Shown here piece after piece: positions 1 to 56,426 of a stretch of 56,426 bases of DNA. Under the pieces are notes generated by a model. It ran no database searches, was not told where the DNA came from, and saw only the letters and a list, made by a program, of their open reading frames with translations. Each line of letters opens with the position of its first letter. Positions within the stretch are counted from its first letter, which is position 1. The translations under genes were made by a program, and so were the position numbers. Source of the stretch: a virus (lineage: Duplodnaviria; Caudoviricetes); the IMG/VR virus record IMGVR_UViG_3300045733_000287, positions 1 to 56,426 of that record; one strand, given 5' to 3'.

Positions 1-127
1 TGAAACCTTTTGTGGCTCTGGTATGCCTGTGAGGGCAATATTTTTAAGTATGTAACTTACATCTTTCATTTAGTCCCTGTTAATCCAACGCATCAAATTT
101 ATGAACAATAAATAACATATCCGAATA
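1..127. repeat. 127-bp exact direct repeat, copy 1
   Basis: Identical to 54009-54135; first mismatch at base 128. Confidence 0.95.
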
Positions 128-138
128 TTTTTAAACAT

Positions 139-2004
139 TTATTTCAAAAATAAACCCGCTTTATTGTAAAGTCTTTTATTTGCTATGTCACAATATTCTG
201 AAATCAATTCCGATAGAATGAAATTAAAGCCTTCATTCGTTGCTGAAAGCGCAGCAGGACCTGACCCGCCAAACGGATCATAAGTTAAGCCTCCTTTTGG
301 TGTTACAAGTCTCTGCAGGTATTGAATTAATTTTATAGGTTTAACTGTCGGGTGAAAATTTTGTGAAGACCTGTTTGTTCCATCGCCTTGAAACGATCCG
401 GGGTTTTGGGTACCACTTGACCAGATCATAGGTTTTGTCTGAAACTGATGTAACCCATCATTCCGTTCACCCCTGTCAGCTTTCGCAATGTAAAAGAACC
501 TCGAGGCCCCGCCTTTGTCGTCATAGAAAGTATCACCGTCATCGCCTCTTTGAGCATAGTCACCGTAGATGCCTTTTGATTTACCACTATGTCCTGATTT
601 GACTTTCGCAAACGCTCCGGCTTCGGGTACCTGTTTATCAAGTTCAACTGCAGTAAACTCATCGAGAATTATATTTGCAGGAAAACGACCAATAGTCATA
701 AAGTCAGTTGATTTCTTCATATTATTACCAAATCCGCTGTCACCACAATTCATTCCACTCCCCCCTTCTTTGTCATATTCTCTTGGTTCTGTTGTCCTAC
801 TTACTTCAACCCTGCACCCATCAATATTAATTCCACCTGTACCCCATTTTAAGACATTCTGAGCAACGGTCTTTTCGCTTAATGGCTTTCGTGCTACACA
901 AATATGATTATGATGTGATTTTCCGTCCTCTTCCTGGAAGTTTTGAAGATCCGTTGATATAGCATTGACGTGAGCAGAAAGCATTTGGATGTTCTTTAAT
1001 AACTCCATTGAGTCGAGTAAATATTTTACCACAGGAGGGACATTCGCATATTGTTCTTTTTGACAAATCTTTTCCTTTATGATGTAATTGAGAATGTCTT
1101 GCGACAAGTAACAATTCAAGGTTTTCGGGTCTATTATCTGATCTATTTGTGTTTTTGTGGTGGACATTTTCAGACGACAATAATTTTCTTCCGAGTATTT
1201 GCTCCATGATGATACGGTGTTCAAGTTGATACTCATTTCCGACTCGAATTGCGACATATCCATCTGATCTAATAAACCTGCCGACATACTGATGGCTTCT
1301 TCTGCAGTCCATTGAACAATACCTAACGCCTCGCTTAATTCTTTTGGGCTTAACTTGAAATTCTTTTCCGCAACATTCACATTTAACAGTAACCATAATT
1401 TAAGTTTTAATACATATAGGCTCATGCAAATACTATGCCAATATTGTATATCTGTAAGGGGTTTTTGCGCAACGGTTATTATTTCATGTGCGGGCTTTAA
1501 ACCGGTACCCCAGCCGGACCAATAAGTGGCCGGATAAGTGGCCGGATAAGTGGCCGGACGTTCTTTGCCTCCATCAAACATTGATTTTTTACCCTGCTTT
1601 TGAGAAGTCCAAGTCTGTTCTCCTTTGTCATTAAGAATATTTTCTCTTTTTACGCCTGCCTGTTTGTCAATAGCCTTGCTAATATCTAATGACTTCGGGA
1701 ATCCCGACCCGTAGAGCCACAGAATTGAATCTCTTATTTCAAATCCTGCATCTTCAATAGCGCAAACCATACGGTGTGATGTCCGGGTACCACCAAAAGC
1801 AAGTAAGTACCCGCCGGGCTTTAATACCCTTAAACACTCCTTCCAAAGATCTACATTATAAGCAATGCCGGAGTTATCCCATTTTTTACCCATAAATCCA
1901 AGTTCATACGGAGGATCTGTTACTATTGAATCAACAAAATTATCCGGCATTCGTTTCATGGTTTCCCTGCAATCTTCATTATATATTTTATTCAGTTCTA
2001 TCAT
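139..2004 (-). CDS. Beta-class N4/N6 DNA methyltransferase with an internal 192-codon insertion
   Basis: N-terminal DPPY; C-terminal HPTVKP and DPFGGSG motifs. Confidence 0.9.
   Translation of the reverse strand: MIELNKIYNEDCRETMKRMPDNFVDSIVTDPPYELGFMGKKWDNSGIAYNVDLWKECLRVLKPGGYLLAFGGTRTSHRMVCAIEDAGFEIRDSILWLYGSGFPKSLDISKAIDKQAGVKRENILNDKGEQTWTSQKQGKKSMFDGGKERPATYPATYPATYWSGWGTGLKPAHEIITVAQKPLTDIQYWHSICMSLYVLKLKLWLLLNVNVAEKNFKLSPKELSEALGIVQWTAEEAISMSAGLLDQMDMSQFESEMSINLNTVSSWSKYSEENYCRLKMSTTKTQIDQIIDPKTLNCYLSQDILNYIIKEKICQKEQYANVPPVVKYLLDSMELLKNIQMLSAHVNAISTDLQNFQEEDGKSHHNHICVARKPLSEKTVAQNVLKWGTGGINIDGCRVEVSRTTEPREYDKEGGSGMNCGDSGFGNNMKKSTDFMTIGRFPANIILDEFTAVELDKQVPEAGAFAKVKSGHSGKSKGIYGDYAQRGDDGDTFYDDKGGASRFFYIAKADRGERNDGLHQFQTKPMIWSSGTQNPGSFQGDGTNRSSQNFHPTVKPIKLIQYLQRLVTPKGGLTYDPFGGSGPAALSATNEGFNFILSELISEYCDIANKRLYNKAGLFLK
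880..1488 (-). mobile_element. HNH homing-endonuclease insertion inside the methyltransferase
   Basis: Duplicated flanking motif HEIITVAQKPL (1488-1456) and HNHICVARKPL (912-880), 576 bp apart, enclosing the HNH ORF. Confidence 0.75.
908..1396 (-). CDS. HNH endonuclease with Zn-finger repeats, nested in an alternate frame
   Basis: EHRIIMEQILGRKL..ENVHHKNTNRSDNRPENLEL; CxxC..YCS..C and CxxC..FCS..C fingers; A-rich start region TAAAACTTAAATT-ATG. Confidence 0.9.
   Translation of the reverse strand: MVTVKCECCGKEFQVKPKRIKRGVRYCSMDCRRSHQYVGRFIRSDGYVAIRVGNEYQLEHRIIMEQILGRKLLSSENVHHKNTNRSDNRPENLELLLVARHSQLHHKGKDLSKRTICECPSCGKIFTRLNGVIKEHPNAFCSRQCYINGSSKLPGRGRKITS
1522..1557. repeat. 12-bp tandem repeat x3 (ATAAGTGGCCGG), encoding PATY x3
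   Basis: Three exact units read directly. Confidence 0.95.
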
Positions 2005-2378
2005 TTCAAGTATTCGTCAATGATTTTCCGGCATTCGTCAAACCCGACACCGAATTCCGCCCTATAACCTTTCTCCCGGAGTGCCTGTATCATCTCAAAC
2101 TGCTCGGTTAAATGTGGTGTCGCCGGTTGTAATGACTTATTGAGTAGTTTCGTCCCTTCGACTTTGATCTCAATGAACAGACCGTGCCAGAAGCTTCTTG
2201 GTGAAGCAATAAACAGATCAGGATATCCTTTATTTCCCTGTATCGCTTTCATTTTGCCTGACTGAGCTTTTGATAAATTCAGCCCGGCATAATCGAAATG
2301 ATAGATTACCTTCGGAAATTGATATCTCAAATACATGGCTATTGCCTGACAGATTTGATATTCACGGTCGTTTCTCAT
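2001..2378 (-). CDS. VRR-NUC family nuclease (resolvase-like), allele A
   Basis: GYPDLFI..GLFIEIK..Q....L...GY motif. Confidence 0.85.
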   Translation of the reverse strand: MRNDREYQICQAIAMYLRYQFPKVIYHFDYAGLNLSKAQSGKMKAIQGNKGYPDLFIASPRSFWHGLFIEIKVEGTKLLNKSLQPATPHLTEQFEMIQALREKGYRAEFGVGFDECRKIIDEYLK

Positions 2379-2896
2379 AGTATAATTATTTCTTCCTCAT
2401 TATTTCTATTTATATAGGCAAATACCTGATCTTTTTTGACTTGCTTACTTATTACAACATCTTTAGAATAACTGGCTTTGTACCATTCAGCATAGCTTTT
2501 TGATAATGTATATGATAATCCATTATCCTTTTCACTGTTTGTAGCACGATAAACAATAAGGTTTTCTGGTAATTCTCTGATTTTATTATGTTCTTCAGGA
2601 GTTGAAAAATAATATTGTTCTTTCCTATTTGACTTCATTAATAGTCTGAATAAGTCATTATACTCAATAGACCCGCAAAGAACCCAGGCAGTACGGAGAA
2701 GTTCCCAGTATCTTTCATCTGATAAATTCTTTTTATTTTTTACAAATATCTCAAGAACCTCTGTCTGGCTGTGATTTACATCCCAAGCATGAATTAACTT
2801 CTTTGAAATTTTAGAATCCTTTATTAACACCTTTTGTTTTAATTTAGGATACCGCCGTGTCATTGGTATATGAACATTATTACCTTCAGTCGTCAT
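2375..2896 (-). CDS. Hypothetical protein, possible ADP-ribosyltransferase-like fold
   Basis: VYRA...GLSYT...EEEII resembles the R-S-ExE pattern. Confidence 0.45.
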   Translation of the reverse strand: MTTEGNNVHIPMTRRYPKLKQKVLIKDSKISKKLIHAWDVNHSQTEVLEIFVKNKKNLSDERYWELLRTAWVLCGSIEYNDLFRLLMKSNRKEQYYFSTPEEHNKIRELPENLIVYRATNSEKDNGLSYTLSKSYAEWYKASYSKDVVISKQVKKDQVFAYINRNNEEEIIIL

Positions 2897-2917
2897 CTTA
2901 TTAGTTTTGAATTAACT

Positions 2918-3058
2918 CTATCTAAAATAATCAATGACCTGCTCGGTTTCCTCCGCTTCAGCTTCATGCGGATCAGGAATATTATCGCTCTGATCGGTTC
3001 GGAAAATACTTTCAACTGAAAATTCATCTTCATCTGTTTCGGGATAATGTTTGTTCAC
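2918..3058 (-). CDS. Small acidic protein, allele A (GTG start likely)
   Basis: Conserved at protein level with 55387-55530. Confidence 0.65.
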   Translation of the reverse strand: MNKHYPETDEDEFSVESIFRTDQSDNIPDPHEAEAEETEQVIDYFR

Positions 3059-3560
3059 GGTTAAGGCACTTTTGCATAAGCTCATACATTCCAATTTTCT
3101 CATGATTCTTCCAGTTAGTACGTTTATTTTCCTCATACATTTCAGTTAATTTATCCCAGTTTTCAACCAAATTAGACCATTCAGGACAAAGTTTTTTCAA
3201 TCGGAATAATGATGTTTTCCATTCCGGAACTGCCTGTAAGAGTTTATAACACCTGCTAAAATCATCAGGATCGTAAGGATAATTAATCGGGAATTTTTCT
3301 GTACCCACTAAACAATTCCACATAGTTTTTGAACTCATACCATGTTCCCCGTTTGCCATCCACCACATTGCTTTTTCTTTTACCCCTTGCGATTGGTCAA
3401 CTTCTGGCTCTTTCCATGTCGGTGGACAGTCTTCGTGTAGTTTATCAAAAGCCTTTATCTTTTTTCCTAACTCATCAACAGGAATAGGATATTGTATTTT
3501 ATGCGATTCCCCACAATTCAAACAGAATAATTTTTCATTTCTTATTGTTGTGTTTTTCAT
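3030..3560 (-). CDS. Hypothetical phage protein (N-terminal CxxC; PYDPDDFSRC motif)
   Basis: 176-aa ORF with A-rich start region; absent from allele B. Confidence 0.75.
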   Translation of the reverse strand: MKNTTIRNEKLFCLNCGESHKIQYPIPVDELGKKIKAFDKLHEDCPPTWKEPEVDQSQGVKEKAMWWMANGEHGMSSKTMWNCLVGTEKFPINYPYDPDDFSRCYKLLQAVPEWKTSLFRLKKLCPEWSNLVENWDKLTEMYEENKRTNWKNHEKIGMYELMQKCLNREQTLSRNR

Positions 3561-3587
3561 CTCATTATAGTTTTGATAGGAATTTTA

Positions 3588-3977
3588 TTAATACCCCGTT
3601 TTTGTTAGTCTCAACTCTTCTTTCTCATAGGAAAGCAATGACCGTAAACCGTCAATCTGATGCACGCAACCTCTGTTAATCCTTTCAATCCAGTCAACTA
3701 TGAAGGATTCTTCCTCACAGATCGAATCTAACAGGGCATTTTGGACAGTTGCAGACAGATGTGATGCTTTGGCTATCTTAATTATTGTCCTGTTTATTTC
3801 AAGGGTCTTTTTGCCTCTCAGGTCTTTCTTGGCTTGTGCCAACATTTGCCCGGAACGTGACATGTAACTCATCAGAGTAGATATTCTTTCCGTCATTTCT
3901 TCAGGATCGTTTGAAACAACAATATCTAAATATGACTGAATTGTTTCAGCCTCTTTTTTAATCTCATCTATATTCAT
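3588..3977 (-). CDS. Hypothetical helical phage protein, allele A
   Basis: 129 aa; near-identical protein at 55532-55921. Confidence 0.85.
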   Translation of the reverse strand: MNIDEIKKEAETIQSYLDIVVSNDPEEMTERISTLMSYMSRSGQMLAQAKKDLRGKKTLEINRTIIKIAKASHLSATVQNALLDSICEEESFIVDWIERINRGCVHQIDGLRSLLSYEKEELRLTKTGY

Positions 3978-3979
3978 GG

Positions 3980-6058
3980 CTATTCTTTATAGAATCCCTG
4001 AAAACGAATGACATTCATATACTCCGGTGACTTAATAAGTCCATCACCACGTCCGTTAAGCGATTCTGCTCCCGGCTCATCAATCACAACCATTGAATCA
4101 ATATCTTTAGGGACCCTGAAACATACCTGCACTGGCAGGTTTACTTTTGCATCTCCCGTGATAACCTTTGTTGAAGCTCTCTGAGTAGCTGACATGATTC
4201 TAAAGCCACAGGAACGCCCCTTTTGCAGTAATACCCGCAGGTTTTCTTCCAGTGACTTATCGACACTCTTGACAACTCTCTTTGTCTTGGTGGCTCCATT
4301 GGCATATCTCCCAACAACCTCTTCACCGTAATTCTTCAGATCATTGCCCTTTCTGCTATTTGCAACAGCATCCGCGAACTCATCAAATACAACAAGGGTT
4401 TTTTTGTTGATGCCGTTCTTAACCCTGCTTTCCATTTCCTCTACAAGCATCATGATCTGAAGCTCAATTTCTTCTATTTCACAAACTACCTTAACCCCGG
4501 AGACTTTTGAATAGCCTTTAAATTCATGTTTAGGGTCGAAAATATAGACCTCATGCACTCCTGTTAATAAGGCATATTCAATTGTTGACCTCAGGAATAC
4601 CGATTTACCGGATCCGGTTGCACCACAAACTAAAATGTGCGGAGTTGAATGATTGTCGAGATCCCAAAAGATTGTTTGTCCGAAGTTATCAACACCGATA
4701 GGCAGCCCGTGACCATTAAGTTTTGAACCGTCCCAGACAAGTGTCGATGTGTTTTTCTTCCCTGACTCAATTACCAGGTAAGACTTCCCTTCATATACAA
4801 ACAAATCTTTGTTTATCCTGACATTTGAGACATTCAGGGCGTTTGCGATGTCAAGTTTATATCTCTGGATGGATGAGATTTGCACCCCTGCATTTATCTC
4901 AAGCAAATATGATGCACTGGAATAGCCGTCAAATATGTGTTGAACCTTTGCAATTATGCCAAAGGATCTGAGTATGTGTTCTATTTTTTCCTGGTTTGTC
5001 ATGTTTTTATTTGTGAAATCGTACGGTATAAATTCTTCTGTGAACTTTTTAAAGTTTCGAATGGTTGTCGGGGTTACGGAAGCCAGTGAGGAATCTCTGA
5101 TTTTCCTCATGCGCTCCCTGAGTAATGGCTTTTTATTCTCAGGTATGTTGAAATCTTCAACCTCTGCAATCATTGTTCTTGCCCAGAAATCATATAATTC
5201 AGCTTTATCTGAGAGGTTATCATTATCATTAATCATGTAAACATAATCCGGGTTCCCGACCGCCTCAATCATTCTCTTAAGTGGTTCATACAGCAATGCT
5301 TCATAAAGTCTCCTGGTGTCGGCATTCATCACAATCTTTGTTCTGATCATTTGCGGTGAACCATCTTTATTCTTTGATGATTTATTTTCGATTAACCAAA
5401 CCTCGTCAATCTTTTCGCCATATTTTTCTTCATACCCCAAAACATAGGTAATGGCTTGTTTTCCGCTTGTGAATTTTAGTTCTTTGTCATCGGTGAAAAT
5501 ACCTTTCGACTTATGATCTGTAATAACCCGTTTGCCATCGTTCGTTGTGAAAACAAGGTCCAGAACTAAATGGCAGGGCATTGGAATATCGACCCCGTTA
5601 ATTGTCAACCATGAGGTTATTGACTCTTCAACACTGATAACTTCTTTTATCTCATCGGTGTAAATATGAATCTGAGTTAAGAAATTATTAAGCAGTTTTG
5701 TAACTGTTTCCGTTGCTGCAATTTTGCACTCCTCAATTGTCGGAGTTGTTTTCATGATCTTCCAATAGTCTGCCCGGACATTATCAATATAAGCGTATGC
5801 AACTGTTTCAAGAGCGACCAAATCAGTTACGACACCCTCTTTAAGGTTTGAGAAATATAAACGAAGCGCAGCATGATAAGCCTGTCCGGCTATCGTTGTG
5901 GCAGAACTTTTGCCATAGCAATGATAAATATATTGCATCTCGAATGCTTTTTCATTGCCGGCAAAGGTTCTTGTTTTGGAATAAGACCAGGAGTCAATCA
6001 GATAGTTTGATAATAACTCCTCTTTTTGCTCCTGGCTTAAATCTTTGTACTTATTCAT
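3980..6058 (-). CDS. PD-(D/E)XK nuclease fused to an FtsK/SpoIIIE-type ATPase
   Basis: SYSK..GQAYH..LDLVF..ITDHKS; PHILVCGATGSGKS, VFDEFAD, GRSCG..ATQR, GAESLNGRGDGL; start moved to ATG 6058 to avoid overlap with the upstream gene. Confidence 0.85.
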   Translation of the reverse strand: MNKYKDLSQEQKEELLSNYLIDSWSYSKTRTFAGNEKAFEMQYIYHCYGKSSATTIAGQAYHAALRLYFSNLKEGVVTDLVALETVAYAYIDNVRADYWKIMKTTPTIEECKIAATETVTKLLNNFLTQIHIYTDEIKEVISVEESITSWLTINGVDIPMPCHLVLDLVFTTNDGKRVITDHKSKGIFTDDKELKFTSGKQAITYVLGYEEKYGEKIDEVWLIENKSSKNKDGSPQMIRTKIVMNADTRRLYEALLYEPLKRMIEAVGNPDYVYMINDNDNLSDKAELYDFWARTMIAEVEDFNIPENKKPLLRERMRKIRDSSLASVTPTTIRNFKKFTEEFIPYDFTNKNMTNQEKIEHILRSFGIIAKVQHIFDGYSSASYLLEINAGVQISSIQRYKLDIANALNVSNVRINKDLFVYEGKSYLVIESGKKNTSTLVWDGSKLNGHGLPIGVDNFGQTIFWDLDNHSTPHILVCGATGSGKSVFLRSTIEYALLTGVHEVYIFDPKHEFKGYSKVSGVKVVCEIEEIELQIMMLVEEMESRVKNGINKKTLVVFDEFADAVANSRKGNDLKNYGEEVVGRYANGATKTKRVVKSVDKSLEENLRVLLQKGRSCGFRIMSATQRASTKVITGDAKVNLPVQVCFRVPKDIDSMVVIDEPGAESLNGRGDGLIKSPEYMNVIRFQGFYKE

Positions 6059-6065
6059 TTCTGAA

Positions 6066-6944
6066 TTACAATAAAGTTGGTGATGTGGTTTTTGAATCTC
6101 CGGCCTGTTTGGTTTCGGATTTCTTTTCTTTGATATCTTTCTTTTTGTCACCAAGCTTCTCGTCATTTGTTTTAAGGGCTTCTTTTCTGGCTGCCTCAGT
6201 ATGTGCTGCAAAGGATTCTTTAACCGTTGTGGTGCCTTCCTTAATAGCAGTGGCGAGGGCTTTTAACTCAAAGCACTTCTCTTTATCCATTTCCTGAATA
6301 TTTTCAATTGCCAGGTAACTTAATAACTGATCTGTGGGAACAGCTAGTTTTGCATAATATTCAATCAATCTCTGTCTGACTTTTTCAAGATCCATACTCT
6401 TCCCCATTGCAACTGCCTTGACTTTTTCAATGACATTCTTTGTTACTGCTTTTGGGACCACTTTCAAAACAGCGTTCCTGAATGCAATTGCGCTGGCTGC
6501 ATTGCCGGTGACAACCTGCATATCTTCGCTGAATGTCTTCCCGAATCGGTCTGTAATTCTGCGTTTCACTTCAACGGAAACAGCGAGATTTGTTTCAAGG
6601 TCATGGCAAATACCCATTGCTGTGATAGTTTTGCCATCATTGCCAATGATCCTGGTTTGCACCCGCATGTTTCCCCATGCACCTGCAATAATTTCAGTCA
6701 TACGGACTGACAGACCTTCAATGATTGTATCCTCTTCGCCCGGTCTCCCTTTTCTCCGGAGTGCATAAAAGCAGTCTTCAGCGGTCTCTGTGTCCATTGT
6801 GGCGTATGTCTCAATCTGATTCAGTACATGCGACAAAACACGGGGATACTGTTTTGCAGTTGCGACCTGAATGTCTACTTCAGAGCGATTAAGTGCAGAT
6901 ACCATTTCCACACTTGAAACATTTGTTACTTCTTGGTTTTCCAT
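6066..6944 (-). CDS. Phage protein, possibly recombination / single-strand annealing associated
   Basis: 292 aa, directly upstream of the nuclease; DIQVATAKQYPR motif; function inferred from position only. Confidence 0.5.
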   Translation of the reverse strand: MENQEVTNVSSVEMVSALNRSEVDIQVATAKQYPRVLSHVLNQIETYATMDTETAEDCFYALRRKGRPGEEDTIIEGLSVRMTEIIAGAWGNMRVQTRIIGNDGKTITAMGICHDLETNLAVSVEVKRRITDRFGKTFSEDMQVVTGNAASAIAFRNAVLKVVPKAVTKNVIEKVKAVAMGKSMDLEKVRQRLIEYYAKLAVPTDQLLSYLAIENIQEMDKEKCFELKALATAIKEGTTTVKESFAAHTEAARKEALKTNDEKLGDKKKDIKEKKSETKQAGDSKTTSPTLL

Positions 6945-6985
6945 TTTGTTTGGTAGTTAATTTATGAATGAGAATTTTATTTAAA

Positions 6986-7171
6986 TTATATTCTATATTT
7001 TGCCATGAATGTTTTAAAGTCCTGCACAAAGTTTTCAAGGTCGGCAAATGTTATCCAGCAAAAAGGCGTCCCGTTTATAGTTACCTGTGTATCTAAATAT
7101 TCACCTTCACATTGTTCGCAAGTGAAACAAAGTGTATTGTTATCTATTATTCTTGTAACGCCTCTTTTCAT
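6986..7171 (-). CDS. Hypothetical protein
   Basis: ORF track; packed in operon. Confidence 0.6.
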   Translation of the reverse strand: MKRGVTRIIDNNTLCFTCEQCEGEYLDTQVTINGTPFCWITFADLENFVQDFKTFMAKYRI

Positions 7172-7179
7172 GGTTATAG

Positions 7180-7452
7180 TTATTTATTTGAATTGATCAG
7201 TAGTTCCGCAGCCTGTATGATTGTGTCCTCTGAAATCGCTCCGTCCGTGACATGGCCAAGCAGTTCAAAGGCAGCGGGTGATTGTTCCATAACATCATCT
7301 TTAATCATCTCTGCCAACACATCAACCTCACCCCCTGAGTTCATGAGCAGGTATTTATGATATGCGAGCAGATTGATTGTTTTAGGCTCATTAAGATCTT
7401 CGGGGACGTTCTCCGGTGGAAGTAATTCGTGTGTAACTAATGTATCTATCAT
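7180..7452 (-). CDS. Hypothetical acidic protein
   Basis: ORF track; packed in operon. Confidence 0.7.
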   Translation of the reverse strand: MIDTLVTHELLPPENVPEDLNEPKTINLLAYHKYLLMNSGGEVDVLAEMIKDDVMEQSPAAFELLGHVTDGAISEDTIIQAAELLINSNK

Positions 7453-7607
7453 GATTTTTGGTATTCATTTATCGGGATTAACTTTCTTTTCTCCTGTTCT
7501 AATATTTTAAGATCCAAATCGAAACATAATTGAGCCATAGCCAGAGAGTCGTGCCGCCTTGAACAATGCCTGCAGTAATAATATTTATGATTAGTCCGGG
7601 ATTTCAT
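7449..7607 (-). CDS. Small protein with CxxC...H...C possible Zn finger (52 aa)
   Basis: Hand-translated MKSRTNHKYYYCRHCSRRH...; ATGA overlap with the next gene. Confidence 0.55.
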   Translation of the reverse strand: MKSRTNHKYYYCRHCSRRHDSLAMAQLCFDLDLKILEQEKRKLIPINEYQKS

Positions 7608-7709
7608 AAACTTAATTTAAGCAATATAGTTTTATCAGTTCCAGATTCAGGATATAGTTACCCGCTAAAAACGGATCGAACGGGTCGGGTTGCAAACAGA
7701 ATACTTCTT

Positions 7710-7898
7710 TCATCTTTCTTTAGATAACATTTCAAATTCATTACGGAGCCCAATACTGAATAGATCAGAGGCGACCTCAGTCGGGTTTTTCTCTACACCT
7801 GCTTCTTCAAGTGCAATAAGATACTTTTTAAAGAGTATATTATCCGCTTTGGATATTTCAATTACCCGACCTGTTTTTTCTTTGATTTTCTTTGCCAT
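7710..7898 (-). CDS. Small basic protein, possible early regulator
   Basis: 62 aa; A-rich start region. Confidence 0.55.
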   Translation of the reverse strand: MAKKIKEKTGRVIEISKADNILFKKYLIALEEAGVEKNPTEVASDLFSIGLRNEFEMLSKER

Positions 7899-7975
7899 AA
7901 TTTTAGTATTAATTAGCGGTAACGAGTGCGGGAGGAGTAACTCCAGTAATCCGCACCCGACCGACTAAGGTTAGT

Positions 7976-8119
7976 TTATGCCATCATTCCAGTAGGCATA
8001 TAATAATATTCATTGTTTGGGAAAAAACGCTTATAACGTTCAACCATTTCCTTAGCGTCTGCTAACTTTAACCCTTTTGTGTGAGGTGTGCCGTTTTCAT
8101 AAAAATCGTACCTTTTCAT
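7976..8119 (-). CDS. 47-aa promoter-proximal ORF
   Basis: Hand-translated MKRYDFYENGTPHTKG...; bracketed by a 10-nt inverted repeat. Confidence 0.55.
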   Translation of the reverse strand: MKRYDFYENGTPHTKGLKLADAKEMVERYKRFFPNNEYYYMPTGMMA

Positions 8120-8153
8120 CTTAGTCGGTTTTAAATCTGTCATATTGACGAAG

Positions 8154-8190
8154 TAAAGATAATACTATATTTGATATAAACAATACTATT
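8154..8190 (-). promoter_or_regulatory. Putative early promoter (-7 box TATCTTTA)
   Basis: One mismatch to Bacteroidota TAnnTTTG, in an AT-rich intergenic region downstream of a terminator. Confidence 0.45.
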
Positions 8191-8263
8191 AATATAATAA
8201 TTAACATTATTTAACTATTTTTAACATTTAGTGACAATTCGGAATAGCTTCAATTACTGAATG

Positions 8264-8296
8264 AAAAAAGCCGGAAGGAAACTACCCCCTCCAGCC
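8264..8296 (-). terminator. Rho-independent terminator ending the late/lysis operon
   Basis: GGCTGGAGG...CCTTCCGGC hairpin followed by T6. Confidence 0.75.
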
Positions 8297-8326
8297 AAAC
8301 CTAACTAACCCTAATATGAAAAAACC

Positions 8327-9058
8327 CTATTTTATCAGTAATTGATGCCCGGCCTCAAATATGACAGCTCCTGCGAGCATGTGAAACCAGGTCTTATTAT
8401 AAAAATGTTTGTCTTCTTTAACAATCAGGATATCCATTGAATTAATCTTTAGGTAAGGATTCTGACTGGTAAATATTCCAACCGGTTTAGTTTTTAAAAA
8501 CCCTGCCTTAACATAGCCTATTGACATTTCACCCGACACCGGGACCTGAAGATCAAACCATGCCGTTCTATTCTGATTCATCCCGGCATTAAGAGAAAGG
8601 AATTTCTCATTGATTTTAAGCAACTGAAAAGGAATCCGCACATAATCCCGTGCAACGCCCGAAGTGTCCTTAATCGTTATAAAAACCGTATTAGGCGGCA
8701 ATTTTAACAATGAGTCCTGTCGGTGAACAACCCCGGTTAATTCTGCATTCGTTACAAGCTCTTTAATATGCAATGCTTTCAGCCTTTCGTTTTCAAGAAT
8801 CTGGACTTTTAATGCATCTTCTTTACTCAGAATGATAGCATCTTTTGTCGTCACGGTGTAATTCAATCCTTCAATAGTTACAAATGACTGCTTAACACTG
8901 TCTCTGGCTGCAATTAAATTGCCTAATATAGTATCCCTTTCTTCCCGAGTGCTGCACTTACCCAGAAGAAAAGAGATCGTTAAGCAGGCCAATATTAAGC
9001 CTGCAATGATTACGCCCTTTTTGATCTTCAACCAGAATGCCAATAGTTTTGTTTTCAT
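8327..9058 (-). CDS. Membrane-anchored lysis accessory protein (spanin-like)
   Basis: N-terminal hydrophobic segment with LLGKC, C-terminal hydrophobic tail; follows holin and endolysin. Confidence 0.55.
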   Translation of the reverse strand: MKTKLLAFWLKIKKGVIIAGLILACLTISFLLGKCSTREERDTILGNLIAARDSVKQSFVTIEGLNYTVTTKDAIILSKEDALKVQILENERLKALHIKELVTNAELTGVVHRQDSLLKLPPNTVFITIKDTSGVARDYVRIPFQLLKINEKFLSLNAGMNQNRTAWFDLQVPVSGEMSIGYVKAGFLKTKPVGIFTSQNPYLKINSMDILIVKEDKHFYNKTWFHMLAGAVIFEAGHQLLIK

Positions 9059-9327
9059 GCCTGGGTTTCTTTCTTAACCGTTTCTTCAGTAGTTTTTGTG
9101 CTGGTAGTTTTCATACCACTAAAAAACTCAGCCGTTACCGCACCAATACAGAATAATATCACTCCGATTGTTGCGTAAAGAATCTGAGGATCAATTTCTG
9201 AACCTGCAATGTCCGCTTTTACTTGCATGTAAAAGATGAAAGTAAAAATGTATAATACAAGTCTTTTACTACTTGCTGAGCCTGCCTGATCTTCAAGCAA
9301 ACCGCCAAACCATTTGATTAATTTCAT
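9055..9327 (-). CDS. Holin
   Basis: SSKR motif, two TM segments, charged tail. Confidence 0.7.
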   Translation of the reverse strand: MKLIKWFGGLLEDQAGSASSKRLVLYIFTFIFYMQVKADIAGSEIDPQILYATIGVILFCIGAVTAEFFSGMKTTSTKTTEETVKKETQA

Positions 9328-9339
9328 AATTTTAAATAT

Positions 9340-9864
9340 TTAAGGATTTACTAATGTTACTTTTTGTCCTGTGTCGCGGCTATCAATATGAAGCCATGCT
9401 ACATTCCTCTCAAGTCTGAATGGATGTGGCACTTGTACTTGGTTCTTAACAAGCCATAATCGTACTTCTTCAGGTGTGCGGCCCTGAATACCACCGTCTG
9501 TTCCCTGCCCTGTAAAGTGAGGAGAAACATATATTATGCCCGCCTGTGTCTTTGATAGGTTTAGGTTGCAGAAATTACATCTTAATCCACGCTCGTCTAA
9601 TAACCCATGTGGCTCAGGCGGCAATAAATCAAGCTTTATTGACTTACCTGATTCAATCATTTCCTTTAATGCAAGAATATAATCAGATTCCCGGTGATCT
9701 TCATACCAGTTATTCACGAACATTGGGCCCATCTTTGTCCTCACCCAATCAATATTAATAAGTTGTTTCTGATCAAAGAACTGCCATGCAATTTCTCCAT
9801 ACTTGTAATAAATATGTGGACAGACAATCTCTTCGAGATTAAAATAAATAGGTTTATTTATCAT
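9340..9864 (-). CDS. Endolysin, peptidase M15-like
   Basis: R...SPHFTGQGTD...WLHIDSR Zn-peptidase pattern. Confidence 0.75.
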   Translation of the reverse strand: MINKPIYFNLEEIVCPHIYYKYGEIAWQFFDQKQLINIDWVRTKMGPMFVNNWYEDHRESDYILALKEMIESGKSIKLDLLPPEPHGLLDERGLRCNFCNLNLSKTQAGIIYVSPHFTGQGTDGGIQGRTPEEVRLWLVKNQVQVPHPFRLERNVAWLHIDSRDTGQKVTLVNP

Positions 9865-10181
9865 TGTGCGCTTCCTTTCATTCGTATCCCAACTATATGC
9901 TGATCAAACTTACCCTCAATTCTATCTAATGAATTATAAATTCTTTCCATATCTATTTTATCAGCTTTTGTCTCTTTTATTTCCTTTATTTCCTTATCCT
10001 TCTCTTTTATAGCAGTTTTATTTTCAACCGCTATCGTTTGAAGTGTTTCGATCTGTTGGACCCGTTTCCCTGCTGAAAATGAACCCGAAGCAATGCCTCC
10101 AATTGCACCACCAAGTAATGGGACTATGAAAAGTATAACCCATTTCGGCATACTGATTTTTTCACTCTTATCTATTGTCAT
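9861..10181 (-). CDS. Single-TM coiled-coil protein (holin/antiholin-like)
   Basis: One TM segment then LDRIEGKFD coiled coil; upstream of the endolysin. Confidence 0.55.
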   Translation of the reverse strand: MTIDKSEKISMPKWVILFIVPLLGGAIGGIASGSFSAGKRVQQIETLQTIAVENKTAIKEKDKEIKEIKETKADKIDMERIYNSLDRIEGKFDQHIVGIRMKGSAQ

Positions 10182-10206
10182 ATCGTTATTTATAAATCAT
10201 CACAAA

Positions 10207-11490
10207 TTAATATTCAATACAAGCCTTTGCAGCACTATTGGTATGTTCATACTGACTAACAATCATTACTGTATTTTGCCAGCCGAACCCGATATTTGAT
10301 GAAGTAAGGCCTATTTCTGCAGATGCCTTATTACTCCAAACGACATCAACATTCGTATCCGTAGGAGCTGCTTCGTAATACGTATAAGACCCTCCACCAT
10401 TATCAGTGATATTGAATATTAATCCTCCCATTGGCCCCGTATCTCTTAAGGCATATTGCCCAACTGATCCGTTAAATTTCCTTGCAGGTCTTACACTATA
10501 TGCAGTATTTTTTGTTTGTACTGACGGATAAAGTCCGATATGAAATTTTAGACAAGTTGCTGTCGTTGCGGATGCCTCTGTTGAACTCCAATAATACCAA
10601 TCAGCTTGGAAGTCTCCCACGCCATACCAAAATAGTTCTGTAAACATTGCGAATAATTCACTAGAGGAAGGCAGGAACCAACCCCCCGCTGGTATTTCTT
10701 CCGTAGCAGCATACCCTGTTACAAAATCTGAATAACATGATGCGGCGTAAGTTCTTATTTTATAATAATAAGTCGTCCCGGGTGCCAAACCCCCATCAAT
10801 GTATCTTATCGCATTTGGAGTAGTCGTTTTAATTAATTCCCAGTCATTAACACCATCAGGCGAGCGATATATTTCAAATCCAATTTCATCCCAAGAATTA
10901 TCAAACCACGTCCATTCCATTTGAAAATATCGCTGGTCATTAACACCAAAACCCTCAGGAGGACGACAAGTTGATCCATAATTTCTAAAGTTTAAAAGGC
11001 TATTGCTAACATTACTGCCATCTATAAAATGATATTGCGGATAATATAAATAATCGAACTTATCTCCAACCTCAAAACATCTCGCCAAGTCCATTGTATA
11101 TGATGCCTGAGTAATTGTTGTGGCTGTACTGCCTGTTCCGTCTATTGTAGCCGGACTAAAAGACACGCCCGGAGTATTGCCGGTGAACGTACAAACGCCA
11201 CCTCCACTGTTCGCTAAAGTGACACCCGGGTAACTTGTTGAATATGATGTAACGAAATTGGCTACCGTTGTGGCTGCATTGGTATTCCAGATCATTGCAT
11301 GAGAACCGCCGTTACAAGTGACCGTGCAGTTAGCAGGATAGCCGCTCTTTGTTACCTGATCAACTTGAGCAACCGCATCCGGCCTGACAGTATTGGCAAC
11401 ATTAAAGAGGGAAAACGTCTCAGTATTTGGCACCTGAGCAAATGAGCTCAGGCAAAATAAAAGTGATAATATTAGTAGCTTACTTCTCAT
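10207..11490 (-). CDS. Signal-peptide protein with FN3 and DUF1566/Lcl C-type-lectin-like domain (putative adhesin)
   Basis: W.DNS..E.GFEIYRS..Y.D.GL.PGTTYYYKIR (FN3); WFLPS..EL, YWSSTE, VRPARKF. Confidence 0.75.
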   Translation of the reverse strand: MRSKLLILSLLFCLSSFAQVPNTETFSLFNVANTVRPDAVAQVDQVTKSGYPANCTVTCNGGSHAMIWNTNAATTVANFVTSYSTSYPGVTLANSGGGVCTFTGNTPGVSFSPATIDGTGSTATTITQASYTMDLARCFEVGDKFDYLYYPQYHFIDGSNVSNSLLNFRNYGSTCRPPEGFGVNDQRYFQMEWTWFDNSWDEIGFEIYRSPDGVNDWELIKTTTPNAIRYIDGGLAPGTTYYYKIRTYAASCYSDFVTGYAATEEIPAGGWFLPSSSELFAMFTELFWYGVGDFQADWYYWSSTEASATTATCLKFHIGLYPSVQTKNTAYSVRPARKFNGSVGQYALRDTGPMGGLIFNITDNGGGSYTYYEAAPTDTNVDVVWSNKASAEIGLTSSNIGFGWQNTVMIVSQYEHTNSAAKACIEY

Positions 11491-14400
11491 GTCTCTTTCC
11501 TTTTTTGTAAAAATACCAGTCCCTTTTTACCTGCCTGTCATTTGCCTTTTCAAGTTCTGATACTCTGTTTTCAAGTTCTGCTATTTTGATAACAAGCAAT
11601 TCTATATAATTAACTGACTTTATCCCTGCTCTATCTGTTCTGACTAATTCCGGTGCGATTAATTCCAAGTCCTGAGCGATGACCCCATAATGAACAGTCT
11701 TTAGATCTGATTTCATATTGAATTGAATAAAATCAATCTTGTCAAAATGTGGCAAGTCATTAATTGACCTAATATTTGTTTTGAGCCGTCTGTCTGATAA
11801 TTGAAAGTTTGTTGCTGTGACAATATGAGCCCCCATGTTCAAATCAGTCGTTGCCCCGGTATAAGGAACCAACCCGCTCAGACTTTGATCTCCTGAGTTT
11901 GTGCCTGTCAATCCTAAATCAGTTTTCAGAGTTGCCAGTGAATTGACTTCAGGAGCACCCGCCCCGGCTGTTTTCCTGTATATAAGTGAAGCAGTTGCCA
12001 TGTTGGCCATTTTAGCAAGCGTGACAGAGGCATTGGCAATTGTAAGGGCTGTTGATCCGGTAACGTCCCCCGTGTGTGTGGCATTACCCGTTACACTTGC
12101 AGAGCTCACCCATGCCGTACCGTTAGAAGTAAGAACATAACCGGACGTGCCGGGCGTTATTGTGCTATACGTTCCTGATCCTGTTCTGACCATTGCACCG
12201 TTTGCAGCAAAATCAGCATCGACAAGAGCCGTTCCAAGTGATGTTAGATAAGTGCTATTATCATAACTTACTGTCGTCCCGCTTACCTTAACAAAACCGG
12301 TGCCATTCAATGTTGCCTGAACAGGCGTCCATGATCTGGCTCCTATACTTGTTGATGTTAAGACATAACCTGTGACGGCAGGATTACCAAGAGCATCTTC
12401 TTTTGAGTCCCAATATGCTTTATCTCCTGCTGTTACATGCTTAACAGCATCGCTTATATGTGTATATGCTGCATCCCAATTAGCGTTAGTGCAGTTAGTT
12501 AATGTTCCGCTTGTCGGGGTTCCTAAAATTGGAGTCACTAGAGTTGGTGAGGTTGCCCGCACAGGTGCGCCCGACCCTGTTGCTGTCGTCCAAACCGGAG
12601 CAGCGGCACCGCCTCCGACAAGAACAGTAGTAGTTGCCCCGGCGGCCAATGCTGCATAAGCGTTATCAGCCGTGCCATATATAAGAGTGCCAGCCGCTTC
12701 TATTAATCCTGAGATACTTGTTAATGAAGCATGTAACGGCTGAATTCCTGCCTCGACAAGTGTGTTATTTACCCATGCTGAGCCGTTCCATTTAAGCAAT
12801 TCACCGCTTGAATTAGTTGTAATAGTTACATTTGAATGACCGTCTAATGTGTGATTTGCACCCATTCCGGCACTTGTCCAAGAAGTACCATTTGAAAGTA
12901 ATACATTTCCTGTCGTACCGGGTGCAACAAATGAAGGAGATCCCGACCCCTGACCAATTATAACACTTTCATCTGTTAAGGTTGTTAGCCCCGTGCCTCC
13001 CTGCGGAGTAGTCACCGGGTCATGATCAGTAAGCACGTTTGCCGAAGCATGCGGAAATGTCATGGTCGTGCCGTCCGTTCCGTCTAAAGTTAATGTATGT
13101 AAAGATGTAAATGTTTTCCCGGCTGTTATAGTTAAGGTATTTGTTCCATTATTAGTAATTGCTAACCCATTAAATAACGGAGAAATTAATGAAGTACCAA
13201 AATAACCCGTCCGCGGACGTGTTGCCCCACTTGCTCCAATATCATAGGTATTGTCTGTAAATGTTATATTACCATTGACAACTTGATTGCCGGTGAATGT
13301 TTGACCGGCATCTGTCCGGGCCAGAGTGGCATTCGCATTTGGTAATGTGAACGTTTTTTCAGCCGTTGTCGGGCCGGAAAACTTTGTAAAGCCATTTCCT
13401 GTGCCTCCGTATGTTGATGCGATTATCTGAGTAAGAGCCGCCGAACCGTTAAAGTTATTGCCGTAAATTGCACGTGTAGTGGTTAATGTAGCTGCACTAC
13501 CAGTTGTGTTTTGATTCCAAGTCGGAACGGCGATGGACTGCCAAATAGTACCATTGCTAACCATTAAGTTATTCGCATTGCCGGGGGCGACAACTTCCGC
13601 TTTTGAGTTCCATGCCGTTCTTTCAGCAGCAGAAATATGAACATCTGTACCGCCTGCAATACAAGCATGTGTATAAGCGGCATCCCAAAATCCATTTTCT
13701 GCAACTGAAACATGGACAGAATTTCCGCCGGCAATTTGACTATGAGTATAAGCGGCGTTCCATTGCGTTGATGTACCGTCAGTTGCTGTTATTACTCCAT
13801 TAACATCTAACTTTGTCCCGGGATTATTAGTCCCGATGCCAAAATTACCTGATTTAAAACGGGCGATTTCAGTAGTATAATTTACAAACCGAAGATCAAA
13901 ACTTCCACCTGATGAGTAATCTGTTTTTATAAATGAACCTGTTGCATCAGCACCGAGATAAAGAGAATTTTTTCTTGTGACATCATCCGTGCTTTCCATA
14001 GCTTTAATACCGCCATCCGAATGAACCTGCAGTTTACTTGTTGGGCTTGCAGTACCGATACCAACATTTCCGCCATTAAAATAACTACCTCCTGATGCAT
14101 TTATTAAAACATTTAACGCATTTGAAACGTCATACATGAAAAATTGAGAGTTGCCGCTGACATTTTCCCTGAACTTGAATAAATAATTAGTATTGGCGCT
14201 ATTGATCCCAGCGTATAAATCATTTGAAACGCCAGCCGATTTAACGGTAGGTAGTCCGGTAAATGCAGGACTTGCCGACATTGCAAAAGTTGATCCTGTT
14301 CCAGTCTGTGAGGCTATTGAAGTGGCATTACCGACGGAGGTTATCGGGCCCGTTAGATTAACGGATATTGAAACAGGGATTTTATCCCATGTAGCACCGT

Positions 14401-15142
14401 TATACATCATTTGATCACCTACCGCAAGAGTGACATTTCCGGAATGAGTATCAACTGTTCCGGCGACTGTGCAAGTATAATAATCACCCAGAGTGCCAGT
14501 ACCGTCTGTCAGTGCCGGTGAGCCATGACCGCCACCGCTTGCATCATAAGCCCCTTTGTATTGTGCCGAAGAAGTAACGGAAGTCCATTCACCCGCTCCT
14601 GTGGTGGCATTGGTGCATTTCCAAAAATAACCAACCGTAGCGCTTGTGGGTATATTAATTGCCGGAGTTGTAATTTTAGTCGTGAATGTCGGATTATCAA
14701 CCGGAGCCTTTAAAGCCAACTGATCATATGTTAATTTTGCAGATGGATATTCCGTATCTGTGGAACTGCCTGAAATTGAAGTAACTTTATTTGACTTATC
14801 TTCTTTTAGTGTTCCTTTATAAACAGAAAAATAGCCTTTATTAACAATTGAATCCGTCTTTAATTTATAAATAGAAACATTGACAGTATCTCTGTTATCA
14901 ACCCTTGCAAAAGTAGTATCAGAACCAACTATGTCAGTTATAAGTGTCCACCATATCTGACCTCTTGGTAATTTTGACCACCCATAAGTAGTGCCTTTAT
15001 ACATCCAAATTGTACTATCAGGAGTATAGAATTTAAACGAGTAAGTCGGTAGTGACTTAAAATTAACCCCTGTCGGGGGGACGTCCTGAGATTTTGTCAG
15101 AATGGATATAAAAAGAAATAAGATTATTAAAAGTTTTTTCAT
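11480..15142 (-). CDS. Tail fibre with C-terminal peptidase S74 intramolecular chaperone
   Basis: G/T/S-rich body; GNVGIGT repeats; LSDRRLKTNI..GVIAQDLE..PELV..VNY then coiled coil. Confidence 0.85.
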   Translation of the reverse strand: MKKLLIILFLFISILTKSQDVPPTGVNFKSLPTYSFKFYTPDSTIWMYKGTTYGWSKLPRGQIWWTLITDIVGSDTTFARVDNRDTVNVSIYKLKTDSIVNKGYFSVYKGTLKEDKSNKVTSISGSSTDTEYPSAKLTYDQLALKAPVDNPTFTTKITTPAINIPTSATVGYFWKCTNATTGAGEWTSVTSSAQYKGAYDASGGGHGSPALTDGTGTLGDYYTCTVAGTVDTHSGNVTLAVGDQMMYNGATWDKIPVSISVNLTGPITSVGNATSIASQTGTGSTFAMSASPAFTGLPTVKSAGVSNDLYAGINSANTNYLFKFRENVSGNSQFFMYDVSNALNVLINASGGSYFNGGNVGIGTASPTSKLQVHSDGGIKAMESTDDVTRKNSLYLGADATGSFIKTDYSSGGSFDLRFVNYTTEIARFKSGNFGIGTNNPGTKLDVNGVITATDGTSTQWNAAYTHSQIAGGNSVHVSVAENGFWDAAYTHACIAGGTDVHISAAERTAWNSKAEVVAPGNANNLMVSNGTIWQSIAVPTWNQNTTGSAATLTTTRAIYGNNFNGSAALTQIIASTYGGTGNGFTKFSGPTTAEKTFTLPNANATLARTDAGQTFTGNQVVNGNITFTDNTYDIGASGATRPRTGYFGTSLISPLFNGLAITNNGTNTLTITAGKTFTSLHTLTLDGTDGTTMTFPHASANVLTDHDPVTTPQGGTGLTTLTDESVIIGQGSGSPSFVAPGTTGNVLLSNGTSWTSAGMGANHTLDGHSNVTITTNSSGELLKWNGSAWVNNTLVEAGIQPLHASLTSISGLIEAAGTLIYGTADNAYAALAAGATTTVLVGGGAAAPVWTTATGSGAPVRATSPTLVTPILGTPTSGTLTNCTNANWDAAYTHISDAVKHVTAGDKAYWDSKEDALGNPAVTGYVLTSTSIGARSWTPVQATLNGTGFVKVSGTTVSYDNSTYLTSLGTALVDADFAANGAMVRTGSGTYSTITPGTSGYVLTSNGTAWVSSASVTGNATHTGDVTGSTALTIANASVTLAKMANMATASLIYRKTAGAGAPEVNSLATLKTDLGLTGTNSGDQSLSGLVPYTGATTDLNMGAHIVTATNFQLSDRRLKTNIRSINDLPHFDKIDFIQFNMKSDLKTVHYGVIAQDLELIAPELVRTDRAGIKSVNYIELLVIKIAELENRVSELEKANDRQVKRDWYFYKKGKRHEK

Positions 15143-15825
15143 GATTTCGATATTAAAATATACCCGGTTAGTTCTTCCTGTAAATCAAAAAATATAGTGT
15201 CAATCAACCCGTCAACTTTAGTAAATTGTGGCATTTGTTGGAGTTGGTATTCGGTATTTGCATCAACTGTAATTATACACCTGACACCTGGATTTTCTCC
15301 GAAGTCTTCCGCATAATTCAGAGTTTTAGCAGCATCTTCAGGGTCAACTTGTTCAACCTGATAGTCTTCTATAATTGGTTGTAATAAAGCTGTAAATGGT
15401 ACCTTTTTTACATTCGCATCATTTCCCCAAAGAAGTGCCATTTCGTATTTATGAAGATTTGCAAGAGCCAAGACAGGGTGAAGATTCTGAAGATTGTCGG
15501 GAGCCAGATAAAGACCCCTGCCTTTAAATACTGATTTATAGATTATTGCTGTCTGCCCGGCTGTCGGACATTTACCAGTGCGGAAATCATCAGATACATC
15601 AACCGTATTAGTATCAACTGCAATGATCGAATAAGGAACCCCAACGTAATCAATAAGATAATAACCTATTTCCTTTTGATTTGCTCCGGGGTTATTTGTG
15701 TCAATTGCTTTTACGGTTAGTCGATAAGTAGCTGCATCCTGTACCGTTTCTCTTGTAAGTTGGAAAACATTTAAAGCAAGGGTGCGCCAGGCAACAACGG
15801 GATTATATTTCGAGGCTATACTCAT
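15139..15825 (-). CDS. Tail-region structural protein
   Basis: 228 aa; position in the tail module. Confidence 0.6.
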   Translation of the reverse strand: MSIASKYNPVVAWRTLALNVFQLTRETVQDAATYRLTVKAIDTNNPGANQKEIGYYLIDYVGVPYSIIAVDTNTVDVSDDFRTGKCPTAGQTAIIYKSVFKGRGLYLAPDNLQNLHPVLALANLHKYEMALLWGNDANVKKVPFTALLQPIIEDYQVEQVDPEDAAKTLNYAEDFGENPGVRCIITVDANTEYQLQQMPQFTKVDGLIDTIFFDLQEELTGYILISKS

Positions 15826-16592
15826 TTAAACGTTAAGTTTTGCTGTGCCAAATGATTCTTAATTCTCTTTTCTGCAATATCAAAATACTTTTCATCTTTT
15901 TCCATACAAATATAATTCCGGTTTGTATTTATACAAGCTATTGCAGTAGTGCCACTTCCGGCACAATTATCTAAAACTAAATTCCCTTCATTGGTATAGG
16001 TTTTGATAAGATATTCAAATAAGAGTACGGGTTTTTGAGTGGGGTGGAATCGTTGTTTTTTGAATTGATTATTAACCTCTAATGGAAACTCTAAAATTGA
16101 TTTTGGCATTCTAAGTTCAGTCATATTTATTCTTTGTCGTGATTTTATATTTCCATATACTTCACCCGGCAAAGTCTCAAAATCATAAGAGCGATTAAAC
16201 CTATTAGATTTACGGTTAATTTTAATAGGGTTGTAAATTGGTATGTTTTTATAGAATACTAATATATTTTCATGCTCCTTTATTGGTTGCGTTTTCGCTG
16301 TCATAAAATTACCTCCTCTTTTTTTATCCCAAATCCATTCATATTTAAACATTTTAATATTTGACATTACCAAGGCACTTGTAAAGGGCTGTGAGGCTGT
16401 TAAAACTATTGCACCATTATCTTTAATAACTCGCTTGTATTGTTCCCAAAGAGGCTCAAAAGGTATTATAACATCCCATTTACAGGCAGTAGTTCCATAA
16501 GGCAAATCACAAAGAATCATATCAATACTCTTATCAGGAATTAGTGGCATTAACTCCAAGCAGTCACCAATATATGTTTTATTCAACTTCAT
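15822..16592 (-). CDS. Beta-class N4/N6 DNA methyltransferase
   Basis: DLPYG; HPTQKP; LDNCAGSGTT. Confidence 0.92.
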   Translation of the reverse strand: MKLNKTYIGDCLELMPLIPDKSIDMILCDLPYGTTACKWDVIIPFEPLWEQYKRVIKDNGAIVLTASQPFTSALVMSNIKMFKYEWIWDKKRGGNFMTAKTQPIKEHENILVFYKNIPIYNPIKINRKSNRFNRSYDFETLPGEVYGNIKSRQRINMTELRMPKSILEFPLEVNNQFKKQRFHPTQKPVLLFEYLIKTYTNEGNLVLDNCAGSGTTAIACINTNRNYICMEKDEKYFDIAEKRIKNHLAQQNLTFK

Positions 16593-17266
16593 TATTTAAA
16601 TATCAGTTCAATTCTTATTGCAAGTAATGTCGGAGCAAGTCCTTCAATCAGGACCGTTAATCCGTTTCCAAGTATCCCGGAATATGAGGAGTTGAACGGT
16701 ACTAATAATCTTTCATTTGAGCCGTCAATCTCATATACCTTCACATCAACTATTTTCTTTCCGGTAAGAGTATGGGTAACGAGCAGATTAGTAGTGCTAT
16801 TTGCAGCAATTGTCCATCCAGTTGGATAATCATCGCCTTCAGTAGCAGCTGCCACTCTTGCGGCAACGGTTGTCTGTGCGGTCAGGTCAATTGAATAGAT
16901 ATTAATCGCTCCGGAAGTATTTATAGCGTCTACTGCAGCATCCAGTACATTAACAGCGGCCATAGCTTCAGCCAGTGCATCTTCTACATTAGCGGCATCA
17001 TAAAGATTACCTGTATCATCTATTAAGACCTGTTCTGCATCTTGCAGGCTTCCGGCAGCCAATGCTGTAAGGCTTGCCATATCTTCAGAAAACATGTAAA
17101 TAACCCCGTCAATATTTACCAGTAATCCCGGGCAGCGTGAACCGATTGGAATACCGGCCAGCACTTCGGCTTCATCGGTCCATGGAGCACCTTCATTCAA
17201 ATATCTCTCATCAACCGGGCTTTGAGTGGCTGGAAAAAATCCTATTACAATAGTTCCTGTTGGCAT
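16592..17266 (-). CDS. Tail-region structural protein
   Basis: Acidic Ala-rich 224 aa with NVEDALAE motif. Confidence 0.6.
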   Translation of the reverse strand: MPTGTIVIGFFPATQSPVDERYLNEGAPWTDEAEVLAGIPIGSRCPGLLVNIDGVIYMFSEDMASLTALAAGSLQDAEQVLIDDTGNLYDAANVEDALAEAMAAVNVLDAAVDAINTSGAINIYSIDLTAQTTVAARVAAATEGDDYPTGWTIAANSTTNLLVTHTLTGKKIVDVKVYEIDGSNERLLVPFNSSYSGILGNGLTVLIEGLAPTLLAIRIELIFK

Positions 17267-17268
17267 GG

Positions 17269-18450
17269 CTAAAACTTATAAATTACTGTAAATGCTGTTA
17301 CTGAAGCTAATCGCTTCAAAGTGTATATCGTATAACTAACCGGGCTGCCTTCAACTGTAAAAACATAAGTTGATTTTGCAAATCCTGAGATTATTTCAAA
17401 CCCAGAAGGATCCAGAATACTCGTTAAGTCTCCGAATGTAGCCGGGTAAGCAAAGCAGAACCGGGCATCGGTCATTGTGTATTCTAATGTCTGATCTTCT
17501 TTGACCGCATCAATCGGAGTGATTAACTTAACTTCAGTGTCATTTGGTGCGGCACTTGTGACTATTCCGACATACATCGGCGTTCCGGCAATTGGTGGAG
17601 CGGTAACGCCTTCGGATATTCCTATACTATCAACATTTATTCCGATTGCATTTTTCTGAGTTAATTTCATAGAAATCTGATATAATGTGCTGCCGCCAAA
17701 TCGATCCTGCGATATTTCTCCTGATTTGATATACTGAACACCATTGACCATAAATATGTCAAGGCTTGAAGCCATTCCGAGACGTGCTGCCATGTAATCA
17801 GGAATTCCGCCAGTCTTTAGTACCCTTCCGGAATAAAATACTGCAGATAGTATTGTTTTGCTTTGAGATCCTTCAAGTACTTCGCTTTCGTCCGTATCAT
17901 TCGGATCAATATCAATTGCATCAATAAAGAAGTCAAGGTATTTGCCGGTACTTGTAAGAATTGACCAGTCTATAAACCTGTCATCAAGATCTGATTCGAT
18001 CCTGTCAAGGTTGGTATATTTGATATATTTTACGGTCCCTTTTGCAAGTTCCGCTGTAAGATCATAAACATAAACTGGCTCGCTTGTTAAAACATCTGAT
18101 CCCTGAGTTGCTTTGAAATATACTTTCTTATCATAATATGCAGAATCTAAGTTAATTACAAAATTGGTGTAATACCTGATATCAGAACTGCCATAACTTT
18201 TATCGTATGATTCTGTAATTGATTCAATTTCAGTAGTTCCGCAATATGATTTCAGAACAATATCAGTTGCCGCATCGGATTCAAACTGAAGGTATAAGAC
18301 ATGATCTTTGTTAAACTTCTGATAATAAGGCATTACTTTATTATTTCCCTGATACCTATTAGCATGAAGCGTGTTCCACATGTTCGGGTAAGTGTTCGAC
18401 GTTGGAACATTTTTAAAAGTGATGCTATTTAAAATCGAACTGGCTATCAT
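17269..18450 (-). CDS. Tail tip / baseplate protein
   Basis: Second gene after the tape measure; beta-rich. Confidence 0.55.
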   Translation of the reverse strand: MIASSILNSITFKNVPTSNTYPNMWNTLHANRYQGNNKVMPYYQKFNKDHVLYLQFESDAATDIVLKSYCGTTEIESITESYDKSYGSSDIRYYTNFVINLDSAYYDKKVYFKATQGSDVLTSEPVYVYDLTAELAKGTVKYIKYTNLDRIESDLDDRFIDWSILTSTGKYLDFFIDAIDIDPNDTDESEVLEGSQSKTILSAVFYSGRVLKTGGIPDYMAARLGMASSLDIFMVNGVQYIKSGEISQDRFGGSTLYQISMKLTQKNAIGINVDSIGISEGVTAPPIAGTPMYVGIVTSAAPNDTEVKLITPIDAVKEDQTLEYTMTDARFCFAYPATFGDLTSILDPSGFEIISGFAKSTYVFTVEGSPVSYTIYTLKRLASVTAFTVIYKF

Positions 18451-20630
18451 GATACTGGTGGTATATATTTTTCTATAATCGTCAACTCTGCTTTGTCTTC
18501 ATTATTCTTTTTCTTCAGGCTTAATAAATACCCTGAAATTGTGTCGCTGAATGTCAAATATCCCAAAGGATTTGCTGATAATAATTCCAAGTCAGTCTGG
18601 GTAAATAGACATTCAATTGTATGTTTCATCGGTTTAAAGATCGGATCAGCCATGGACGAAACAAGGATATCATCACTCTCAATGATTGTATAATCATCAA
18701 TCCCTGCCGTTCCTGTCGTCTCAAGTGAACTATCCTTATCAGTCTTTTGAAACCTTAATACACTCGCAGCGTCAAGCTTTGTCATTCCGGATTTAATCCT
18801 GTTACCCTGCCTGATCAGCATCCGGGACGGCGTGAAATACCTGTTTAAGAGATCATCTTTAAAAAGACTCGAGCCGTTATCAACTGATATATTCTCAGCT
18901 TTTTCAGGCTTCCAATCGTATGTTGCATCAACCTGAGTTTTGATAATGAAAATATCGCTATCTCCTTTTATATCTCTTGTCTCATCTTCTGTTATAGGGG
19001 TTGACAGGTTATCCAGAATTCCTTTCGTGTCGCCCCTCAGAGGAGAAATGTTCTCAAACTTAGTAGCGGTATTCATTATTGAAGTGCGCCTGTTTGTTGT
19101 GTTCGGTTCGGCCCTCCCGTTTGCGCTCAGGTATTCAAAGCTATCAAAGCCTGACTTCAAATCATTCGGGACCAGTTCCGGCATCACTGCTGACTGGATA
19201 TCGTATTTATTGATTCGTGATGACAGGTCCAGAACTTCAACATCCTGAAAGAAATGAGCGTACTCCTCAATCCTTACCCTCTGATAGTTTTCTCCGGATA
19301 ATGTCTCAATAGAATATCCGATATTCCAGATAGCTTTGAGTGACTTGAATAGATCTTTAAAGTTCAATACAAGTGAGCTACCTTCTGATTCTGGCAATGC
19401 GGGATCATATAAATTTAATCCTCTTTGATTGAGTCCTGATTGAATATGAGCGAACCTTAATTGGTTCTCTGCTATATAAGCACCTGCAGATGAGTTGTAA
19501 ATTATGCCAGTCCTGCCAAAGAAATCTGAATAAAATGGATATTGAACATCCAGAACATGCTGCAGGATCCTTTCAGTTGCTTCATACAGCGGGAATCCTT
19601 CAGTGAGTGTAGACGGAGAAGAAGCAACTTTTTGAGTAACTTCCAATCGCTGAAATACAAAATATGCTGAATATGTTGCATTTATGCCGGGGGAATATAT
19701 GACAAATTTTAAACTATTCCCTTTATCACATTTAACCGTTTTAGTTCCTTCTAAGTAATATATCTGATTGAGCCCTCCAAAACCACCAAGGTCATAGGTT
19801 TCTATTATAGTGCCTGCGGGGTCTGTCTCAAGTAAATGTATAAACCACGGGAATGATCCAACATATCTATCAGTTACATTGACTTCAACCGCCCACCTGA
19901 TTACTAACTCATCATAATTATATAAAGCATCTTTAAAAAACGAGGGGACTGATAATAAATTAGTCTGCTTTGTGACATATTCAACTGTCTGTATTTCCAG
20001 AAATTGGCTCGATACTTTATTTAAAGGTATTGAAGTATAACTAATCGTGCCGTTTATATGGTTCAACTGAAAGCCACTAAGGGAACGCAACATTTTTGCA
20101 TAATAAAATATGTCCGTTGCATCATAGTGTAACCCTTTTAAAAGACCGTTGTAATCTGTAATATTGAAATTACCTATTGACTTTAACTTGGTAATGTCAA
20201 TGTCAATATCCTGCCTGTTATCTAACTTAGTTTGGACTGAGCTGTTGATAGCCTTAACCCTTACACCAAAATTGAACTTACCGACCTTTACCGTCTCATA
20301 AAAGTTGAAATTAACATCAAATGAGTTCGGGAATTCCACATACGCACGTGTAGCGGATTTCCACCAGTAAATTCTGAGTGTGCATTTTGCATTGAGTTCA
20401 TAAGCCTCAAACAAATCTTTAAGCATCTTAGCACCATTCCCGACAAAGGTCAAGGAATCGCATAAAAAAGAAGTAAACACTCCTCCAACTTCCAAGTCCC
20501 TCTTGACTTCAAGTGAGCCTGACTTCCATTCTAATGGCTCCGGGTTGCATGTAACAATATCCGTGGCACTTACTAGCCTGAATAAGTACTTTGCCGGGGT
20601 GTTCGATAATATGTCGTCCGGGAATGCCAT
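18447..20630 (-). CDS. Tail tip / hub protein
   Basis: 727 aa directly after the tape measure. Confidence 0.6.
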   Translation of the reverse strand: MAFPDDILSNTPAKYLFRLVSATDIVTCNPEPLEWKSGSLEVKRDLEVGGVFTSFLCDSLTFVGNGAKMLKDLFEAYELNAKCTLRIYWWKSATRAYVEFPNSFDVNFNFYETVKVGKFNFGVRVKAINSSVQTKLDNRQDIDIDITKLKSIGNFNITDYNGLLKGLHYDATDIFYYAKMLRSLSGFQLNHINGTISYTSIPLNKVSSQFLEIQTVEYVTKQTNLLSVPSFFKDALYNYDELVIRWAVEVNVTDRYVGSFPWFIHLLETDPAGTIIETYDLGGFGGLNQIYYLEGTKTVKCDKGNSLKFVIYSPGINATYSAYFVFQRLEVTQKVASSPSTLTEGFPLYEATERILQHVLDVQYPFYSDFFGRTGIIYNSSAGAYIAENQLRFAHIQSGLNQRGLNLYDPALPESEGSSLVLNFKDLFKSLKAIWNIGYSIETLSGENYQRVRIEEYAHFFQDVEVLDLSSRINKYDIQSAVMPELVPNDLKSGFDSFEYLSANGRAEPNTTNRRTSIMNTATKFENISPLRGDTKGILDNLSTPITEDETRDIKGDSDIFIIKTQVDATYDWKPEKAENISVDNGSSLFKDDLLNRYFTPSRMLIRQGNRIKSGMTKLDAASVLRFQKTDKDSSLETTGTAGIDDYTIIESDDILVSSMADPIFKPMKHTIECLFTQTDLELLSANPLGYLTFSDTISGYLLSLKKKNNEDKAELTIIEKYIPPVS

Positions 20631-22984
20631 TAATTTCTCATTAGCCTGTTTAAGTAGATTGTTTGTGAATGACTTGAAGCCTGACCTATCATTCTATTCT
20701 CTTTGTCGAAAATCGCAACCGGTTTGTTTTGAATTGCTTTTCTGACAGATATCATCTCATTCAAAAGCCGTTCATCCGTTATCTGATAGCCGCCTACTTT
20801 CCTGTCTGCCATTCCTATCATCTTTTCCGTTTCCGGATTAGAGAATATCTGAGCTCCTTTGAATTTTGAACCTTCGAAGTATGTAGGCTTTTCAGCTAGT
20901 GCGATATCACCGGAACGCATGAACATTAACTCAGGGCCCGCCTCTCCAAATATACCCCTCTGATCTGCTGACTGAGTACCTTTTGCATATTTCGGAATAG
21001 GCTGAGCTGCAACTAATCCGGCTTGTAATAACCCCATTGCAAGAATCCAGGGAATCATCGGGTTTGCTGCAAACAAAGGAGGCATTGCTGCGGCTGACAT
21101 AACCCCTTTAAATGTGTCAAGAGCTATATTAAATTCAGCCTGTAATTTATCAGCCTTTGCCTGTTTGGTTTTTATTGCATTAGATTTCTTTTCATATTCC
21201 GCTTCGATCTTTTCCTTTTGCGACTCAGTAAGTTTTTTATTGGAGAGTTTCGCCTCTTTTTCTTTGTCGAGATTATTTAATTCCTGATCAAATTTTGCAG
21301 CATTGAGATTGAAAATACCGTTAATAGCTTCGGATGCAAGTTGAAATTCATTATTTCTTAGATCTTCTGCAATTTGTCTTCTTTCCTCAGCCGCATTTCT
21401 TTCATATTCCGTTATTGCATCAGTTTTTTTCTTAGTGTCCTCTGTGATTTGTTTGTTTTGCTGAAGACCGGTCTGTACCTTTTTCATTCCGGATATCTCA
21501 GCTATCTTATTAAATAACTCAAGATCCGTTATCTCTTTATTTTTTTCTTTCTCAACCGACTTATTCCATTTATCCGTCAATGTCTTTTTTAATTTATCTT
21601 CAGCCTCTAAATTATGTTCTTTAAGTTCGGCAACCGCTGTTATAGCAGCTAGTTCCTCTTTATAAAGTTCTTTTTTAGCGGCTGCAATAGTTTTTGCAAC
21701 TCTTATCTGCCGTCCTGCGCTCTCGGTCTCTAATTCAATACTTCTTGCAAGAGCTTGCTGCATTTTTAAATCATCTTCATCTCTAAATTGTCCTGCTTTT
21801 TTCTTTTCATCATTTGCGATAGCGAGTAAAAGTATTTTTCTGTTCTGATTTTTTATTTCATCATCAGTAACTTTATTTTCCAGATCCAATGCTGTTTGTA
21901 ATGCGGCAATCCTTACTTCATGTGATTTAGTTTCGTCAGCATATAATAACCGGGCTTCTTTGATTTGAAGGTTTGCCTCAGCTCTTGGAACTATCATTCC
22001 CCTTTCAAGGTCTTCAAGTTGCTGCATCCCTAAAGTATATTTCTCCATTGCAAATGAAGCCATATCCATCATGGTTCCTACCTCTGTCCATGCAGGACTG
22101 ATCATAGTTGCTAATACAGTCCAAAACTTACCGGCTTTCTTTTCTGGCTTATCAAAAGCGTCAGCCATTTTCTCACCGCCGGAAATAAGTTCACCAGTAA
22201 GGACGCTAAATGCGGCCTTTAATCCCGCAACTTTTCTTTCAAGTAATTCAGCACCTTTTTCAGATTTTGTAAAGAATGCAACTAATGGAGCTGATATTGC
22301 CAAAACGCCCGCAGCGACTAAGGCTCCTGTTGGTCCTATTGCTGCTAATTTAGTTGTGAATCCTTTTACAGAACTAGCGGCACTACCAAGCGGACCCGGT
22401 AAGCTTTCTACTGCATCCGCAATATTTTTAAATGCCCCCGGATAATTACCAACATTCATTTTTAGTTTTACAAGCTCGCTGGAATTAGCCCTTATGGTAT
22501 TGGTATTCTTGTTTATTGTATTATTTATTTCATTATTTCTTTTACTACCCTGCTCAGTTTCAAGGTTTAATTTACGCTGTTCGGCATAGAGTTTTTTGTT
22601 CTCAGCGGTTAGTTTTTCGATACTTCCTATAGCTGCCTTTTCCAGTGTTACCTGATCTTTAAGAGCTTTTGTAGCCTCCTGAGTAGCTATTCTATTTTGA
22701 ATGATAGTCTTTAGCCTTTCATCTTCTGTCTGTTTTAATTTCGCTTCACTAGCCGCCAACTGCTTACCGAGTGCATCCAATTTCTTACCCTCATCGGTTG
22801 TTTGTTTTTGTGCCTTTCCTAAATTGTCAAATGAAATAACATTATCTTTTATCTCTTTACTACTGTCGGAAATAGTCTTAACGAGCGTTAAATATCTCTC
22901 TGATGTTGTATTTAATGTATCATTTAACGAGGTAAGCCCCTTGTTAATCTCATCTATTTGCGCTATCTCCTGACTTTTTGCCAT
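20630..22984 (-). CDS. Tape measure protein
   Basis: Long helical A/K/E-rich protein; NVGNY, hydrophobic segments, QPIPKYAKGT..GEAGPE. Confidence 0.85.
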   Translation of the reverse strand: MAKSQEIAQIDEINKGLTSLNDTLNTTSERYLTLVKTISDSSKEIKDNVISFDNLGKAQKQTTDEGKKLDALGKQLAASEAKLKQTEDERLKTIIQNRIATQEATKALKDQVTLEKAAIGSIEKLTAENKKLYAEQRKLNLETEQGSKRNNEINNTINKNTNTIRANSSELVKLKMNVGNYPGAFKNIADAVESLPGPLGSAASSVKGFTTKLAAIGPTGALVAAGVLAISAPLVAFFTKSEKGAELLERKVAGLKAAFSVLTGELISGGEKMADAFDKPEKKAGKFWTVLATMISPAWTEVGTMMDMASFAMEKYTLGMQQLEDLERGMIVPRAEANLQIKEARLLYADETKSHEVRIAALQTALDLENKVTDDEIKNQNRKILLLAIANDEKKKAGQFRDEDDLKMQQALARSIELETESAGRQIRVAKTIAAAKKELYKEELAAITAVAELKEHNLEAEDKLKKTLTDKWNKSVEKEKNKEITDLELFNKIAEISGMKKVQTGLQQNKQITEDTKKKTDAITEYERNAAEERRQIAEDLRNNEFQLASEAINGIFNLNAAKFDQELNNLDKEKEAKLSNKKLTESQKEKIEAEYEKKSNAIKTKQAKADKLQAEFNIALDTFKGVMSAAAMPPLFAANPMIPWILAMGLLQAGLVAAQPIPKYAKGTQSADQRGIFGEAGPELMFMRSGDIALAEKPTYFEGSKFKGAQIFSNPETEKMIGMADRKVGGYQITDERLLNEMISVRKAIQNKPVAIFDKENRMIGQASSHSQTIYLNRLMRN

Positions 22985-23595
22985 TAGTTTTCCTCCTCTT
23001 GTGGTTTACTTTGCTTAACCCGATCTTCGGCCATTGCCTTTAATTCGACAAATGTTATCAGTCTCATTGATTCGTTATAAGGCTCCGACATATAATTAAA
23101 GACTGAATAAATGACTTTCGTTAATTTAACCTCCGTTTTTTCCTGTTCCGGGTACATCTCCGCATGCTTATCTATTTTATGCTGGATATAGTCTCTAAGT
23201 TCTTTGACGTTCTCAGGAGCCTTTATTTCAATCCCTGTGTGCTTTTTTACCTCATCTAAGACTTTCTTTAACTGTTCCGATTCTTTATAGTCCTTTTCGA
23301 GTATTATTTTCCATGCGTTGATCCTGGCTTTTATGCCTAATTCAATGTCAACTGCCTTATAAAGTGCCTCAAGTAGTTGTAACCTGCGATATGACATTAA
23401 CTTATCCCATTCGTCCTGAATATTATCTATTGTCTTACCTCCTATTGAATCAAATATCTGCTTAGTTAAGTTTTCAAGTTGCTTGTGAAATAAAAATAAA
23501 GGGACAAACCAGTACTTTTTGAGACAATTGGCATTCTTTGTCGCATCGAGCAGGATGATATCCTTTAATAAAATCTCATGCAATTTTTTGATCAT
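22984..23595 (-). CDS. Putative tail assembly chaperone
   Basis: Helical protein immediately upstream of the tape measure. Confidence 0.5.
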   Translation of the reverse strand: MIKKLHEILLKDIILLDATKNANCLKKYWFVPLFLFHKQLENLTKQIFDSIGGKTIDNIQDEWDKLMSYRRLQLLEALYKAVDIELGIKARINAWKIILEKDYKESEQLKKVLDEVKKHTGIEIKAPENVKELRDYIQHKIDKHAEMYPEQEKTEVKLTKVIYSVFNYMSEPYNESMRLITFVELKAMAEDRVKQSKPQEEEN

Positions 23596-23645
23596 TTCTC
23601 AACTATTGTTTTATCATTTTCTGACATATTAACTGTTTTTAAAAA

Positions 23646-25031
23646 TTATACTGCTATCCTCATTAATCCAAGACTTGACAAAACAATAAGATAAGGAAAT
23701 TCGGCAGGTATCCTGTGTCTATAATCAGATGCGGGTAAATAAAAATTCCACATAACATTATCAATTACTTTAATAGTATTCCACGTAACACCACCATCGG
23801 TTGACTTAGTTAATAAAGCACTATTTGATGTACTAATCCCATTAATATACATAGCAAACAATGTGGAAGTTCCTTCAATAGAAGCAATTTCTGCCCAAGC
23901 CACATTATATTCTTCTGGTGCTATAAATAATCTTGTAAGAGTTGTGTCATTGGTTGATTTCCATATACGATTTGATCCTGCAACATCATCATCACCAAAA
24001 TATCTTACCCCCGGAATACTTGTCATGCTTATAAAACCTGCTGTATATGCTCCTAATGTTGTAGTCCAACTTGCTCCCTCATTATCAGAATAACGACAAA
24101 CTTTTGTTTCACCTGTGGTTACATAAAGTCTTTGTGTTTCAGGATCAATAAATACCTGATGAATATGATGATATGCAGCGAATGTGTCAATTCTTGTCCA
24201 ATTTTCCCCATTATCAGTAGATTTCCATAAATAGGCTGTATCTCCTGCGGTTTCATTATACTCTCCTATGAACATTGTACCATTTGATGCTTGTGCAAAG
24301 TTCCATGGAACTCTAATAAAACCTGAATTTGTTGTCATTACTTTAGACCAATTTGCTCCTCCATCAACAGACCTCCATACATCTGTTCCATCCCCATCCG
24401 TACCACAATTGACAAATAATATTCCATCTTTTGAAACAAAACATGAAAACAAAGTACCAGTAAAAACCTTATCAAAGGTTATCCAGGTATCTCCAAAGTC
24501 TAAGGATTTTTCGACATGATTATTTTTACATCCATACATAACGGCACCCAATAAACAACAACTTGTATGTGCAGACAATACCGTATAAGGAGTAGGGTAT
24601 ATTTTTTCTTTAACAGAAAACGAAGTAAGGCTAAATGAACCGGCTGCATTATCTCCAATAATATAAAGATTATCACTACTTTGAATACAAGGTGCATCAA
24701 AGGTATATGCGGCAACCGGATAGTTTGCATAATCATTAAATGCACCAGAAAATACTGAAGAACCATCTGATGCAGCTAACTTAAATCGTGGTGTTGCTCC
24801 ATCTGTTACTTCAAAAGTAATTCTGTAAATTGTACCTACTCTAATAGGAATGGGTCTGTATAATGCCTTATCATTGCCTGTTGCACCTGAGAACGTAGCC
24901 TTTCCTCCTGATATTGCCCAATTATTTGCAGACAAGCCAAGCCACCCTGTTGTTGCAGAAAATAACCCATTTACAACAATCTCATTCCAAAATATGGATG
25001 CTATACTTGTATATGCAGAGAAATTTATCAT
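23646..25031 (-). CDS. BNR/Asp-box beta-propeller protein with N-terminal carbohydrate-binding-like domain
   Basis: Repeated S.D.G..W boxes (SLDFGDTW, SVDGGANW, STDNGENW, SDNEGASW, STDGGVTW). Confidence 0.8.
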   Translation of the reverse strand: MINFSAYTSIASIFWNEIVVNGLFSATTGWLGLSANNWAISGGKATFSGATGNDKALYRPIPIRVGTIYRITFEVTDGATPRFKLAASDGSSVFSGAFNDYANYPVAAYTFDAPCIQSSDNLYIIGDNAAGSFSLTSFSVKEKIYPTPYTVLSAHTSCCLLGAVMYGCKNNHVEKSLDFGDTWITFDKVFTGTLFSCFVSKDGILFVNCGTDGDGTDVWRSVDGGANWSKVMTTNSGFIRVPWNFAQASNGTMFIGEYNETAGDTAYLWKSTDNGENWTRIDTFAAYHHIHQVFIDPETQRLYVTTGETKVCRYSDNEGASWTTTLGAYTAGFISMTSIPGVRYFGDDDVAGSNRIWKSTNDTTLTRLFIAPEEYNVAWAEIASIEGTSTLFAMYINGISTSNSALLTKSTDGGVTWNTIKVIDNVMWNFYLPASDYRHRIPAEFPYLIVLSSLGLMRIAV

Positions 25032-26293
25032 AGCGGAACAGAATATTTAGTTTTAAGATAGTTCATTAAGGAATCACTTGTTATAACACTATCAGCAGTT
25101 TTTCTAAGTATTAATTCTTGAAATTCTACATGACCATAAGCACTGCCAGATGTTCCTGCTCTCGCGAGAGTAACGCCCCTCATATTATTTATACCTAAAT
25201 TTTGATTTTCTGCAATTGCATGATCGTTAACCTGTAAAGATGAAGTTGTGTTTCTAAATAATATTCTTATTATAACTCTTTGATCTGCGGCTACAACATT
25301 TATCCATTTTTCAGTACCAGCCGAAACACCTATTGTAGCAACTCCTGTAGTTGAATTTTTAAAAGTTGCCCATCCTGTCGTAAGTCCATCAAAAACTATA
25401 TCATTAATTGTAAAAGATTTAAAATTAATAACCGCATAAAGGAATGTGGGTTGTTGTAATATTACTCCAAAATCTGCCGATTTCATAAAGTCATTAGACC
25501 CATCAAATAATATTCCTGTTTCTGACCAGACTGGTTTAATAGCATCTGCTCCAGCTTGAAGAATAGCCTTTGTTGCGTCACCTAACTTATCCCCCCAACT
25601 TGAAACCCTATTACTACCATCTTTTGTTATGGTTGTTAAATCTGTTGAATCATACCATGCAACGGTATTGCCATCTTCTGCAATATTGTTTGTAATTACT
25701 TGATTAATTAATGCGGCAGCATTACCACCATTCATTATCCTGAGTTTATTATTTGCAGGAACTACATAAGATACTTTAAGTATATCAAAATAAATTACAG
25801 GAGTACTCAATGTTAAGGTAACAGTATATCCTGCTATAACAACTGAACTAATAGTATGATCTATAACTGTAAAATCAGTTGTAGTTGGTACTGAAGCATA
25901 ATCTAAAATATTATTATAAACCAATCTTAATTTAGTAGGTGTTAAATTTTCTACTATTGCAGAAACAAGTGCAGGAATATCAGATGATGCTGAAACATTT
26001 ACATAACGAACTCTATAATAATATGTAGTTGTATATGCTGTTACATCTGTATCTGTATAAGTAGATACACCTGGTGCAACTGCCGCTTTTTCAAACCAAG
26101 TATAACTATTAAATGATTTTTCAATAATTATATATGAAAATGAAGATGAGCCATGATTAACCCACGATAAATCAATTTGTGAATCAGAAACAATATCTAT
26201 TGTTAAATCAGAGGGAAAGTGTGAAGTCCAGTAACTCTGCTGACTCGTGCCTATTGTAGATACATGTGTCCCTATATTGGCAATAGTACTCAT
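25028..26293 (-). CDS. FN3 + SwmB-like + LamG-like virion accessory protein
   Basis: SQIDLSW..YYYRVR; SAIV...LRLVY..P..TDF..VTLTL..VSY; AWYDS.D..VSSW.D..FDGSNDFM. Confidence 0.65.
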   Translation of the reverse strand: MSTIANIGTHVSTIGTSQQSYWTSHFPSDLTIDIVSDSQIDLSWVNHGSSSFSYIIIEKSFNSYTWFEKAAVAPGVSTYTDTDVTAYTTTYYYRVRYVNVSASSDIPALVSAIVENLTPTKLRLVYNNILDYASVPTTTDFTVIDHTISSVVIAGYTVTLTLSTPVIYFDILKVSYVVPANNKLRIMNGGNAAALINQVITNNIAEDGNTVAWYDSTDLTTITKDGSNRVSSWGDKLGDATKAILQAGADAIKPVWSETGILFDGSNDFMKSADFGVILQQPTFLYAVINFKSFTINDIVFDGLTTGWATFKNSTTGVATIGVSAGTEKWINVVAADQRVIIRILFRNTTSSLQVNDHAIAENQNLGINNMRGVTLARAGTSGSAYGHVEFQELILRKTADSVITSDSLMNYLKTKYSVPL

Positions 26294-26634
26294 TCGCTTA
26301 TCTGATCTTTCGTTTTATAACCATGCAAGCTTCCTGAAGTCAGATCTACACTTGTTATAATATAACCATCTGCACGGTAAATAACCCCGGCAAATAGTCC
26401 CTGAGTAATGTCATTGCTGATTATTGCGGATATATCAACCTCAACGGCTCTTATCTCTGCCAATGTTGTTACCTCTGCCTTTAAAGCAACGCCTTTTATG
26501 GCATTAATAACCGCACCGTCCGAAGCATTGAAACCCCAGAATTGTTTGTCAATGACCGCATCCGTGCCGGAAATATCAAAACTTCCTCCCCTTGCGAGTG
26601 CTTCATCTAATGAGCCGTCATACTTTAGTATCAT
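26290..26634 (-). CDS. Small structural protein
   Basis: 114 aa; overlaps the start of the next gene. Confidence 0.6.
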   Translation of the reverse strand: MILKYDGSLDEALARGGSFDISGTDAVIDKQFWGFNASDGAVINAIKGVALKAEVTTLAEIRAVEVDISAIISNDITQGLFAGVIYRADGYIITSVDLTSGSLHGYKTKDQISE

Positions 26635-26684
26635 GATCTTTGTTTTTAAGTGAATATTTTATATATCTTTTTAATCATTTCATC

Positions 26685-28121
26685 CTATCTTATTTCCTCA
26701 ATTGTCGCAACTTGTGCTGTAAAGGTTCCGCTTGAACAAACAACTGTCATATTAATATACCATTGATTTGCTATTGCTATTGCAGGAGTGGCCGGAGCTG
26801 CTATTGTTGTCGGTAATTGAACTGCACCCGCATAACCAACTCCGTCAACTGCAATCGTTGTTGCACTTCTTATTGTTATTAAACACTCAAATCCTGCTCG
26901 TGCATTTGCCGCCTGTGCAGCACTCGTTACGCTCTTCCAATCTTCTGTATCTGAAATAGAGCCATTTGCACCGCATTTAATTCTAAAGATCAAAGTACCT
27001 GTACTTGAGGAGTTACCAACTACCCACGCCCTGAATGTCGAACCAACGACCGCACGGCCGGCAGGTATTGTTAATCGTAATAATACTTTCTCAGTAGTAC
27101 CGGAAGAAGCAACCGGAGCAGCCAGATTAGTAAATAACCTAACAGGATTGTATATCCCGTCAAAATAGGTTTTTAAAGTTGCTTTGATATTTGCCCATGT
27201 GACCTTTGAAAGTATTGTTCCAACTATCTTATAAAATGGGAATTCATCAGCATCTAATGGGGTTGTCTGCGCTCCTGCTCCTGTTATGATAGTCGCTATC
27301 CGTGCAGCCGTTTCGTCGCCTGTATTTGACCCTGATATTGTAGGCTTGTTAAGCAATACACCTAATCCAGCAGAGGCATCCCAGTCTGTTTGAACCTGTG
27401 CGGCAGGGATTGAAGGCTTATTTAATATTTGAGCATCACCAGACGAGGCGTTCCAGTCAGCATTAACATTTACCTCTGCTCCTGCAGGTGCGTGTGAACT
27501 ACCTGCATGAGTAACCGCCCCGTCGTAACTTGTTTTTAAAGCAGATGTAAGATCATTTGCTGAAAGTGATTTGCCTGTTTGTTTCGGCTCTAATCCTGAT
27601 AAATCCTGATTATCACTACCGGCCGCATGATCTAATGAGTTTGAATGATCCAGACTATTACTATGCTTTAACGATACGGCGCTTGCAAGGTTTGTTTCAG
27701 ATTGTGTATAATTATCTAATGTTGATTTATTAGAATGACTATGATCCTGTGAATTACTATGATCTAAATTATTCGAGTGATCGAGCGAATTACTGTGAAT
27801 CTTTACTATCTCTGTATCAGGTACTAATGATTTACCAGACTCTTTTACAACTAAATTAGACAAATCCTGATTATCTGAGCCCCTCACATGATCATTGCTA
27901 TTGCTATGCTTCAATGAAATAACAGAAGCAATATCAGAATCAGCTTTTACAGATTGTAAGGTTACCCCGCCGGGTGTCCCACTTTGGTTACGGATTTTTA
28001 ATAGATCAGCAGCACTAATAAGAGAATAGCCGGGCATTTTATCAACCTTACCGGTTAATAACCTGGTGATTCTATTAATTATATTGCGTTCTATAATATT
28101 TTCTGATAACCTATCACCCAT
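26685..28121 (-). CDS. Fibre-like protein with His/Ser/Asn hexapeptide repeats
   Basis: (L)DHSNS repeats; NADWNA..G.AQILNKP motifs; beta-rich C-terminal head. Confidence 0.65.
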   Translation of the reverse strand: MGDRLSENIIERNIINRITRLLTGKVDKMPGYSLISAADLLKIRNQSGTPGGVTLQSVKADSDIASVISLKHSNSNDHVRGSDNQDLSNLVVKESGKSLVPDTEIVKIHSNSLDHSNNLDHSNSQDHSHSNKSTLDNYTQSETNLASAVSLKHSNSLDHSNSLDHAAGSDNQDLSGLEPKQTGKSLSANDLTSALKTSYDGAVTHAGSSHAPAGAEVNVNADWNASSGDAQILNKPSIPAAQVQTDWDASAGLGVLLNKPTISGSNTGDETAARIATIITGAGAQTTPLDADEFPFYKIVGTILSKVTWANIKATLKTYFDGIYNPVRLFTNLAAPVASSGTTEKVLLRLTIPAGRAVVGSTFRAWVVGNSSSTGTLIFRIKCGANGSISDTEDWKSVTSAAQAANARAGFECLITIRSATTIAVDGVGYAGAVQLPTTIAAPATPAIAIANQWYINMTVVCSSGTFTAQVATIEEIR

Positions 28122-28561
28122 TACTGAAATACCTCTTTTAAATAGTCATTGATAATGTTAGCATCATTAATGCTTTTTGCTTTATCCTGATTATCCGGAG
28201 CAACCCCGAATATCTTTTGTCCGTAGTTCTTTGCCAGCCATTTGACTTTATAGTCTTTTGACCCAATGAAATATTGTTTTTGATCCGGCATAAAAAGGAA
28301 CATAGCATTTTGGAATTCGCCTGTTACAAATAAGTCCGGTTTTTTCTTCCCTGTTCTTCTTGCATATGCCTTACTAAGAAGTTCTGAGCCTGTATTTTTA
28401 TGAATCAATGGTTTATTATTAGCATCCTTGCTATTAAACATCTGTGATCTGTTCAGGTCAACTGTCTTTTGCTGATCAGATTCTATGATACGGATGACAT
28501 TAGCTTCAAAGTTTGCCAGCCATTCATTTGATCTTTTCTGCATGTCAAGTATCAGTGCCAT
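28121..28561 (-). CDS. Putative neck / tail completion protein
   Basis: Y.RR....PDL..TG.F..KY...IFG pattern and position. Confidence 0.5.
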   Translation of the reverse strand: MALILDMQKRSNEWLANFEANVIRIIESDQQKTVDLNRSQMFNSKDANNKPLIHKNTGSELLSKAYARRTGKKKPDLFVTGEFQNAMFLFMPDQKQYFIGSKDYKVKWLAKNYGQKIFGVAPDNQDKAKSINDANIINDYLKEVFQ

Positions 28562-28573
28562 AAACAGGGTATT

Positions 28574-28604
28574 AAAAAAGGGGTCATTTTATCATTCGAC
28601 CCCT
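28574..28604 (-). terminator. Rho-independent terminator after the major tail genes
   Basis: AGGGGTC..GACCCCT followed by a T-tract. Confidence 0.7.
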
Positions 28605-28613
28605 CTATTTAAA

Positions 28614-28799
28614 CTAAGCGTCTCCGCCCTTTTTAGCTTTCGGAACCTTGACCCCCAAAGCCTTTGCGATTTCTTCAGGTGTCTCAGTTGCATGACCCTT
28701 AACAGAGTGTTCATAGAAATTAAGAAACTCTTTCCATGTCCAGTCTTTCCAGTTAACTGAAGGATCTGTCGTGTTGATATCAACTTCCCCGAATTTCAT
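28614..28799 (-). CDS. Small protein after the major tail protein
   Basis: 61 aa; coupled to the upstream stop. Confidence 0.6.
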   Translation of the reverse strand: MKFGEVDINTTDPSVNWKDWTWKEFLNFYEHSVKGHATETPEEIAKALGVKVPKAKKGGDA

Positions 28800-29689
28800 T
28801 ATACGGGAATATTAAGAACGTTTGACAGGTAGGTTACATGAGGTGCAGCAATTGTCTCAGCCTGTATCTCAAAGTCACCGGTCATCTTAGCTGCTCCATT
28901 GAGGAAGGTCAGTGTATAAAGCCCTAAAGCTGCCGATGTTGCTGTTATAGCTGTGGCTGCTCCTGCGGCATCAGTACTAACTGATCTGACAGCCCATTGA
29001 GCGTAAGCCGTGAGCCCGGCATAAGGAAGCCCGGAAACCCTGTGAGTGGCTTTCAAAACAACAGTACCGCCTGAACTTTCGTAATCGGTTATGATCTCAA
29101 TGTTGATACCGACCGGTACAGATTCAGATAATTCCCTGCGATCAAAAGCAGTTCTGATGATCTGGTAATTTTTGATCTGTTCAACATCGCTGAACATGAT
29201 ATCGAACGGACAGGCTTTCTGTTTACCGTCCCCTCCTGCTTTCGGGAAGTTGTAAGACACGAACATACGGCCATTAAAACCGACCACAAGCCCGGCAGAA
29301 TTAAGCGGAGCCATGAGATTACCGTCAGCAAGGACCATTATAAAGTCATATTCTTTTGCATCGGCCCCAAACCATGTGCGATAGTCTTCCCAGCTCATAA
29401 AAGCATAACCGGTGAACTCAGGCTCAAAATCCCTGGTCTTTTCTTTCAGGCCGGTATTGGCAGTTGTGAACTCCGGGGCTGTGGTCTTTTCCTCAAAGCC
29501 CCTTGCGAGGTCAATGTAAGTGCCAACAATTGCCGCTGATGTGGCAGGATTGATGTGTGTCTGCCACCCTGCTAAAGTCTTAGCGAGCGCAACCGTTGTA
29601 GTAGTTCCCTTGTCAAGAACAATCATGCCTTTGACATCAGGAAGAAAGTCTTTACTGGCTCCATTACCAGCATATTTCAGTGTTCCCAT
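28799..29689 (-). CDS. Major tail (tube) protein
   Basis: 296 aa; position after head-tail genes; followed by a terminator. Confidence 0.6.
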   Translation of the reverse strand: MGTLKYAGNGASKDFLPDVKGMIVLDKGTTTTVALAKTLAGWQTHINPATSAAIVGTYIDLARGFEEKTTAPEFTTANTGLKEKTRDFEPEFTGYAFMSWEDYRTWFGADAKEYDFIMVLADGNLMAPLNSAGLVVGFNGRMFVSYNFPKAGGDGKQKACPFDIMFSDVEQIKNYQIIRTAFDRRELSESVPVGINIEIITDYESSGGTVVLKATHRVSGLPYAGLTAYAQWAVRSVSTDAAGAATAITATSAALGLYTLTFLNGAAKMTGDFEIQAETIAAPHVTYLSNVLNIPV

Positions 29690-29693
29690 TTTT

Positions 29694-30197
29694 TTAGTTT
29701 TTTATCATTAATAGATTTTCAAATTTTATTTCAATAGCTGATAATATATCTAACTGACCAGCATCATTATTTAACCAGAAAGGATGATCATTGACCGGGT
29801 ACCGGAAATCTGATAAGAGCGAAAAGTTTTTATGATAACCCATTTCGCTCAGTAACAGCTCGAAGATCGGATATAAGACAGCCTTCAGCGTGTTGGTATA
29901 ATGCTGTTCGGTTGTGAAATCCCTGTTTGTCAAAGTGCAGATAAACACCCTCGGAGAGATGTTATAAAGACATTCTTCAATCCATCGCTGTGTGTTTTCG
30001 GCGTTATCCCAGACAAGCCAGACCAAAGGGTATTTTTCAATCTGGTTATTGTCTTTCGTCTTACACAGTTCAAGTAATTCTAAATAAGTCCCATAGCAGT
30101 AATAAGGATGCAGATTATTAGTCAGATCATTTCTGAGTCTGGACGCCTCGACAACCTCTTTAAAGAGATCAGGAAAATATTTAAACTCTGCACTCAT
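29694..30197 (-). CDS. Putative tail terminator / head-tail joining protein
   Basis: KYPLVWL motif; directly upstream of the tail tube. Confidence 0.5.
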   Translation of the reverse strand: MSAEFKYFPDLFKEVVEASRLRNDLTNNLHPYYCYGTYLELLELCKTKDNNQIEKYPLVWLVWDNAENTQRWIEECLYNISPRVFICTLTNRDFTTEQHYTNTLKAVLYPIFELLLSEMGYHKNFSLLSDFRYPVNDHPFWLNNDAGQLDILSAIEIKFENLLMIKN

Positions 30198-30820
30198 ATA
30201 CCGAAGGCATTAATATTCCATTGTGGAGTGAAGATCCAGTCCGGGTAATCTTCCTTATTGGCATAAAGAAAGTTATAAGCAGAAGCATCACAGTTGAAAA
30301 CATACGATAGATTTGTCCCTTTTATTGGTCCTGAATAAAACTGTTTGTAATCAGGCGGCATCTTTCCGTATAGTTCTCTCATGCGTTCCCATGCAGCAAT
30401 CATTTTAGGCAGTGAAGAAGCTCTTATCCCTTTCATGGTATCTGTCAATACGATACCGAGTTGAGATAAATGAGTGACTTCACGCTCAACATACTTGAAG
30501 TAAGTATAGTAAGCTATCAGTGACTGTTTTGCAGTGTTTTTTAATCCCTCCCATTTCAGAGTAATCTCCTCACCGCCAAACTCATGCGTAAATTCAGCAC
30601 CGTTAACCAGGTCGATATAGATCTGAGTTACCGGGACACCTCCTTCACCTGTGAGGTCAGCAATAAGAAGCGAATACAACTTATAACCAAGTAACTGAAT
30701 CAGTATTTCTTTTTCGTACTGAGTAATTGCCTGAGCTATTGCAGTCGCATTCGAATTCACTCCTGATAAGTTCGGGATGTTTATTTCACCTACAAAATAT
30801 GTGCTGTCAATCAGTGACAT
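30194..30820 (-). CDS. Head-tail adaptor protein
   Basis: LIDSTYF.GEI.IP..YEKEIL..LLG..LY..W.GL..SLIAYY; position. Confidence 0.6.
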   Translation of the reverse strand: MSLIDSTYFVGEINIPNLSGVNSNATAIAQAITQYEKEILIQLLGYKLYSLLIADLTGEGGVPVTQIYIDLVNGAEFTHEFGGEEITLKWEGLKNTAKQSLIAYYTYFKYVEREVTHLSQLGIVLTDTMKGIRASSLPKMIAAWERMRELYGKMPPDYKQFYSGPIKGTNLSYVFNCDASAYNFLYANKEDYPDWIFTPQWNINAFGI

Positions 30821-30823
30821 ATA

Positions 30824-31225
30824 TTACTTTTTAACTCTCTTTACTGCTGCCTTTTTGGTGGCTTTTGGTTTTCTGGAAGCTTTTGCCCTTTTTGGTTTTT
30901 CGGCGACCTTCATCTTTTCGGCTGGTTTTACCTTAACTTCTTCAGCTTTCTTAATTTCCTCAGTAGCAAGTTTTTCAGCCTCAATCTTTTCTTCCTCCTG
31001 TTTTTTCAGAAGGTCGGCTTCTTCCTGATCCTTTAACTTCTTTTCTTCAGCAGCCTTTAAATCGGCCTCCTCTTGTTCTTTTAAGAGACGGGCTTCTTCC
31101 TCCTGCTGTTCTTTTAAAGCTAGTTCATCAGTATCTTCAATAGGGCTTGCGGAGCCTTTTCTTGCAAGAATCTCCGCAATCTTACCGTGAAGTTTCCTTC
31201 CTGTTCTATTGGATATTGCTTCCAT
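30824..31225 (-). CDS. Charged low-complexity protein with K/A-rich histone-like tail
   Basis: E/K coiled coil then KPKATKKAAVKRVKK. Confidence 0.7.
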   Translation of the reverse strand: MEAISNRTGRKLHGKIAEILARKGSASPIEDTDELALKEQQEEEARLLKEQEEADLKAAEEKKLKDQEEADLLKKQEEEKIEAEKLATEEIKKAEEVKVKPAEKMKVAEKPKRAKASRKPKATKKAAVKRVKK

Positions 31226-31228
31226 AAT

Positions 31229-31516
31229 TTATTTTTTAATCAGTTCTTTTCGTTTTTCAATTCCATAAACTACTTTCAAGGAGTCCAACTGCTCAATAGT
31301 GACTACCTTTTTTAAATCTTCACCCACTTTTTTGATTATGGCATTAAGATTGTCGTTTTGTTTTTCCAGTTCCTGGCAATAAATAACCGAATTCACAAGT
31401 GCATCTTTAACCTTTTGTAAGTCATTGACTTTCTGTAAATCATTGGCATTCTGTTGCGCCATAGCCATAAATGGCAGGAAAACTAAAAAAATAATTAACA
31501 GCTGGATCCTTTTCAT
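31229..31516 (-). CDS. Small coiled-coil protein with signal peptide
   Basis: MKRIQLLIIFLVFLPFMAMA-QQ. Confidence 0.7.
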   Translation of the reverse strand: MKRIQLLIIFLVFLPFMAMAQQNANDLQKVNDLQKVKDALVNSVIYCQELEKQNDNLNAIIKKVGEDLKKVVTIEQLDSLKVVYGIEKRKELIKK

Positions 31517-31545
31517 AGTAGTTTACTTTATTAAATTACTCTCTT

Positions 31546-33408
31546 TTATGGCTCATCCTGAGTTGCAAGCATAATCCAATAAGCAGTACCATTAATGTAG
31601 ATCTTAAGACCCGCAGCAACTGCCCCTGTCGCACCTGTCACAACCATGGTTGCATCAGATGTAACCATATTAGCAGGGACACTGATAGACATTGCACCCA
31701 TGTTAGATAATTGAGCTGCTGCTGTTGCGGCAGTTCCGCTAACAACAATCCCTAGTGGTGCTATCTGAGTGTATGCCCGTGTATCTGTTGCGGCACCTCC
31801 GAGAAATACTTCAGCCATAGTGCCATAATAAGTACCTGCATTTGTCAATACTCCATCCGGTAATACAAGATTACCACGCATGCCCGCTGTTAAGCCAGTG
31901 TTTGATGCTGTCGAGGCTTCAAGTTCAACTGAAAATGCACCTCCTGTTAATGCGGTGGTACCCGAAGCATCTCCCATTAGATAAGCACGGCCACGTATTA
32001 CGTCACCACTTGGAGCAGCTCCCGCCCCTCCTGTTGCACCGTAATTCATGTTCAAATAATAGCCTGTCAATTCATGCGATGCTGTTGAAGAAGTCGAACT
32101 CAGATAGTACGAGAAAGCCTTACCTCCTGCCGATCCTAGTGTCTGGGTTGCACTTGTAGCTGTCCCCGCGCCTCCAAGTAGTCCGGCACTTACAACAACA
32201 GTCCCTCCGGCAATAGCTTGATTAATTGCACCGGCGACACTAATACTTCCATCAGTGGCATTACTAATGGTCTCCCCATTTTGTAACCTTAAATCAGCCG
32301 TGTAAGCCTTATGACCTCCTGAAGTACCTCCGTTTGCACTGAAAGCATAAGAGGCTGTTTGTGTCGCACTTGAATTATTGAAAGCTTCAAAAGCCACTGC
32401 TTCCGTAGAGGTTCCTCCTGCTCCGCCGTCAAGTGATGCCTCAAAGGCTCGCATCGTGGTAGCTGTCTTATTTTTCGCATCAACAGAAGCATAAACCCCC
32501 GTAAGCCTACCTATAGTATTACCGGCATTGGAAGCATCGGCAGCTCTTGCTTTCGCTTCAATACCGTAAATAACTCCACCAGTAGCCGCGGACGTTCCAT
32601 TTGTCGCCACAATTCCGGCTCCAATAAGATTACCTGTAAGTGCGGTTCCTGCAACCTGAGTAATGGCTTCATTTAAACCCTTATCGCCTGCTGCCACTGA
32701 ATTAGTAACTACATTATCAATTGTTCCTGTAGATGCTAAATTACCAACTAGAGTTACAGTCCCATTTGATGTAATGGCAGTAGTTCCGTCAGTTGATCCA
32801 AATACCACCGGGCCAGTTGAACCAGCTCGATAAACAGTACTTGTAGGGTGTGCAGAATTGTCCTTTGTAGTAATTGTAACCGTCCCTGCATTTGATCTTG
32901 AAACTGTCAATGTTCCAGAATTCGCCGGAATATCAAAAGCATTAGCCGTTCTGACCTCGAATGCTGTTACTTGAGTACATTGAGTTGTACCACTAGCGAC
33001 ATAAGAAACTTTCAGATAATTGTAATTAATAGGAGTGGTCGCCGTAATTGTGACCGGGTTATTCGCCACCGTCTCCCATGTTACAGCCGTTCCTATCGGG
33101 TGCCAGTTATCAGTAGAAGTTGCTCGACCTCTTAAAGTAACCACAACAGATGGAGTGCCTGAGTGCGCGACAAGCGATGTCGTGACCGTCTGATTTTGCA
33201 TGTACTTCTGAATGTTGGTAATAGCAATCACCAGCGAGTCACCTTGTGGAATAAACGAACCCCCTTTACCTGCGAGAGAATCAGCAGCAGTAAAGGTGAA
33301 TGGCCACGCAAGCGAATTTGCCCCGTTTCTTATATTACCGGTTTTATCCTGTGCTATACTGAAAGCAGTTATGCTTATCAGCGCTAGAATTATAAGTATT
33401 TTCTTCAT
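31546..33408 (-). CDS. Gly/Ala/Thr-rich head-associated (decoration/fibre-like) protein with signal peptide
   Basis: Immediately downstream of the capsid gene; MKKILIILALISITAFSIA-QD. Confidence 0.6.
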   Translation of the reverse strand: MKKILIILALISITAFSIAQDKTGNIRNGANSLAWPFTFTAADSLAGKGGSFIPQGDSLVIAITNIQKYMQNQTVTTSLVAHSGTPSVVVTLRGRATSTDNWHPIGTAVTWETVANNPVTITATTPINYNYLKVSYVASGTTQCTQVTAFEVRTANAFDIPANSGTLTVSRSNAGTVTITTKDNSAHPTSTVYRAGSTGPVVFGSTDGTTAITSNGTVTLVGNLASTGTIDNVVTNSVAAGDKGLNEAITQVAGTALTGNLIGAGIVATNGTSAATGGVIYGIEAKARAADASNAGNTIGRLTGVYASVDAKNKTATTMRAFEASLDGGAGGTSTEAVAFEAFNNSSATQTASYAFSANGGTSGGHKAYTADLRLQNGETISNATDGSISVAGAINQAIAGGTVVVSAGLLGGAGTATSATQTLGSAGGKAFSYYLSSTSSTASHELTGYYLNMNYGATGGAGAAPSGDVIRGRAYLMGDASGTTALTGGAFSVELEASTASNTGLTAGMRGNLVLPDGVLTNAGTYYGTMAEVFLGGAATDTRAYTQIAPLGIVVSGTAATAAAQLSNMGAMSISVPANMVTSDATMVVTGATGAVAAGLKIYINGTAYWIMLATQDEP

Positions 33409-33444
33409 TGTTTTTTCCTTTCTATATTTTAATTTTTATGAATG

Positions 33445-33472
33445 AAGTCCCGATAAGTAAATACCGGGACTT
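33445..33472 (-). terminator. Stem-loop after the major capsid gene (weak terminator or stabiliser)
   Basis: AAGTCCCG..CGGGACTT perfect 8-bp stem; no clear U-tract. Confidence 0.5.
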
Positions 33473-33479
33473 GCAATCT

Positions 33480-34838
33480 CTATGCACTTATTGAAGAAAT
33501 ATCTGTTTCAGGATCACTTGAAAGGAATATTGCAGCCGGTTTGCTTACACCAAATGCAGCGCGCATCCAGAATACAATCGTTCTCATGCCTTCTGTGAGG
33601 TCGTTTCCATTGGTGCCAATCTCAAAAGAGATATCTTCAAGAATACCAATTTCAGCAGCCTCGTTCCACATAACAGTTACACGATTAACGGTCTGTTGTT
33701 TATTCAGAACAACAGTAAGCCCCCATATTGAGACTACTTTCCCGTCCGGTCCAAAAACCACATTTCTGTCAGATATTGAATTTCCAAGTTCATCTTTCTC
33801 CTGGCGTATGCCATTAAGAAGCGATGGGTGAAGGATTACAACATTGACATCCTCGTCTGCCAGCTGTGCCTGGAGAACCATCTTACCAACAAGGTTGATA
33901 ACATTTGCATCTGCAACAGTTCCAAGTCCTGTAGCGGAAAAGGCAACATAATTTCCTGCATAATACATACCGTATGCGGTTAACGTATTGTCTCCTGTTG
34001 TGGAGAATATTGCAGCATCCAAAGTCGAAAGGATCTTGTCAGGAGCGATCCTGTTCAGTCTGCTTTCAAGTCTTGGCAGGTCTGATAACATTTCTTTTGA
34101 TACCCTGAAATATGTTGCATACTCAATAGCCTTGAATTCAATTGACTTGAATTTGATACTTGATTTACCGGCTGCGCTTCCCTCATCTTTTACAGCTGCA
34201 CCGTCATAATATTCATACTCCACCAAAACACCCATGTATTTATTTACAATAGGATCAGTAGGAAGGAACTGAGTACAGTGGGTATCTTTTGTAAGACTGA
34301 TCTGTACGTCCTTCATCTTGTAGTCGGTCAGATAGCCGATCTGAGTGCTGGTTCCCGGAGCAACTGACAAGGCAGTGGTCATATCGACCAGGGTCTTAAC
34401 GGTCAGTTTCATTTCTTTGCGATCCCATCCTTTTACGGTTAGTGCTTTCTTTCCGGTCAGAGAGTCAATTGTAACTTCTTCGGTCAGTCCTTCTTTTTCA
34501 AGAGCCTTGCGAAGTATAGTCCCGAATCCTGATTTTTCTTTCGGGTCCACTTTTGGAACTTCTTTCATTGCTTTCAGGTCAGCACGGGCGGAGAGTATTT
34601 CTTCTTTCACTTTTCCAAGTTCATCACTGACAGCTTTTAACTGCAAGTTTGTGAACTCCTGTGATTTTGTCTCGAGAGCTGCAAGAGATTCTTTAACCTC
34701 TTTGATATCCATTTTGCCTTCAGCTGCTTTAGTGGCAATCTCTTTGTACTCAGCGGTGAATGCATTTATCTTTGCTTCAGCTGCTTTTGTAGCTTCCTGA
34801 TTTACTTTATCAAGTAATTCTTGTTCTTCTTTTGTCAT
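33480..34838 (-). CDS. Major capsid protein (HK97 fold, N-terminal delta/scaffold domain)
   Basis: Coiled-coil N-terminus; EG..K..S, YFRVSKEMLSD, KDELGN, IWGLTVV, R.AFGV..P.A. Confidence 0.9.
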   Translation of the reverse strand: MTKEEQELLDKVNQEATKAAEAKINAFTAEYKEIATKAAEGKMDIKEVKESLAALETKSQEFTNLQLKAVSDELGKVKEEILSARADLKAMKEVPKVDPKEKSGFGTILRKALEKEGLTEEVTIDSLTGKKALTVKGWDRKEMKLTVKTLVDMTTALSVAPGTSTQIGYLTDYKMKDVQISLTKDTHCTQFLPTDPIVNKYMGVLVEYEYYDGAAVKDEGSAAGKSSIKFKSIEFKAIEYATYFRVSKEMLSDLPRLESRLNRIAPDKILSTLDAAIFSTTGDNTLTAYGMYYAGNYVAFSATGLGTVADANVINLVGKMVLQAQLADEDVNVVILHPSLLNGIRQEKDELGNSISDRNVVFGPDGKVVSIWGLTVVLNKQQTVNRVTVMWNEAAEIGILEDISFEIGTNGNDLTEGMRTIVFWMRAAFGVSKPAAIFLSSDPETDISSISA

Positions 34839-34839
34839 T

Positions 34840-35688
34840 TTATTGAAGTTTAAAATTGTTTGTTAATACTTTAAAATCTATTTTTTTCAGAGTGGACTGG
34901 TCCGGCTCTAAAGTATTATGAGTGCCATTCGACGGCTCATTTTTCGTTGTTTCATTGTTAAGTGTTGGTGTTGCTGTATTGCTTCCTATCGGCACGGAAG
35001 ACCCTTCAATACATTTTGCTTCCAGAACATACCAGAAGTAATCTCTTTCGTCTGCAACTTCCTTATTAGCAATCTGTGGATAGTATTTATTCCATGCCTC
35101 AAATTCATTCGGGAAATCTTCATCATTAATTGCAAAGTCTGTCTTGACATAATACATACCGACAGAATGATTCCTTACCCATCCGTTAGCATATTGGTTC
35201 AGCATGTATTCATTCCGTTTCCGAAGTATCTCTGATTCAAATATCAATGCTTCTGTTTCTCCGGAATAAGAATAACCGAGCTCTGACCATTTGAAGCGTT
35301 TTGTATATGCTTTAAGGTTATCAGCATCTGCAATGATCTTATCAAACTTCATACTATGCTCCTGAATGTGCATGATCATTTTATTGTCCTGCAAACTTTT
35401 ATTCCAGAGCCCGGGCAAATGAAGATCTAAATGAGAATCCAAAAAGTTAGTTGTATTGATTACACAAACGACTTTAAGCGAATTCATATTAACAGGATCA
35501 ATAATGTCGCCCTCCGCCTTATTGGCTGCAAGTTTTGGATCAAACACAAGAGTAGGCTTAACGATTACGGCACAATCAACCTCTTTCTTAACTGCCTTCT
35601 TTTGAGCAATAAGCTTATCACGGTTTTCCGATAAGAACTTAAATAGTTCTTTTTTTGTCGTAAATTCTATCTCGCCATAATGTTCCAT
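34840..35688 (-). CDS. Putative prohead protease
   Basis: Between portal and capsid; DSH.D, HSVG, EGSSV..GSN..TP. Confidence 0.75.
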   Translation of the reverse strand: MEHYGEIEFTTKKELFKFLSENRDKLIAQKKAVKKEVDCAVIVKPTLVFDPKLAANKAEGDIIDPVNMNSLKVVCVINTTNFLDSHLDLHLPGLWNKSLQDNKMIMHIQEHSMKFDKIIADADNLKAYTKRFKWSELGYSYSGETEALIFESEILRKRNEYMLNQYANGWVRNHSVGMYYVKTDFAINDEDFPNEFEAWNKYYPQIANKEVADERDYFWYVLEAKCIEGSSVPIGSNTATPTLNNETTKNEPSNGTHNTLEPDQSTLKKIDFKVLTNNFKLQ

Positions 35689-35692
35689 TACC

Positions 35693-35800
35693 TTATTTTT
35701 TTATAAGTTCCTTGTCATCAATCTGTTTTTGCTTCAATTCCCTGAGCTTTCTGATCTGCTCTTTCGTGAGCTTCTTCTTGTCTTTCTCTTTATAGCTCAT
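35693..35800 (-). CDS. 35-aa Lys-rich peptide
   Basis: Hand-translated MSYKEKDKKKLTKEQ...; overlaps the portal stop and fills the gap to the protease. Confidence 0.45.
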   Translation of the reverse strand: MSYKEKDKKKLTKEQIRKLRELKQKQIDDKELIKK

Positions 35801-37152
35801 ATTGTTACATTTTGAGTTGTTTCAACCGGTTTGTTTTTTTTATCCCAATCATATTTACGAACATCACCACCTTCAATTGGTTCCAATTCAAGAAATTCAA
35901 GATACTGGTTAACCGTTAACACGTTGTTATTATAGGCCGCTTCAGCCGTACGGGCGTTCATACTCATCGCCGTTGCCTTTTCTTTCTTCGCTTCTTGTAA
36001 TGCCTGGATATGTGAAAAGTCAGTCCTTAACTCTAGATCATACTTTCTGAAGTTGAGTCTTTCGGTATAATAAGCATCATCATTTTCAACATCAGGAATA
36101 ACAGAATCCTGATATAGCCTTCTTACTGATTGAATCTGATTCTCAAATGTCGACCCCTGTTCATAGAGTTTATACAGTTCATGCGGAACTTTCAGGTTAT
36201 TGCAGATCATCATAGCATTACGGGTAAAATCCTTCGGAATACCCAACTCTTCAGGACTCATGACTGTTTTTATGAAGTCAATATCTGAGTAGCTTATGAA
36301 GTATTGTTTTTGATCTCTCTTTAACCCATATTCTGATTTGAAAGTATCATCAATTTCTTTTTTGGAAGCAGAGGACATTGGTATCTGTGTGCCGGTTGCA
36401 TCTTTGTTATTGGCCTTAATAATACCGATCATCCCCCGTGAATTAAGAAGCACGTTCATTGCTTCAAAGGCTAACTGCACGTTGGTAATAGGATTCTTTA
36501 AAGGAATGAGTTTTGAACTTCCAATAATTGAATTACCTACATCGGTTATATTGATGTCGTTAAAATGAATTACCCGAGAAGGAGGAATCGGCTTGAATCC
36601 CGGACGGTTAGTAACAATATATTCACTTATTATGCCCTCAATATCAACCTGATCATATATTTTGCCCGTCTGTTTTACTTCAGTATATTCGCTCGGTAAG
36701 TTATACATTGTCCGAACTGTAAGTAGATCAGTCTTAAATGTCTCTGAGGGGTTATTAAGATAAATATAATTATTCCCGAATGTCTCACGCATGTATTTAC
36801 GTTCATAGTTGAACTCCTTAGCCATCTGTAATGGGTTAGGACGATCAACAAAAAGCCTTCTTGCTGCCTGCACGGCCACGTCCTTTTCATTCCATGATAC
36901 TATTGCGCCGGTATTGTCAACCAGGTATTTCTTACCGTTAGATGATGCGGTTGCGAGTATATCAATACAGGCATAAAGAACGGGGTTATCCGCAACGGAC
37001 TGGCGTAGCTCGCTTGCATTTGACAACTTAAGCCATGCGGGCTTGTCAATTAGGTACTGATAATTAAAGGAGTTGATATTAGAGCGGTTAATGCCATACC
37101 GCTTGCCGGATATTAGTGATCGGAAGGTGTTCCAGAATGTTCCTTCGGGCAT
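35797..37152 (-). CDS. Portal protein (HK97 type)
   Basis: NPVLYACIDIL, RPNPLQ, FGNNYI, VIHF, IC..L.VP.EL, TFENQ, LTVNQ..L.LEPIEGGD. Confidence 0.9.
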   Translation of the reverse strand: MPEGTFWNTFRSLISGKRYGINRSNINSFNYQYLIDKPAWLKLSNASELRQSVADNPVLYACIDILATASSNGKKYLVDNTGAIVSWNEKDVAVQAARRLFVDRPNPLQMAKEFNYERKYMRETFGNNYIYLNNPSETFKTDLLTVRTMYNLPSEYTEVKQTGKIYDQVDIEGIISEYIVTNRPGFKPIPPSRVIHFNDINITDVGNSIIGSSKLIPLKNPITNVQLAFEAMNVLLNSRGMIGIIKANNKDATGTQIPMSSASKKEIDDTFKSEYGLKRDQKQYFISYSDIDFIKTVMSPEELGIPKDFTRNAMMICNNLKVPHELYKLYEQGSTFENQIQSVRRLYQDSVIPDVENDDAYYTERLNFRKYDLELRTDFSHIQALQEAKKEKATAMSMNARTAEAAYNNNVLTVNQYLEFLELEPIEGGDVRKYDWDKKNKPVETTQNVTI

Positions 37153-37169
37153 TTATGTAATTTTGTTTA

Positions 37170-37177
37170 CAAATCTA
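37170..37177 (-). promoter_or_regulatory. Bacteroidota -7 promoter box TAGATTTG upstream of portal
   Basis: Exact TAnnTTTG 17 nt upstream of the portal ATG. Confidence 0.55.
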
Positions 37178-37240
37178 CGAAGATGTTAATTATTATTCGG
37201 GGTGAATTGTTTAGTTTTGTTCAGATTTAAACTTAATCCT

Positions 37241-37723
37241 ATGAAAGTATCTCTAAAATTAAAACTTCTCTTATTTCTTCAGACCCAGATAGAGAACATC
37301 CCGGAAGGTCAAAAAGCTCCAAAATGGCTGATATACTCTTGTTTTATGGTAACATGGTTTACTAACCTGTCAAAAAATATAAGACAATTTTCCAGAAAGG
37401 TTAAATATAAGTTCCTGTCATCACTGATTGTGATGTATTTCAGTAATCTGTATTTCGTTTTTTGCACCGATAAGTCGGAAGCCCGAATATTTTCCGGATG
37501 GGGTTATCGCTGGTTTGCTGTCAGGTACGCAGACAAGCGATCTGATATAAGCCGGGTTAATAAGTTATGCGGAGGTAAACGACATTATGCAATTGAGTAT
37601 GATAAGAAATCCCTGCTCGTTATAAATAGACTAGAAGTAAACCGACTTAAACAAAAGAATATGCTGCGGAAAAGTTATAATGTCATTAATGTGTTTGAGA
37701 ACGCTTATTATGTGACGAAATGA
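37241..37723 (+). CDS. Hypothetical basic protein
   Basis: ATG at 37241 preferred over GTG at 37202. Confidence 0.6.
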   Translation: MKVSLKLKLLLFLQTQIENIPEGQKAPKWLIYSCFMVTWFTNLSKNIRQFSRKVKYKFLSSLIVMYFSNLYFVFCTDKSEARIFSGWGYRWFAVRYADKRSDISRVNKLCGGKRHYAIEYDKKSLLVINRLEVNRLKQKNMLRKSYNVINVFENAYYVTK

Positions 37724-37896
37724 TCTACACCCCAGCAGAATATTCAAAGAAGTTCCTGTTCAGAAATAAAAAAGTGTCTCCGATGACTGTTAAACGGAGA
37801 TGTAGGTACGGGATGTTACCCGCCGGACACATTGCAATAAAGAAATCATTTGGCTGGGTAATTAATGTAATTGAGAATGAACTAGTAAAAACTTAA
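37720..37896 (+). CDS. Small excisionase/MerR-like HTH protein (58 aa)
   Basis: Hand-translated MIYTPAEYSK..VSPMTVKRRCRYGMLP..KK.FGWVI; ATGA-coupled. Confidence 0.55.
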   Translation: MIYTPAEYSKKFLFRNKKVSPMTVKRRCRYGMLPAGHIAIKKSFGWVINVIENELVKT

Positions 37897-37912
37897 CTTA
37901 ATAATCAAAAAT

Positions 37913-38383
37913 ATGCGTGAAGACATTTTAAAATTCAGAAAGGTTTGTGTAGTCCTGAAATCAGAAAAAGAATATACAAACGAAAAACTTTGTAAAGAGC
38001 TTGGTATTTCTGATCCGACCCTTTACAAATTAATCAATGCTGATATTGATGAACTGAAAGGAATCAGGGCCAGCACTCTTGGAGTAATTCAGGACTTCAT
38101 GAAACGGCATTGTAATGATCTGAATTATGCCGGGATTAAACCGGCGCCGGATAATATTGTTGAACAGGCTGCAGATAATCTAAGGAAAAACCTGAGTAAT
38201 TATCATGTTCCTGATCAGCTTAAGGTTATTCCGGAAGAGATAAAATCAGAACCAGCAGAAGAAATCCCGGCTGCCATTCTTGAACAGACAATGAACCCTT
38301 TTACCCTTTTTATTGAGGCATTAAAACAGATCCCGGATAATGTGACAATCCATATCAGCGTGAATGAAAGTAAGGCGCAATAA
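37913..38383 (+). CDS. XRE/Cro-like HTH regulator
   Basis: TNEKLCKELGISDPTLYKLIN..IRASTL. Confidence 0.7.
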   Translation: MREDILKFRKVCVVLKSEKEYTNEKLCKELGISDPTLYKLINADIDELKGIRASTLGVIQDFMKRHCNDLNYAGIKPAPDNIVEQAADNLRKNLSNYHVPDQLKVIPEEIKSEPAEEIPAAILEQTMNPFTLFIEALKQIPDNVTIHISVNESKAQ

Positions 38384-38405
38384 ATTACTGAAACTTTATA
38401 AAACC

Positions 38406-38431
38406 AAAGAGCCCTTTTGAGGCTCTTTTTT
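38406..38431 (+). terminator. Terminator, probably bidirectional, between convergent genes
   Basis: AAAGAGCC..GGCTCTTTTTT. Confidence 0.75.
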
Positions 38432-38500
38432 ATTTGTCTTCAGTAGGGCGTAAGAATGAGACTAAAGATATGTTAATAAGAATATTACAAAATAGCCTTT

Positions 38501-39958
38501 TTACTCCTCATTCTTAAACATTTGATGATAATGTTCCAGATATGCAGCAAGTCCGCAAAGACTATCCGCCGCATCATCTTCATTTTTTGAAGTCTTCAAA
38601 AGCTTACAGGCCTGAGCCATGAATCTTTGCAGATCAGGATTTGGATTCTCAGGAAAGTAAAAGAACAGCTTCACCAGTCCGGCATTAGCAAGTATCCGGG
38701 CCATCTTATTCTTTTTAGACTTCAATCCGAACACTTCAAGAGCTGGCATGAGCTCTCTGCAATGTTGTGCAAACCACGCCCCGAAACTATTCGTTTCAAT
38801 GGCTAAATGGCTTATATGATGAACCTTTACTTTATCCTGAGTCATCGGAAGGTATGCCGACAGTCCGAGTGTGCTGTCAAATATTGCATCAAATACATAA
38901 ACCCTGTTCATATTTGCATATACTCTCGCTATCGGACAGGCAAAGGCGTCAGTGCCCTCATCAGCAGGATCGACAAAGCCAATAGTGAAATACTCAACAT
39001 CGTCAGGAGGGAATTCTTTGTAGTAATGCAGACTGCTTACCGGAAATACCTTTGTTTCATCATCAGAAAGAGCAACGCAATGATAGTTTGCCTGAAAGAT
39101 CATCTTTGTCCGGCTGTCAACCTCCATTCTTTTTTTTAGCTTCAGATATGATTCTTTGCTTAATATGTCAGGACAAAGCATCTGATCCGTTTCAGCATTA
39201 TACACTGGCATTGATAATATATACCATTCTCCCGGTTCTGTTGTCTCAAGAATAACCTGCGGATCCTGCTCACCCCAAATGGTAGCACAGAATATCTCCT
39301 TTACATCGCCTCCGATAGCTGCGTTACGACTTGAAAACGTCCCGGACAGCCATACCCATACCTTTGACAGTGCGTTGTCAGAAAGTGCCATTTCCGCATC
39401 CTTGATAAGGTCATCCATTATCCTGATCGTTGCACCCTTACCGGTAACACCGCCACCAACACCTACACCGAGATAATTGAAATGTTGACCTTCTAAGGCC
39501 CACTTCTGAAAGCTCGCATTACCTTGTTTTATCTTTGTCGACGGGAATACATCGGAATAGACTGTTTGTGATTCGAGATTCTTAACCTCACTGATCCCAT
39601 CCCTGGTGTATCTGGAAAAGTCTGAAGCCTGAGCATCAGAGTGACTTGCTGTAATTATTCGCTCCTCGTTATTTTTGCCAAGTACCCATTTAGTGAAGTT
39701 TACAAGAGTCCTGCTTTTTCCGTGCTGTGGGGCCATGCGAATCATTAACTTATGATAAGGCATCCCGTCAGCCTTTAAAAGCTTATTGTAATAAAATGAC
39801 TCAAGGGTATTGCAGAGTATTCTAAGATGATCCCGGTCCTGTTTGTAGAATTCCGGTTCTAATAATTGACAGAAATCCCAGAAGTGATCCCGGGATTTAT
39901 CAATAGATTCCTCTTTAAGTAAGGTTTCAAGTTCAATTATTTCAACATCAGTCAGCAT
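38501..39958 (-). CDS. terL: Terminase large subunit
   Basis: APQHGKS Walker A, GVGGGVTGKGA, IMDDLIKD, VDPA, IETN, EDDAADS. Confidence 0.92.
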   Translation of the reverse strand: MLTDVEIIELETLLKEESIDKSRDHFWDFCQLLEPEFYKQDRDHLRILCNTLESFYYNKLLKADGMPYHKLMIRMAPQHGKSRTLVNFTKWVLGKNNEERIITASHSDAQASDFSRYTRDGISEVKNLESQTVYSDVFPSTKIKQGNASFQKWALEGQHFNYLGVGVGGGVTGKGATIRIMDDLIKDAEMALSDNALSKVWVWLSGTFSSRNAAIGGDVKEIFCATIWGEQDPQVILETTEPGEWYILSMPVYNAETDQMLCPDILSKESYLKLKKRMEVDSRTKMIFQANYHCVALSDDETKVFPVSSLHYYKEFPPDDVEYFTIGFVDPADEGTDAFACPIARVYANMNRVYVFDAIFDSTLGLSAYLPMTQDKVKVHHISHLAIETNSFGAWFAQHCRELMPALEVFGLKSKKNKMARILANAGLVKLFFYFPENPNPDLQRFMAQACKLLKTSKNEDDAADSLCGLAAYLEHYHQMFKNEE

Positions 39959-40646
39959 TCAGTTTTCTCTTTAACTGCTCTATGCGTAATTTCCGTTCTT
40001 CTGGGGTAGGTTGATATGTAGCTACCTCCCCTGAATGTTCTATTTTCTGAGGAGCATCATAACCTTGCATCTTTGAAATTGAGTCAAGGGCTTTCTGCTT
40101 GTCGTAAAGTTTAATCTTTACATACTTGACATCGTAAGGCGTTTTTACGAAATCTTCCTTATCGGGATCGTATTCAGAGAAGTATTTCCTTTCTGTCTTT
40201 GTGTCTATCTCTGCGATGCATTCTTTTTGTTCAGGGGTAAGGAGCTCAAATTGTTTTAACTCAATCCATGTATTATGCAAATGAGCTATTGAGGAAAAGG
40301 CTAATTTCAGATGTTCATTAAGAACTTTTGCCTTTGATATACCGCAAAGTTTTTCCAGATCCTTTTGAATATCAGCGCAATATTTCTGAATGTTATCTTT
40401 TGTTATCATTCTGGCGGAGTTTGCACGGGCTGAATTATCCGTTGATTTTGGATAAGCAAGCTTGTAAGCTCTTGTTGCGTTCCAATCAATCACATACTCT
40501 CTGCAAAATGCTTTCTGTTTCCCTGTTAATGGTTTGTTTTTTAGTAGTTTATCAGCCCTTTTGATAATCTTTTTCTTAGCCGATTTTGTTGAAGATAATG
40601 GCCTTGCTCTCTTAACAGATTTTATATTTATTTTTTTAACTGCCAT
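39948..40646 (-). CDS. terS: Terminase small subunit
   Basis: LTGKQKAFCREYVIDWNATRAY..KIKLYDKQKAL..KIEHSG; start at ATG 40646. Confidence 0.88.
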   Translation of the reverse strand: MAVKKINIKSVKRARPLSSTKSAKKKIIKRADKLLKNKPLTGKQKAFCREYVIDWNATRAYKLAYPKSTDNSARANSARMITKDNIQKYCADIQKDLEKLCGISKAKVLNEHLKLAFSSIAHLHNTWIELKQFELLTPEQKECIAEIDTKTERKYFSEYDPDKEDFVKTPYDVKYVKIKLYDKQKALDSISKMQGYDAPQKIEHSGEVATYQPTPEERKLRIEQLKRKLNAD

Positions 40647-41077
40647 TATGCTGCAATAAGTTTTGAATATAATTCTGGCTGGTCGGCAAAAAACCATTGA
40701 TAACCCCCTGCTTTTCTCCTCACATAATACCGCCCGTTTCTGTTATTTTTCTGTAACTTACAATGAATCACACAACAAATATTCCGACTACAAACCTTAA
40801 CCCCTTTCGATTTTAATATTCTGGCAGCAGTTACAGCACTATCAAAGGGATATAATTTACCATCCTTAATACCAACTATCGGAATACGATTTGCACCGGG
40901 TAAATGTTTATTACCTAAATGCCTGCCTAATTCCAGATACTTCTTAACCTTCCTTATTTTTCTTCCATCCATCCAGTCAATCATTGGAACGCCTTTATTG
41001 AATGGCTTGTGACCTTTTGGGAACCAGTTATGAAAACGCTTTGGCGGTGCTTCAATATTTAATTCATAATTCTCCAT
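40646..41077 (-). CDS. NUMOD-type DNA-binding protein
   Basis: FPKGHKPFNKG; F.S...AAR..NI..V..KAGGYQW; no nuclease motif seen. Confidence 0.65.
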   Translation of the reverse strand: MENYELNIEAPPKRFHNWFPKGHKPFNKGVPMIDWMDGRKIRKVKKYLELGRHLGNKHLPGANRIPIVGIKDGKLYPFDSAVTAARILKSKGVKVCSRNICCVIHCKLQKNNRNGRYYVRRKAGGYQWFFADQPELYSKLIAA

Positions 41078-41165
41078 TATGCTTTGCTTTTCTTATTTGG
41101 CCAGAATGCAACCAGAATAATGATTATGATTATTATTGCGAGCTCGATATATACCTTGTGTTCCA

Positions 41166-41348
41166 TTAGTTCATTAATTCAGATTTTGTAACAAAGAAAC
41201 ATAACCTGCCTTTTATGACTTTCATTACCGGCTGGCGGTTTAATATTCTCCGGTGATCTCTGGTTTTAATCATCAATACATCGAAACGCAAAAACCAGTC
41301 GGAGTTTTTCGGCTGATCATAGAAGTATATTTGTTTTGTTGCGTTCAT
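41166..41348 (-). CDS. Hypothetical protein
   Basis: 60-aa ORF. Confidence 0.5.
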   Translation of the reverse strand: MNATKQIYFYDQPKNSDWFLRFDVLMIKTRDHRRILNRQPVMKVIKGRLCFFVTKSELMN

Positions 41349-41360
41349 TGTTACTGTTTT

Positions 41361-41400
41361 AAAAAAGCCCCGGACTTTTCGCTCTCTGGTAATCCGGGGC
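41361..41400 (-). terminator. Rho-independent terminator
   Basis: GCCCCGGA..TCCGGGGC followed by T6. Confidence 0.65.
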
Positions 41401-41599
41401 GGACTTTTCTCTCTGTGCCGGTTTCTATTGCTTTAACTTATGTTCCGGAAGCAATTGTATATCGTTTAAAATAATATTCATCGGGCCTCCTATTTCCTGT
41501 CAGAGAAAAATAAATCAACAAATCTTCTTGCATAAGCACTGACATGCTGCCAGAATATCCATTGCCTTACTTTCAGAGGCCCCTCTCTTTGGTTGTTTG

Positions 41600-41672
41600 T
41601 TGCATCGAAGGGATTCGAACCCCTAACCTTCAGATTATGGGTCTGACGAGCTGGCCGCTGCTCTACGATGCG
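41600..41672 (-). tRNA. tRNA-Met(CAT), initiator-like
   Basis: Full cloverleaf folded by hand: C1xA72, GAGC/GCTC D stem, TCAGA-CCCATAA-TCTGA, GGTTCGAATCC; CCA not encoded. Confidence 0.9.
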
Positions 41673-41689
41673 ATATTCAATGAACTCTT

Positions 41690-41781
41690 AAAAAACTGGG
41701 TCAGTTTATCGTCAGTATGTTTCGGAATAACCGACCCGGTAAACCCTAAAATGAAAAACTCATTAAACCAGTGTAAAATTA
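41690..41781 (-). ncRNA. Candidate small RNA with its own -7-like box and terminal hairpin
   Basis: TAATTTTA box, U-rich single-stranded part, CGGGTCGGTT..AACTGACCCAG-TTTTT. Confidence 0.35.
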
Positions 41782-41854
41782 CGAATACTAATTGAATTTG
41801 AGTGAATAAATATAAACAATTTGGAAGTTATATCAACAAATCACTTTCGCAAAT

Positions 41855-42088
41855 CTATTTTTTAACCTCATTCTTCCAGTACTGATAAAGATCTTCAAGT
41901 GTGTTAAATGTTAGATCAATATCACATACACCATACCATCCAGAATCATACATTTTGTAACAATTTATAATTAGCCACTCAATAAACTCAAATACATGAG
42001 CTGTGATTTCTTTGGCAGATTTTTCATAGTGCTTGCCGCCTGATCCGCAAAAGTTTCTAAATATGATTTCAATTATACATTCTTCCAT
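41855..42088 (-). CDS. Hypothetical protein
   Basis: FIEWL..LYQYW motif; ORF track. Confidence 0.6.
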   Translation of the reverse strand: MEECIIEIIFRNFCGSGGKHYEKSAKEITAHVFEFIEWLIINCYKMYDSGWYGVCDIDLTFNTLEDLYQYWKNEVKK

Positions 42089-42098
42089 GTTCTTTTAT

Positions 42099-42476
42099 TT
42101 AATTGATTTTCATTAGTGTCTCAAAACGAGTTATATCAAGTAGTCCGGTTTTGTCGGGATGAGGGTCATGTACTATACCGTTATTCCAAACAACGGCATG
42201 AGTAATCCTCTTTCTTTTGCTTCGTGGACTTTTACCAATTGCAACACAATAACCATTCTCATGGAATAATGATACAGGAATTGAATCATATTTATACCCC
42301 ATTTTTTCAATAGTTACAAGTGTTTCTGTATATAATGTCGGCCAATCTGTTATTATATTTGGATCAGGGAACATATCTATATCACATTCAAGAATAGATG
42401 CTAAACATGCTCTCCAGCAATCACCCTTCTGATTCTTTTTGGGGGAGTGAAGATATTTTTGCATTACTTTAATCAT
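42099..42476 (-). CDS. Papain-like (C39-like) cysteine peptidase fold protein
   Basis: GDCWRACLASIL..HAVV..VHDP (Cys-His-Asp). Confidence 0.6.
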   Translation of the reverse strand: MIKVMQKYLHSPKKNQKGDCWRACLASILECDIDMFPDPNIITDWPTLYTETLVTIEKMGYKYDSIPVSLFHENGYCVAIGKSPRSKRKRITHAVVWNNGIVHDPHPDKTGLLDITRFETLMKIN

Positions 42477-42513
42477 TCTTATTTTAGTTTATTACTCGAT
42501 TTTATTGACTATA

Positions 42514-42747
42514 CTAATCTGTTGTGTCAAACTGAATTGCAATAAAGTTTTTCATTTCAGGAAATTCACATTGCAGTGATGTAAGTTCTCCTTTATCATA
42601 CATTTCATAAACTGATATCTTAGGATAAACCCCCTCACTGCTTGGTTCTTCACTTGCATGTTCTTCATTAAGTTCAATGTCAAAAATACATACTTCCATG
42701 TCTAATGGAAATTCCTGTAACTTTTTAATTAAGTCTGCGTTTTTCAT
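42514..42747 (-). CDS. Hypothetical protein
   Basis: LIKKLQEFPLDMEV N-terminal motif, shared with 45676-45876. Confidence 0.65.
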   Translation of the reverse strand: MKNADLIKKLQEFPLDMEVCIFDIELNEEHASEEPSSEGVYPKISVYEMYDKGELTSLQCEFPEMKNFIAIQFDTTD

Positions 42748-42919
42748 TTTCTCTTTATTACTGTTATTTACCTTTATCTTGGTTCATTTTATCAAGGTTT
42801 AAGAAAAACAATTAAGGCGATACTTTCAATAATAACAAGAGTAAAAAATATTATCATATATTTTTGTCTTTCCCATACCTCATTCCAATATGTTCTCATC
42901 TTCTTTATAGTTTAGTCTG

Positions 42920-43210
42920 TTATTTACCTTTCTCTTTGAGATACTCGTCAACTCCATTTACCTGTTCTTCTACCCATTTATCAAAGTCAGAAGTAACTTT
43001 AACAGGAGTATTAAAACTATAAGCATAATACAACGCATTTGTTATATATTGCTTTAAATCCTCTCTCAGTCCCTCTGTCGGCTCTTCCTGTGAGGAGTCA
43101 AGAAGTGCAATTATATCATTCACTACCTTTCTTTTTGCCTTTACAGGTTTTGGCATATCTAACTGTAATTCTCGACTTAAAATCTGAAATATTTTATCTT
43201 CTATTCTCAT
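42920..43210 (-). CDS. Hypothetical protein
   Basis: ORF track. Confidence 0.6.
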   Translation of the reverse strand: MRIEDKIFQILSRELQLDMPKPVKAKRKVVNDIIALLDSSQEEPTEGLREDLKQYITNALYYAYSFNTPVKVTSDFDKWVEEQVNGVDEYLKEKGK

Positions 43211-43222
43211 ATCATTGTCCTG

Positions 43223-43555
43223 TTAATTATTAAATTTAACTGCGTGCTTTTCACATACATAGTTTAATTGACCGTAAAAATCAGGTATGTCATAATCTTC
43301 TTTTGTTTGTAAGTTACGAAACTCTTCCGTTATTATCTCATAAAAATCTTCATTCGTAACACCTTCATCGCTATTACTAAACATATCGAGTTTATTACAT
43401 ATTTCAATACATCTTAGATGAGATTTCCATATATAAAATCCATCTCCTTTTATTGCCTGACATTGATACGTTTCACCAATTTTTATTTCACCACTACAAA
43501 AATTACATTTATGTGATTTTCTGGCTATGTGATTTTTATAACTAAGTACGTCCAT
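43223..43555 (-). CDS. Zn-finger hypothetical phage protein
   Basis: ARKSHKCNFC..I..GETY..H..C. Confidence 0.7.
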   Translation of the reverse strand: MDVLSYKNHIARKSHKCNFCSGEIKIGETYQCQAIKGDGFYIWKSHLRCIEICNKLDMFSNSDEGVTNEDFYEIITEEFRNLQTKEDYDIPDFYGQLNYVCEKHAVKFNN

Positions 43556-43556
43556 A

Positions 43557-43853
43557 TTATTTACCTGTTAGTTGTTTACGCATAAATTCTCTAAATGACT
43601 TAATCATTGCATAATCATCCATTCCATCCAAATCAGTCAATAAATCAATTATCTCAGCATCCGATACAGATACCTCTGGAAGTGGAAGAAGATAATATGT
43701 AACATTTAAAATATCATCTGATCTCATTTCTCTCCATTTACCATTTGAAAGATATGCAAATGTATTATATCCATATTTTGTGCAGACAAAAAACCCTGTA
43801 TCTTCTTTTGGCAAATCATCTTTGCTTTTTACTATCACTTGTCTGTAATCCAT
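43557..43853 (-). CDS. Hypothetical protein
   Basis: DLP...VTYYLLP pattern; ORF track. Confidence 0.6.
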   Translation of the reverse strand: MDYRQVIVKSKDDLPKEDTGFFVCTKYGYNTFAYLSNGKWREMRSDDILNVTYYLLPLPEVSVSDAEIIDLLTDLDGMDDYAMIKSFREFMRKQLTGK

Positions 43854-43854
43854 T

Positions 43855-44055
43855 TTATTTGGGAGTATTTCTGAAGTTTAAATAAATAATTTTCTTGTTA
43901 AAAAGAATCAATTCAAAATACTTGTATTTAAAGCAATTTCGCCACCAGAATAATAAATAATCTTTGTGATAAATTAATATGTCGAAAGAAGTGTCCGTTT
44001 TTTCAACCTGTAATAATAACCACCTATTTTCAATATATTTACAAAAGTCTTTCAT
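43855..44055 (-). CDS. Hypothetical protein
   Basis: ORF track. Confidence 0.45.
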   Translation of the reverse strand: MKDFCKYIENRWLLLQVEKTDTSFDILIYHKDYLLFWWRNCFKYKYFELILFNKKIIYLNFRNTPK

Positions 44056-44270
44056 CTTCTTCTGTTATTGGTTATTATTTTAATGTTTTTATGATCTTAT
44101 ATCCCTTATCTTCAAGAGATTTCCTCCATATTCTTTTTCCAATTCAAGAGAACAATTTAAGAGAGATGAATCTTGCCATAAAAACTCCTGAACTTTTCTT
44201 GCTCCAATAATAGCCTCGGAAATTATTTGTTCTTCTTTTGTATAGTCAATTGTTTTCATGTTATTCGGTT

Positions 44271-44558
44271 TTAAATTTCATCAGGAACGTCACCTACAAA
44301 GAATCGTATTACCCTCTCAACTTCTTCAAGGTTTTTGATATAAATACGTCCTTTGATAGTTTGTTCTTTATCAACCCTGATCATCTGAACTAAATGTGTT
44401 TCACAATCCCAATCCAGATATATTCTCTTTGTAAGGTTTCGGGTTACTAAAAACCAATCAAAACCGTTCTGTTTGAAAAATATATTATCTGATTCATCAC
44501 TTCTTTTGAATCCCAAATCAATGACATCCTGATAATTAATCTTTTCTTGTACTTCCAT
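44271..44558 (-). CDS. Hypothetical protein
   Basis: ORF track. Confidence 0.65.
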   Translation of the reverse strand: MEVQEKINYQDVIDLGFKRSDESDNIFFKQNGFDWFLVTRNLTKRIYLDWDCETHLVQMIRVDKEQTIKGRIYIKNLEEVERVIRFFVGDVPDEI

Positions 44559-45435
44559 TTGTCAAAATATTATAAGGGTTTATAACATCAAAAGGAAACA
44601 TTTTTTTAATAACCGTTTCGTAATCAATTTGAAATAACTTCTGACTTTTATGGTTTGCAATTGATAATTCACTGATCCACCAATAAAATGCCTCATAAGG
44701 ATTATTGAAATGTTTGCCAATACTCCCCCCCCCAGTTTTTCCTGCAATAATATTTTTATCTATTGCCTTAATGGTCGTGTAAACGAATCGTGGATACATT
44801 TTATATTCCTTAATTCTTTGTGCTTGTCTGCCTAAAGGACATCCAATACAACCTAACCGATGGAAACCTTTATCATAAAAATCTGGATAAATCAGTTTGT
44901 TTTTATGAATGTACGCCCAAATATCTTTAGTCGTCCAGTTCATTATTGGATAAGCATGAATTTTATCTTTAATCCTTGTGTCGCATGCCTCGGGTTCTTT
45001 TAATGCAAGCAACCGCCTCCCTCTGGCAGATATTCTATTGGATTTGCCTCGTCTAGAATATCGTATTTCTTCTTCTTTGCTTTCATCTATTCGGAGTCCT
45101 TCAAATGTTTTTGCACCTTTTCCGACATATTCTTTAAGATGCTGACAACAAAATCTATGTTGACGTGTTGGTAGTCCATATTTTTCAATCAACTCCCAAA
45201 ATGAATATATTGGTTGCATTATAGTTACTTCTGGAAAATTATTCCTGATAAATCCTATATGTCCGGGTGGATCAATAGTTGTGTTTTGATATGAATAGGA
45301 AAAATCAAGTCCTGACCTTTTGGCTAAATGCAATAGAACAATACTATCTTTCCCGCCAGAAAACTGAACAATATTTTCACGCCTATCATCATACAGACTG
45401 ATCATTGTTTTCAAACTTTGTTTTTCCAAATCCAT
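44536..45435 (-). CDS. PAPS/APS reductase family protein
   Basis: FSGGKDS PP-loop, RFCC..LKE, RLGCIGCP. Confidence 0.88.
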   Translation of the reverse strand: MDLEKQSLKTMISLYDDRRENIVQFSGGKDSIVLLHLAKRSGLDFSYSYQNTTIDPPGHIGFIRNNFPEVTIMQPIYSFWELIEKYGLPTRQHRFCCQHLKEYVGKGAKTFEGLRIDESKEEEIRYSRRGKSNRISARGRRLLALKEPEACDTRIKDKIHAYPIMNWTTKDIWAYIHKNKLIYPDFYDKGFHRLGCIGCPLGRQAQRIKEYKMYPRFVYTTIKAIDKNIIAGKTGGGSIGKHFNNPYEAFYWWISELSIANHKSQKLFQIDYETVIKKMFPFDVINPYNILTNGSTRKD

Positions 45436-45437
45436 AC

Positions 45438-45626
45438 CTATTGCCTATTAAATATATCTTCAAGTTTGCATCTGTCAACTTCAATCCCATTCTCCACGCT
45501 CACAACTTCTGAAGTACCGGGATACCATGATAATATCTCATGCTTCACCTTATTGAACTTCTTAAAGTCTTTTGGTAACTTCCATTCATCAGTGCCGGAG
45601 TCGGTATGTATGTGTAAAATAATCAC
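45438..45626 (-). CDS. Hypothetical protein (start uncertain)
   Basis: ORF track. Confidence 0.5.
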   Translation of the reverse strand: MIILHIHTDSGTDEWKLPKDFKKFNKVKHEILSWYPGTSEVVSVENGIEVDRCKLEDIFNRQ

Positions 45627-45675
45627 GGTTGTAATTTCTACAATGTTTTTCTATTAAATTATGACATTTATCATA

Positions 45676-45876
45676 TTATCTATATTCCAAAAATATAACA
45701 GTCCCATTATGCAATATCCTTTCTTTACCCTTTTTAGTTACATGTGTTTTAGTCACACGTCCATCAGATAAAGATATTATATCATCATAGCCAAATACGC
45801 TATTTAAACTACTCACCTGAACCAAAGCATCCTGAGGATACTTCGATAATTTCTTAATTAATTCTTTATTTTTCAT
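45676..45876 (-). CDS. Hypothetical protein
   Basis: LIKKLSKYPQDALV motif. Confidence 0.6.
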   Translation of the reverse strand: MKNKELIKKLSKYPQDALVQVSSLNSVFGYDDIISLSDGRVTKTHVTKKGKERILHNGTVIFLEYR

Positions 45877-46044
45877 ATCTTACTTTCATAAAAAGCGAAT
45901 ACCTCATCTATCGTATATTCCCGGTCGTACTTTTCGCCCTTGATATAACTGATCTTTGGCTTTGTCTTATCAGTCCCGTTGTACTTAGTTTGAAACGGAC
46001 ATTTCGGATCGTCAGTCCACTCAATAAAGGCTTTTGTCTGGGGG

Positions 46045-46575
46045 TCAATCATTTGTAAATAGTGTTTTTATTTTCTTTTCAACCGTAACAATCGTATCGT
46101 TATGACTTCCGCCGTGAGCTACTAATAATATTTCTATTATCTCAAAACCTCTGACTTTGCCAATTCCTGAACTATTCCAGCCAAATGACATAACAATACC
46201 GTCCGGTTTTACAACCCGGGATATTTCATTTATCTGTTTTGTTCTCCAACTTGATTGAGTAGTTTCCATTACAACCGGAATGCCTACATTTTTATAACAC
46301 TCCGATACCTGACGAAGCGAGTAAGGCGGATCGTAAAAAACAAAATCAATTGATTCAGTTTTAAATTGCTTTAGAAATTCGACCGCATCCATTGAATAAT
46401 CGCATTTCATTTCAGGATTAAGATCGTTAGTAATTTTTGCAAGTCTGGATTTGTTCGCAAATGGATCTATACTTTCAAGTTTGGAGTTGAAATATTTATG
46501 AATTAATTTAGCAATACATTTTATCTCAAATGTATTTGAATTAGGCATTTCCCAAACTCTGTTAAATATTATCAT
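46045..46575 (-). CDS. Small phage adenine-specific DNA methyltransferase-like protein
   Basis: IDPFA, FYDPPYS, GWNS.G.G, HGG.HNDTI; start at ATG 46575. Confidence 0.75.
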   Translation of the reverse strand: MIIFNRVWEMPNSNTFEIKCIAKLIHKYFNSKLESIDPFANKSRLAKITNDLNPEMKCDYSMDAVEFLKQFKTESIDFVFYDPPYSLRQVSECYKNVGIPVVMETTQSSWRTKQINEISRVVKPDGIVMSFGWNSSGIGKVRGFEIIEILLVAHGGSHNDTIVTVEKKIKTLFTND

Positions 46576-46674
46576 AAAATTGATATTGTTCTTTTGGAAA
46601 TGCACTATGTACTCCATTAATATAATTAGTGCATTCTCTAATTGTCTCCGTTTGCTTATTTCTGATCTTGTCGC

Positions 46675-46896
46675 TCATGGCTTTACTACATTTCGTTTTA
46701 TTTCTGTTGGTTTAATTCTCCCCATCATTTGTTCAATGATTTCCAGTCTGCAAAATTCACAAATGCCAAGTAAGTCAGGAAGTGTAAATCCTTCATTAGT
46801 GCGGTTCATTGATGATGTTAAATCAGTATAGGTAATGACTTCAATAGTCCATTTCTTTTTACTGAAAACTTTTTTATCTTCTGTTTTTCTTTTCAT
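46675..46896 (-). CDS. Hypothetical protein
   Basis: Start placed after the repeated AAAACCGAATAAC leader. Confidence 0.55.
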   Translation of the reverse strand: MKRKTEDKKVFSKKKWTIEVITYTDLTSSMNRTNEGFTLPDLLGICEFCRLEIIEQMMGRIKPTEIKRNVVKP

Positions 46897-47095
46897 GTTA
46901 TTCGGTTTTAAGTAATTCAATTATTTTTCAATAAATGGTTTAACATCTGGCTTAAAATCAGAGCAAGCCTTCGTACAAACACATGCAATTCGTCTGGGAT
47001 GATTGCAAGTAATAAAAGGATCATAAGCATCAAACCATTTACAGTCTTCTTTTTCTCTCCTTTTAGCCTTTTTCATATCTCATGTATTAAATAAC

Positions 47096-47836
47096 TCATT
47101 CAACCTGATGTATTTTGTATCCACTATACGGCTGATTTGTGCAGCTCATAACATCCTCAAAGGGTGAGTTTAATCTCTTTGCAAAAGGCAATTTGACCGG
47201 CTCTTTGCCTATCAATAGCGACTTTGTTTCCTTTGTGATCTTCTCAGGCTTACTGATATTTATACTGAATAGCTTATTATACTCCGCTTTTACTTCATGG
47301 ACATTATCAACAACATAAAGCCCGTGCATGACAGTCGCATGATCTTTGCCTACTAAATTACCGATCTCCTGTAGTGATGCTTTGGTGAATAGCTTTGCAC
47401 GTTTGAAATAAAAGAATCGTGCCGTGACGATCTCGCGCTTGCGTGTTTTCATCTTTAAAACATCAATAGGAATTCCGGTTATGCCCGAAACCTCTTCCAG
47501 AACACTCTGCGGGTCGGCATATTTAGACCTGCTGATTGTTTCGATCCTGATCTCTTTTATGAACTGGAACCCGTTCTCATCCCTTACGTAAAACTCATTA
47601 ACAAAGTCATACATGAGTTGCGTTACGCCGAAATCAACAAACAGGTATAAGACATCAACGCATTTGATTACCTTGTCTGAGAACTTCTGCAGATCAATAT
47701 CCTGGTAGTCCTGCCATGCTGTTGAGTGAATACAGGTGTAGCCATTTGACTTAACCCTGTTGGCGCAAAGTGAAAAATAAACCGAAGGGTTAATATTCCT
47801 GTCAATCGGTGCGATTAGTATTAAGGCTGTTTTCAT
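47096..47836 (-). CDS. Protein with a DnaA domain-IV-like HTH
   Basis: KTRKREIVTAR..SLQEIG..GKDHATVMHG. Confidence 0.75.
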   Translation of the reverse strand: MKTALILIAPIDRNINPSVYFSLCANRVKSNGYTCIHSTAWQDYQDIDLQKFSDKVIKCVDVLYLFVDFGVTQLMYDFVNEFYVRDENGFQFIKEIRIETISRSKYADPQSVLEEVSGITGIPIDVLKMKTRKREIVTARFFYFKRAKLFTKASLQEIGNLVGKDHATVMHGLYVVDNVHEVKAEYNKLFSINISKPEKITKETKSLLIGKEPVKLPFAKRLNSPFEDVMSCTNQPYSGYKIHQVE

Positions 47837-48024
47837 AATAATCTTTTTAACAGTTCAATCTGTTTGATGATATCGTTTTTACGGACAATACATTTACACA
47901 TCTCCGGTGCGTTCTTATATGTCGTATATAACAACTTCTCTGCTTCAGTTTTATCTAAGTCGGCTTTTAACAGGATTATTGCTATCTCAATCCTTTTGCG
48001 GAGTGCTGATTTGAATAGTCTCAT
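47833..48024 (-). CDS. Hypothetical protein
   Basis: ATGA-coupled on both sides. Confidence 0.6.
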   Translation of the reverse strand: MRLFKSALRKRIEIAIILLKADLDKTEAEKLLYTTYKNAPEMCKCIVRKNDIIKQIELLKRLL

Positions 48025-48440
48025 AAAATTGCTTTTACTTTTTGCCAGTAGTGATTATGCTTACTTTTACCATTCCAAACGATTGCGCCTGTTTTAAGAT
48101 CATTTGCCGGGTTATAGAAGTTCATGACAATCCAATACATCTGAATGCTTTTCGTTGAATCTAAGGCATCCGTTAACGTAAACGATTTGATTATTCCCTG
48201 TAACTTCAATATCCTGTTCACTTCGTTCAACATTACCGGCCTGATCTGAAGTAACCCCATAGCCTGTTCACCGAAATTCACCCGTAAAGGGTTGCCGCCT
48301 GATTCAACCTGGATTATCGCATTGAGTAGCCTTTGATCTTTTAACGGTTCTCTGTCCGCAATATAGATCACCGGGTTGGGTGGAGCTGTTAAACATTGGA
48401 AGTACAGGGTTAGAATTATAATTGTTATCATTTTCTTCAT
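48021..48440 (-). CDS. Lytic transglycosylase (SLT) with N-terminal hydrophobic signal
   Basis: AIIQVESGGNP..AMGLLQI..WNG. Confidence 0.85.
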   Translation of the reverse strand: MKKMITIIILTLYFQCLTAPPNPVIYIADREPLKDQRLLNAIIQVESGGNPLRVNFGEQAMGLLQIRPVMLNEVNRILKLQGIIKSFTLTDALDSTKSIQMYWIVMNFYNPANDLKTGAIVWNGKSKHNHYWQKVKAIL

Positions 48441-48468
48441 TACGGTTGTTTAAGTGAATAAATTCAAA

Positions 48469-48840
48469 TTAACTATTTGCATATTTTAGCAATATATCAG
48501 CATGGCACGGCTTATTTAAAGGACACCAGCAGGATAGATTCGCACCTTTTAAATCTTTTATATCGAGTTTGGCAAAATGATCTGACCAATACTGAAGATC
48601 CTTATTGTAAAATTGAGTTCCGATAAGTATCTTTTCAAATAAATAAATAACATCATCCAAATCACCAACATTATAGAAAACCCACGGACTTAATATTTTC
48701 CTGCGGTAGCTTGCATCAATATAAATGCAATCCCCATTTAATCTTATAGGATTCCCCCATTTTGTCGGACGGCCTACATAAATAGTTCCAAGTGGCTGGG
48801 TGTAATCCTTTGTCCGTTTTCGCTGAATTCTTTTTGCCAT
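48469..48840 (-). CDS. DUF4326 family protein
   Basis: YVGRPTKWGNP..LKGANLSCWCP..CHADIL. Confidence 0.85.
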   Translation of the reverse strand: MAKRIQRKRTKDYTQPLGTIYVGRPTKWGNPIRLNGDCIYIDASYRRKILSPWVFYNVGDLDDVIYLFEKILIGTQFYNKDLQYWSDHFAKLDIKDLKGANLSCWCPLNKPCHADILLKYANS

Positions 48841-48865
48841 TATTTCATTTTAGATTTGGTAAATA

Positions 48866-49051
48866 CTAATCTAACCAGGTATCTAAAACCTGTATTGTTT
48901 GTTTATACTGAAATATCTTTGGTTCCAGATTTCCTTTATGTGTTTCATGTAATTCTTTTGTGATTTGTCCTACTTTAAATGACTCAAAAGATTTATGTAG
49001 AGCTTTCTCATACCTTCGGAGTTGTTCGTTTAAAAGTTCTTTCGGAGTCAT
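48866..49051 (-). CDS. Hypothetical protein
   Basis: ORF track. Confidence 0.6.
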   Translation of the reverse strand: MTPKELLNEQLRRYEKALHKSFESFKVGQITKELHETHKGNLEPKIFQYKQTIQVLDTWLD

Positions 49052-49369
49052 TTCGCATATATTAAGTAAACAACTAAAATCAGGAGAGGAATTAATACCA
49101 CAAACCCCGCTTTTAACACGACTTTAATCTCGTTTTTCGTTTCAGTGTTATTGATGATATTTTCATCTTCATAAATGCCACAACACAAATCCGGTGTTCT
49201 TTCTTCTGTTTTCATTTTACTATCAGATTAATCAAATTCATAAAAAAACTTGTCAGTCCCCATGTAACCAGTCCGAGAACAATCGTTATTAAAATCATTA
49301 AGGCAATCGGTTTGCCGGTGTATTGATTCGTCTCCATGTCGAGGGGTTCGTTAGTGAGTTGCATATTGT

Positions 49370-50308
49370 TTATTTTGACTTGTTGAAAAACTCACTAAAA
49401 GACTTATTTCCATATTCCCCTTTTGTTACTTTTATCATTTCAACAATAGTGTATTTCTTCTGCTTATTCTTAAGTCTGTTTGATACGAAGTCTTTTGTAC
49501 CGAATGAACAGGCTCCGGTAATTACTCTGTAACACATTATCGCATCCTCGAAAGAAAGAGAGTCAGTAAGTTTTAAGTGCTTATAATCATCTTTTGTCCT
49601 GTTGCTGATCTTGAACATCAAATCGGACTTTGCTTCTTTTAATGTCTCTCCGTGCGACCACTTGCCATTACCATCAGTAACTAAATAAAAAATCTCTTTT
49701 TCTCCGATTTTGCGCACATGGTAAACATTGCCTCTGTGACTTATTACTTCTGTGAAAATTCCGTCAGCCAATAAGTATTTCCCGTCCTGCCATGATAATA
49801 AATATCCGCTTGGTAATTTTTTGTAAGTGGCTTTCAATTGGCTACTCAGGTAAAGAGAGCCGCCAACGGTAGGGTTGAATCCTTCAGGGATGCTTGTCAG
49901 TCTCCTCAGGTAAAGAGAGCCGCCAACGGTAGGGTTGAATCCTTCAGGGATGCTTGTCAGGCTACTCAGGTCAAGAGAGCCGCCAACGGTAGGGTTGAAT
50001 CCTTCAGGGATGCTTGTCAGGCTACTCAGGTCAAGAGAGCCGCCAACGGTAGGGTTGAATCCTTCAGGGATGCTTGTCAGGCTCCTCAGGTAAAGAGAGC
50101 CGCCAACGGTAGGGTTGAATCCTTCAGGGATGCTTGTCAGTCTCCTCAGGTAAAGAGAGCCGCCAACGGTAGGGTTGAAGCCCTCAGGGATTGATGTCAG
50201 TCTCCTCAGGTAAAGAGAGCCGCCAACTTTTTCTTTGCCGTAAAATTGAGCGATTGTGATATTTGCTCTACTGCAAAAATCTTTAATTAATTGTGTTGCT
50301 TTTTTCAT
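49370..50308 (-). CDS. LRR-like 20-aa repeat protein with a globular C-terminal domain
   Basis: (VGGSL[YD]L[RS][RS]LTSIPEGFNPT) x6.5; YRVITGAC..GT. Confidence 0.85.
   Translation of the reverse strand: MKKATQLIKDFCSRANITIAQFYGKEKVGGSLYLRRLTSIPEGFNPTVGGSLYLRRLTSIPEGFNPTVGGSLYLRSLTSIPEGFNPTVGGSLDLSSLTSIPEGFNPTVGGSLDLSSLTSIPEGFNPTVGGSLYLRRLTSIPEGFNPTVGGSLYLSSQLKATYKKLPSGYLLSWQDGKYLLADGIFTEVISHRGNVYHVRKIGEKEIFYLVTDGNGKWSHGETLKEAKSDLMFKISNRTKDDYKHLKLTDSLSFEDAIMCYRVITGACSFGTKDFVSNRLKNKQKKYTIVEMIKVTKGEYGNKSFSEFFNKSK
49841..50227. repeat. 60-bp coding tandem repeat, about 6.5 units
   Basis: Units line up row by row in the 60-nt listing. Confidence 0.97.
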
Positions 50309-50325
50309 ATTATTCGGTTTTTAGA

Positions 50326-51009
50326 TTATTTTAAAAGTCGTGAAAGGTTAGTTTTACGGTCTATAACTGTGAATTTTTGAAGTTCATTAATCAGTGCCAG
50401 AAGTTTCTCTTTTGAGGGTTCGGGTAAATGATGACCTTTCGAGTCGGCTCCGATGTTAACACTAACGGGATTAGCCATTTTTATCAGTGTTACTAATTCG
50501 CTCAAATCGAAGTCCATGATCGGTTCCAGCGTAACTTGCTTGGAAAATTCAGAGATACAATTCATGGCATAAGACCTCTGGTCAGGACGGGGTGTATTTC
50601 CCATTTGTGGATATATACGATTAGTTTCAATAGTCGTGCAGAGAATTGATTTTGCCGGAAACTCTTTTATAACCGGGATGAACCGTTCGGGATTCTTTGT
50701 CTGGAATAAGTAAGTATTATCAAACTTTTTGCAGTGGTTAAAAACCTCATGAATCCAATGTTCCGGAATGCAGTGTTGAAACAAATCATTCTGAGCGACT
50801 ACAAAATAAGTATTTCCCTTACCTAGATTCTTTGATAATGCGTTGTAATCTAATCTCAATGGCCCGGAATACTTCACCCTTATTGTTTCCATTCTTTTCT
50901 TCCAGCTATGAGTCGAACAGTAAGTGCATTTATGAGAACACTCTCCCCCTAATGGGTTCCATGTTTTGAATCCCGGGTACATATTGCCGTTTGAATTATT
51001 TTGTTTCAT
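50326..51009 (-). CDS. DUF5131 (phage Gp37/Gp68-like) radical-SAM-like protein
   Basis: TWNP..GECSHKCTYC, DLF, QTKNPER, EP. Confidence 0.75.
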   Translation of the reverse strand: MKQNNSNGNMYPGFKTWNPLGGECSHKCTYCSTHSWKKRMETIRVKYSGPLRLDYNALSKNLGKGNTYFVVAQNDLFQHCIPEHWIHEVFNHCKKFDNTYLFQTKNPERFIPVIKEFPAKSILCTTIETNRIYPQMGNTPRPDQRSYAMNCISEFSKQVTLEPIMDFDLSELVTLIKMANPVSVNIGADSKGHHLPEPSKEKLLALINELQKFTVIDRKTNLSRLLK

Positions 51010-51239
51010 AATATCACGTATATTGATTTTGCTTTATCCACACTCTTAAATTTTACTTTCCCTTCACTGCGAAGCTCCCGGCATTTACGGAGTACCGTAT
51101 CAGGAAACACTTGCGGACGGTTAATTACTCTTGCTACCGTTGCAGTTAATCCTAATGTTGAGAAGCGATGACCCGGATACATTTCTACAAGCAACTCCTC
51201 AACGGCAGATCTTACTGATTGTTTCCCTTTTGGCTTCAT
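51006..51239 (-). CDS. Small winged-helix-like protein
   Basis: PDTVLRKCRELR..G..Y. Confidence 0.55.
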   Translation of the reverse strand: MKPKGKQSVRSAVEELLVEMYPGHRFSTLGLTATVARVINRPQVFPDTVLRKCRELRSEGKVKFKSVDKAKSIYVIL

Positions 51240-51637
51240 GATATTGATTTGATTAAATTTTCTTCTTCATATTCAAATAGGCTGACAACATAACATTCCA
51301 TAGTTTCAATTCTTTCGGGTTTACAGGTTTGGCTGAGAATAAAGTCAGCGGAGATTTCAAATACAGTCAGGTCCGTATAATTTCGATAACACCACTCCTG
51401 AATTCTTCCGTATTTTTCACCCGTCAAAGGATGTGCATGAACCACTTCATAAATGCACTCTATCACTCCATTTTTATAACAAGCAACATCAGGGACAAAT
51501 ATCATTTTGCCCTCAAAACAAAACGGCTTTTCAACCTCGCCATTAACCCATGATGCGAGTATCTTTACTGCGCTCTCATGATAGCCTGATTCGTTTTTCT
51601 TAAAACGGGGCTTCATCATCACTTTTACCTGATTCAT
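51236..51637 (-). CDS. PD-(D/E)XK-like nuclease fold protein
   Basis: E.YH..VEKP..FVPDV..YEVV..H. Confidence 0.55.
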   Translation of the reverse strand: MNQVKVMMKPRFKKNESGYHESAVKILASWVNGEVEKPFCFEGKMIFVPDVACYKNGVIECIYEVVHAHPLTGEKYGRIQEWCYRNYTDLTVFEISADFILSQTCKPERIETMECYVVSLFEYEEENLIKSIS

Positions 51638-53336
51638 AAAAATCTATTGTTTGTGGAATTGAAATTTCTTTTTGATTTAATGCCAGCCAGTTGCTTGAAT
51701 CATTTCCGGCCTGATTAAACCTGCCGGTCTCGTAATCATAATTCAATGATATAATTCCCTGCTTCCCTAGATGTTTATATTTAATTTTCTGGAAATAAAC
51801 ATTGACTTCATTTAACATTACATTTTCGTCTGTTGTCTTTCTGTGAACCGTAATGCCATAATCAGTCTTATTATAGAAATTTGCAGATCCGGAAATATCA
51901 TAAAGGCTCGGTACTTCAATTTTGCCGTCAACCTTATTCATTTTTTTCGGGTGTGCCACTAAGAAAATTAGCACATTATTGAATTTTGCAAATTGGATGA
52001 TCTGATCTAAGAACCTGCTTATATATTGAGTTTCAGAATCAGTGTATTTGTGTTCTAATTTGTTATAAGGATCTATAACCAAAACCTTAACCCCTCTTGT
52101 TTTTACCAATATCCGGGCAGAATCCAATATGCTTTTAACTGTGAAATCTTCTTCATTAAGTATATAAAAGAAGTTATTCCGGATATAATCATAAGCCATA
52201 TCCCATTCTAATTCATTGGTTTTGCTCTGGCTGAATTTTTTACCTATCAGTTTTTCAAACAGTTTGGCATAATGAAATTTCAAAGGATAGTTTTCCGGAG
52301 TAAAAAATGCAGCTTTCCACCCATGTTTAATATTTAGTTTAGTAACTATATAATCAACAAACTCCGACTTACCTGATGCGGGTATTCCTGTGACTATTGC
52401 CAGTCGTGAAGTCTCCCAACTTATCTGTTCATCTATAATTTTTTGATCTATTTTACTCCCTTCCTGGATTCCCTGTTCATAAAGATTCCGGATATCAGCA
52501 TATAAACTGTTTGTTTCAATTATTCCCTTTACCGGAACCGGAATAGCATTTGTAATAACATCTTTTATCCCGTCCCCGTATTTCTGAAGATATTCATTTG
52601 CATCCTTACAATCTTTGAATGATACAACATAACAGCGTTCCGGTCCAAGTCTCCGGATTAATTCCCCTTTTAACTCAATACCTTTTGTGTCCTGATCTGT
52701 TGCAATGAAAATCTTTTTGATTCCGGAAAACATTTCAATACATGAATCCAGGTATTCAAGATTCTTGTTTGCCCCATTTGGAACTGACATAGTATTATCA
52801 AACCCTGCTTGTATTAAGGTAAGTGCATCTATTTCACCCTCTACAATTATAACTTCATCAAACTTTGTAAGGCAATTAATATTCCAGAAAATAAGTTCAG
52901 CTCCGGAAACTAATTTAAAAGACTTTTGCGGACCCCTGAATTTTATATTGATTAGTTTGTCATTAAAGAAATAAGGGAAACAAATTACTGGAACATTTTT
53001 ACTAAATTGAGGCATAAATTCAACATCAGAATAAACCCGCATTTTAACAAGTGTACTCTGATTAATCATTCTACCTTCAAAATATTTAACTGCTTTATCT
53101 GTAAGTTCTGTTTTATTGGACCATTCAGGGTAAATATATTCTTTTGCTTCATGTGGACGGTATTCAAAAAAGGCTGCCATACAATTATGGCAATAACCCC
53201 GGTTATTCTGTTTATCCCATGACAGACATTTATCTGTTTTCTTTTTTCTTAAATGTGAACATTCCGGACAAAGGCTGGTTGATTTGTCGGGTTCATAATT
53301 ATATATTTGCTTTGTGACTGATGATTGAATTTTCAT
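51600..53336 (-). CDS. Primase-helicase (Zn ribbon + TOPRIM + SF4 helicase, T7 gp4/Twinkle-like)
   Basis: CPEC..CHNC; VEGEIDAL; ATDQD..G; KDANE; TGIPASGKS; VIDP; LVAHP; ISGSA. Confidence 0.92.
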   Translation of the reverse strand: MKIQSSVTKQIYNYEPDKSTSLCPECSHLRKKKTDKCLSWDKQNNRGYCHNCMAAFFEYRPHEAKEYIYPEWSNKTELTDKAVKYFEGRMINQSTLVKMRVYSDVEFMPQFSKNVPVICFPYFFNDKLINIKFRGPQKSFKLVSGAELIFWNINCLTKFDEVIIVEGEIDALTLIQAGFDNTMSVPNGANKNLEYLDSCIEMFSGIKKIFIATDQDTKGIELKGELIRRLGPERCYVVSFKDCKDANEYLQKYGDGIKDVITNAIPVPVKGIIETNSLYADIRNLYEQGIQEGSKIDQKIIDEQISWETSRLAIVTGIPASGKSEFVDYIVTKLNIKHGWKAAFFTPENYPLKFHYAKLFEKLIGKKFSQSKTNELEWDMAYDYIRNNFFYILNEEDFTVKSILDSARILVKTRGVKVLVIDPYNKLEHKYTDSETQYISRFLDQIIQFAKFNNVLIFLVAHPKKMNKVDGKIEVPSLYDISGSANFYNKTDYGITVHRKTTDENVMLNEVNVYFQKIKYKHLGKQGIISLNYDYETGRFNQAGNDSSNWLALNQKEISIPQTIDFYESGKSDDEAPF

Positions 53337-53953
53337 GGCATCATAAGTTTTTCAGGTTTTTTCTTATTCCGCTGTTCCCATGTTCTTATTGCTGATTGCC
53401 AGTCTTTCATTTTATCCTTACCTACCTTCCACCCCCTTGTTTGATACCAGTCATAGAAATAATTTGCATCTATTCCGTTATTTCTTTCTTTACAATATTT
53501 TGTAATCAAATAAATTGGAGGAGGTATAATATTCTTTTCATTCTTAATCATTCTTAATCCTTCTTGTTTGGGGGTAGTGTCCGTTTCCTCTCCGTTTACT
53601 TTGCGTTTACCTTTTGTTTCTTTTGCGTTTACCTCTATTTGGTAATTATCGTAATTACATACCGTTATCCGTGTACTAATTTGAATACTTTCGTATAGTA
53701 ACATGGAGTCTTTTTGTAATAACTCAAAAAACTCCTTAACTGTTTTCTTTGTTACATTCCAATCCCTTGCCCATGTTTCTAATGACCGCACGCTTTGCCC
53801 TCTTTTACACTCAATAAGATTGCCTTTAATTAATACTTTTGTATCAGCATGATTAACGGATAATAAAATATCTATCCACCACTGAAATCTATTCTGTGAC
53901 TTCCAAATCCAATGATCTTTGATTTTACGGTGTATCTTAATCCAGCCTTCCAT
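53333..53953 (-). CDS. Replication initiator / replisome organiser
   Basis: GWIKIHRKI.DHWIW..LA..W..ITVCNYD.YQ..F.D.Y...GW..MKDW.SA.RTW; start at ATG 53953. Confidence 0.8.
   Translation of the reverse strand: MEGWIKIHRKIKDHWIWKSQNRFQWWIDILLSVNHADTKVLIKGNLIECKRGQSVRSLETWARDWNVTKKTVKEFFELLQKDSMLLYESIQISTRITVCNYDNYQIEVNAKETKGKRKVNGEETDTTPKQEGLRMIKNEKNIIPPPIYLITKYCKERNNGIDANYFYDWYQTRGWKVGKDKMKDWQSAIRTWEQRNKKKPEKLMMP
53531..53636. repeat. Putative replication origin: five 11-bp-phased iterons plus 10-bp AT-rich repeats
   Basis: GTTT cores at 53583, 53594, 53605, 53616, 53627; TTCTTAATC-type repeats at 53531-53566. Confidence 0.6.
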
Positions 53954-53954
53954 G

Positions 53955-54077
53955 TTAAATAAGAATGCCCCCACAAGCAAAAGCCACTAAGGAACAGGGA
54001 CTAGCTGTTGAAACCTTTTGTGGCTCTGGTATGCCTGTGAGGGCAATATTTTTAAGTATGTAACTTACATCTTTCAT
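53955..54077 (-). CDS. 40-aa leader peptide upstream of the replication initiator
   Basis: Hand-translated MKDVSYILKNIALTGIPEPQKVSTASPCSLVAFACGGILI; stop 1 nt before the initiator ATG. Confidence 0.5.
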   Translation of the reverse strand: MKDVSYILKNIALTGIPEPQKVSTASPCSLVAFACGGILI

Positions 54078-54109
54078 TTAGTCCCTGTTAATCCAACGCA
54101 TCAAATTTA
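53966..54109 (-). promoter_or_regulatory. Promoter (-7 TAAATTTG) and structured 5' leader of the replication operon
   Basis: Exact TAnnTTTG at 54102-54109; ~22-bp hairpin; 11-nt inverted repeat. Confidence 0.6.
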
Positions 54110-54135
54110 TGAACAATAAATAACATATCCGAATA
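54009..54135. repeat. 127-bp exact direct repeat, copy 2
   Basis: Identical to 1-127. Confidence 0.95.
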
Positions 54136-54146
54136 ATATTAAACTT

Positions 54147-54548
54147 TTATTTCAAATATTCGCCAATGATTTTCTTACATTCGTCAAACCCGACACCGAA
54201 TTCCGCCTTATAACCTTTCTCCCTGAGTGCCTGGATCATCTGAAACTGCTCCGTTAGGTGATCTGTGGCCGGTTGTAATGACTTATTAAGTAGTTTCGTC
54301 CCTTCGACTTTGATCTCAATGAATAGACCGTGCCAGAATCTATTTGGAATGCCTTTATAATAACCACCGGGTTCCGCAATGAACAGATCAGGATAGCCTT
54401 TATTGCCTTGTATCGCTTTCATTTTCCCTGCCTGAGTTTTGGTATGATGAAGCCCGGCATAATCAAAATGAAAAATGACATTCGGAAATTGATATCTCAA
54501 ATACATGGATATTGCCTGACAAATCTGATATTCACGGTCGATTTTCAT
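54147..54548 (-). CDS. VRR-NUC family nuclease, allele B
   Basis: Homologue of 2001-2378 with an 8-aa insertion. Confidence 0.85.
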   Translation of the reverse strand: MKIDREYQICQAISMYLRYQFPNVIFHFDYAGLHHTKTQAGKMKAIQGNKGYPDLFIAEPGGYYKGIPNRFWHGLFIEIKVEGTKLLNKSLQPATDHLTEQFQMIQALREKGYKAEFGVGFDECKKIIGEYLK

Positions 54549-55365
54549 AATCTATTATATAATTTAATTTCATCCCTTTATATTTTTCCTGACTGACATT
54601 TGAAATCCACCAATCAAAAACATCATCAGCACTAACAAAATCAGCATATTTTCCCTTGTTCATTAATTCGGTAATAGACTTTTTAATTAACGCCTCAACT
54701 CTTGGATAATTCCTTCTATCCCTTTGTTTTGATTTTACAGTACAATTAGGACAAAACATACATCCAATTCTTGTATAGCCTTGATCATATAATTCGCAGT
54801 ATTCCATTTTACGGTTCCTGATGAAATTCCAAACGTCTGAATTTGTCCAGTTAATTATCGGAGAAAGTAATATCTTATCTTTGCCGTTTATACATAATAT
54901 CTGATCTTTGTTGTCGATATTAAACTGATCTAAACTATTTGAATATTTATGACCGGATATTTCCAGTTCGTTACGCTTTGCCCTTTTATTACTTTCTGCT
55001 TTTCTTATCCCTATAATAGTTACTGTATTTCCTCCTGATTGTTCTTTTAATTCCTTACAACAAAACCTCCGCATCATTGTAGGTAATGACTGATATTTTA
55101 TGATTAATTTATAAAAGTTCAAATCCGGTCTTTCAAAAATAACTTCGGGATATTTATTTCTGACAAATCGCATTAATTCAGGAGGGTCGATTGTCGTTAC
55201 TTGCATAACCGGACGAAATTTTACCTCTGCCATTTTACACAACTCATAAATAACTTGTGAATCCTTCCCGCCTGAAAAAGCCAAATGGAAACCATAATCC
55301 TGATATTTTAAAGCCAATGATTCTGCTTTTTGGATAGTCTGTATTGCAGTATCTATCTTATTCAT
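54532..55365 (-). CDS. PAPS/APS reductase family protein, allele B only
   Basis: FSGGKDS, RFCCKELKE, RIGCMFCP. Confidence 0.88.
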   Translation of the reverse strand: MNKIDTAIQTIQKAESLALKYQDYGFHLAFSGGKDSQVIYELCKMAEVKFRPVMQVTTIDPPELMRFVRNKYPEVIFERPDLNFYKLIIKYQSLPTMMRRFCCKELKEQSGGNTVTIIGIRKAESNKRAKRNELEISGHKYSNSLDQFNIDNKDQILCINGKDKILLSPIINWTNSDVWNFIRNRKMEYCELYDQGYTRIGCMFCPNCTVKSKQRDRRNYPRVEALIKKSITELMNKGKYADFVSADDVFDWWISNVSQEKYKGMKLNYIIDYENRP

Positions 55366-55386
55366 CTTTTCAGTTTTGAATTAACC

Positions 55387-55530
55387 CTATCTAAAATAAT
55401 CAATGACCTGCTCGGTTTTCTCCGCTTCAGCTTCATGCGGATCAGGAATAATATCGCTTTGATCGGTTCGGAAAATACTTTCAATAGAAAATTCATCTTC
55501 ATCTGTTTCGGGATAATGTTTGTGAGTCAT
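55387..55530 (-). CDS. Small acidic protein, allele B
   Basis: MTHKHYPETDEDEFS...; homologue of 2918-3058. Confidence 0.65.
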   Translation of the reverse strand: MTHKHYPETDEDEFSIESIFRTDQSDIIPDPHEAEAEKTEQVIDYFR

Positions 55531-55531
55531 T

Positions 55532-55921
55532 TTAATAGCCTGTTTTAGTCAGTCGCAATTCTTCTTTTTCAAAGGAAAGCAGCGACCGGAGGCCGTCAAT
55601 CTGATGAACACAACCCCTGTTAATTCTTTCAATCCAGTCAACTATGAAGGATTCTTCCTCACAGATCGAATCTAATAGGGCATTCTGTACCGTTGCAGAC
55701 AGATGGGAGGCTTTGGCTATCTTAATTATTGTCCTGCTTATTTCAGCAGTCTTTTTGCCTCTCAGGTCTTTCTTGGCTTGTGCCAGCATTTGCCCGGAAC
55801 GTGACATGTAACTCATCAGATTAGAAATTCTTTCTACCATTTCTTCAGGATCGCCTGAAACAACAATATCTAAATACGACTGAATTGTTTCGGCCTCTTT
55901 TTTAATGTCGTCTATATTCAT
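55532..55921 (-). CDS. Hypothetical helical phage protein, allele B
   Basis: Homologue of 3588-3977. Confidence 0.85.
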   Translation of the reverse strand: MNIDDIKKEAETIQSYLDIVVSGDPEEMVERISNLMSYMSRSGQMLAQAKKDLRGKKTAEISRTIIKIAKASHLSATVQNALLDSICEEESFIVDWIERINRGCVHQIDGLRSLLSFEKEELRLTKTGY

Positions 55922-55924
55922 AAT

Positions 55925-56426
55925 TTACTCTTTATAGAATCCCTGGAACCGGATGACATTCATGTATTCAGGTGACTTAATTAAACCATCTCCACGTCCA
56001 TTAAGTGATTCAGCTCCCGGCTCGTCAATCACAACCATTGAGTCAATATCTTTAGGGACCCTGAAACATACCTGCACCGGCAGGTTTACTTTTGCATCTC
56101 CGGTAATAACTTTCGTTGAAGCTCTCTGAGTAGCAGACATGATTCTGAAACCACAAGAGCGGCCTTTCTGAAGTAATACTCTGAGGTTTTCTTCCAGGGA
56201 CTTATCGACACTTTTAACTACTCTCTTTGTTTTTGTAGCTCCATTAGCATACTTCCCTACAACTTCTTCACCGTAATTCTTCAGGTCATTGCCCTTTCTG
56301 GAATTAGCAACGGCATCCGCGAACTCATCGAATACAACAAGAGTCTTTTTGTTGATACCATTCTTAACCCTGCTTTCCATTTCAACAACCATCATCATTA
56401 TATGAAGCTCTATTTCTTCTATATCA
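55925..56426 (-). CDS. FtsK-type ATPase C-terminus, allele B (truncated by the window end)
   Basis: Near-identical protein to the C-terminus of 3980-6058, with many synonymous changes. Confidence 0.85.
   Translation of the reverse strand, partial: DIEEIELHIMMMVVEMESRVKNGINKKTLVVFDEFADAVANSRKGNDLKNYGEEVVGKYANGATKTKRVVKSVDKSLEENLRVLLQKGRSCGFRIMSATQRASTKVITGDAKVNLPVQVCFRVPKDIDSMVVIDEPGAESLNGRGDGLIKSPEYMNVIRFQGFYKE

What the first reader, a model, noticed from the sequence alone, without database searches (positions are those of the whole stretch)
880..1488. Hidden HNH endonuclease gene overprinted inside an unbroken methyltransferase ORF
Seen: a complete Zn-finger/HNH gene (908-1396) with its own A-rich start region lies on the same strand, in a different frame, entirely within the 621-aa MTase. 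The MTase frame has no stop across it. The insert is bounded by a diverged duplication of an 11-codon motif (HEIITVAQKPL / HNHICVARKPL) 576 bp apart, just after WGTGLKPA, and the HNH stop lies inside the second copy. At 3/64 stops per codon, 163 open off-frame codons has a chance of roughly 4e-4, so the open frame looks selected. Inference: a homing element that avoids killing its host gene without RNA or protein splicing, by being read through as a tolerated ~190-aa loop; bypass between the duplicated motifs is an alternative. From memory, an alternate-frame HNH has been reported in actinobacteriophage methylases (the ShiLan insertion), so the concept has precedent. This would be a Bacteroidota-phage case with a visible boundary duplication.
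Basis: partly seen in the sequence, partly recalled or inferred. Interest (0 to 1): 0.85.

Follow-up and report, generated by a model that had tools for sequence, protein, structure and literature searches.

The report
Hidden HNH gene inside phage methylase
A selfish homing-endonuclease gene sits out of frame inside a phage DNA methyltransferase gene and is kept free of stop codons in the host frame, apparently so the enzyme can be translated straight through it; this is a new, distant member of the already published "ShiLan domain" family.

Summary
A 576-bp insert (907-1482, minus strand) in a 621-aa PF01555 methyltransferase holds a complete Zn-ribbon HNH gene (908-1396) in the +2 frame. The methylase frame has no stop across it.

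The kind is already in print. It is the "ShiLan domain" of mycobacteriophage methylases (PMC9957025, PMC11855218). The window's copy belongs to that family: homologous host gene, same insertion site, same relative frame, HNH stop in the last four bases, HNH 44% identical.

New here:
- The family extends well beyond actinophages, with 87 distinct HNH sequences.
- Of 119 loci found through the HNH alone, 117 are open in the methylase frame, one has a single TAG, and one breaks at a contig end.
- Synonymous shuffles predict 8.8 stops in the window (0 of 5000 open).
- The overlapped peptide shows no selection of its own.
- 65 of 85 start regions carry a Shine-Dalgarno motif before a conserved start. 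The paper reported no ribosome-binding site.
- Both copies of the duplicated 14-residue motif are conserved as protein and co-vary.

Best reading: read-through as a tolerated, unstructured loop, with the HNH made by internal initiation. No experiment exists. The host is unknown; the phage does not use Shine-Dalgarno motifs.

The parts
139..2004 (-). DNA methyltransferase ORF, 621 aa, beta-class N6/N4 (PF01555), read through the insert
   Evidence: DPPY (residues 30-33) and G580-S581-G582 are invariant among 38 insert-bearing homologues.
1483..2004 (-). 5' 'exon' of the methylase (residues 1-174), ending in GWGTGLKPAHE
   Evidence: Alignment to insert-free P0002, P0003 and P0010.
907..1482 (-). 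The insert, 576 bp (methylase residues 175-366): a ShiLan-type element
   Evidence: Gap opposite the insert-free homologues. Same site in ShiLan, Mantra, Cr-LKS3 and 119 scanned loci.
1456..1482 (-). Pseudo-strand: element-borne copy of the motif that follows the insertion site (IITVAQKPL, residues 175-183). With KPAHE before it, this is 'copy 1'.
   Evidence: K at motif position 11 in 35 of 35, A in 33 of 35 and P in 31 of 35 distinct alleles, with freely varying third codon positions.
1397..1455 (-). Linker between copy 1 and the HNH start. It carries the HNH translation-initiation region, which is AT-rich here and lacks a Shine-Dalgarno motif.
   Evidence: In 65 of 85 other alleles this stretch holds GGAG, GAGG or AGGA.
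908..1396 (-). HNH homing-endonuclease ORF, 162 aa, frame +2 of the methylase: N- and C-terminal Zn ribbons around an HNH_3 core. The ATG lies 86 nt into the insert; the TAA lies within the insert's last four bases.
904..921 (-). Degenerate copy of the KPxxE(P) motif (KSHHNH, residues 362-367), overlapped by the HNH tail and stop
   Evidence: P at its second position in 24 of 35 alleles. The frequent P-N is the methylase-frame reading of the HNH stop (my reading of the nucleotide rows printed).
880..903 (-). The methylase's own strand after the insertion site (ICVARKPL, residues 368-375), the second half of 'copy 2'
   Evidence: Matches the insert-free consensus. Predicted as strand 367-372 in the full-length AF2 model.
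139..906 (-). 3' 'exon' of the methylase (residues 367-621 plus stop), with the target-recognition region and the AdoMet-binding motifs

Best explanation
The insert is a ShiLan-type mobile element: a minimal homing-endonuclease gene lodged at one conserved site of a phage orphan methyltransferase gene, between KPxxE and the following PIxVARKP strand.

It has no ribozyme and no intein. The element survives because its sequence is constrained to have no stop codon in the methylase frame. Ribosomes that start at the methylase ATG therefore read through about 192 extra codons and finish the enzyme (inferred). The extra peptide is the off-frame reading of the HNH gene and is most likely a disordered or loosely helical surface excursion.

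The HNH is made separately and at a low level, by internal initiation in frame +2 at a conserved start five codons before its first zinc-binding cysteine. In most hosts a Shine-Dalgarno motif 7 nt upstream serves that start. In this phage an AT-rich, motif-free leader does.

The enzyme presumably cuts insert-free alleles during co-infection, and repair copies the element in (inferred; homing has not been shown for any member).

The element also carries a protein-conserved surrogate copy of the strand it displaces. This may help the N-terminal half to fold (speculative).
For: 1. Same family as the published element. The window HNH is 43-44% identical over 97-98% of its length (E about 1e-34 to 1e-36) to the hidden HNH of ShiLan, Mantra, Totinger, OwlsT2W, Starcevich, Pollywog, MISSy, Murica, Filuzino and Bipolar. 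It is 62% identical to one in Cylindrospermopsis phage Cr-LKS3. All lie under annotated methylase genes except one of the two Mantra records, which calls the gene a hypothetical protein. The methylases align and the site is the same.

2. Loci were found through HNH-frame patterns only, which is blind to the methylase frame: 35 viral, 4 genome and 80 metagenome loci.
- All 119 lie in a homologous methylase.
- In every locus where it could be scored, the HNH is in frame +2 (36 of the 39; every flank hit was found in the frame that +2 predicts).
- 117 of 119 have no stop in the methylase frame.
- The third frame has 2-29 stops.

3. Shuffles on 36 distinct HNH ORFs.
- Exon codon usage predicts 2.3-9.5 stops (mean 5.5).
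- P(open) is 0 of 5000 for 13 ORFs and at most 0.056 for any.
- Within-gene permutation gives P(open) of 0.0024-0.75, with a product of 10^-38.6.

4. The insert-bearing methylases stay under selection. DPPY and GSG are invariant in 38 of them.

5. No Rfam match at E<=10. No Pfam match on the in-frame insert. 489 of the 576 bp are HNH ORF, which leaves no room for a ribozyme.

6. AF2 on the full length gives pLDDT below 50 for residues 171-364 and places the real strand at 367-372.

7. A Shine-Dalgarno motif occurs in 65 of 85 distinct start regions, against 13.6% background. GGAGG starts at -12 in 26 of them.

8. Mobility. HNH sequences 91-96% identical sit in methylases only 55-62% identical (L082, L128, L134). 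P0002, 82% identical to the window's enzyme, has no insert.
Against: - Nobody has measured the size, activity or RNA of an insert-bearing methylase, here or in the two papers. PMC11855218 section 4.4 lists these as future work.
- One locus (L123, a 1,023-bp contig) has a TAG in the methylase frame. L196 loses both frames in the last 50 or so bases of its contig.
- In GC-rich alleles the open frame is not improbable taken singly (P up to 0.75).
- The alleles are related, so products of probabilities overstate the evidence.
- The scans could only find HNHs carrying two conserved motifs, and only the best 80 of 148 metagenome relatives were examined.
- Both AF2 models are shallow (38 and 32 sequences). 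The full-length model has a mean pLDDT of 56.
- Read-through alone does not explain why a second copy of the strand is conserved.
Confidence: 0.8

Rival explanations
1. The insert is removed after translation. Either an unrecognised kind of protein splicing excises it, or proteases clip the disordered loop and the two halves stay associated. The frame must be open because the C-terminal half can only be made by reading through.
For: An open frame is equally required under this reading. The insert is predicted to be disordered or low-confidence, so it would be protease-accessible. Each half would keep its own copy of the strand motif, and the N-half alone folds confidently with copy 1 as a strand.
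Against: There is no Hint/intein domain. The residue after the insert is H or I here and P in most alleles, not C, S or T. The insert peptide shows no selection of its own, so it cannot encode a conserved self-processing fold.
Confidence: 0.07
2. The insert is an unrecognised self-splicing or host-spliced RNA element, and the open frame is a side effect.
For: HNH genes are often carried by group I introns (established knowledge; PMC11855218 section 3.5). The similarity between the start of the insert and the 3' flank was raised there as intron-like.
Against: There are 0 Rfam matches at E<=10. Only 87 of the 576 bp lie outside the HNH ORF. The duplication is conserved as protein and not as nucleotides: codon identity at identical residues is 0.32 within alleles and 0.31 between alleles. 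A spliced insert would not need an open frame, yet 117 of 119 loci keep one against an expectation of 2-9 stops. RNAweasel found nothing in ShiLan (PMC11855218 sections 3.1 and 3.5).
Confidence: 0.04
3. Insert-bearing methylases are inactive. The frame is kept open for another reason, for example to avoid premature termination with polar effects on downstream genes.
For: The methylase is dispensable in relatives of ShiLan (PMC11855218 section 4.1). Genes follow closely on the same strand in the window.
Against: Catalytic and cofactor motifs on both sides of the insert are invariant in 38 insert-bearing homologues about 40% identical to the window. That is not expected of dead genes. The true strand after the insert keeps the insert-free consensus: R in 32, K in 32 and P in 34 of 35 alleles.
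Confidence: 0.06
4. Ribosomes bypass from the first copy of the motif to the second, as in T4 gene 60.
For: Duplicated motifs lie 576 nt apart. Association of a bypass with a mobile HNH gene has a precedent in T4 gene 60 and mobA (recalled, not checked here).
Against: The distance is more than ten times the known 50-nt hop (recalled). No stop follows the would-be take-off site. The copies share no excess codon identity. Bypass would remove the need for the open frame that is observed.
Confidence: 0.02

Closest known systems
ShiLan domain: hidden out-of-frame HNH in mycobacteriophage ShiLan gp65-type methylases (PMC9957025, 2023; PMC11855218, 2025)
   Same: [quoted passage not shown] Neither shows an intron or intein signal. 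HNH 44% identical.
   Different: - The window's HNH is 162 aa, against the 195 aa annotated for ShiLan.
- The phage is AT-rich (38% GC), uses no Shine-Dalgarno motifs and is not an actinophage.
- Family comparison here places the start further in (86 nt here; the GTG after GGAGGACGA in ShiLan) than the paper's GTG at 18 bp.
- It finds a ribosome-binding site where the paper reported none.
Pacc40 gp60 insertion (PMC11855218 section 3.6)
   Same: An out-of-frame nuclease-like ORF inside a methylase gene that stays open.
   Different: A different methylase family, a different site and an unrelated ORF of about 160 aa, by the paper's account. Not examined here.
Inteins with homing endonucleases, such as the intein at LYG|C...N|SGF in ShiLan gp65 and in P0001
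   Same: A selfish insertion in the same gene family that leaves the host frame open. P0001 carries both elements.
   Different: An intein's endonuclease is in frame and the element removes itself by protein splicing. This insert has no Hint domain and no nucleophile at +1.
Group I intron-encoded HNH endonucleases such as I-HmuI (recalled; cited in PMC11855218)
   Same: An HNH homing enzyme inside a phage gene, with a patchy distribution.
   Different: No ribozyme is present, and the host frame is open and under selection to stay so.
Free-standing endonuclease genes that split a host gene, such as mobE in the Aeromonas phage Aeh1 nrdA gene (recalled, not checked)
   Same: Neither RNA nor protein splicing. 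The host function survives the insertion.
   Different: In that case the host gene is broken into two polypeptides. Here a single chain is preserved.

Membership tests
ShiLan-type hidden-HNH insertion | Host gene is a methylase homologous to ShiLan gp65 | tested here: met
   the window, ShiLan, Mantra and Cr-LKS3 methylases align through DPPY, AIEDAGFEIRD, SGFPKS and GWGTALKP. PF01555.
ShiLan-type hidden-HNH insertion | Insertion at the same conserved site (after KPxxE, before PIxVARKP) | tested here: met
ShiLan-type hidden-HNH insertion | HNH ORF in the third frame, homologous to the ShiLan HNH | tested here: met
   Frame +2. 44% identity over 97% of the length, E 1e-34.
ShiLan-type hidden-HNH insertion | No stop codon in the methylase frame across the insert | tested here: met
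ShiLan-type hidden-HNH insertion | The start of the insert resembles the residues after the site, and the HNH stop lies in the last four bases | tested here: met
   (16 columns, probability 96.6%, E 5.4e-10). The insert ends TAA+T.
ShiLan-type hidden-HNH insertion | Active homing of the element | not testable with these tools
   Indirect only: discordant HNH and exon identities and presence/absence among close homologues.
Group I intron | Conserved ribozyme core detectable by covariance models | tested here: not met
   0 Rfam matches at E<=10 in 1-2600. 489 of 576 bp are ORF.
Intein | Hint domain blocks, and a C, S or T at the first residue after the insert | tested here: not met
   No Pfam family on the in-frame insert at E<=0.1. 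The +1 residue is H or I here.
HNH endonuclease (PF13392 HNH_3) | H-N-H catalytic residues and zinc-binding cysteines | tested here: met
   E 5.1e-10 against a cut-off of 24.8 bits. H79, H80, N88, N92, H101 and cysteines 6, 9, 27, 31, 119, 122, 141 and 145 are invariant in A2.

The most novel reading that the evidence does not exclude
The element is not merely tolerated. It brings a dedicated structural adaptation: a surrogate copy of the beta-strand it displaces. That copy is kept by protein-level selection and co-varies with the host's own strand. It would occupy the strand's slot in the N-terminal catalytic half, at least while the ribosome is still making the 190-residue off-frame peptide, so that the enzyme folds. 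If so, a 'splint' would be a third way, beside RNA splicing and protein splicing, for a homing element to spare its host gene.

Support:
- K, A and P of copy 1 are conserved in 35, 33 and 31 of 35 alleles, with free synonymous variation.
- Within-allele identity at 7 variable positions is 2.40 against 1.39 between alleles (0 of 20000 shuffles reach it; relatedness is not controlled).
- There is no excess codon identity, 0.32 against 0.31.
- AF2 docks copy 1 as strand 169-180 at pLDDT about 92 when the N-half is modelled alone.
- In the full-length model AF2 prefers copy 2.
Probability: 0.2. Interest if true: 0.7.

Novelty: new member of a known kind. Interest (0 to 1): 0.45.

Why it matters
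Homing endonuclease genes are thought to survive inside essential or useful genes only by riding on self-splicing introns or inteins. The ShiLan-type element shows a cheaper route. It stays out of frame, avoids stop codons in the host frame, and lets the host protein carry the off-frame peptide.

The window shows that this is not an oddity of about a dozen mycobacteriophages. It is an old and widespread lineage:
- 87 distinct HNH sequences in 46 clusters at 70% identity.
- Phage records for Mycobacterium and a cyanobacterium.
- MAG or genome contigs labelled Betaproteobacteria, Kribbella and Cloacimonadota.
- This AT-rich phage, which uses no Shine-Dalgarno motifs.

The family gives a clean natural data set for studying dual-frame constraint. 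It also supplies a corrected start and ribosome-binding site for expression studies, and a specific testable feature in the conserved surrogate strand. For annotation, methylases of this family that are about 190 residues too long should be checked for a hidden HNH gene.

Tried and rejected
- Group I or other RNA families: Rfam E-value scan of 1-2600, no match.
- RNA evidence: the look-up of sequencing runs listed no RNA holder. This says nothing about expression.
- Selection on the overlapped methylase-frame peptide was rejected. Among 46 representatives, methylase-frame identity is 0.312 against a null of 0.255. The non-coding third frame shows the same excess, 0.301 against 0.249.
- Recent duplication or gene conversion between the two motif copies was rejected. 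Nucleotide identity is 16-26 of 42. Codon identity at identical residues is 0.32 within alleles and 0.31 between alleles.
- I suspected by eye that the duplication extends into the helix after the strand. It is not supported: hhalign aligns only 16 columns.
- Host assignment by terminase failed: the best match is 38% to a Geobacillus phage. The only megablast matches are 210 nt at 78% to Flavobacterium phages in another methylase gene.
- Sequence search of solved structures with P0002 found beta-class methylases (RsrI, CcrM, MboIIA, PvuII) but no alignment over the insertion site. I ran no fold search, because the full-length model is of low confidence.
- Supplements and the GitHub repository of the two papers were not seen. 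[quoted passage not shown]
- Only four papers in the library use the terms, and all concern actinophages.
Full report
WHAT IS THERE. On the minus strand the window has a 621-aa ORF (139-2004). Inside it, in frame +2, lies a 162-aa ORF (908-1396). Pfam calls the long one an N6/N4 DNA methylase (PF01555, E 2.6e-24) and the short one an HNH_3 endonuclease (PF13392, E 5.1e-10). The methylase-frame translation of 880-1488 matches no family at E<=0.1. Alignment to insert-free homologues defines a 576-bp insert (907-1482, residues 175-366). P0002, for example, is 425 aa, 82% identical in A1, and joins KPAHE directly to PICVARKP. The HNH ATG lies 86 nt into the insert, and its TAA lies within the last four bases.

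IS THE OPEN FRAME MORE THAN CHANCE? For the window I recoded the HNH with synonymous codons drawn from the methylase exons. This gives a mean of 8.8 stops in the methylase frame and no open frame in 5000 trials. Permuting the gene's own synonymous codons gives P(open) = 0.0026. The third frame has 16 stops.

The stronger test is comparative. I searched three collections with patterns taken from the HNH frame only (FxVKPKR and RFVRSDGYV types), so the search was blind to the state of the methylase frame. It returned:
- 35 viral loci, from 82 pattern matches;
- 4 genome loci, from 50 pattern matches;
- 80 metagenome loci, the best 80 of 148 relatives among 441 pattern matches.

All 119 lie inside a homologous methylase. 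Where the frame could be scored, the HNH is in frame +2: 36 of the 39 loci, and every flank hit lay in the frame that +2 predicts. In 117 of the 119, the methylase frame has no stop across inserts of 522-1236 nt. The third frame has 2-29 stops.

There are two exceptions. L123, a 1,023-bp contig, has one TAG. L196 loses both frames in the last 50 or so bases of its contig.

The collections overlap. 118 scorable HNH ORFs give 87 distinct protein sequences and 46 clusters at 70% identity. For 36 distinct ORFs, exon codon usage predicts 2.3-9.5 stops. P(open) is 0 of 5000 for 13 of them and never above 0.056. The product of the within-gene P(open) values is 10^-38.6. The alleles are related, so these products overstate independence, and single GC-rich alleles are unremarkable (P up to 0.75). 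Even so, the pattern as a whole cannot be chance.

IT IS A KNOWN KIND. Gosselin et al. 2023 (PMC9957025; passages read) named a 'ShiLan domain' in actinophage methylases. Arsenault, Gosselin and Gogarten 2025 (PMC11855218; abstract, sections 3 and 4 and legends read) made these points:
- The domain is an out-of-frame HNH gene in the third frame.
- It has no stop in the methylase frame.
- It has no intron or intein signature.
- The first 11 insert residues resemble the 11 after the site.
- The authors propose a tolerated loop.
- All of their evidence is computational.

The window's HNH is 43-44% identical over 97-98% of its length to the hidden HNH of ten named mycobacteriophages. It is 62% identical to one in Cylindrospermopsis phage Cr-LKS3. 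The methylases are homologous and the insertion site is the same. Even the intein site of ShiLan gp65 recurs in P0001. The finding is therefore a new, distant member of that family.

Three library searches found four papers on the subject, all on actinophages. The words 'metagenom' and 'Cylindrospermopsis' do not occur in the 2025 paper. Its supplements and repository were not available to me.

WHAT THE FAMILY COMPARISON ADDS.

(a) The overlapped peptide is only an echo of the HNH. Among 46 representatives, methylase-frame identity is 0.312, against 0.255 for open-frame-preserving synonymous permutations. The non-coding third frame shows the same excess, 0.301 against 0.249. Selection keeps the frame open but does not shape the peptide. 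AF2 agrees: with 38 insert-bearing sequences, residues 171-364 have pLDDT below 50.

(b) The insert-bearing methylases are live genes. DPPY, GSG and some 45 other columns are invariant among 38 of them.

(c) The HNH has a proper start. In 65 of 85 distinct alleles, GGAG, GAGG or AGGA lies at -20 to -5 of an ATG (76 alleles) or GTG (9 alleles) five codons before the first cysteine. The background rate in the same loci is 13.6%. GGAGG starts at -12 in 26 alleles. ShiLan itself reads GGAGGACGA-GTG there. The 2025 paper placed the start at a GTG 18 bp into the insert, reported no ribosome-binding site and invoked leaderless initiation. In the window a stop lies two codons before the ATG, and the leader is AT-rich without a motif. 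The whole phage ignores the motif: 6 of 49 ORFs carry it, against 11.5% by chance. Conserved methylase-frame words such as LE..LW are the off-frame reading of this motif and start codon.

(d) The element moves. HNHs 91-96% identical sit in methylases 55-62% identical (L082, L128, L134).

(e) The duplication is real, 14-16 codons long, and present in all 35 distinct alleles (hhalign probability 96.6%, E 5.4e-10).
- The first half of copy 1 (KPxxE) and the second half of copy 2 (PIxVARKPL) keep the insert-free consensus.
- The element-borne second half of copy 1 is conserved too: A in 33, K in 35 and P in 31 of 35 alleles. Third codon positions vary freely.
- It co-varies with the allele's own strand. 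Identity at 7 variable positions is 2.40 within alleles against 1.39 between alleles, and 0 of 20000 shuffles reach the observed value. Relatedness is not controlled.
- There is no excess codon identity, 0.32 against 0.31.
- So copy 1 is under protein-level selection. It is neither a recent target-site duplication nor a gene-conversion tract.
- Modelled alone, the N-terminal 202 residues fold at a mean pLDDT of 82, with copy 1 as strand 169-180 at about 92. In the full-length model copy 2 takes the strand. That is compatible with a surrogate-strand role and proves nothing.

MECHANISM.

Shown from sequence:
- two overlapping ORFs;
- selection against stops in the host frame;
- an intact HNH active site and zinc sites;
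- a conserved initiation region;
- no ribozyme or Hint domain.

Inferred:
- the methylase is translated through the insert as one 71-kDa chain whose extra 192 residues loop out;
- the HNH is made by internal initiation and homes into empty alleles.

The rivals are post-translational removal, unknown RNA splicing, a dead methylase kept open to avoid polarity, and ribosomal bypass. Each is weighed in its own section of this report. All but the first are hard to reconcile with an open frame under selection together with conserved catalytic motifs.

CONTEXT. The window is a tailed-phage genome. It encodes a large terminase (38501-39958), a major head protein, a tape-measure-like protein and a primase/helicase, and its GC content is 38%. 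Its host is unknown.

VERDICT. The kind is already published, and this is a new member in a new phage lineage. The family-wide statistics, the corrected start with its ribosome-binding site, and the conserved surrogate strand are modest additions. Nothing has been tested at the bench.

Noticed in passing
P0001 (946 aa); ShiLan gp65 = L081:693-3575: The closest insert-bearing homologue of the window's methylase also carries an intein-like insert at LYG|C...N|SGFPKS. This is the same site as the intein of ShiLan gp65, so the two elements co-occur far outside actinophages.
   Followed up: partly
L123 (whole contig, 1023 bp): The only clear exception: one TAG in the methylase frame inside an otherwise intact insert, with a full-length HNH. 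It could be a null allele or a sequencing error; the two cannot be told apart.
   Followed up: partly
L120:2421-3656 (Kribbella genome contig): The gap between the methylase flanks is 1236 nt, about twice the usual length, and still has no stop in the methylase frame. A second insertion probably follows the KPLAS motif.
   Followed up: no
L089:197-658: The HNH frame stops about 9 codons earlier than in its relatives, before the conserved PGRGR tail, while the methylase frame stays open. This may be a decaying endonuclease.
   Followed up: no
L007:3325-4014: A methylase homologue without the HNH has a different insert of about 690 nt between query residues 113 and 145, near the SGFPKS site.
   Followed up: no
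window 1517-1552 (-): A 12-nt unit is repeated three times in tandem and encodes PATY-PATY-PATY in a variable loop of the methylase. P0002 has two PATY units.
   Followed up: no
window 15822-16592 (-): A second ORF of 256 aa. Part of it (16316-16526) is 78% identical in nucleotides to DNA methyltransferase genes of 13 Flavobacterium phages. It is the only megablast match of the first 25 kb.
   Followed up: partly
window 2001-2378 (-): The 125-aa ORF that ends 4 nt into the methylase start matches PHROGs 824 and 2363 (function unknown) and, more weakly, a Holliday-junction-resolvase family (phrog_5702, E 2e-8).
   Followed up: no
P0080: One insert-free methylase has the unusual junction KPAMELWTLARKPL. 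It shares the rare WTLARKPL strand variant with copy 2 of the insert-bearing allele L110 and may mark a lineage that lost the element precisely.
   Followed up: no

Follow-up and report, generated by a model that had tools for sequence, protein, structure and literature searches.

Sec-type leaders on an S74 fiber and three further late proteins point to export of candidate virion parts in an uncultured tailed phage

Four late genes of an uncultured tailed phage, all located on the minus strand of the 56,426-nucleotide stretch of DNA analyzed here (the window), encode proteins that begin with a Sec-type leader (basic, hydrophobic, small-residue) followed by Gln. It is very likely that these proteins are exported via Sec and signal peptidase I, because leaders are conserved across each of the four families, a leader-bearing protein keeps its post-capsid position in related phages, the fiber among the four shows the modularity of a receptor-binding protein (RBP) and downstream starts are excluded. 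Judged from sequence, the four proteins probably mature outside the cytoplasm, the compartment in which particles are built, and the chances that they then join the virion appear even.

31546..33408, minus strand: p620, 620 aa, leader MKKILIILALISITAFSIA followed by QD
33352..33408, minus strand: 19 codons of p620 that encode its signal peptide, from the leader scan
31229..31516, minus strand: p95, leader MKRIQLLIIFLVFLPFMAMA followed by QQ, then a 75-residue helical core
11480..15142, minus strand: fiber, 1220 aa, leader MKKLLIILFLFISILTKS followed by QD; Peptidase_S74
10207..11490, minus strand: p427, leader MRSKLLILSLLFCLSSFA followed by QV; fibronectin-like stretch, DUF1566/Lcl_C-like C-terminal domain, 9 Cys

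Leaders were called with a rule-based heuristic built for this analysis, not with SignalP. A hit needs an n-region with net positive charge, at least nine uncharged residues whose highest Kyte-Doolittle mean over 8 residues is ≥ 2.0, and a small residue at both -3 and -1. The scan flagged 4 of the 69 non-overlapping minus-strand genes, namely p620, p95, the fiber and p427, with Gln at the likeliest +1 position in all four. An earlier note on this DNA had described four genes with such a leader and Gln and had stated that the capsid, portal, tube and tape measure proteins lack one; the open reading frames and their N-termini agree with the former, and the capsid, portal, tube candidate and tape measure proteins went unflagged in the same scan. 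The best site of the fiber (TKS before QD) is weaker than the AxA-type sites of p620, p95 and p427.

The leaders could in principle be unused, reflecting wrong starts or chance hydrophobic N-termini on proteins that fold in the cytoplasm as ordinary virion parts. The public gene call for the fiber, which begins at Met47 and omits the leader, would fit such a reading, but we regard it as very improbable. No flag was raised at 229 internal-Met positions in the same proteins, in 58 antisense ORFs (60 aa or longer) or in 20 late genes of a cultured Flavobacterium siphophage, and each of the four starts has an in-frame stop 3-15 codons upstream. Moreover, homologues in each of the four families again carry leaders that are built alike but differ in sequence, and Gln is enriched at +1. 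Leaders were flagged in 67/92 homologues of p620 (Gln at +1 in 20/67) and in 20/25 cluster representatives of the p95 family (Gln at +1 in 13/20), shares of Gln that are rough because the scan prefers a polar residue near +1. The full-length homologues of p427 carry a leader in 4/4 cases. Nine of the 11 fiber homologues that align from the N-terminus were flagged; one of the remaining two has a leader behind a short upstream extension and the other is a gene call that begins at the cleavage site.

A further reading is that each protein occurs in two forms, one exported from the first ATG and one leaderless, which starts at an internal codon, stays in the cytoplasm and goes into the virion. In p427, an in-frame GTG at codon 20 coincides exactly with the predicted cleavage site, and its homologue P0215 begins MA-VPNNEAFSL, i.e. 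at the mature N-terminus; the public fiber call at Met47 points the same way. A lone GTG is frequent enough by chance, however, and p620 has no further in-frame start before codon 60, which falls inside its N-terminal jelly-roll domain. In the fiber, residues 19-46 upstream of Met47 are kept in homologues, whereas Met47 itself is not conserved (Val in P0096). Two forms are thus improbable, and true starts downstream of the leaders, named by the earlier note among the findings that would speak against its reading, are excluded by this conservation.

Exported proteins need not enter the virion. They could be periplasmic, envelope-bound or set free at lysis, and act as adhesins in the manner of Bdellovibrio fibers, as glycan binders that mask or clear receptors on debris, or in superinfection exclusion. 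This reading, conceivable but rather doubtful in our judgment, draws on the same real leaders. No outer-membrane route was found for it: a lipobox ([LVI][ASTVI][GAS]C) is absent at the end of all four leaders upon inspection (Cys13 of p427 is preceded by LLF), and T9SS C-terminal domain families were detected neither on the four proteins (NCBIfam scan, E up to 0.1) nor in 66 p620-family members (Pfam). The Bacteroidota O-glycosylation motif D-[ST]-[AILVMT] is not enriched in the four leader proteins (7 seen vs. 10.1 expected; 44 vs. 41.5 in the other scanned minus-strand genes), which counts against O-glycosylation as a possible reason for export. The Gln exposed by signal peptidase is probably cyclized to pyroglutamate, a step that we infer as we do export and cleavage.

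Both p620 and p95 lie beside the capsid gene.

33480..34838, minus strand: major capsid protein, HK97-type (PF05065), leaderless, immediately upstream of p620

The capsid protein matches PF05065 at E 8e-18. Behind its leader, p620 comprises a jelly-roll domain A (~20-160), a fiber-like extended region to ~400 and a variable C-terminal domain (~386-620); the fold of domain A is predicted from jelly-roll matches in the PDB at E about 1e-4. A leader-bearing jelly-roll protein directly follows the capsid gene in 10/10 related phage loci with sequence at that place, which represent 8 distinct proteins and capsid identities of 41-81%; a position held across this range argues against proteins that stay off the particle. 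With leaders removed, homology links domain A to the mature parts of the small post-capsid proteins of the relatives (hhalign 96.6%, E 6e-10). Like decoration or cement proteins, domain A is capsid-adjacent across relatives and is predicted to adopt a small beta-sandwich fold, and p620 is labeled a 'decoration' solely because of this synteny and the jelly-roll fold. A likeness of domain A to Bbp16 (Atlas, score 0.81) fell below the counting level. Neither p620 nor p95 was assigned to a family by Pfam or PHROGs, and the same goes for the small post-capsid proteins and the leaderless phage homologues of p620 domain B; tblastn against 50,697 phage records gave no match to p620 (E 1e-3) or to the capsid protein (E 1e-10). 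We think that p620 is a candidate capsid-associated fiber, with the jelly-roll domain as its putative anchor. For p95, no BLAST match was found in the capsid-related loci and no virion role is obvious.

The fiber lies at the end of the tail module.

16592..20630, minus strand: tail-tip genes (224, 393 and 727 aa), leaderless and conserved in comparison with related loci L062-L065, downstream of the tape measure gene
15822..16592, minus strand: DNA methyltransferase gene, an insertion in the tail module that L062-L065 lack at this place
15139..15825, minus strand: leaderless 228-aa tail-module protein, residues 5-134 homologous to a domain of the fiber of G002

Behind its leader, the fiber consists of a conserved N-terminal domain of ~100 aa, fiber repeats and a Peptidase_S74 chaperone. 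The latter, already proposed in the earlier note, is borne out by a match of residues 1116-1168 to PF13884 (E 4.7e-12, 46.4 bits vs. a gathering cut-off of 22), and SDRRLK at 1116-1121 fits the Ser-Lys motif SDxxxK. The tail-tip genes are 51-79% identical between the window and L062-L065, and the leader-bearing genes that follow them in these loci differ in length and have only the ~100-aa N-terminal domain in common. Compared with L063-L065, the window fiber thus has the position and build of an RBP (end of the tail module, conserved N-domain, variable distal part), a virion-fiber pattern that speaks against a free protein. The same holds for the 228-aa protein, which matches residues 21-144 of the leader-bearing, 1871-aa fiber of G002 (E 1.4e-9). 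The matched stretch is the first domain of that fiber, directly behind its leader, so that an exported fiber opens with what is a conserved tail-module protein in the window. A complex prediction for the 228-aa protein with fiber residues 19-125, run without controls, scored 0.00, which speaks neither for nor against contact. Used as a whole-protein query, the fiber was not found in five related records. When fibers have only the widespread KEDKSNKV motif in common, 3/35 are leader-flagged (another 3 ORFs have an open 5' end), which makes the leader a trait of the lineage rather than of this motif. The portal protein of the window matches PF04860 at E 1.5e-18.

The tail module also holds evidence in favor of proteins that are exported and remain free. 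Leaderless candidates for receptor binding are available in the window, namely a 478-aa protein with a tail-fiber PHROG match and the 727-, 393- and 224-aa proteins. In addition, several binding domains are common to leaderless phage proteins and leader-bearing ones: the DUF1566 domain of p427, domain B of p620 and, in the 224-aa protein, its C-terminal domain. The leader-bearing version might then be a soluble duplicate of a binder found on virions.

The gene for p427 follows that of the fiber and directly precedes the lysis genes.

9340..10181, minus strand: lysis genes directly downstream of p427, encoding a holin candidate (membrane protein, 106 aa) and a 174-aa protein that resembles endolysins

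The earlier note had read p427 as a lectin with a fibronectin type III domain and several Cys. The nine Cys stand, and homologues carry PF00041 and PF07603, but the fibronectin-like and Lcl_C/DUF1566-like stretches of p427 itself are backed by PHROG matches and one Pfam match below threshold. The Cys55/Cys59 pair and Cys424 are the conserved Cys; with so few, a need for disulfides is a weak argument. Cultured phage records gave one weak match to p427 (tblastn). We consider it most likely that the fiber and its lectin-like neighbor p427 form an exchangeable receptor-binding appendage of the phage, as far as their sequences tell.

Expression appears to be shared with the tail genes. Promoter-like sites (24 vs. 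23.3 in shuffles) and terminator-like sites (8 vs. 5.9) are at chance level, and the start codons of leader genes overlap upstream tail genes, indicating translational coupling; the ATG of the fiber, for example, overlaps the stop of the gene upstream (ATGA). Both observations count against a free protein. No integrase was found among 10 further proteins scanned, a subset of the genes, which makes lysogenic conversion, and with it this variant of a free protein, unlikely. A moron or lysogenic-conversion gene was accordingly rejected, given the absence of own promoters or terminators above chance, the overlapping starts and the missing integrase among the 10 proteins.

The host is probably a member of the Bacteroidota, as read from the sequence. 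Shine-Dalgarno-like words precede 7/85 genes, vs. 11.3 expected by chance; together with the Gln rule, this lack of Shine-Dalgarno use fits such a host. The only megablast match is a stretch of the methyltransferase gene (15822-16592), 77.7% identical to Flavobacterium phages. A prophage scan of a genome collection gave one match, a 54.9-kb MAG contig that itself looks like a phage and so names no host.

Tailed phages assemble in the cytoplasm, and late joining of exported parts to the particle would therefore require a step that, to our knowledge, has never been demonstrated. We nevertheless lean towards joining of the virion because of the modularity of the fiber, the 228-aa domain behind the leader in G002 and annotations of phage phi18:3 (see below). 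In the scheme that we propose, the four genes would be expressed late, alongside the virion genes, and each chain would be exported unfolded, after which its leader is cut. The fiber would trimerize in the periplasm using its own S74 chaperone. Contact between the exported parts and the particle, built in the cytoplasm, would come about only after the inner membrane has been opened by the holin, or else in the lysate. Such two-compartment assembly, with head and tail made in the cytoplasm and a Sec-exported, pyroglutamate-trimmed, periplasm-folded fiber, lectin and capsid fiber that dock after the holin breach, is a tentative model to which we give somewhat less than even chances. The earlier note had likewise inferred export, followed either by addition to virions or by roles as adhesins or receptor-blocking decoys; export is now well supported, joining of the virion is only leaned towards and receptor blocking found no support in any test. 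The literature covered, which includes few subscription journals and leaves absence unproven, holds no description of signal peptides on tailed-phage fibers or of virion parts that mature in the periplasm.

If the exported fibers do join the particle, they are an exception to wholly cytoplasmic assembly of tailed phages in a major host phylum, and two-compartment assembly would be a step not described for Caudoviricetes. Host-range prediction, recombinant RBP expression and phage engineering for Bacteroidota would then have to take leader cleavage and folding in the periplasm into account, and the mature N-terminus would be mis-annotated by gene callers that skip leaders, as for this fiber. 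Should the proteins instead not join the particle, they represent a large unrecognized class of late phage-made envelope or secreted proteins.

Among known systems, coliphages T5 (Llp) and lambda (Lom and Bor) have signal-sequence genes in or beside their tail genes. Their products are small lipoproteins or outer-membrane proteins with roles in exclusion or host fitness and, unlike the window proteins, are not fiber-like and lack a conserved N-domain with a variable tip. Closer in design are gp085, gp086 and gp087 of the cultured Cellulophaga phage phi18:3 (NC_021794), encoded by three successive late genes that lie just upstream of the lysis genes. Each has a basic-hydrophobic leader and then Gln, as in the window. 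They are annotated as virion, structural or tail protein 'based on experimental MS/MS proteomics analysis' and make up 3/12 of the phi18:3 proteins so annotated. This precedent is a record annotation, in a record silent on leaders, and contaminants can be present in purified phage preparations. Phage phi18:3 is a member of a different family (Pachyviridae), and its three proteins have no sequence similarity to those of the window (BLASTP, E 1e-3).

The leaders of the window match the Q-rule design of Bacteroidota Sec/SPI substrates, with Gln at +1, although the substrates covered in the available parts of the sources are cellular envelope proteins (PMC5837995, PMC10653852). Porphyromonas gingivalis phages carry five functionally uncharacterized genes with Q-rule signal peptides, which resemble those of the window in the Gln predicted to be exposed after signal peptidase I cleavage (PMC10367356). 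They were taken as envelope modifiers, which favors free proteins, and the available part of that paper describes neither fibers nor capsid-adjacent proteins and suggests no link to virion assembly. The mosaic adhesive trimeric (MAT) fibers of Bdellovibrio bacteriovorus, as described in the accessible text, combine a signal peptide with a conserved, beta-rich N-domain (~130 aa), a beta-helix and an S74 chaperone that is autoproteolytic with an SDxxxK motif (PMC10769870). The window fiber has the same layout of signal peptide, conserved N-domain, phage-like fiber and S74. Going by that text, MAT fibers act on the cell and not on a virion, which again favors a free protein, but they also show that maturation of S74 fibers after Sec export is possible in a diderm. 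MAT fibers are cellular genes of a predator, whereas the window fiber sits in a phage late operon.

The earlier note proposed Sec signal peptides followed by Gln on virion-cluster proteins, and the four N-termini that it quoted proved correct when the window's ORFs were re-read. They belong to the S74 fibre, p427, p620 and p95, each of which begins with a basic, hydrophobic leader ending in small residues. The late region is listed below in the direction of transcription, starting from the large terminase; nearly all genes of the window lie on the minus strand.

Late-region gene order
38501-39958, large terminase
35797-37152, portal
33480-34838, capsid protein
31546-33408, minus strand, p620, leader-bearing
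31229-31516, minus strand, p95, leader-bearing; then neck and tail genes
20630-22984, tape measure
Leaderless tail-tip genes of 727, 393 and 224 aa
15822-16592, DNA methyltransferase
Leaderless 228-aa gene
11480-15142, minus strand, S74 fibre (1220 aa), leader-bearing
10207-11490, minus strand, p427, leader-bearing
Small membrane protein and endolysin-like protein

Leaders were called with a heuristic, rule-based scan written for this analysis (positively charged n-region, hydrophobic stretch, small residues at -1/-3). Of the 69 minus-strand genes it flags only these four. It makes no call at 229 internal-Met positions within the same proteins, in 58 antisense ORFs or in the late region of a cultured Flavobacterium siphophage, mumin6-1 (20 genes). 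The scan thus does not over-call, and such leaders are not a general feature of Bacteroidota phages. In all four proteins the residue after the likeliest cleavage site is Gln.

The leaders are family traits. Among 92 p620 homologues, none of them named, 67 are flagged and 20 of these have Gln at +1; for p95, whose helical core is conserved, 20 of 25 cluster representatives are flagged, 13 with Gln. These Gln shares are only rough, since the scan mildly prefers a polar residue at +1. All four p427 homologues with at least 85% coverage have a leader, and their mature part begins VPN[TN]E. In the 136-aa metagenomic protein P0335, a leader like that of p620 and the beginning of domain A, the N-terminal jelly-roll of p620, run into the p95 core; this suggests either that the two genes adjoin in other genomes as well or that they were fused by a deletion. 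Given the scan controls and the families, the leaders followed by Gln are real, specific and conserved, and it is very unlikely that they go unused.

The start codons were also considered. In each of the four genes an in-frame stop lies 3 to 15 codons 5' of the ATG, and the next in-frame start is at codon 60 (p620), 47 (fibre), 20 (p427) or 17 (p95). A public gene call of the fibre (P0093, 1174 aa) begins at Met47; residues 19-46 are kept in homologues, with the common motif Q-D-x-P-P-[TS]-G-x-[ND]-F-K-[ST]-[IL]-P-T. Nine of the 11 fibre homologues aligning from the N-terminus are flagged, one has its leader after a 9-residue upstream extension, and the gene call of another starts at the cleavage site. 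The start codon of the fibre gene overlaps the stop codon of the gene before it, and the p427 and fibre genes overlap by 11 bases, which fits coupled late expression. Dual starts, by which a leaderless form would also be made, are improbable across the four genes. For p427, codon 20 (11431-11433) is an in-frame GTG that coincides with the predicted cleavage site; a fifth homologue (P0215, 69% coverage) lacks the leader and begins at the equivalent mature start, VPN[TN]E; a leaderless second form of p427 from this GTG is possible but unsupported.

Of 14 loci fetched via the capsid protein, 10 have sequence downstream of the capsid gene, and in all 10 the gene directly downstream is leader-bearing (eight distinct proteins, 145-521 aa; capsid identities 41-81%), with Gln at +1 in nine. 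The small post-capsid proteins are homologous to domain A (hhalign 98.9% with leaders; 96.6%, E 6e-10 over 88 columns without). The AlphaFold model of p620 (mean pLDDT 72.8) places the jelly-roll at residues 20-156; from there to about residue 400 it is confident and shows no regular secondary structure. In Foldseek the jelly-roll matches carbohydrate-binding modules, and p620 as a whole matches phage fibre proteins of the S74 and collagen-like kinds. The p620 family is modular: its C-terminal domain is 77-88% identical where domain A is 40-51% identical or has no separate match.

At the tail end, four closer relatives (L062-L065) have genes 51-79% identical to the 727-, 393-, 224- and 228-aa genes of the window. 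The last two are adjacent there, lacking the methyltransferase gene that lies inside the tail module of the window. L062 has sequence only as far as its 228-aa homologue; in L063-L065 the following genes are leader-bearing, encode 204 to 368 aa compared with 1220 in the window, and share with one another and with the fibre no more than an N-domain of roughly 100 aa. A shared N-domain with a varying remainder is the pattern of exchangeable receptor-binding proteins. The relatives G002 and G003, both complete, are laid out like the window: behind the tape measure and the large proteins of the tip comes a long fibre with a leader (1871 and 1134 aa, respectively), with small leader-bearing neighbours beside it and then lysis genes. 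The G002 fibre has, immediately after its leader (residues 21-144), a segment matching residues 5-134 of the leaderless 228-aa protein (E 1.4e-9), and the C-terminal domains of the leaderless 224-aa protein and a leader-bearing 228-aa G002 protein match (E 5e-17). Both domain links cross the compartment line. Other phage types also carry the trait: three leader-bearing genes stand in a row on a 62.7-kb contig (1361, 242 and 403 aa; L028, 4852-10866), and a contig with myovirus-like baseplate genes encodes a 510-aa leader-bearing fibre with an N-domain similar to that of the window fibre (L029, 5950-7482).

The +1 Gln, the absence of Shine-Dalgarno use (upstream of 7 of 85 genes, with 11.3 expected by chance; leader regions are A-rich) and a stretch of the methyltransferase gene 77.7% identical to Flavobacterium phages together point to a probable Bacteroidota host. 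Neither p620 nor the capsid protein has a match among 50,697 phage records, and the window is without a close cultured phage. The IMG/VR virus record (56,426 bases) has a completeness rating of 88%. Its end (54009-56426) is a diverged, gapped copy of its beginning (1-4481; 83-97% nucleotide identity), which looks like a circularly permuted genome with two strain variants joined in assembly, so that the unit genome would be nearer 54 kb. Two membrane-protein genes after the endolysin gene (8327-9327; 243 and 90 aa), without a match in a family search, could encode spanin-like or holin-like proteins for lysis. The early region encodes an FtsK/SpoIIIE-like protein with an exonuclease-like N-terminal part (3980-6211), a PAPS-reductase-like protein (44536-45435) and a 139-aa protein (48021-48440) that begins MKKMITIIILTLYFQC, a leader ending in Cys left unflagged by the scan, with weak NCBIfam matches to lytic transglycosylases (EmtA, E 4e-4).

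Judged from sequence, export of the four proteins is very likely. No T9SS tail was found in them and no lipobox in their leaders, so they would remain in the periplasm until lysis; the host O-glycosylation motif is not enriched in them (7 seen, 10.1 expected). We give about an even chance to the reading in which these are virion parts that mature in the periplasm.

In the literature searched, of incomplete coverage, neither leader-bearing tailed-phage fibres nor a periplasmic step in tailed-phage assembly are described; within that coverage the recurring leader pattern is unpublished. What the window contributes is a post-capsid gene family kept in synteny, together with domains shared by leaderless and leader-bearing proteins. 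Incorporation of leader-bearing proteins into virions has a parallel in Cellulophaga phage phi18:3, where gp085-087, not homologous to the window proteins, have such leaders followed by Gln and are three of the 12 proteins that the record annotates as MS/MS-detected virion proteins. Export to a non-virion role is a less probable but serious reading. Five unknown Q-rule signal-peptide proteins of P. gingivalis phages are taken as envelope modifiers (PMC10367356), and the Bdellovibrio MAT fibres share with the window fibre the layout of signal peptide, N-domain, fibre and S74, but are located on the cell (PMC10769870).

Follow-up and report, generated by a model that had tools for sequence, protein, structure and literature searches.

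A hairpin-spanning upstream open reading frame with loop-to-start complementarity forms a conserved, very probably regulatory RNA leader before a phage replication module

The stretch of DNA analysed in this work (hereafter the window) is a whole virus record of 56,426 bases, with an estimated completeness of 88%, and its source is an uncultured river phage. On its minus strand lies a leader locus composed, in the direction of transcription, of a promoter box, an 11-nt element (the 11-mer), a short upstream open reading frame (uORF), a hairpin contained within this frame, and then the gene for a DnaD-like helicase loader, followed by a primase-helicase gene (Table 1). A single C, at 53954, separates the uORF stop from the main ATG. 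The preliminary description of the locus, which listed an exact -7 box, the 11-mer followed by A and ATG, and a 40-codon uORF with its TAA 1 nt before the main ATG, proved accurate base for base. A tRNA/tmRNA scan found nothing at the leader, the only hit being a tRNA-Met far off.

Table 1. Features of the leader locus and of its partial copy (window coordinates).
Feature	Position	Strand	Basis or remark
-7 promoter box TAAATTTG, Bacteroidota type	54102-54109	-	exact in sequence
5' element AACAGGGACTA (11 nt), complement of the hairpin loop	54079-54089	-	one A between it and the uORF ATG
uORF, 40 codons + TAA	53955-54077	-	ORF listing; ATG at 54077, TAA at 53957-53955
Hairpin, 78 nt	53967-54044	-	RNA folding, covariation in relatives
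Outer stem	54044-54032 with 53979-53967	-	fold
Bulge	54031-54028	-	fold
Second stem	54027-54020 with 53987-53980	-	fold
Inner stems	54017-54014 with 53992-53989; 54009-54005 with 53997-53993	-	fold
Apical loop	54004-53998	-	fold
Loop partner TAGTCCCTGTT (apical loop + 3' side of innermost stem)	53993-54003	-	exact complement of 54079-54089
U-rich tail, hairpin to main start	53954-53966	-	possible attenuator U-tract; unstructured start region of main gene
DnaD-like helicase-loader gene, 206 aa	53333-53953	-	PHROG phrog_2514
Primase-helicase gene, next downstream	51600-53336	-	Toprim + DnaB_C domains
Second, partial leader copy at contig start	1-151	-	97% identical to 54009-54159

The partial copy at the contig start contains the promoter, the 5' element (71-81), the uORF start and the 5' half of the hairpin; the contig begins within the hairpin loop, so that this copy is incomplete, and the covariance model described below matches it at 1-47, where the match is broken off by the contig end. 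Indeed, the first ~4.3 kb of the record are an 85-97% identical variant, with indels, of its last 2.4 kb, and the contig therefore wraps round a genome that is circular or permuted and was assembled from strain variants. The gene upstream of the leader encodes a 621-aa DNA methylase at the contig-start copy, while a 133-aa ORF occupies this place at the main copy. Riverine metagenome DNA contigs covering the region stop at 53955, 53968, 54050 and 54149-54156, and one riverine metagenome contig carries a variant hairpin with dissimilar flanks. Variants with different neighbours thus carry the same leader, and its edges act like module boundaries.

The 206-aa protein encoded downstream matches phrog_2514, "DnaD-like helicase loader" (E 1.1e-30, residues 1-201), and no Pfam family was found for it at E up to 0.01. 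Its ATG at 53953 is the start common to the homologues, which begin MEGWIK..., and a longer TTG-started ORF in the ORF listing was set aside, as its start is not the one that they share. Judged from its sequence, the protein belongs to the replication module, and to this extent the preliminary description, which had called it the replication initiator, was right; the match is to a helicase loader, and the initiator identity is only a candidate one. The same description had mentioned a phage with no visible integrase, which holds for the tyrosine and serine recombinase families (PF00589 and PF00239), neither being found in the 88%-complete record.

Relatives of this locus were collected by protein-guided scans of viral, metagenome and genome collections, with yields of 6, 80, 80 and 19 loci; locating the gene starts then yielded 123 distinct upstream regions. 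Eleven of these, the window included, carry the leader directly before the homologous gene, as found by eye and by script (window, L010, L014, L018, L089, L011, L016, L074, L090, L015 and L031), and the proteins of these first 11 members are 36-91% identical to the window's. A covariance model, built from the window hairpin and rebuilt from 10 relatives, recovered among 187 loci and the window these 11 members and four more (L013, L021, L081 and L086), which had played no part in defining the pattern, making 15 distinct phage loci. In the four later loci the leader precedes other genes, situated upstream of the DnaD-like one: respectively, a 107-codon Zn-finger-like ORF one gene further upstream, a helicase-like ORF, an ORF of at least 65 codons, and an ORF that is KilA-N/Bro-like in appearance, as judged by eye. 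The leader thus stands before various genes, and what it marks is the beginning of a replication or early module, at its first gene, rather than the DnaD-like gene as such. A further model match, in L109, was rejected as a plain hairpin with neither 5' element nor uORF, and so was the single match in three Bacteroidales-type genomes, an intergenic hairpin made of short repeats. No leader was found directly upstream in three loci (L009, L092 and L020), though their proteins are close relatives (68-85% identical), nor directly upstream of the prophage homologues in Bacteroidales and Prolixibacteraceae genome bins. A nucleotide search of the GenBank phage collection gave no match to the leader; a single short match, within the main gene, was to the DnaD-like gene of a Mammaliicoccus phage. 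Rfam 15 gave no match overlapping 53951-54110 at E up to 10, and the leaders of six relatives gave none at E up to 1. From these comparisons, the leader very probably represents a genuine element of RNA control, belonging to a kind that has yet to be catalogued.

The hairpin is made up of 13 bp, a 4-nt bulge (UACC), 8 bp, and inner stems of 4 and 5 bp, in agreement with the bulged hairpin that had been noticed inside the uORF. Folded alone, its 78 nt reach -39.8 kcal/mol (z = -5.67), a value equalled by none of 200 dinucleotide shuffles, and the 171-nt region folds at -49.4 kcal/mol (z = -2.97); hairpin z-scores lie between -3.8 and -7.2 in all of the first 11 members. After alignment of the leaders with MAFFT, RNAalifold predicted no more than 4 pairs, this alignment being poor, and a model-based alignment was used instead. 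In the latter, which was fitted to the structure by the covariance model and therefore favours pairing, 94.4% of the 302 cells of 13 sense rows (those passing E 9.5e-06, which excludes L086 and L018) are paired, versus 66.1% in shuffles, none of 500 of which reached this value, and at most 54.5% in a slid-partner control that shares the same alignment. Changes on both sides were found in 22 of the 25 hairpin pairs of these 13 rows, with a covariation score of 0.755 versus 0.223. A second count, over 15 rows (the 18-row model alignment minus 3 antisense rows) gave 330 canonical cells out of 349 and double changes in 23 of 25 pairs. Covariation in relatives, which the preliminary description had proposed to look for, is thus present. 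The sense strand folds better than the antisense strand in 11 of 11 members, and 47 of 314 stem pairs are G-U; this strand asymmetry and these G-U pairs point to a sense-strand RNA and argue against a DNA cruciform or an antisense RNA structure. On this comparative evidence, the hairpin is a conserved RNA structure. An additional helix joining the A-rich 5' flank to the U-rich tail is not supported, the 11 added pairs being mostly unpaired, with almost no covariation.

The U-rich tail that follows the hairpin has 7 U in its first 10 nt in the window, but they are interrupted, and the tail does not form a canonical terminator there (A-UUCUUAUUU). The first 11 members have a T-rich stretch at this place by construction, since the hairpin search accepted only stems with 5 or more T among the next 9 nt. 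A simple terminator scan called nothing on the leader's strand; on the + strand it marked 54032-54045 as terminator-like. In these 11 members, 10-21 nt separate the end of the hairpin from the main ATG, so that the main start might be reached without coupling to the uORF.

The preliminary description had further claimed that the loop holds the perfect 11-nt complement of the sequence abutting the uORF start, and this is indeed the case in the window, where the sequence at 54003-53993 and the 11-mer match throughout (Table 1). Allowing one mismatch at most, 4 occurrences of the 11-mer were counted in the window, where 0.9 would be expected; three of them are the two arms at the leader and the leader duplicate at the contig start, and the remaining near-match of the target is one 1-mismatch site, at chance level. 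The predicted duplex has an energy of -16.8 kcal/mol, versus a cost of 3.6 kcal/mol for freeing the loop bases. When the 100 nt preceding the hairpin were searched for Watson-Crick complements to its interior, the longest one had its partner in the apical loop in all of the first 11 members, and was situated 0-2 nt ahead of the uORF ATG and 29-36 nt ahead of the hairpin, with lengths of 5, 6, 6, 6, 8, 8, 8, 8, 9, 9 and 11 nt. Across loci, 3 of 110 pairs had a complement of at least 8 nt, as did 46 of 2200 shuffles. The four later loci display the same arrangement, with complements of 9, 8, 8 and 6 nt; the one in L081 shares 1 nt with the uORF ATG, its end being 27 nt away from the hairpin. All 15 loci thus possess, at the uORF start, a covarying segment of 5-11 nt complementary to another part of the same transcript, with sequences that differ widely from one locus to the next. 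Across these loci, the complement to the own loop averages 7.67 nt, versus 3.90 nt to the loops of other loci, and the sum of own-loop matches, computed over 15 nt at the uORF start, was reached by none of 20,000 permutations. The loop also pairs with the start region of the main gene in 2 of the 15 loci only (L013 and L074). The narrow spacing between 5' element and hairpin fits a pseudoknot formed inside one molecule, and the position of the loop partner, at the uORF start in 15/15 and at the main start in 2/15, suggests that such a pseudoknot more likely inhibits the uORF than activates the main gene, unlike that of RepZ.

The uORF spans the entire hairpin, which corresponds to its codons 12-37. 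In 15 of 15 members it is open to within 24 nt of the hairpin end, while the other two frames are open in 1 of 30 cases; as the count picks an ATG followed by at least 25 open codons, it is this contrast with the other frames that constitutes the evidence. The conservation of the uORF in relatives, another point raised at the outset, is borne out by this contrast. Its length ranges from 32 to 45 codons among the 15 members, 11 of which have the stop within 5 nt of the main ATG; in two others the uORF overlaps the main gene by 13-23 nt, and in L013 and L081 the stop falls in the hairpin's 3' arm, 24-31 nt short of the main ATG. The peptides are unrelated among members, with no conserved sequence, and between L089 and L011 a 1-nt indel shifts the uORF frame through the hairpin. 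Unrelated peptides and a frameshift between close relatives rule out the uORF as a real small protein, and it is the translation of the uORF, rather than its product, that appears to be under selection.

As for the promoter, the uORF ATG is preceded, at a distance of 26-32 nt, by an exact TAnnTTTG in 9 of 11 relatives and by a form with one mismatch in the other two. TAnnTTTG corresponds to the -7 element of Bacteroidetes promoters, in which the G occupies position -5 relative to the start (PMC6847099), and the transcript of the window should accordingly start near 54097, with a 5' UTR of about 20 nt, 11 nt of which are the loop partner. Initiation in Bacteroidetes, as presented in the same source, proceeds without Shine-Dalgarno pairing and is tuned by the structure around the start (PMC6847099); given such structure-sensitive initiation, a helix abutting the uORF start codon should be strongly inhibitory. 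The nearest genomic homologues of the DnaD-like protein are found in Bacteroidales and Prolixibacteraceae bins, with 55-69% identity. No conserved antisense promoter was found in 11 members: an antisense TAnnTTTG occurs within the first 135 nt of the gene in 5 of the 11, in conserved codons, and is absent in the remainder.

A sister family, family B, was represented by 19 further distinct leaders, situated before homologous genes (44-48% identity). Downstream of a promoter, these leaders have a first hairpin, then a small one in the middle and, right before the ATG, a canonical terminator, whose GC-rich stem of 9-10 bp carries an 8-nt loop and is followed by a T-run. This terminator loop has a 7-9 nt complement in the loop of the first hairpin, 30-34 nt upstream, with at least 4 covarying sequence pairs and a fifth noticed by eye. 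A uORF reaching the main ATG exists in only 6 of 20 cases, and as the pairing of family B occurs mostly without a uORF, loop pairing must have a role independent of it. As read from the sequences, the common theme is a 5' element that would pair with the loop of a terminal hairpin, to which the family of the window (family A) adds a uORF that is apparently translated.

Comparable logic is known from several systems. In the I-complex plasmids, a pseudoknot activates RepZ translation, a hairpin loop being engaged in long-range pairing there as it is here. Replication control in these plasmids (IncI1/IncB/K/Z) involves the leader peptide repB/repY and the antisense RNAI (PMC10286972; PMC10724649). 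As outlined in these sources, they share with the present leader a short leader ORF with adjacent stop and start before a replication gene, the translation of the leader being needed in the I-complex, as well as the control of a replication gene. By contrast, the loop described here pairs with the start of the leader ORF itself in 15/15 loci and with the main gene start in 2/15, no conserved antisense promoter was found, the leader ORF spans the whole hairpin, the host type initiates without Shine-Dalgarno pairing, and there is no sequence or model similarity (Rfam). The RepZ-type analogy drawn in the preliminary description therefore stands for the coupling layout of the leader ORF and fails for the place of the loop partner. 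In attenuation of the pyrBI type, a closely trailing ribosome prevents the attenuator hairpin from forming. The present leader resembles this arrangement by an ORF of ~40 codons that runs through a hairpin and is followed by a U-rich tract; the loop-to-start pseudoknot, however, has no counterpart there, no UTP-sensitive pausing signal is evident here, and termination is only putative.

Between related phages of the P1/P7 group, loop/target pairs differ, with heteroimmunity, and a structured RNA pairs with the start region of a small upstream ORF on which the downstream gene depends, as proposed for the present leader. In the immI operon of P1 (c4-icd-ant), the c4 antisense RNA derives from the same operon (PMC8198154). 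However, c4 RNA lies upstream of its targets and is a processed trans repressor; the controlled gene is an antirepressor in P1 and a replication gene here; and icd is a functional protein, whereas the uORF peptide is not conserved. In phage P4, the CI RNA with seqA/seqC controls replication genes, and in Gifsy-1 IsrK the uORF orf45 is coupled to anrP, with RNA pairing setting the access to the ribosome-binding site (PMC4825925). As described in that source, these are likewise phage operon leaders complementary to another part of their own transcript; they contain a terminator, a role only putative here, and act in trans after termination or processing, whereas a short RNA acting in trans would be hypothetical for the present leader. 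They also differ in the order and shape of their elements and in their hosts (Enterobacteria versus Bacteroidota), and no Rfam match links them to this leader. The preliminary analogies with P1 c4 and P4 CI are apt as regards logic. Altogether, the leader resembles the I-complex, P1 c4, P4 CI/IsrK and pyrBI in logic and is a member of none, since its loop pairs with the uORF's own start, a conserved antisense promoter was not found and Rfam gave no match. Literature searches yielded no description of an equivalent for Bacteroidota phages; only the analogues cited above surfaced.

From a mechanistic point of view, we favour, with a probability of roughly 0.6, a cis-acting, ribosome-gated translated leader of the replication module. 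Translational control by leader-peptide coupling, as suggested in the preliminary description, is indeed the best reading of a leader ORF, a hairpin and a complementarity that are all conserved and covarying; the copy-number or lysis-decision switch also suggested there is hypothetical. Transcription would start at a Bacteroidota-type promoter, the first part of the transcript containing the 11-nt element and the uORF start. The apical loop could pair with this element, forming a pseudoknot that abuts the uORF start codon, so that a ribosome at this start and the loop pairing would be mutually exclusive. A ribosome may load on the nascent uORF before the loop is transcribed, some 75 nt later, and, trailing the polymerase, would melt the hairpin or prevent it from forming; uORF termination beside the main ATG would then allow coupled translation of the downstream gene by re-initiation, and uORF translation may at the same time keep the polymerase from terminating at the U-rich tail. 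Where no ribosome has loaded, the loop would capture the uORF start and the hairpin would close, leaving a transcript locked in an untranslated state and possibly terminated. The element would in this way gate the expression of replication genes by ribosome access. The comparisons establish the conserved architecture and its covariation; the direction of regulation, any termination and any input signal of this cis model are putative. The loci in which the uORF stops 24-31 nt away from the main ATG (2/15) or overlaps the main gene by 13-23 nt (2/15) are contrary to cis coupling.

The other explanations can be weighed against the same observations. The leader could mainly be the source of a small RNA, terminated at the hairpin and U-tail and acting in trans on the uORF start of new transcripts, which would provide dose-dependent control (by copy number or time) or immunity between related phages. 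We consider this rather unlikely, although the self-complementarity that it requires is present and covaries, a U-rich tail follows the hairpin, family B has a canonical terminator and the same kind of loop complement mostly without a uORF, and many different loop/target "specificities" exist among relatives; precedents are also available, in which a terminated leader acts on its own read-through mRNA via a uORF, or in P4 CI, as reported in the source cited for these systems (PMC4825925). Action in trans, however, needs no fixed spacing, and the spacing is narrow (29-36 nt in 14/15, 27 nt in L081); moreover, the stems are as variable as the loop, so that loop diversity requires no special selection, and elsewhere in the genome the target has a single near-match, the chance-level site with one mismatch mentioned above. 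A DNA-level origin element or operator is very unlikely. Here, the 8-11-mers would be sites for the DnaD-like protein or a repressor, and the hairpin a cruciform or single-strand initiation signal, while the transcript might prime or activate replication. Replication origins are often found beside or within initiator genes; the element adjoins replication genes and has AT-rich flanks, and L013 and L074 have a second direct copy just before the main ATG. In DNA, as on the other strand, the 47/314 G-U pairs would nevertheless amount to mismatches. The sense strand is the more stable one in 11/11, the inverted copy is always in the apical loop and the direct copy always abuts a start codon, and the frame through the hairpin is open in 15/15, none of which is expected for protein-binding sites.

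An ordinary intrinsic terminator of the upstream genes, with a small ORF and an 11-nt complement that would be accidental, seems scarcely credible. It would account for a GC-rich hairpin with A-rich 5' and T-rich 3' flanks between co-directional genes, for the + strand scan site at 54032-54045, and for an open frame, stop codons being few in GC-rich hairpins. It is at odds with the promoter box that, at a constant distance, separates the hairpin from the upstream gene (9/11, and two more with one mismatch), and with the ~13 nt between hairpin and ATG, which imply that the downstream gene must be transcribed through the hairpin. Furthermore, the loop complement and the uORF recur in 15/15 with different sequences, the helix between A-rich and U-rich flanks is unsupported, and the 15 loci are not one recent clone, their proteins being 36-91% identical to the window's.

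A bolder extension of the ribosome-gated reading, which we put forward tentatively and hold to be rather improbable, would make the leader a new class of ribosome-gated RNA switch, proper to phages whose bacterial hosts lack Shine-Dalgarno initiation, in which the terminated leader doubles as a sense-strand regulatory RNA that shuts later uORF starts. If this were true, the leader would count genome copies or elapsed time, its specificity between co-infecting relatives would make it an RNA incompatibility or immunity determinant for phage replication, and family B would be an untranslated version of the same logic.

Control by leader peptides, pseudoknots and self-complementary RNAs is textbook knowledge for enterobacterial plasmids, P1 and P4, while Bacteroidota hosts initiate without Shine-Dalgarno pairing and rely on unstructured start regions. 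The motif described here is compact and strongly covarying, with testable parts (promoter, 11-nt element, uORF, hairpin and loop). It constitutes a candidate new RNA family for the annotation of uncultured phage genomes, where the leader may serve as a marker of the start of the replication module, and, for Bacteroidota, it may provide a simple setting in which to examine the coupling of ribosome access with RNA folding and perhaps with termination.

Sister leaders of a different design (family B: L110-L147 and relatives) were found before homologous DnaD-like genes, for instance at about 1390-1500 of locus L132. In these leaders, the promoter is followed by a hairpin, then by a canonical terminator 30-34 nt downstream and finally by the ATG, and the hairpin loop is complementary to the terminator loop over 7-9 nt, with at least four covarying variants. 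The uORF is absent from most of them. A weak match of the covariance model in a Prolixibacteraceae genome bin (L188) was rejected, as it corresponded to a long hairpin of repeated units of about 17 nt and not to a leader.

Variation was also observed around the leader itself. Both of its edges (53955-54156 of the window) coincide with contig end points in a riverine metagenome run (DNA contigs), and one contig of this metagenome carries a variant hairpin with unlike flanks. The loop partner of this variant bears a substitution, at position 54000, and the variant also differs by three small insertions; its 5' element is not legible. Within the record, positions 1-4300 and 54009-56426 are variant copies of each other, with 85-97% identity and indels, which indicates that strain variants were assembled into the genome, a circular or permuted one, around which the contig wraps. 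In the left end copy, a DNA methylase gene is additionally present between the leader and a 125-aa ORF. Other features of the record are listed with it below; no Pfam family was matched by the 312-aa or the 224-aa ORF.

Features of the record outside the leader
Feature	Position	Strand	Remark
N6/N4 DNA methylase gene (621 aa)	139-2004		left end copy
224-aa ORF	16592-17266		
11-mer copy, one mismatch	17251-17261	-	codons 3-6 of 224-aa ORF
tRNA-Met (anticodon CAT), phage-encoded	41599-41672	-	sole tRNA of the record
312-aa ORF	49370-50308		
Six tandem 60-nt repeats	49780-50259		within 312-aa ORF; repeated 20-residue units
DUF5131 protein	50326-51009		flanks replication genes
PAPS-reductase-domain protein	54532-55365		flanks replication genes

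The one-mismatch copy of the 11-nt element was the only match of this kind outside the leader and its duplicate, which is the number expected by chance, but this site is a conceivable trans target. Two leader members, L013 (about 1035-1043) and L074 (about 1466-1477), possess a second direct copy of the element, located 1-2 nt 5' of the main-gene ATG. Their hairpin loop would thus have two possible pairing partners, the start region of the uORF and that of the main gene.
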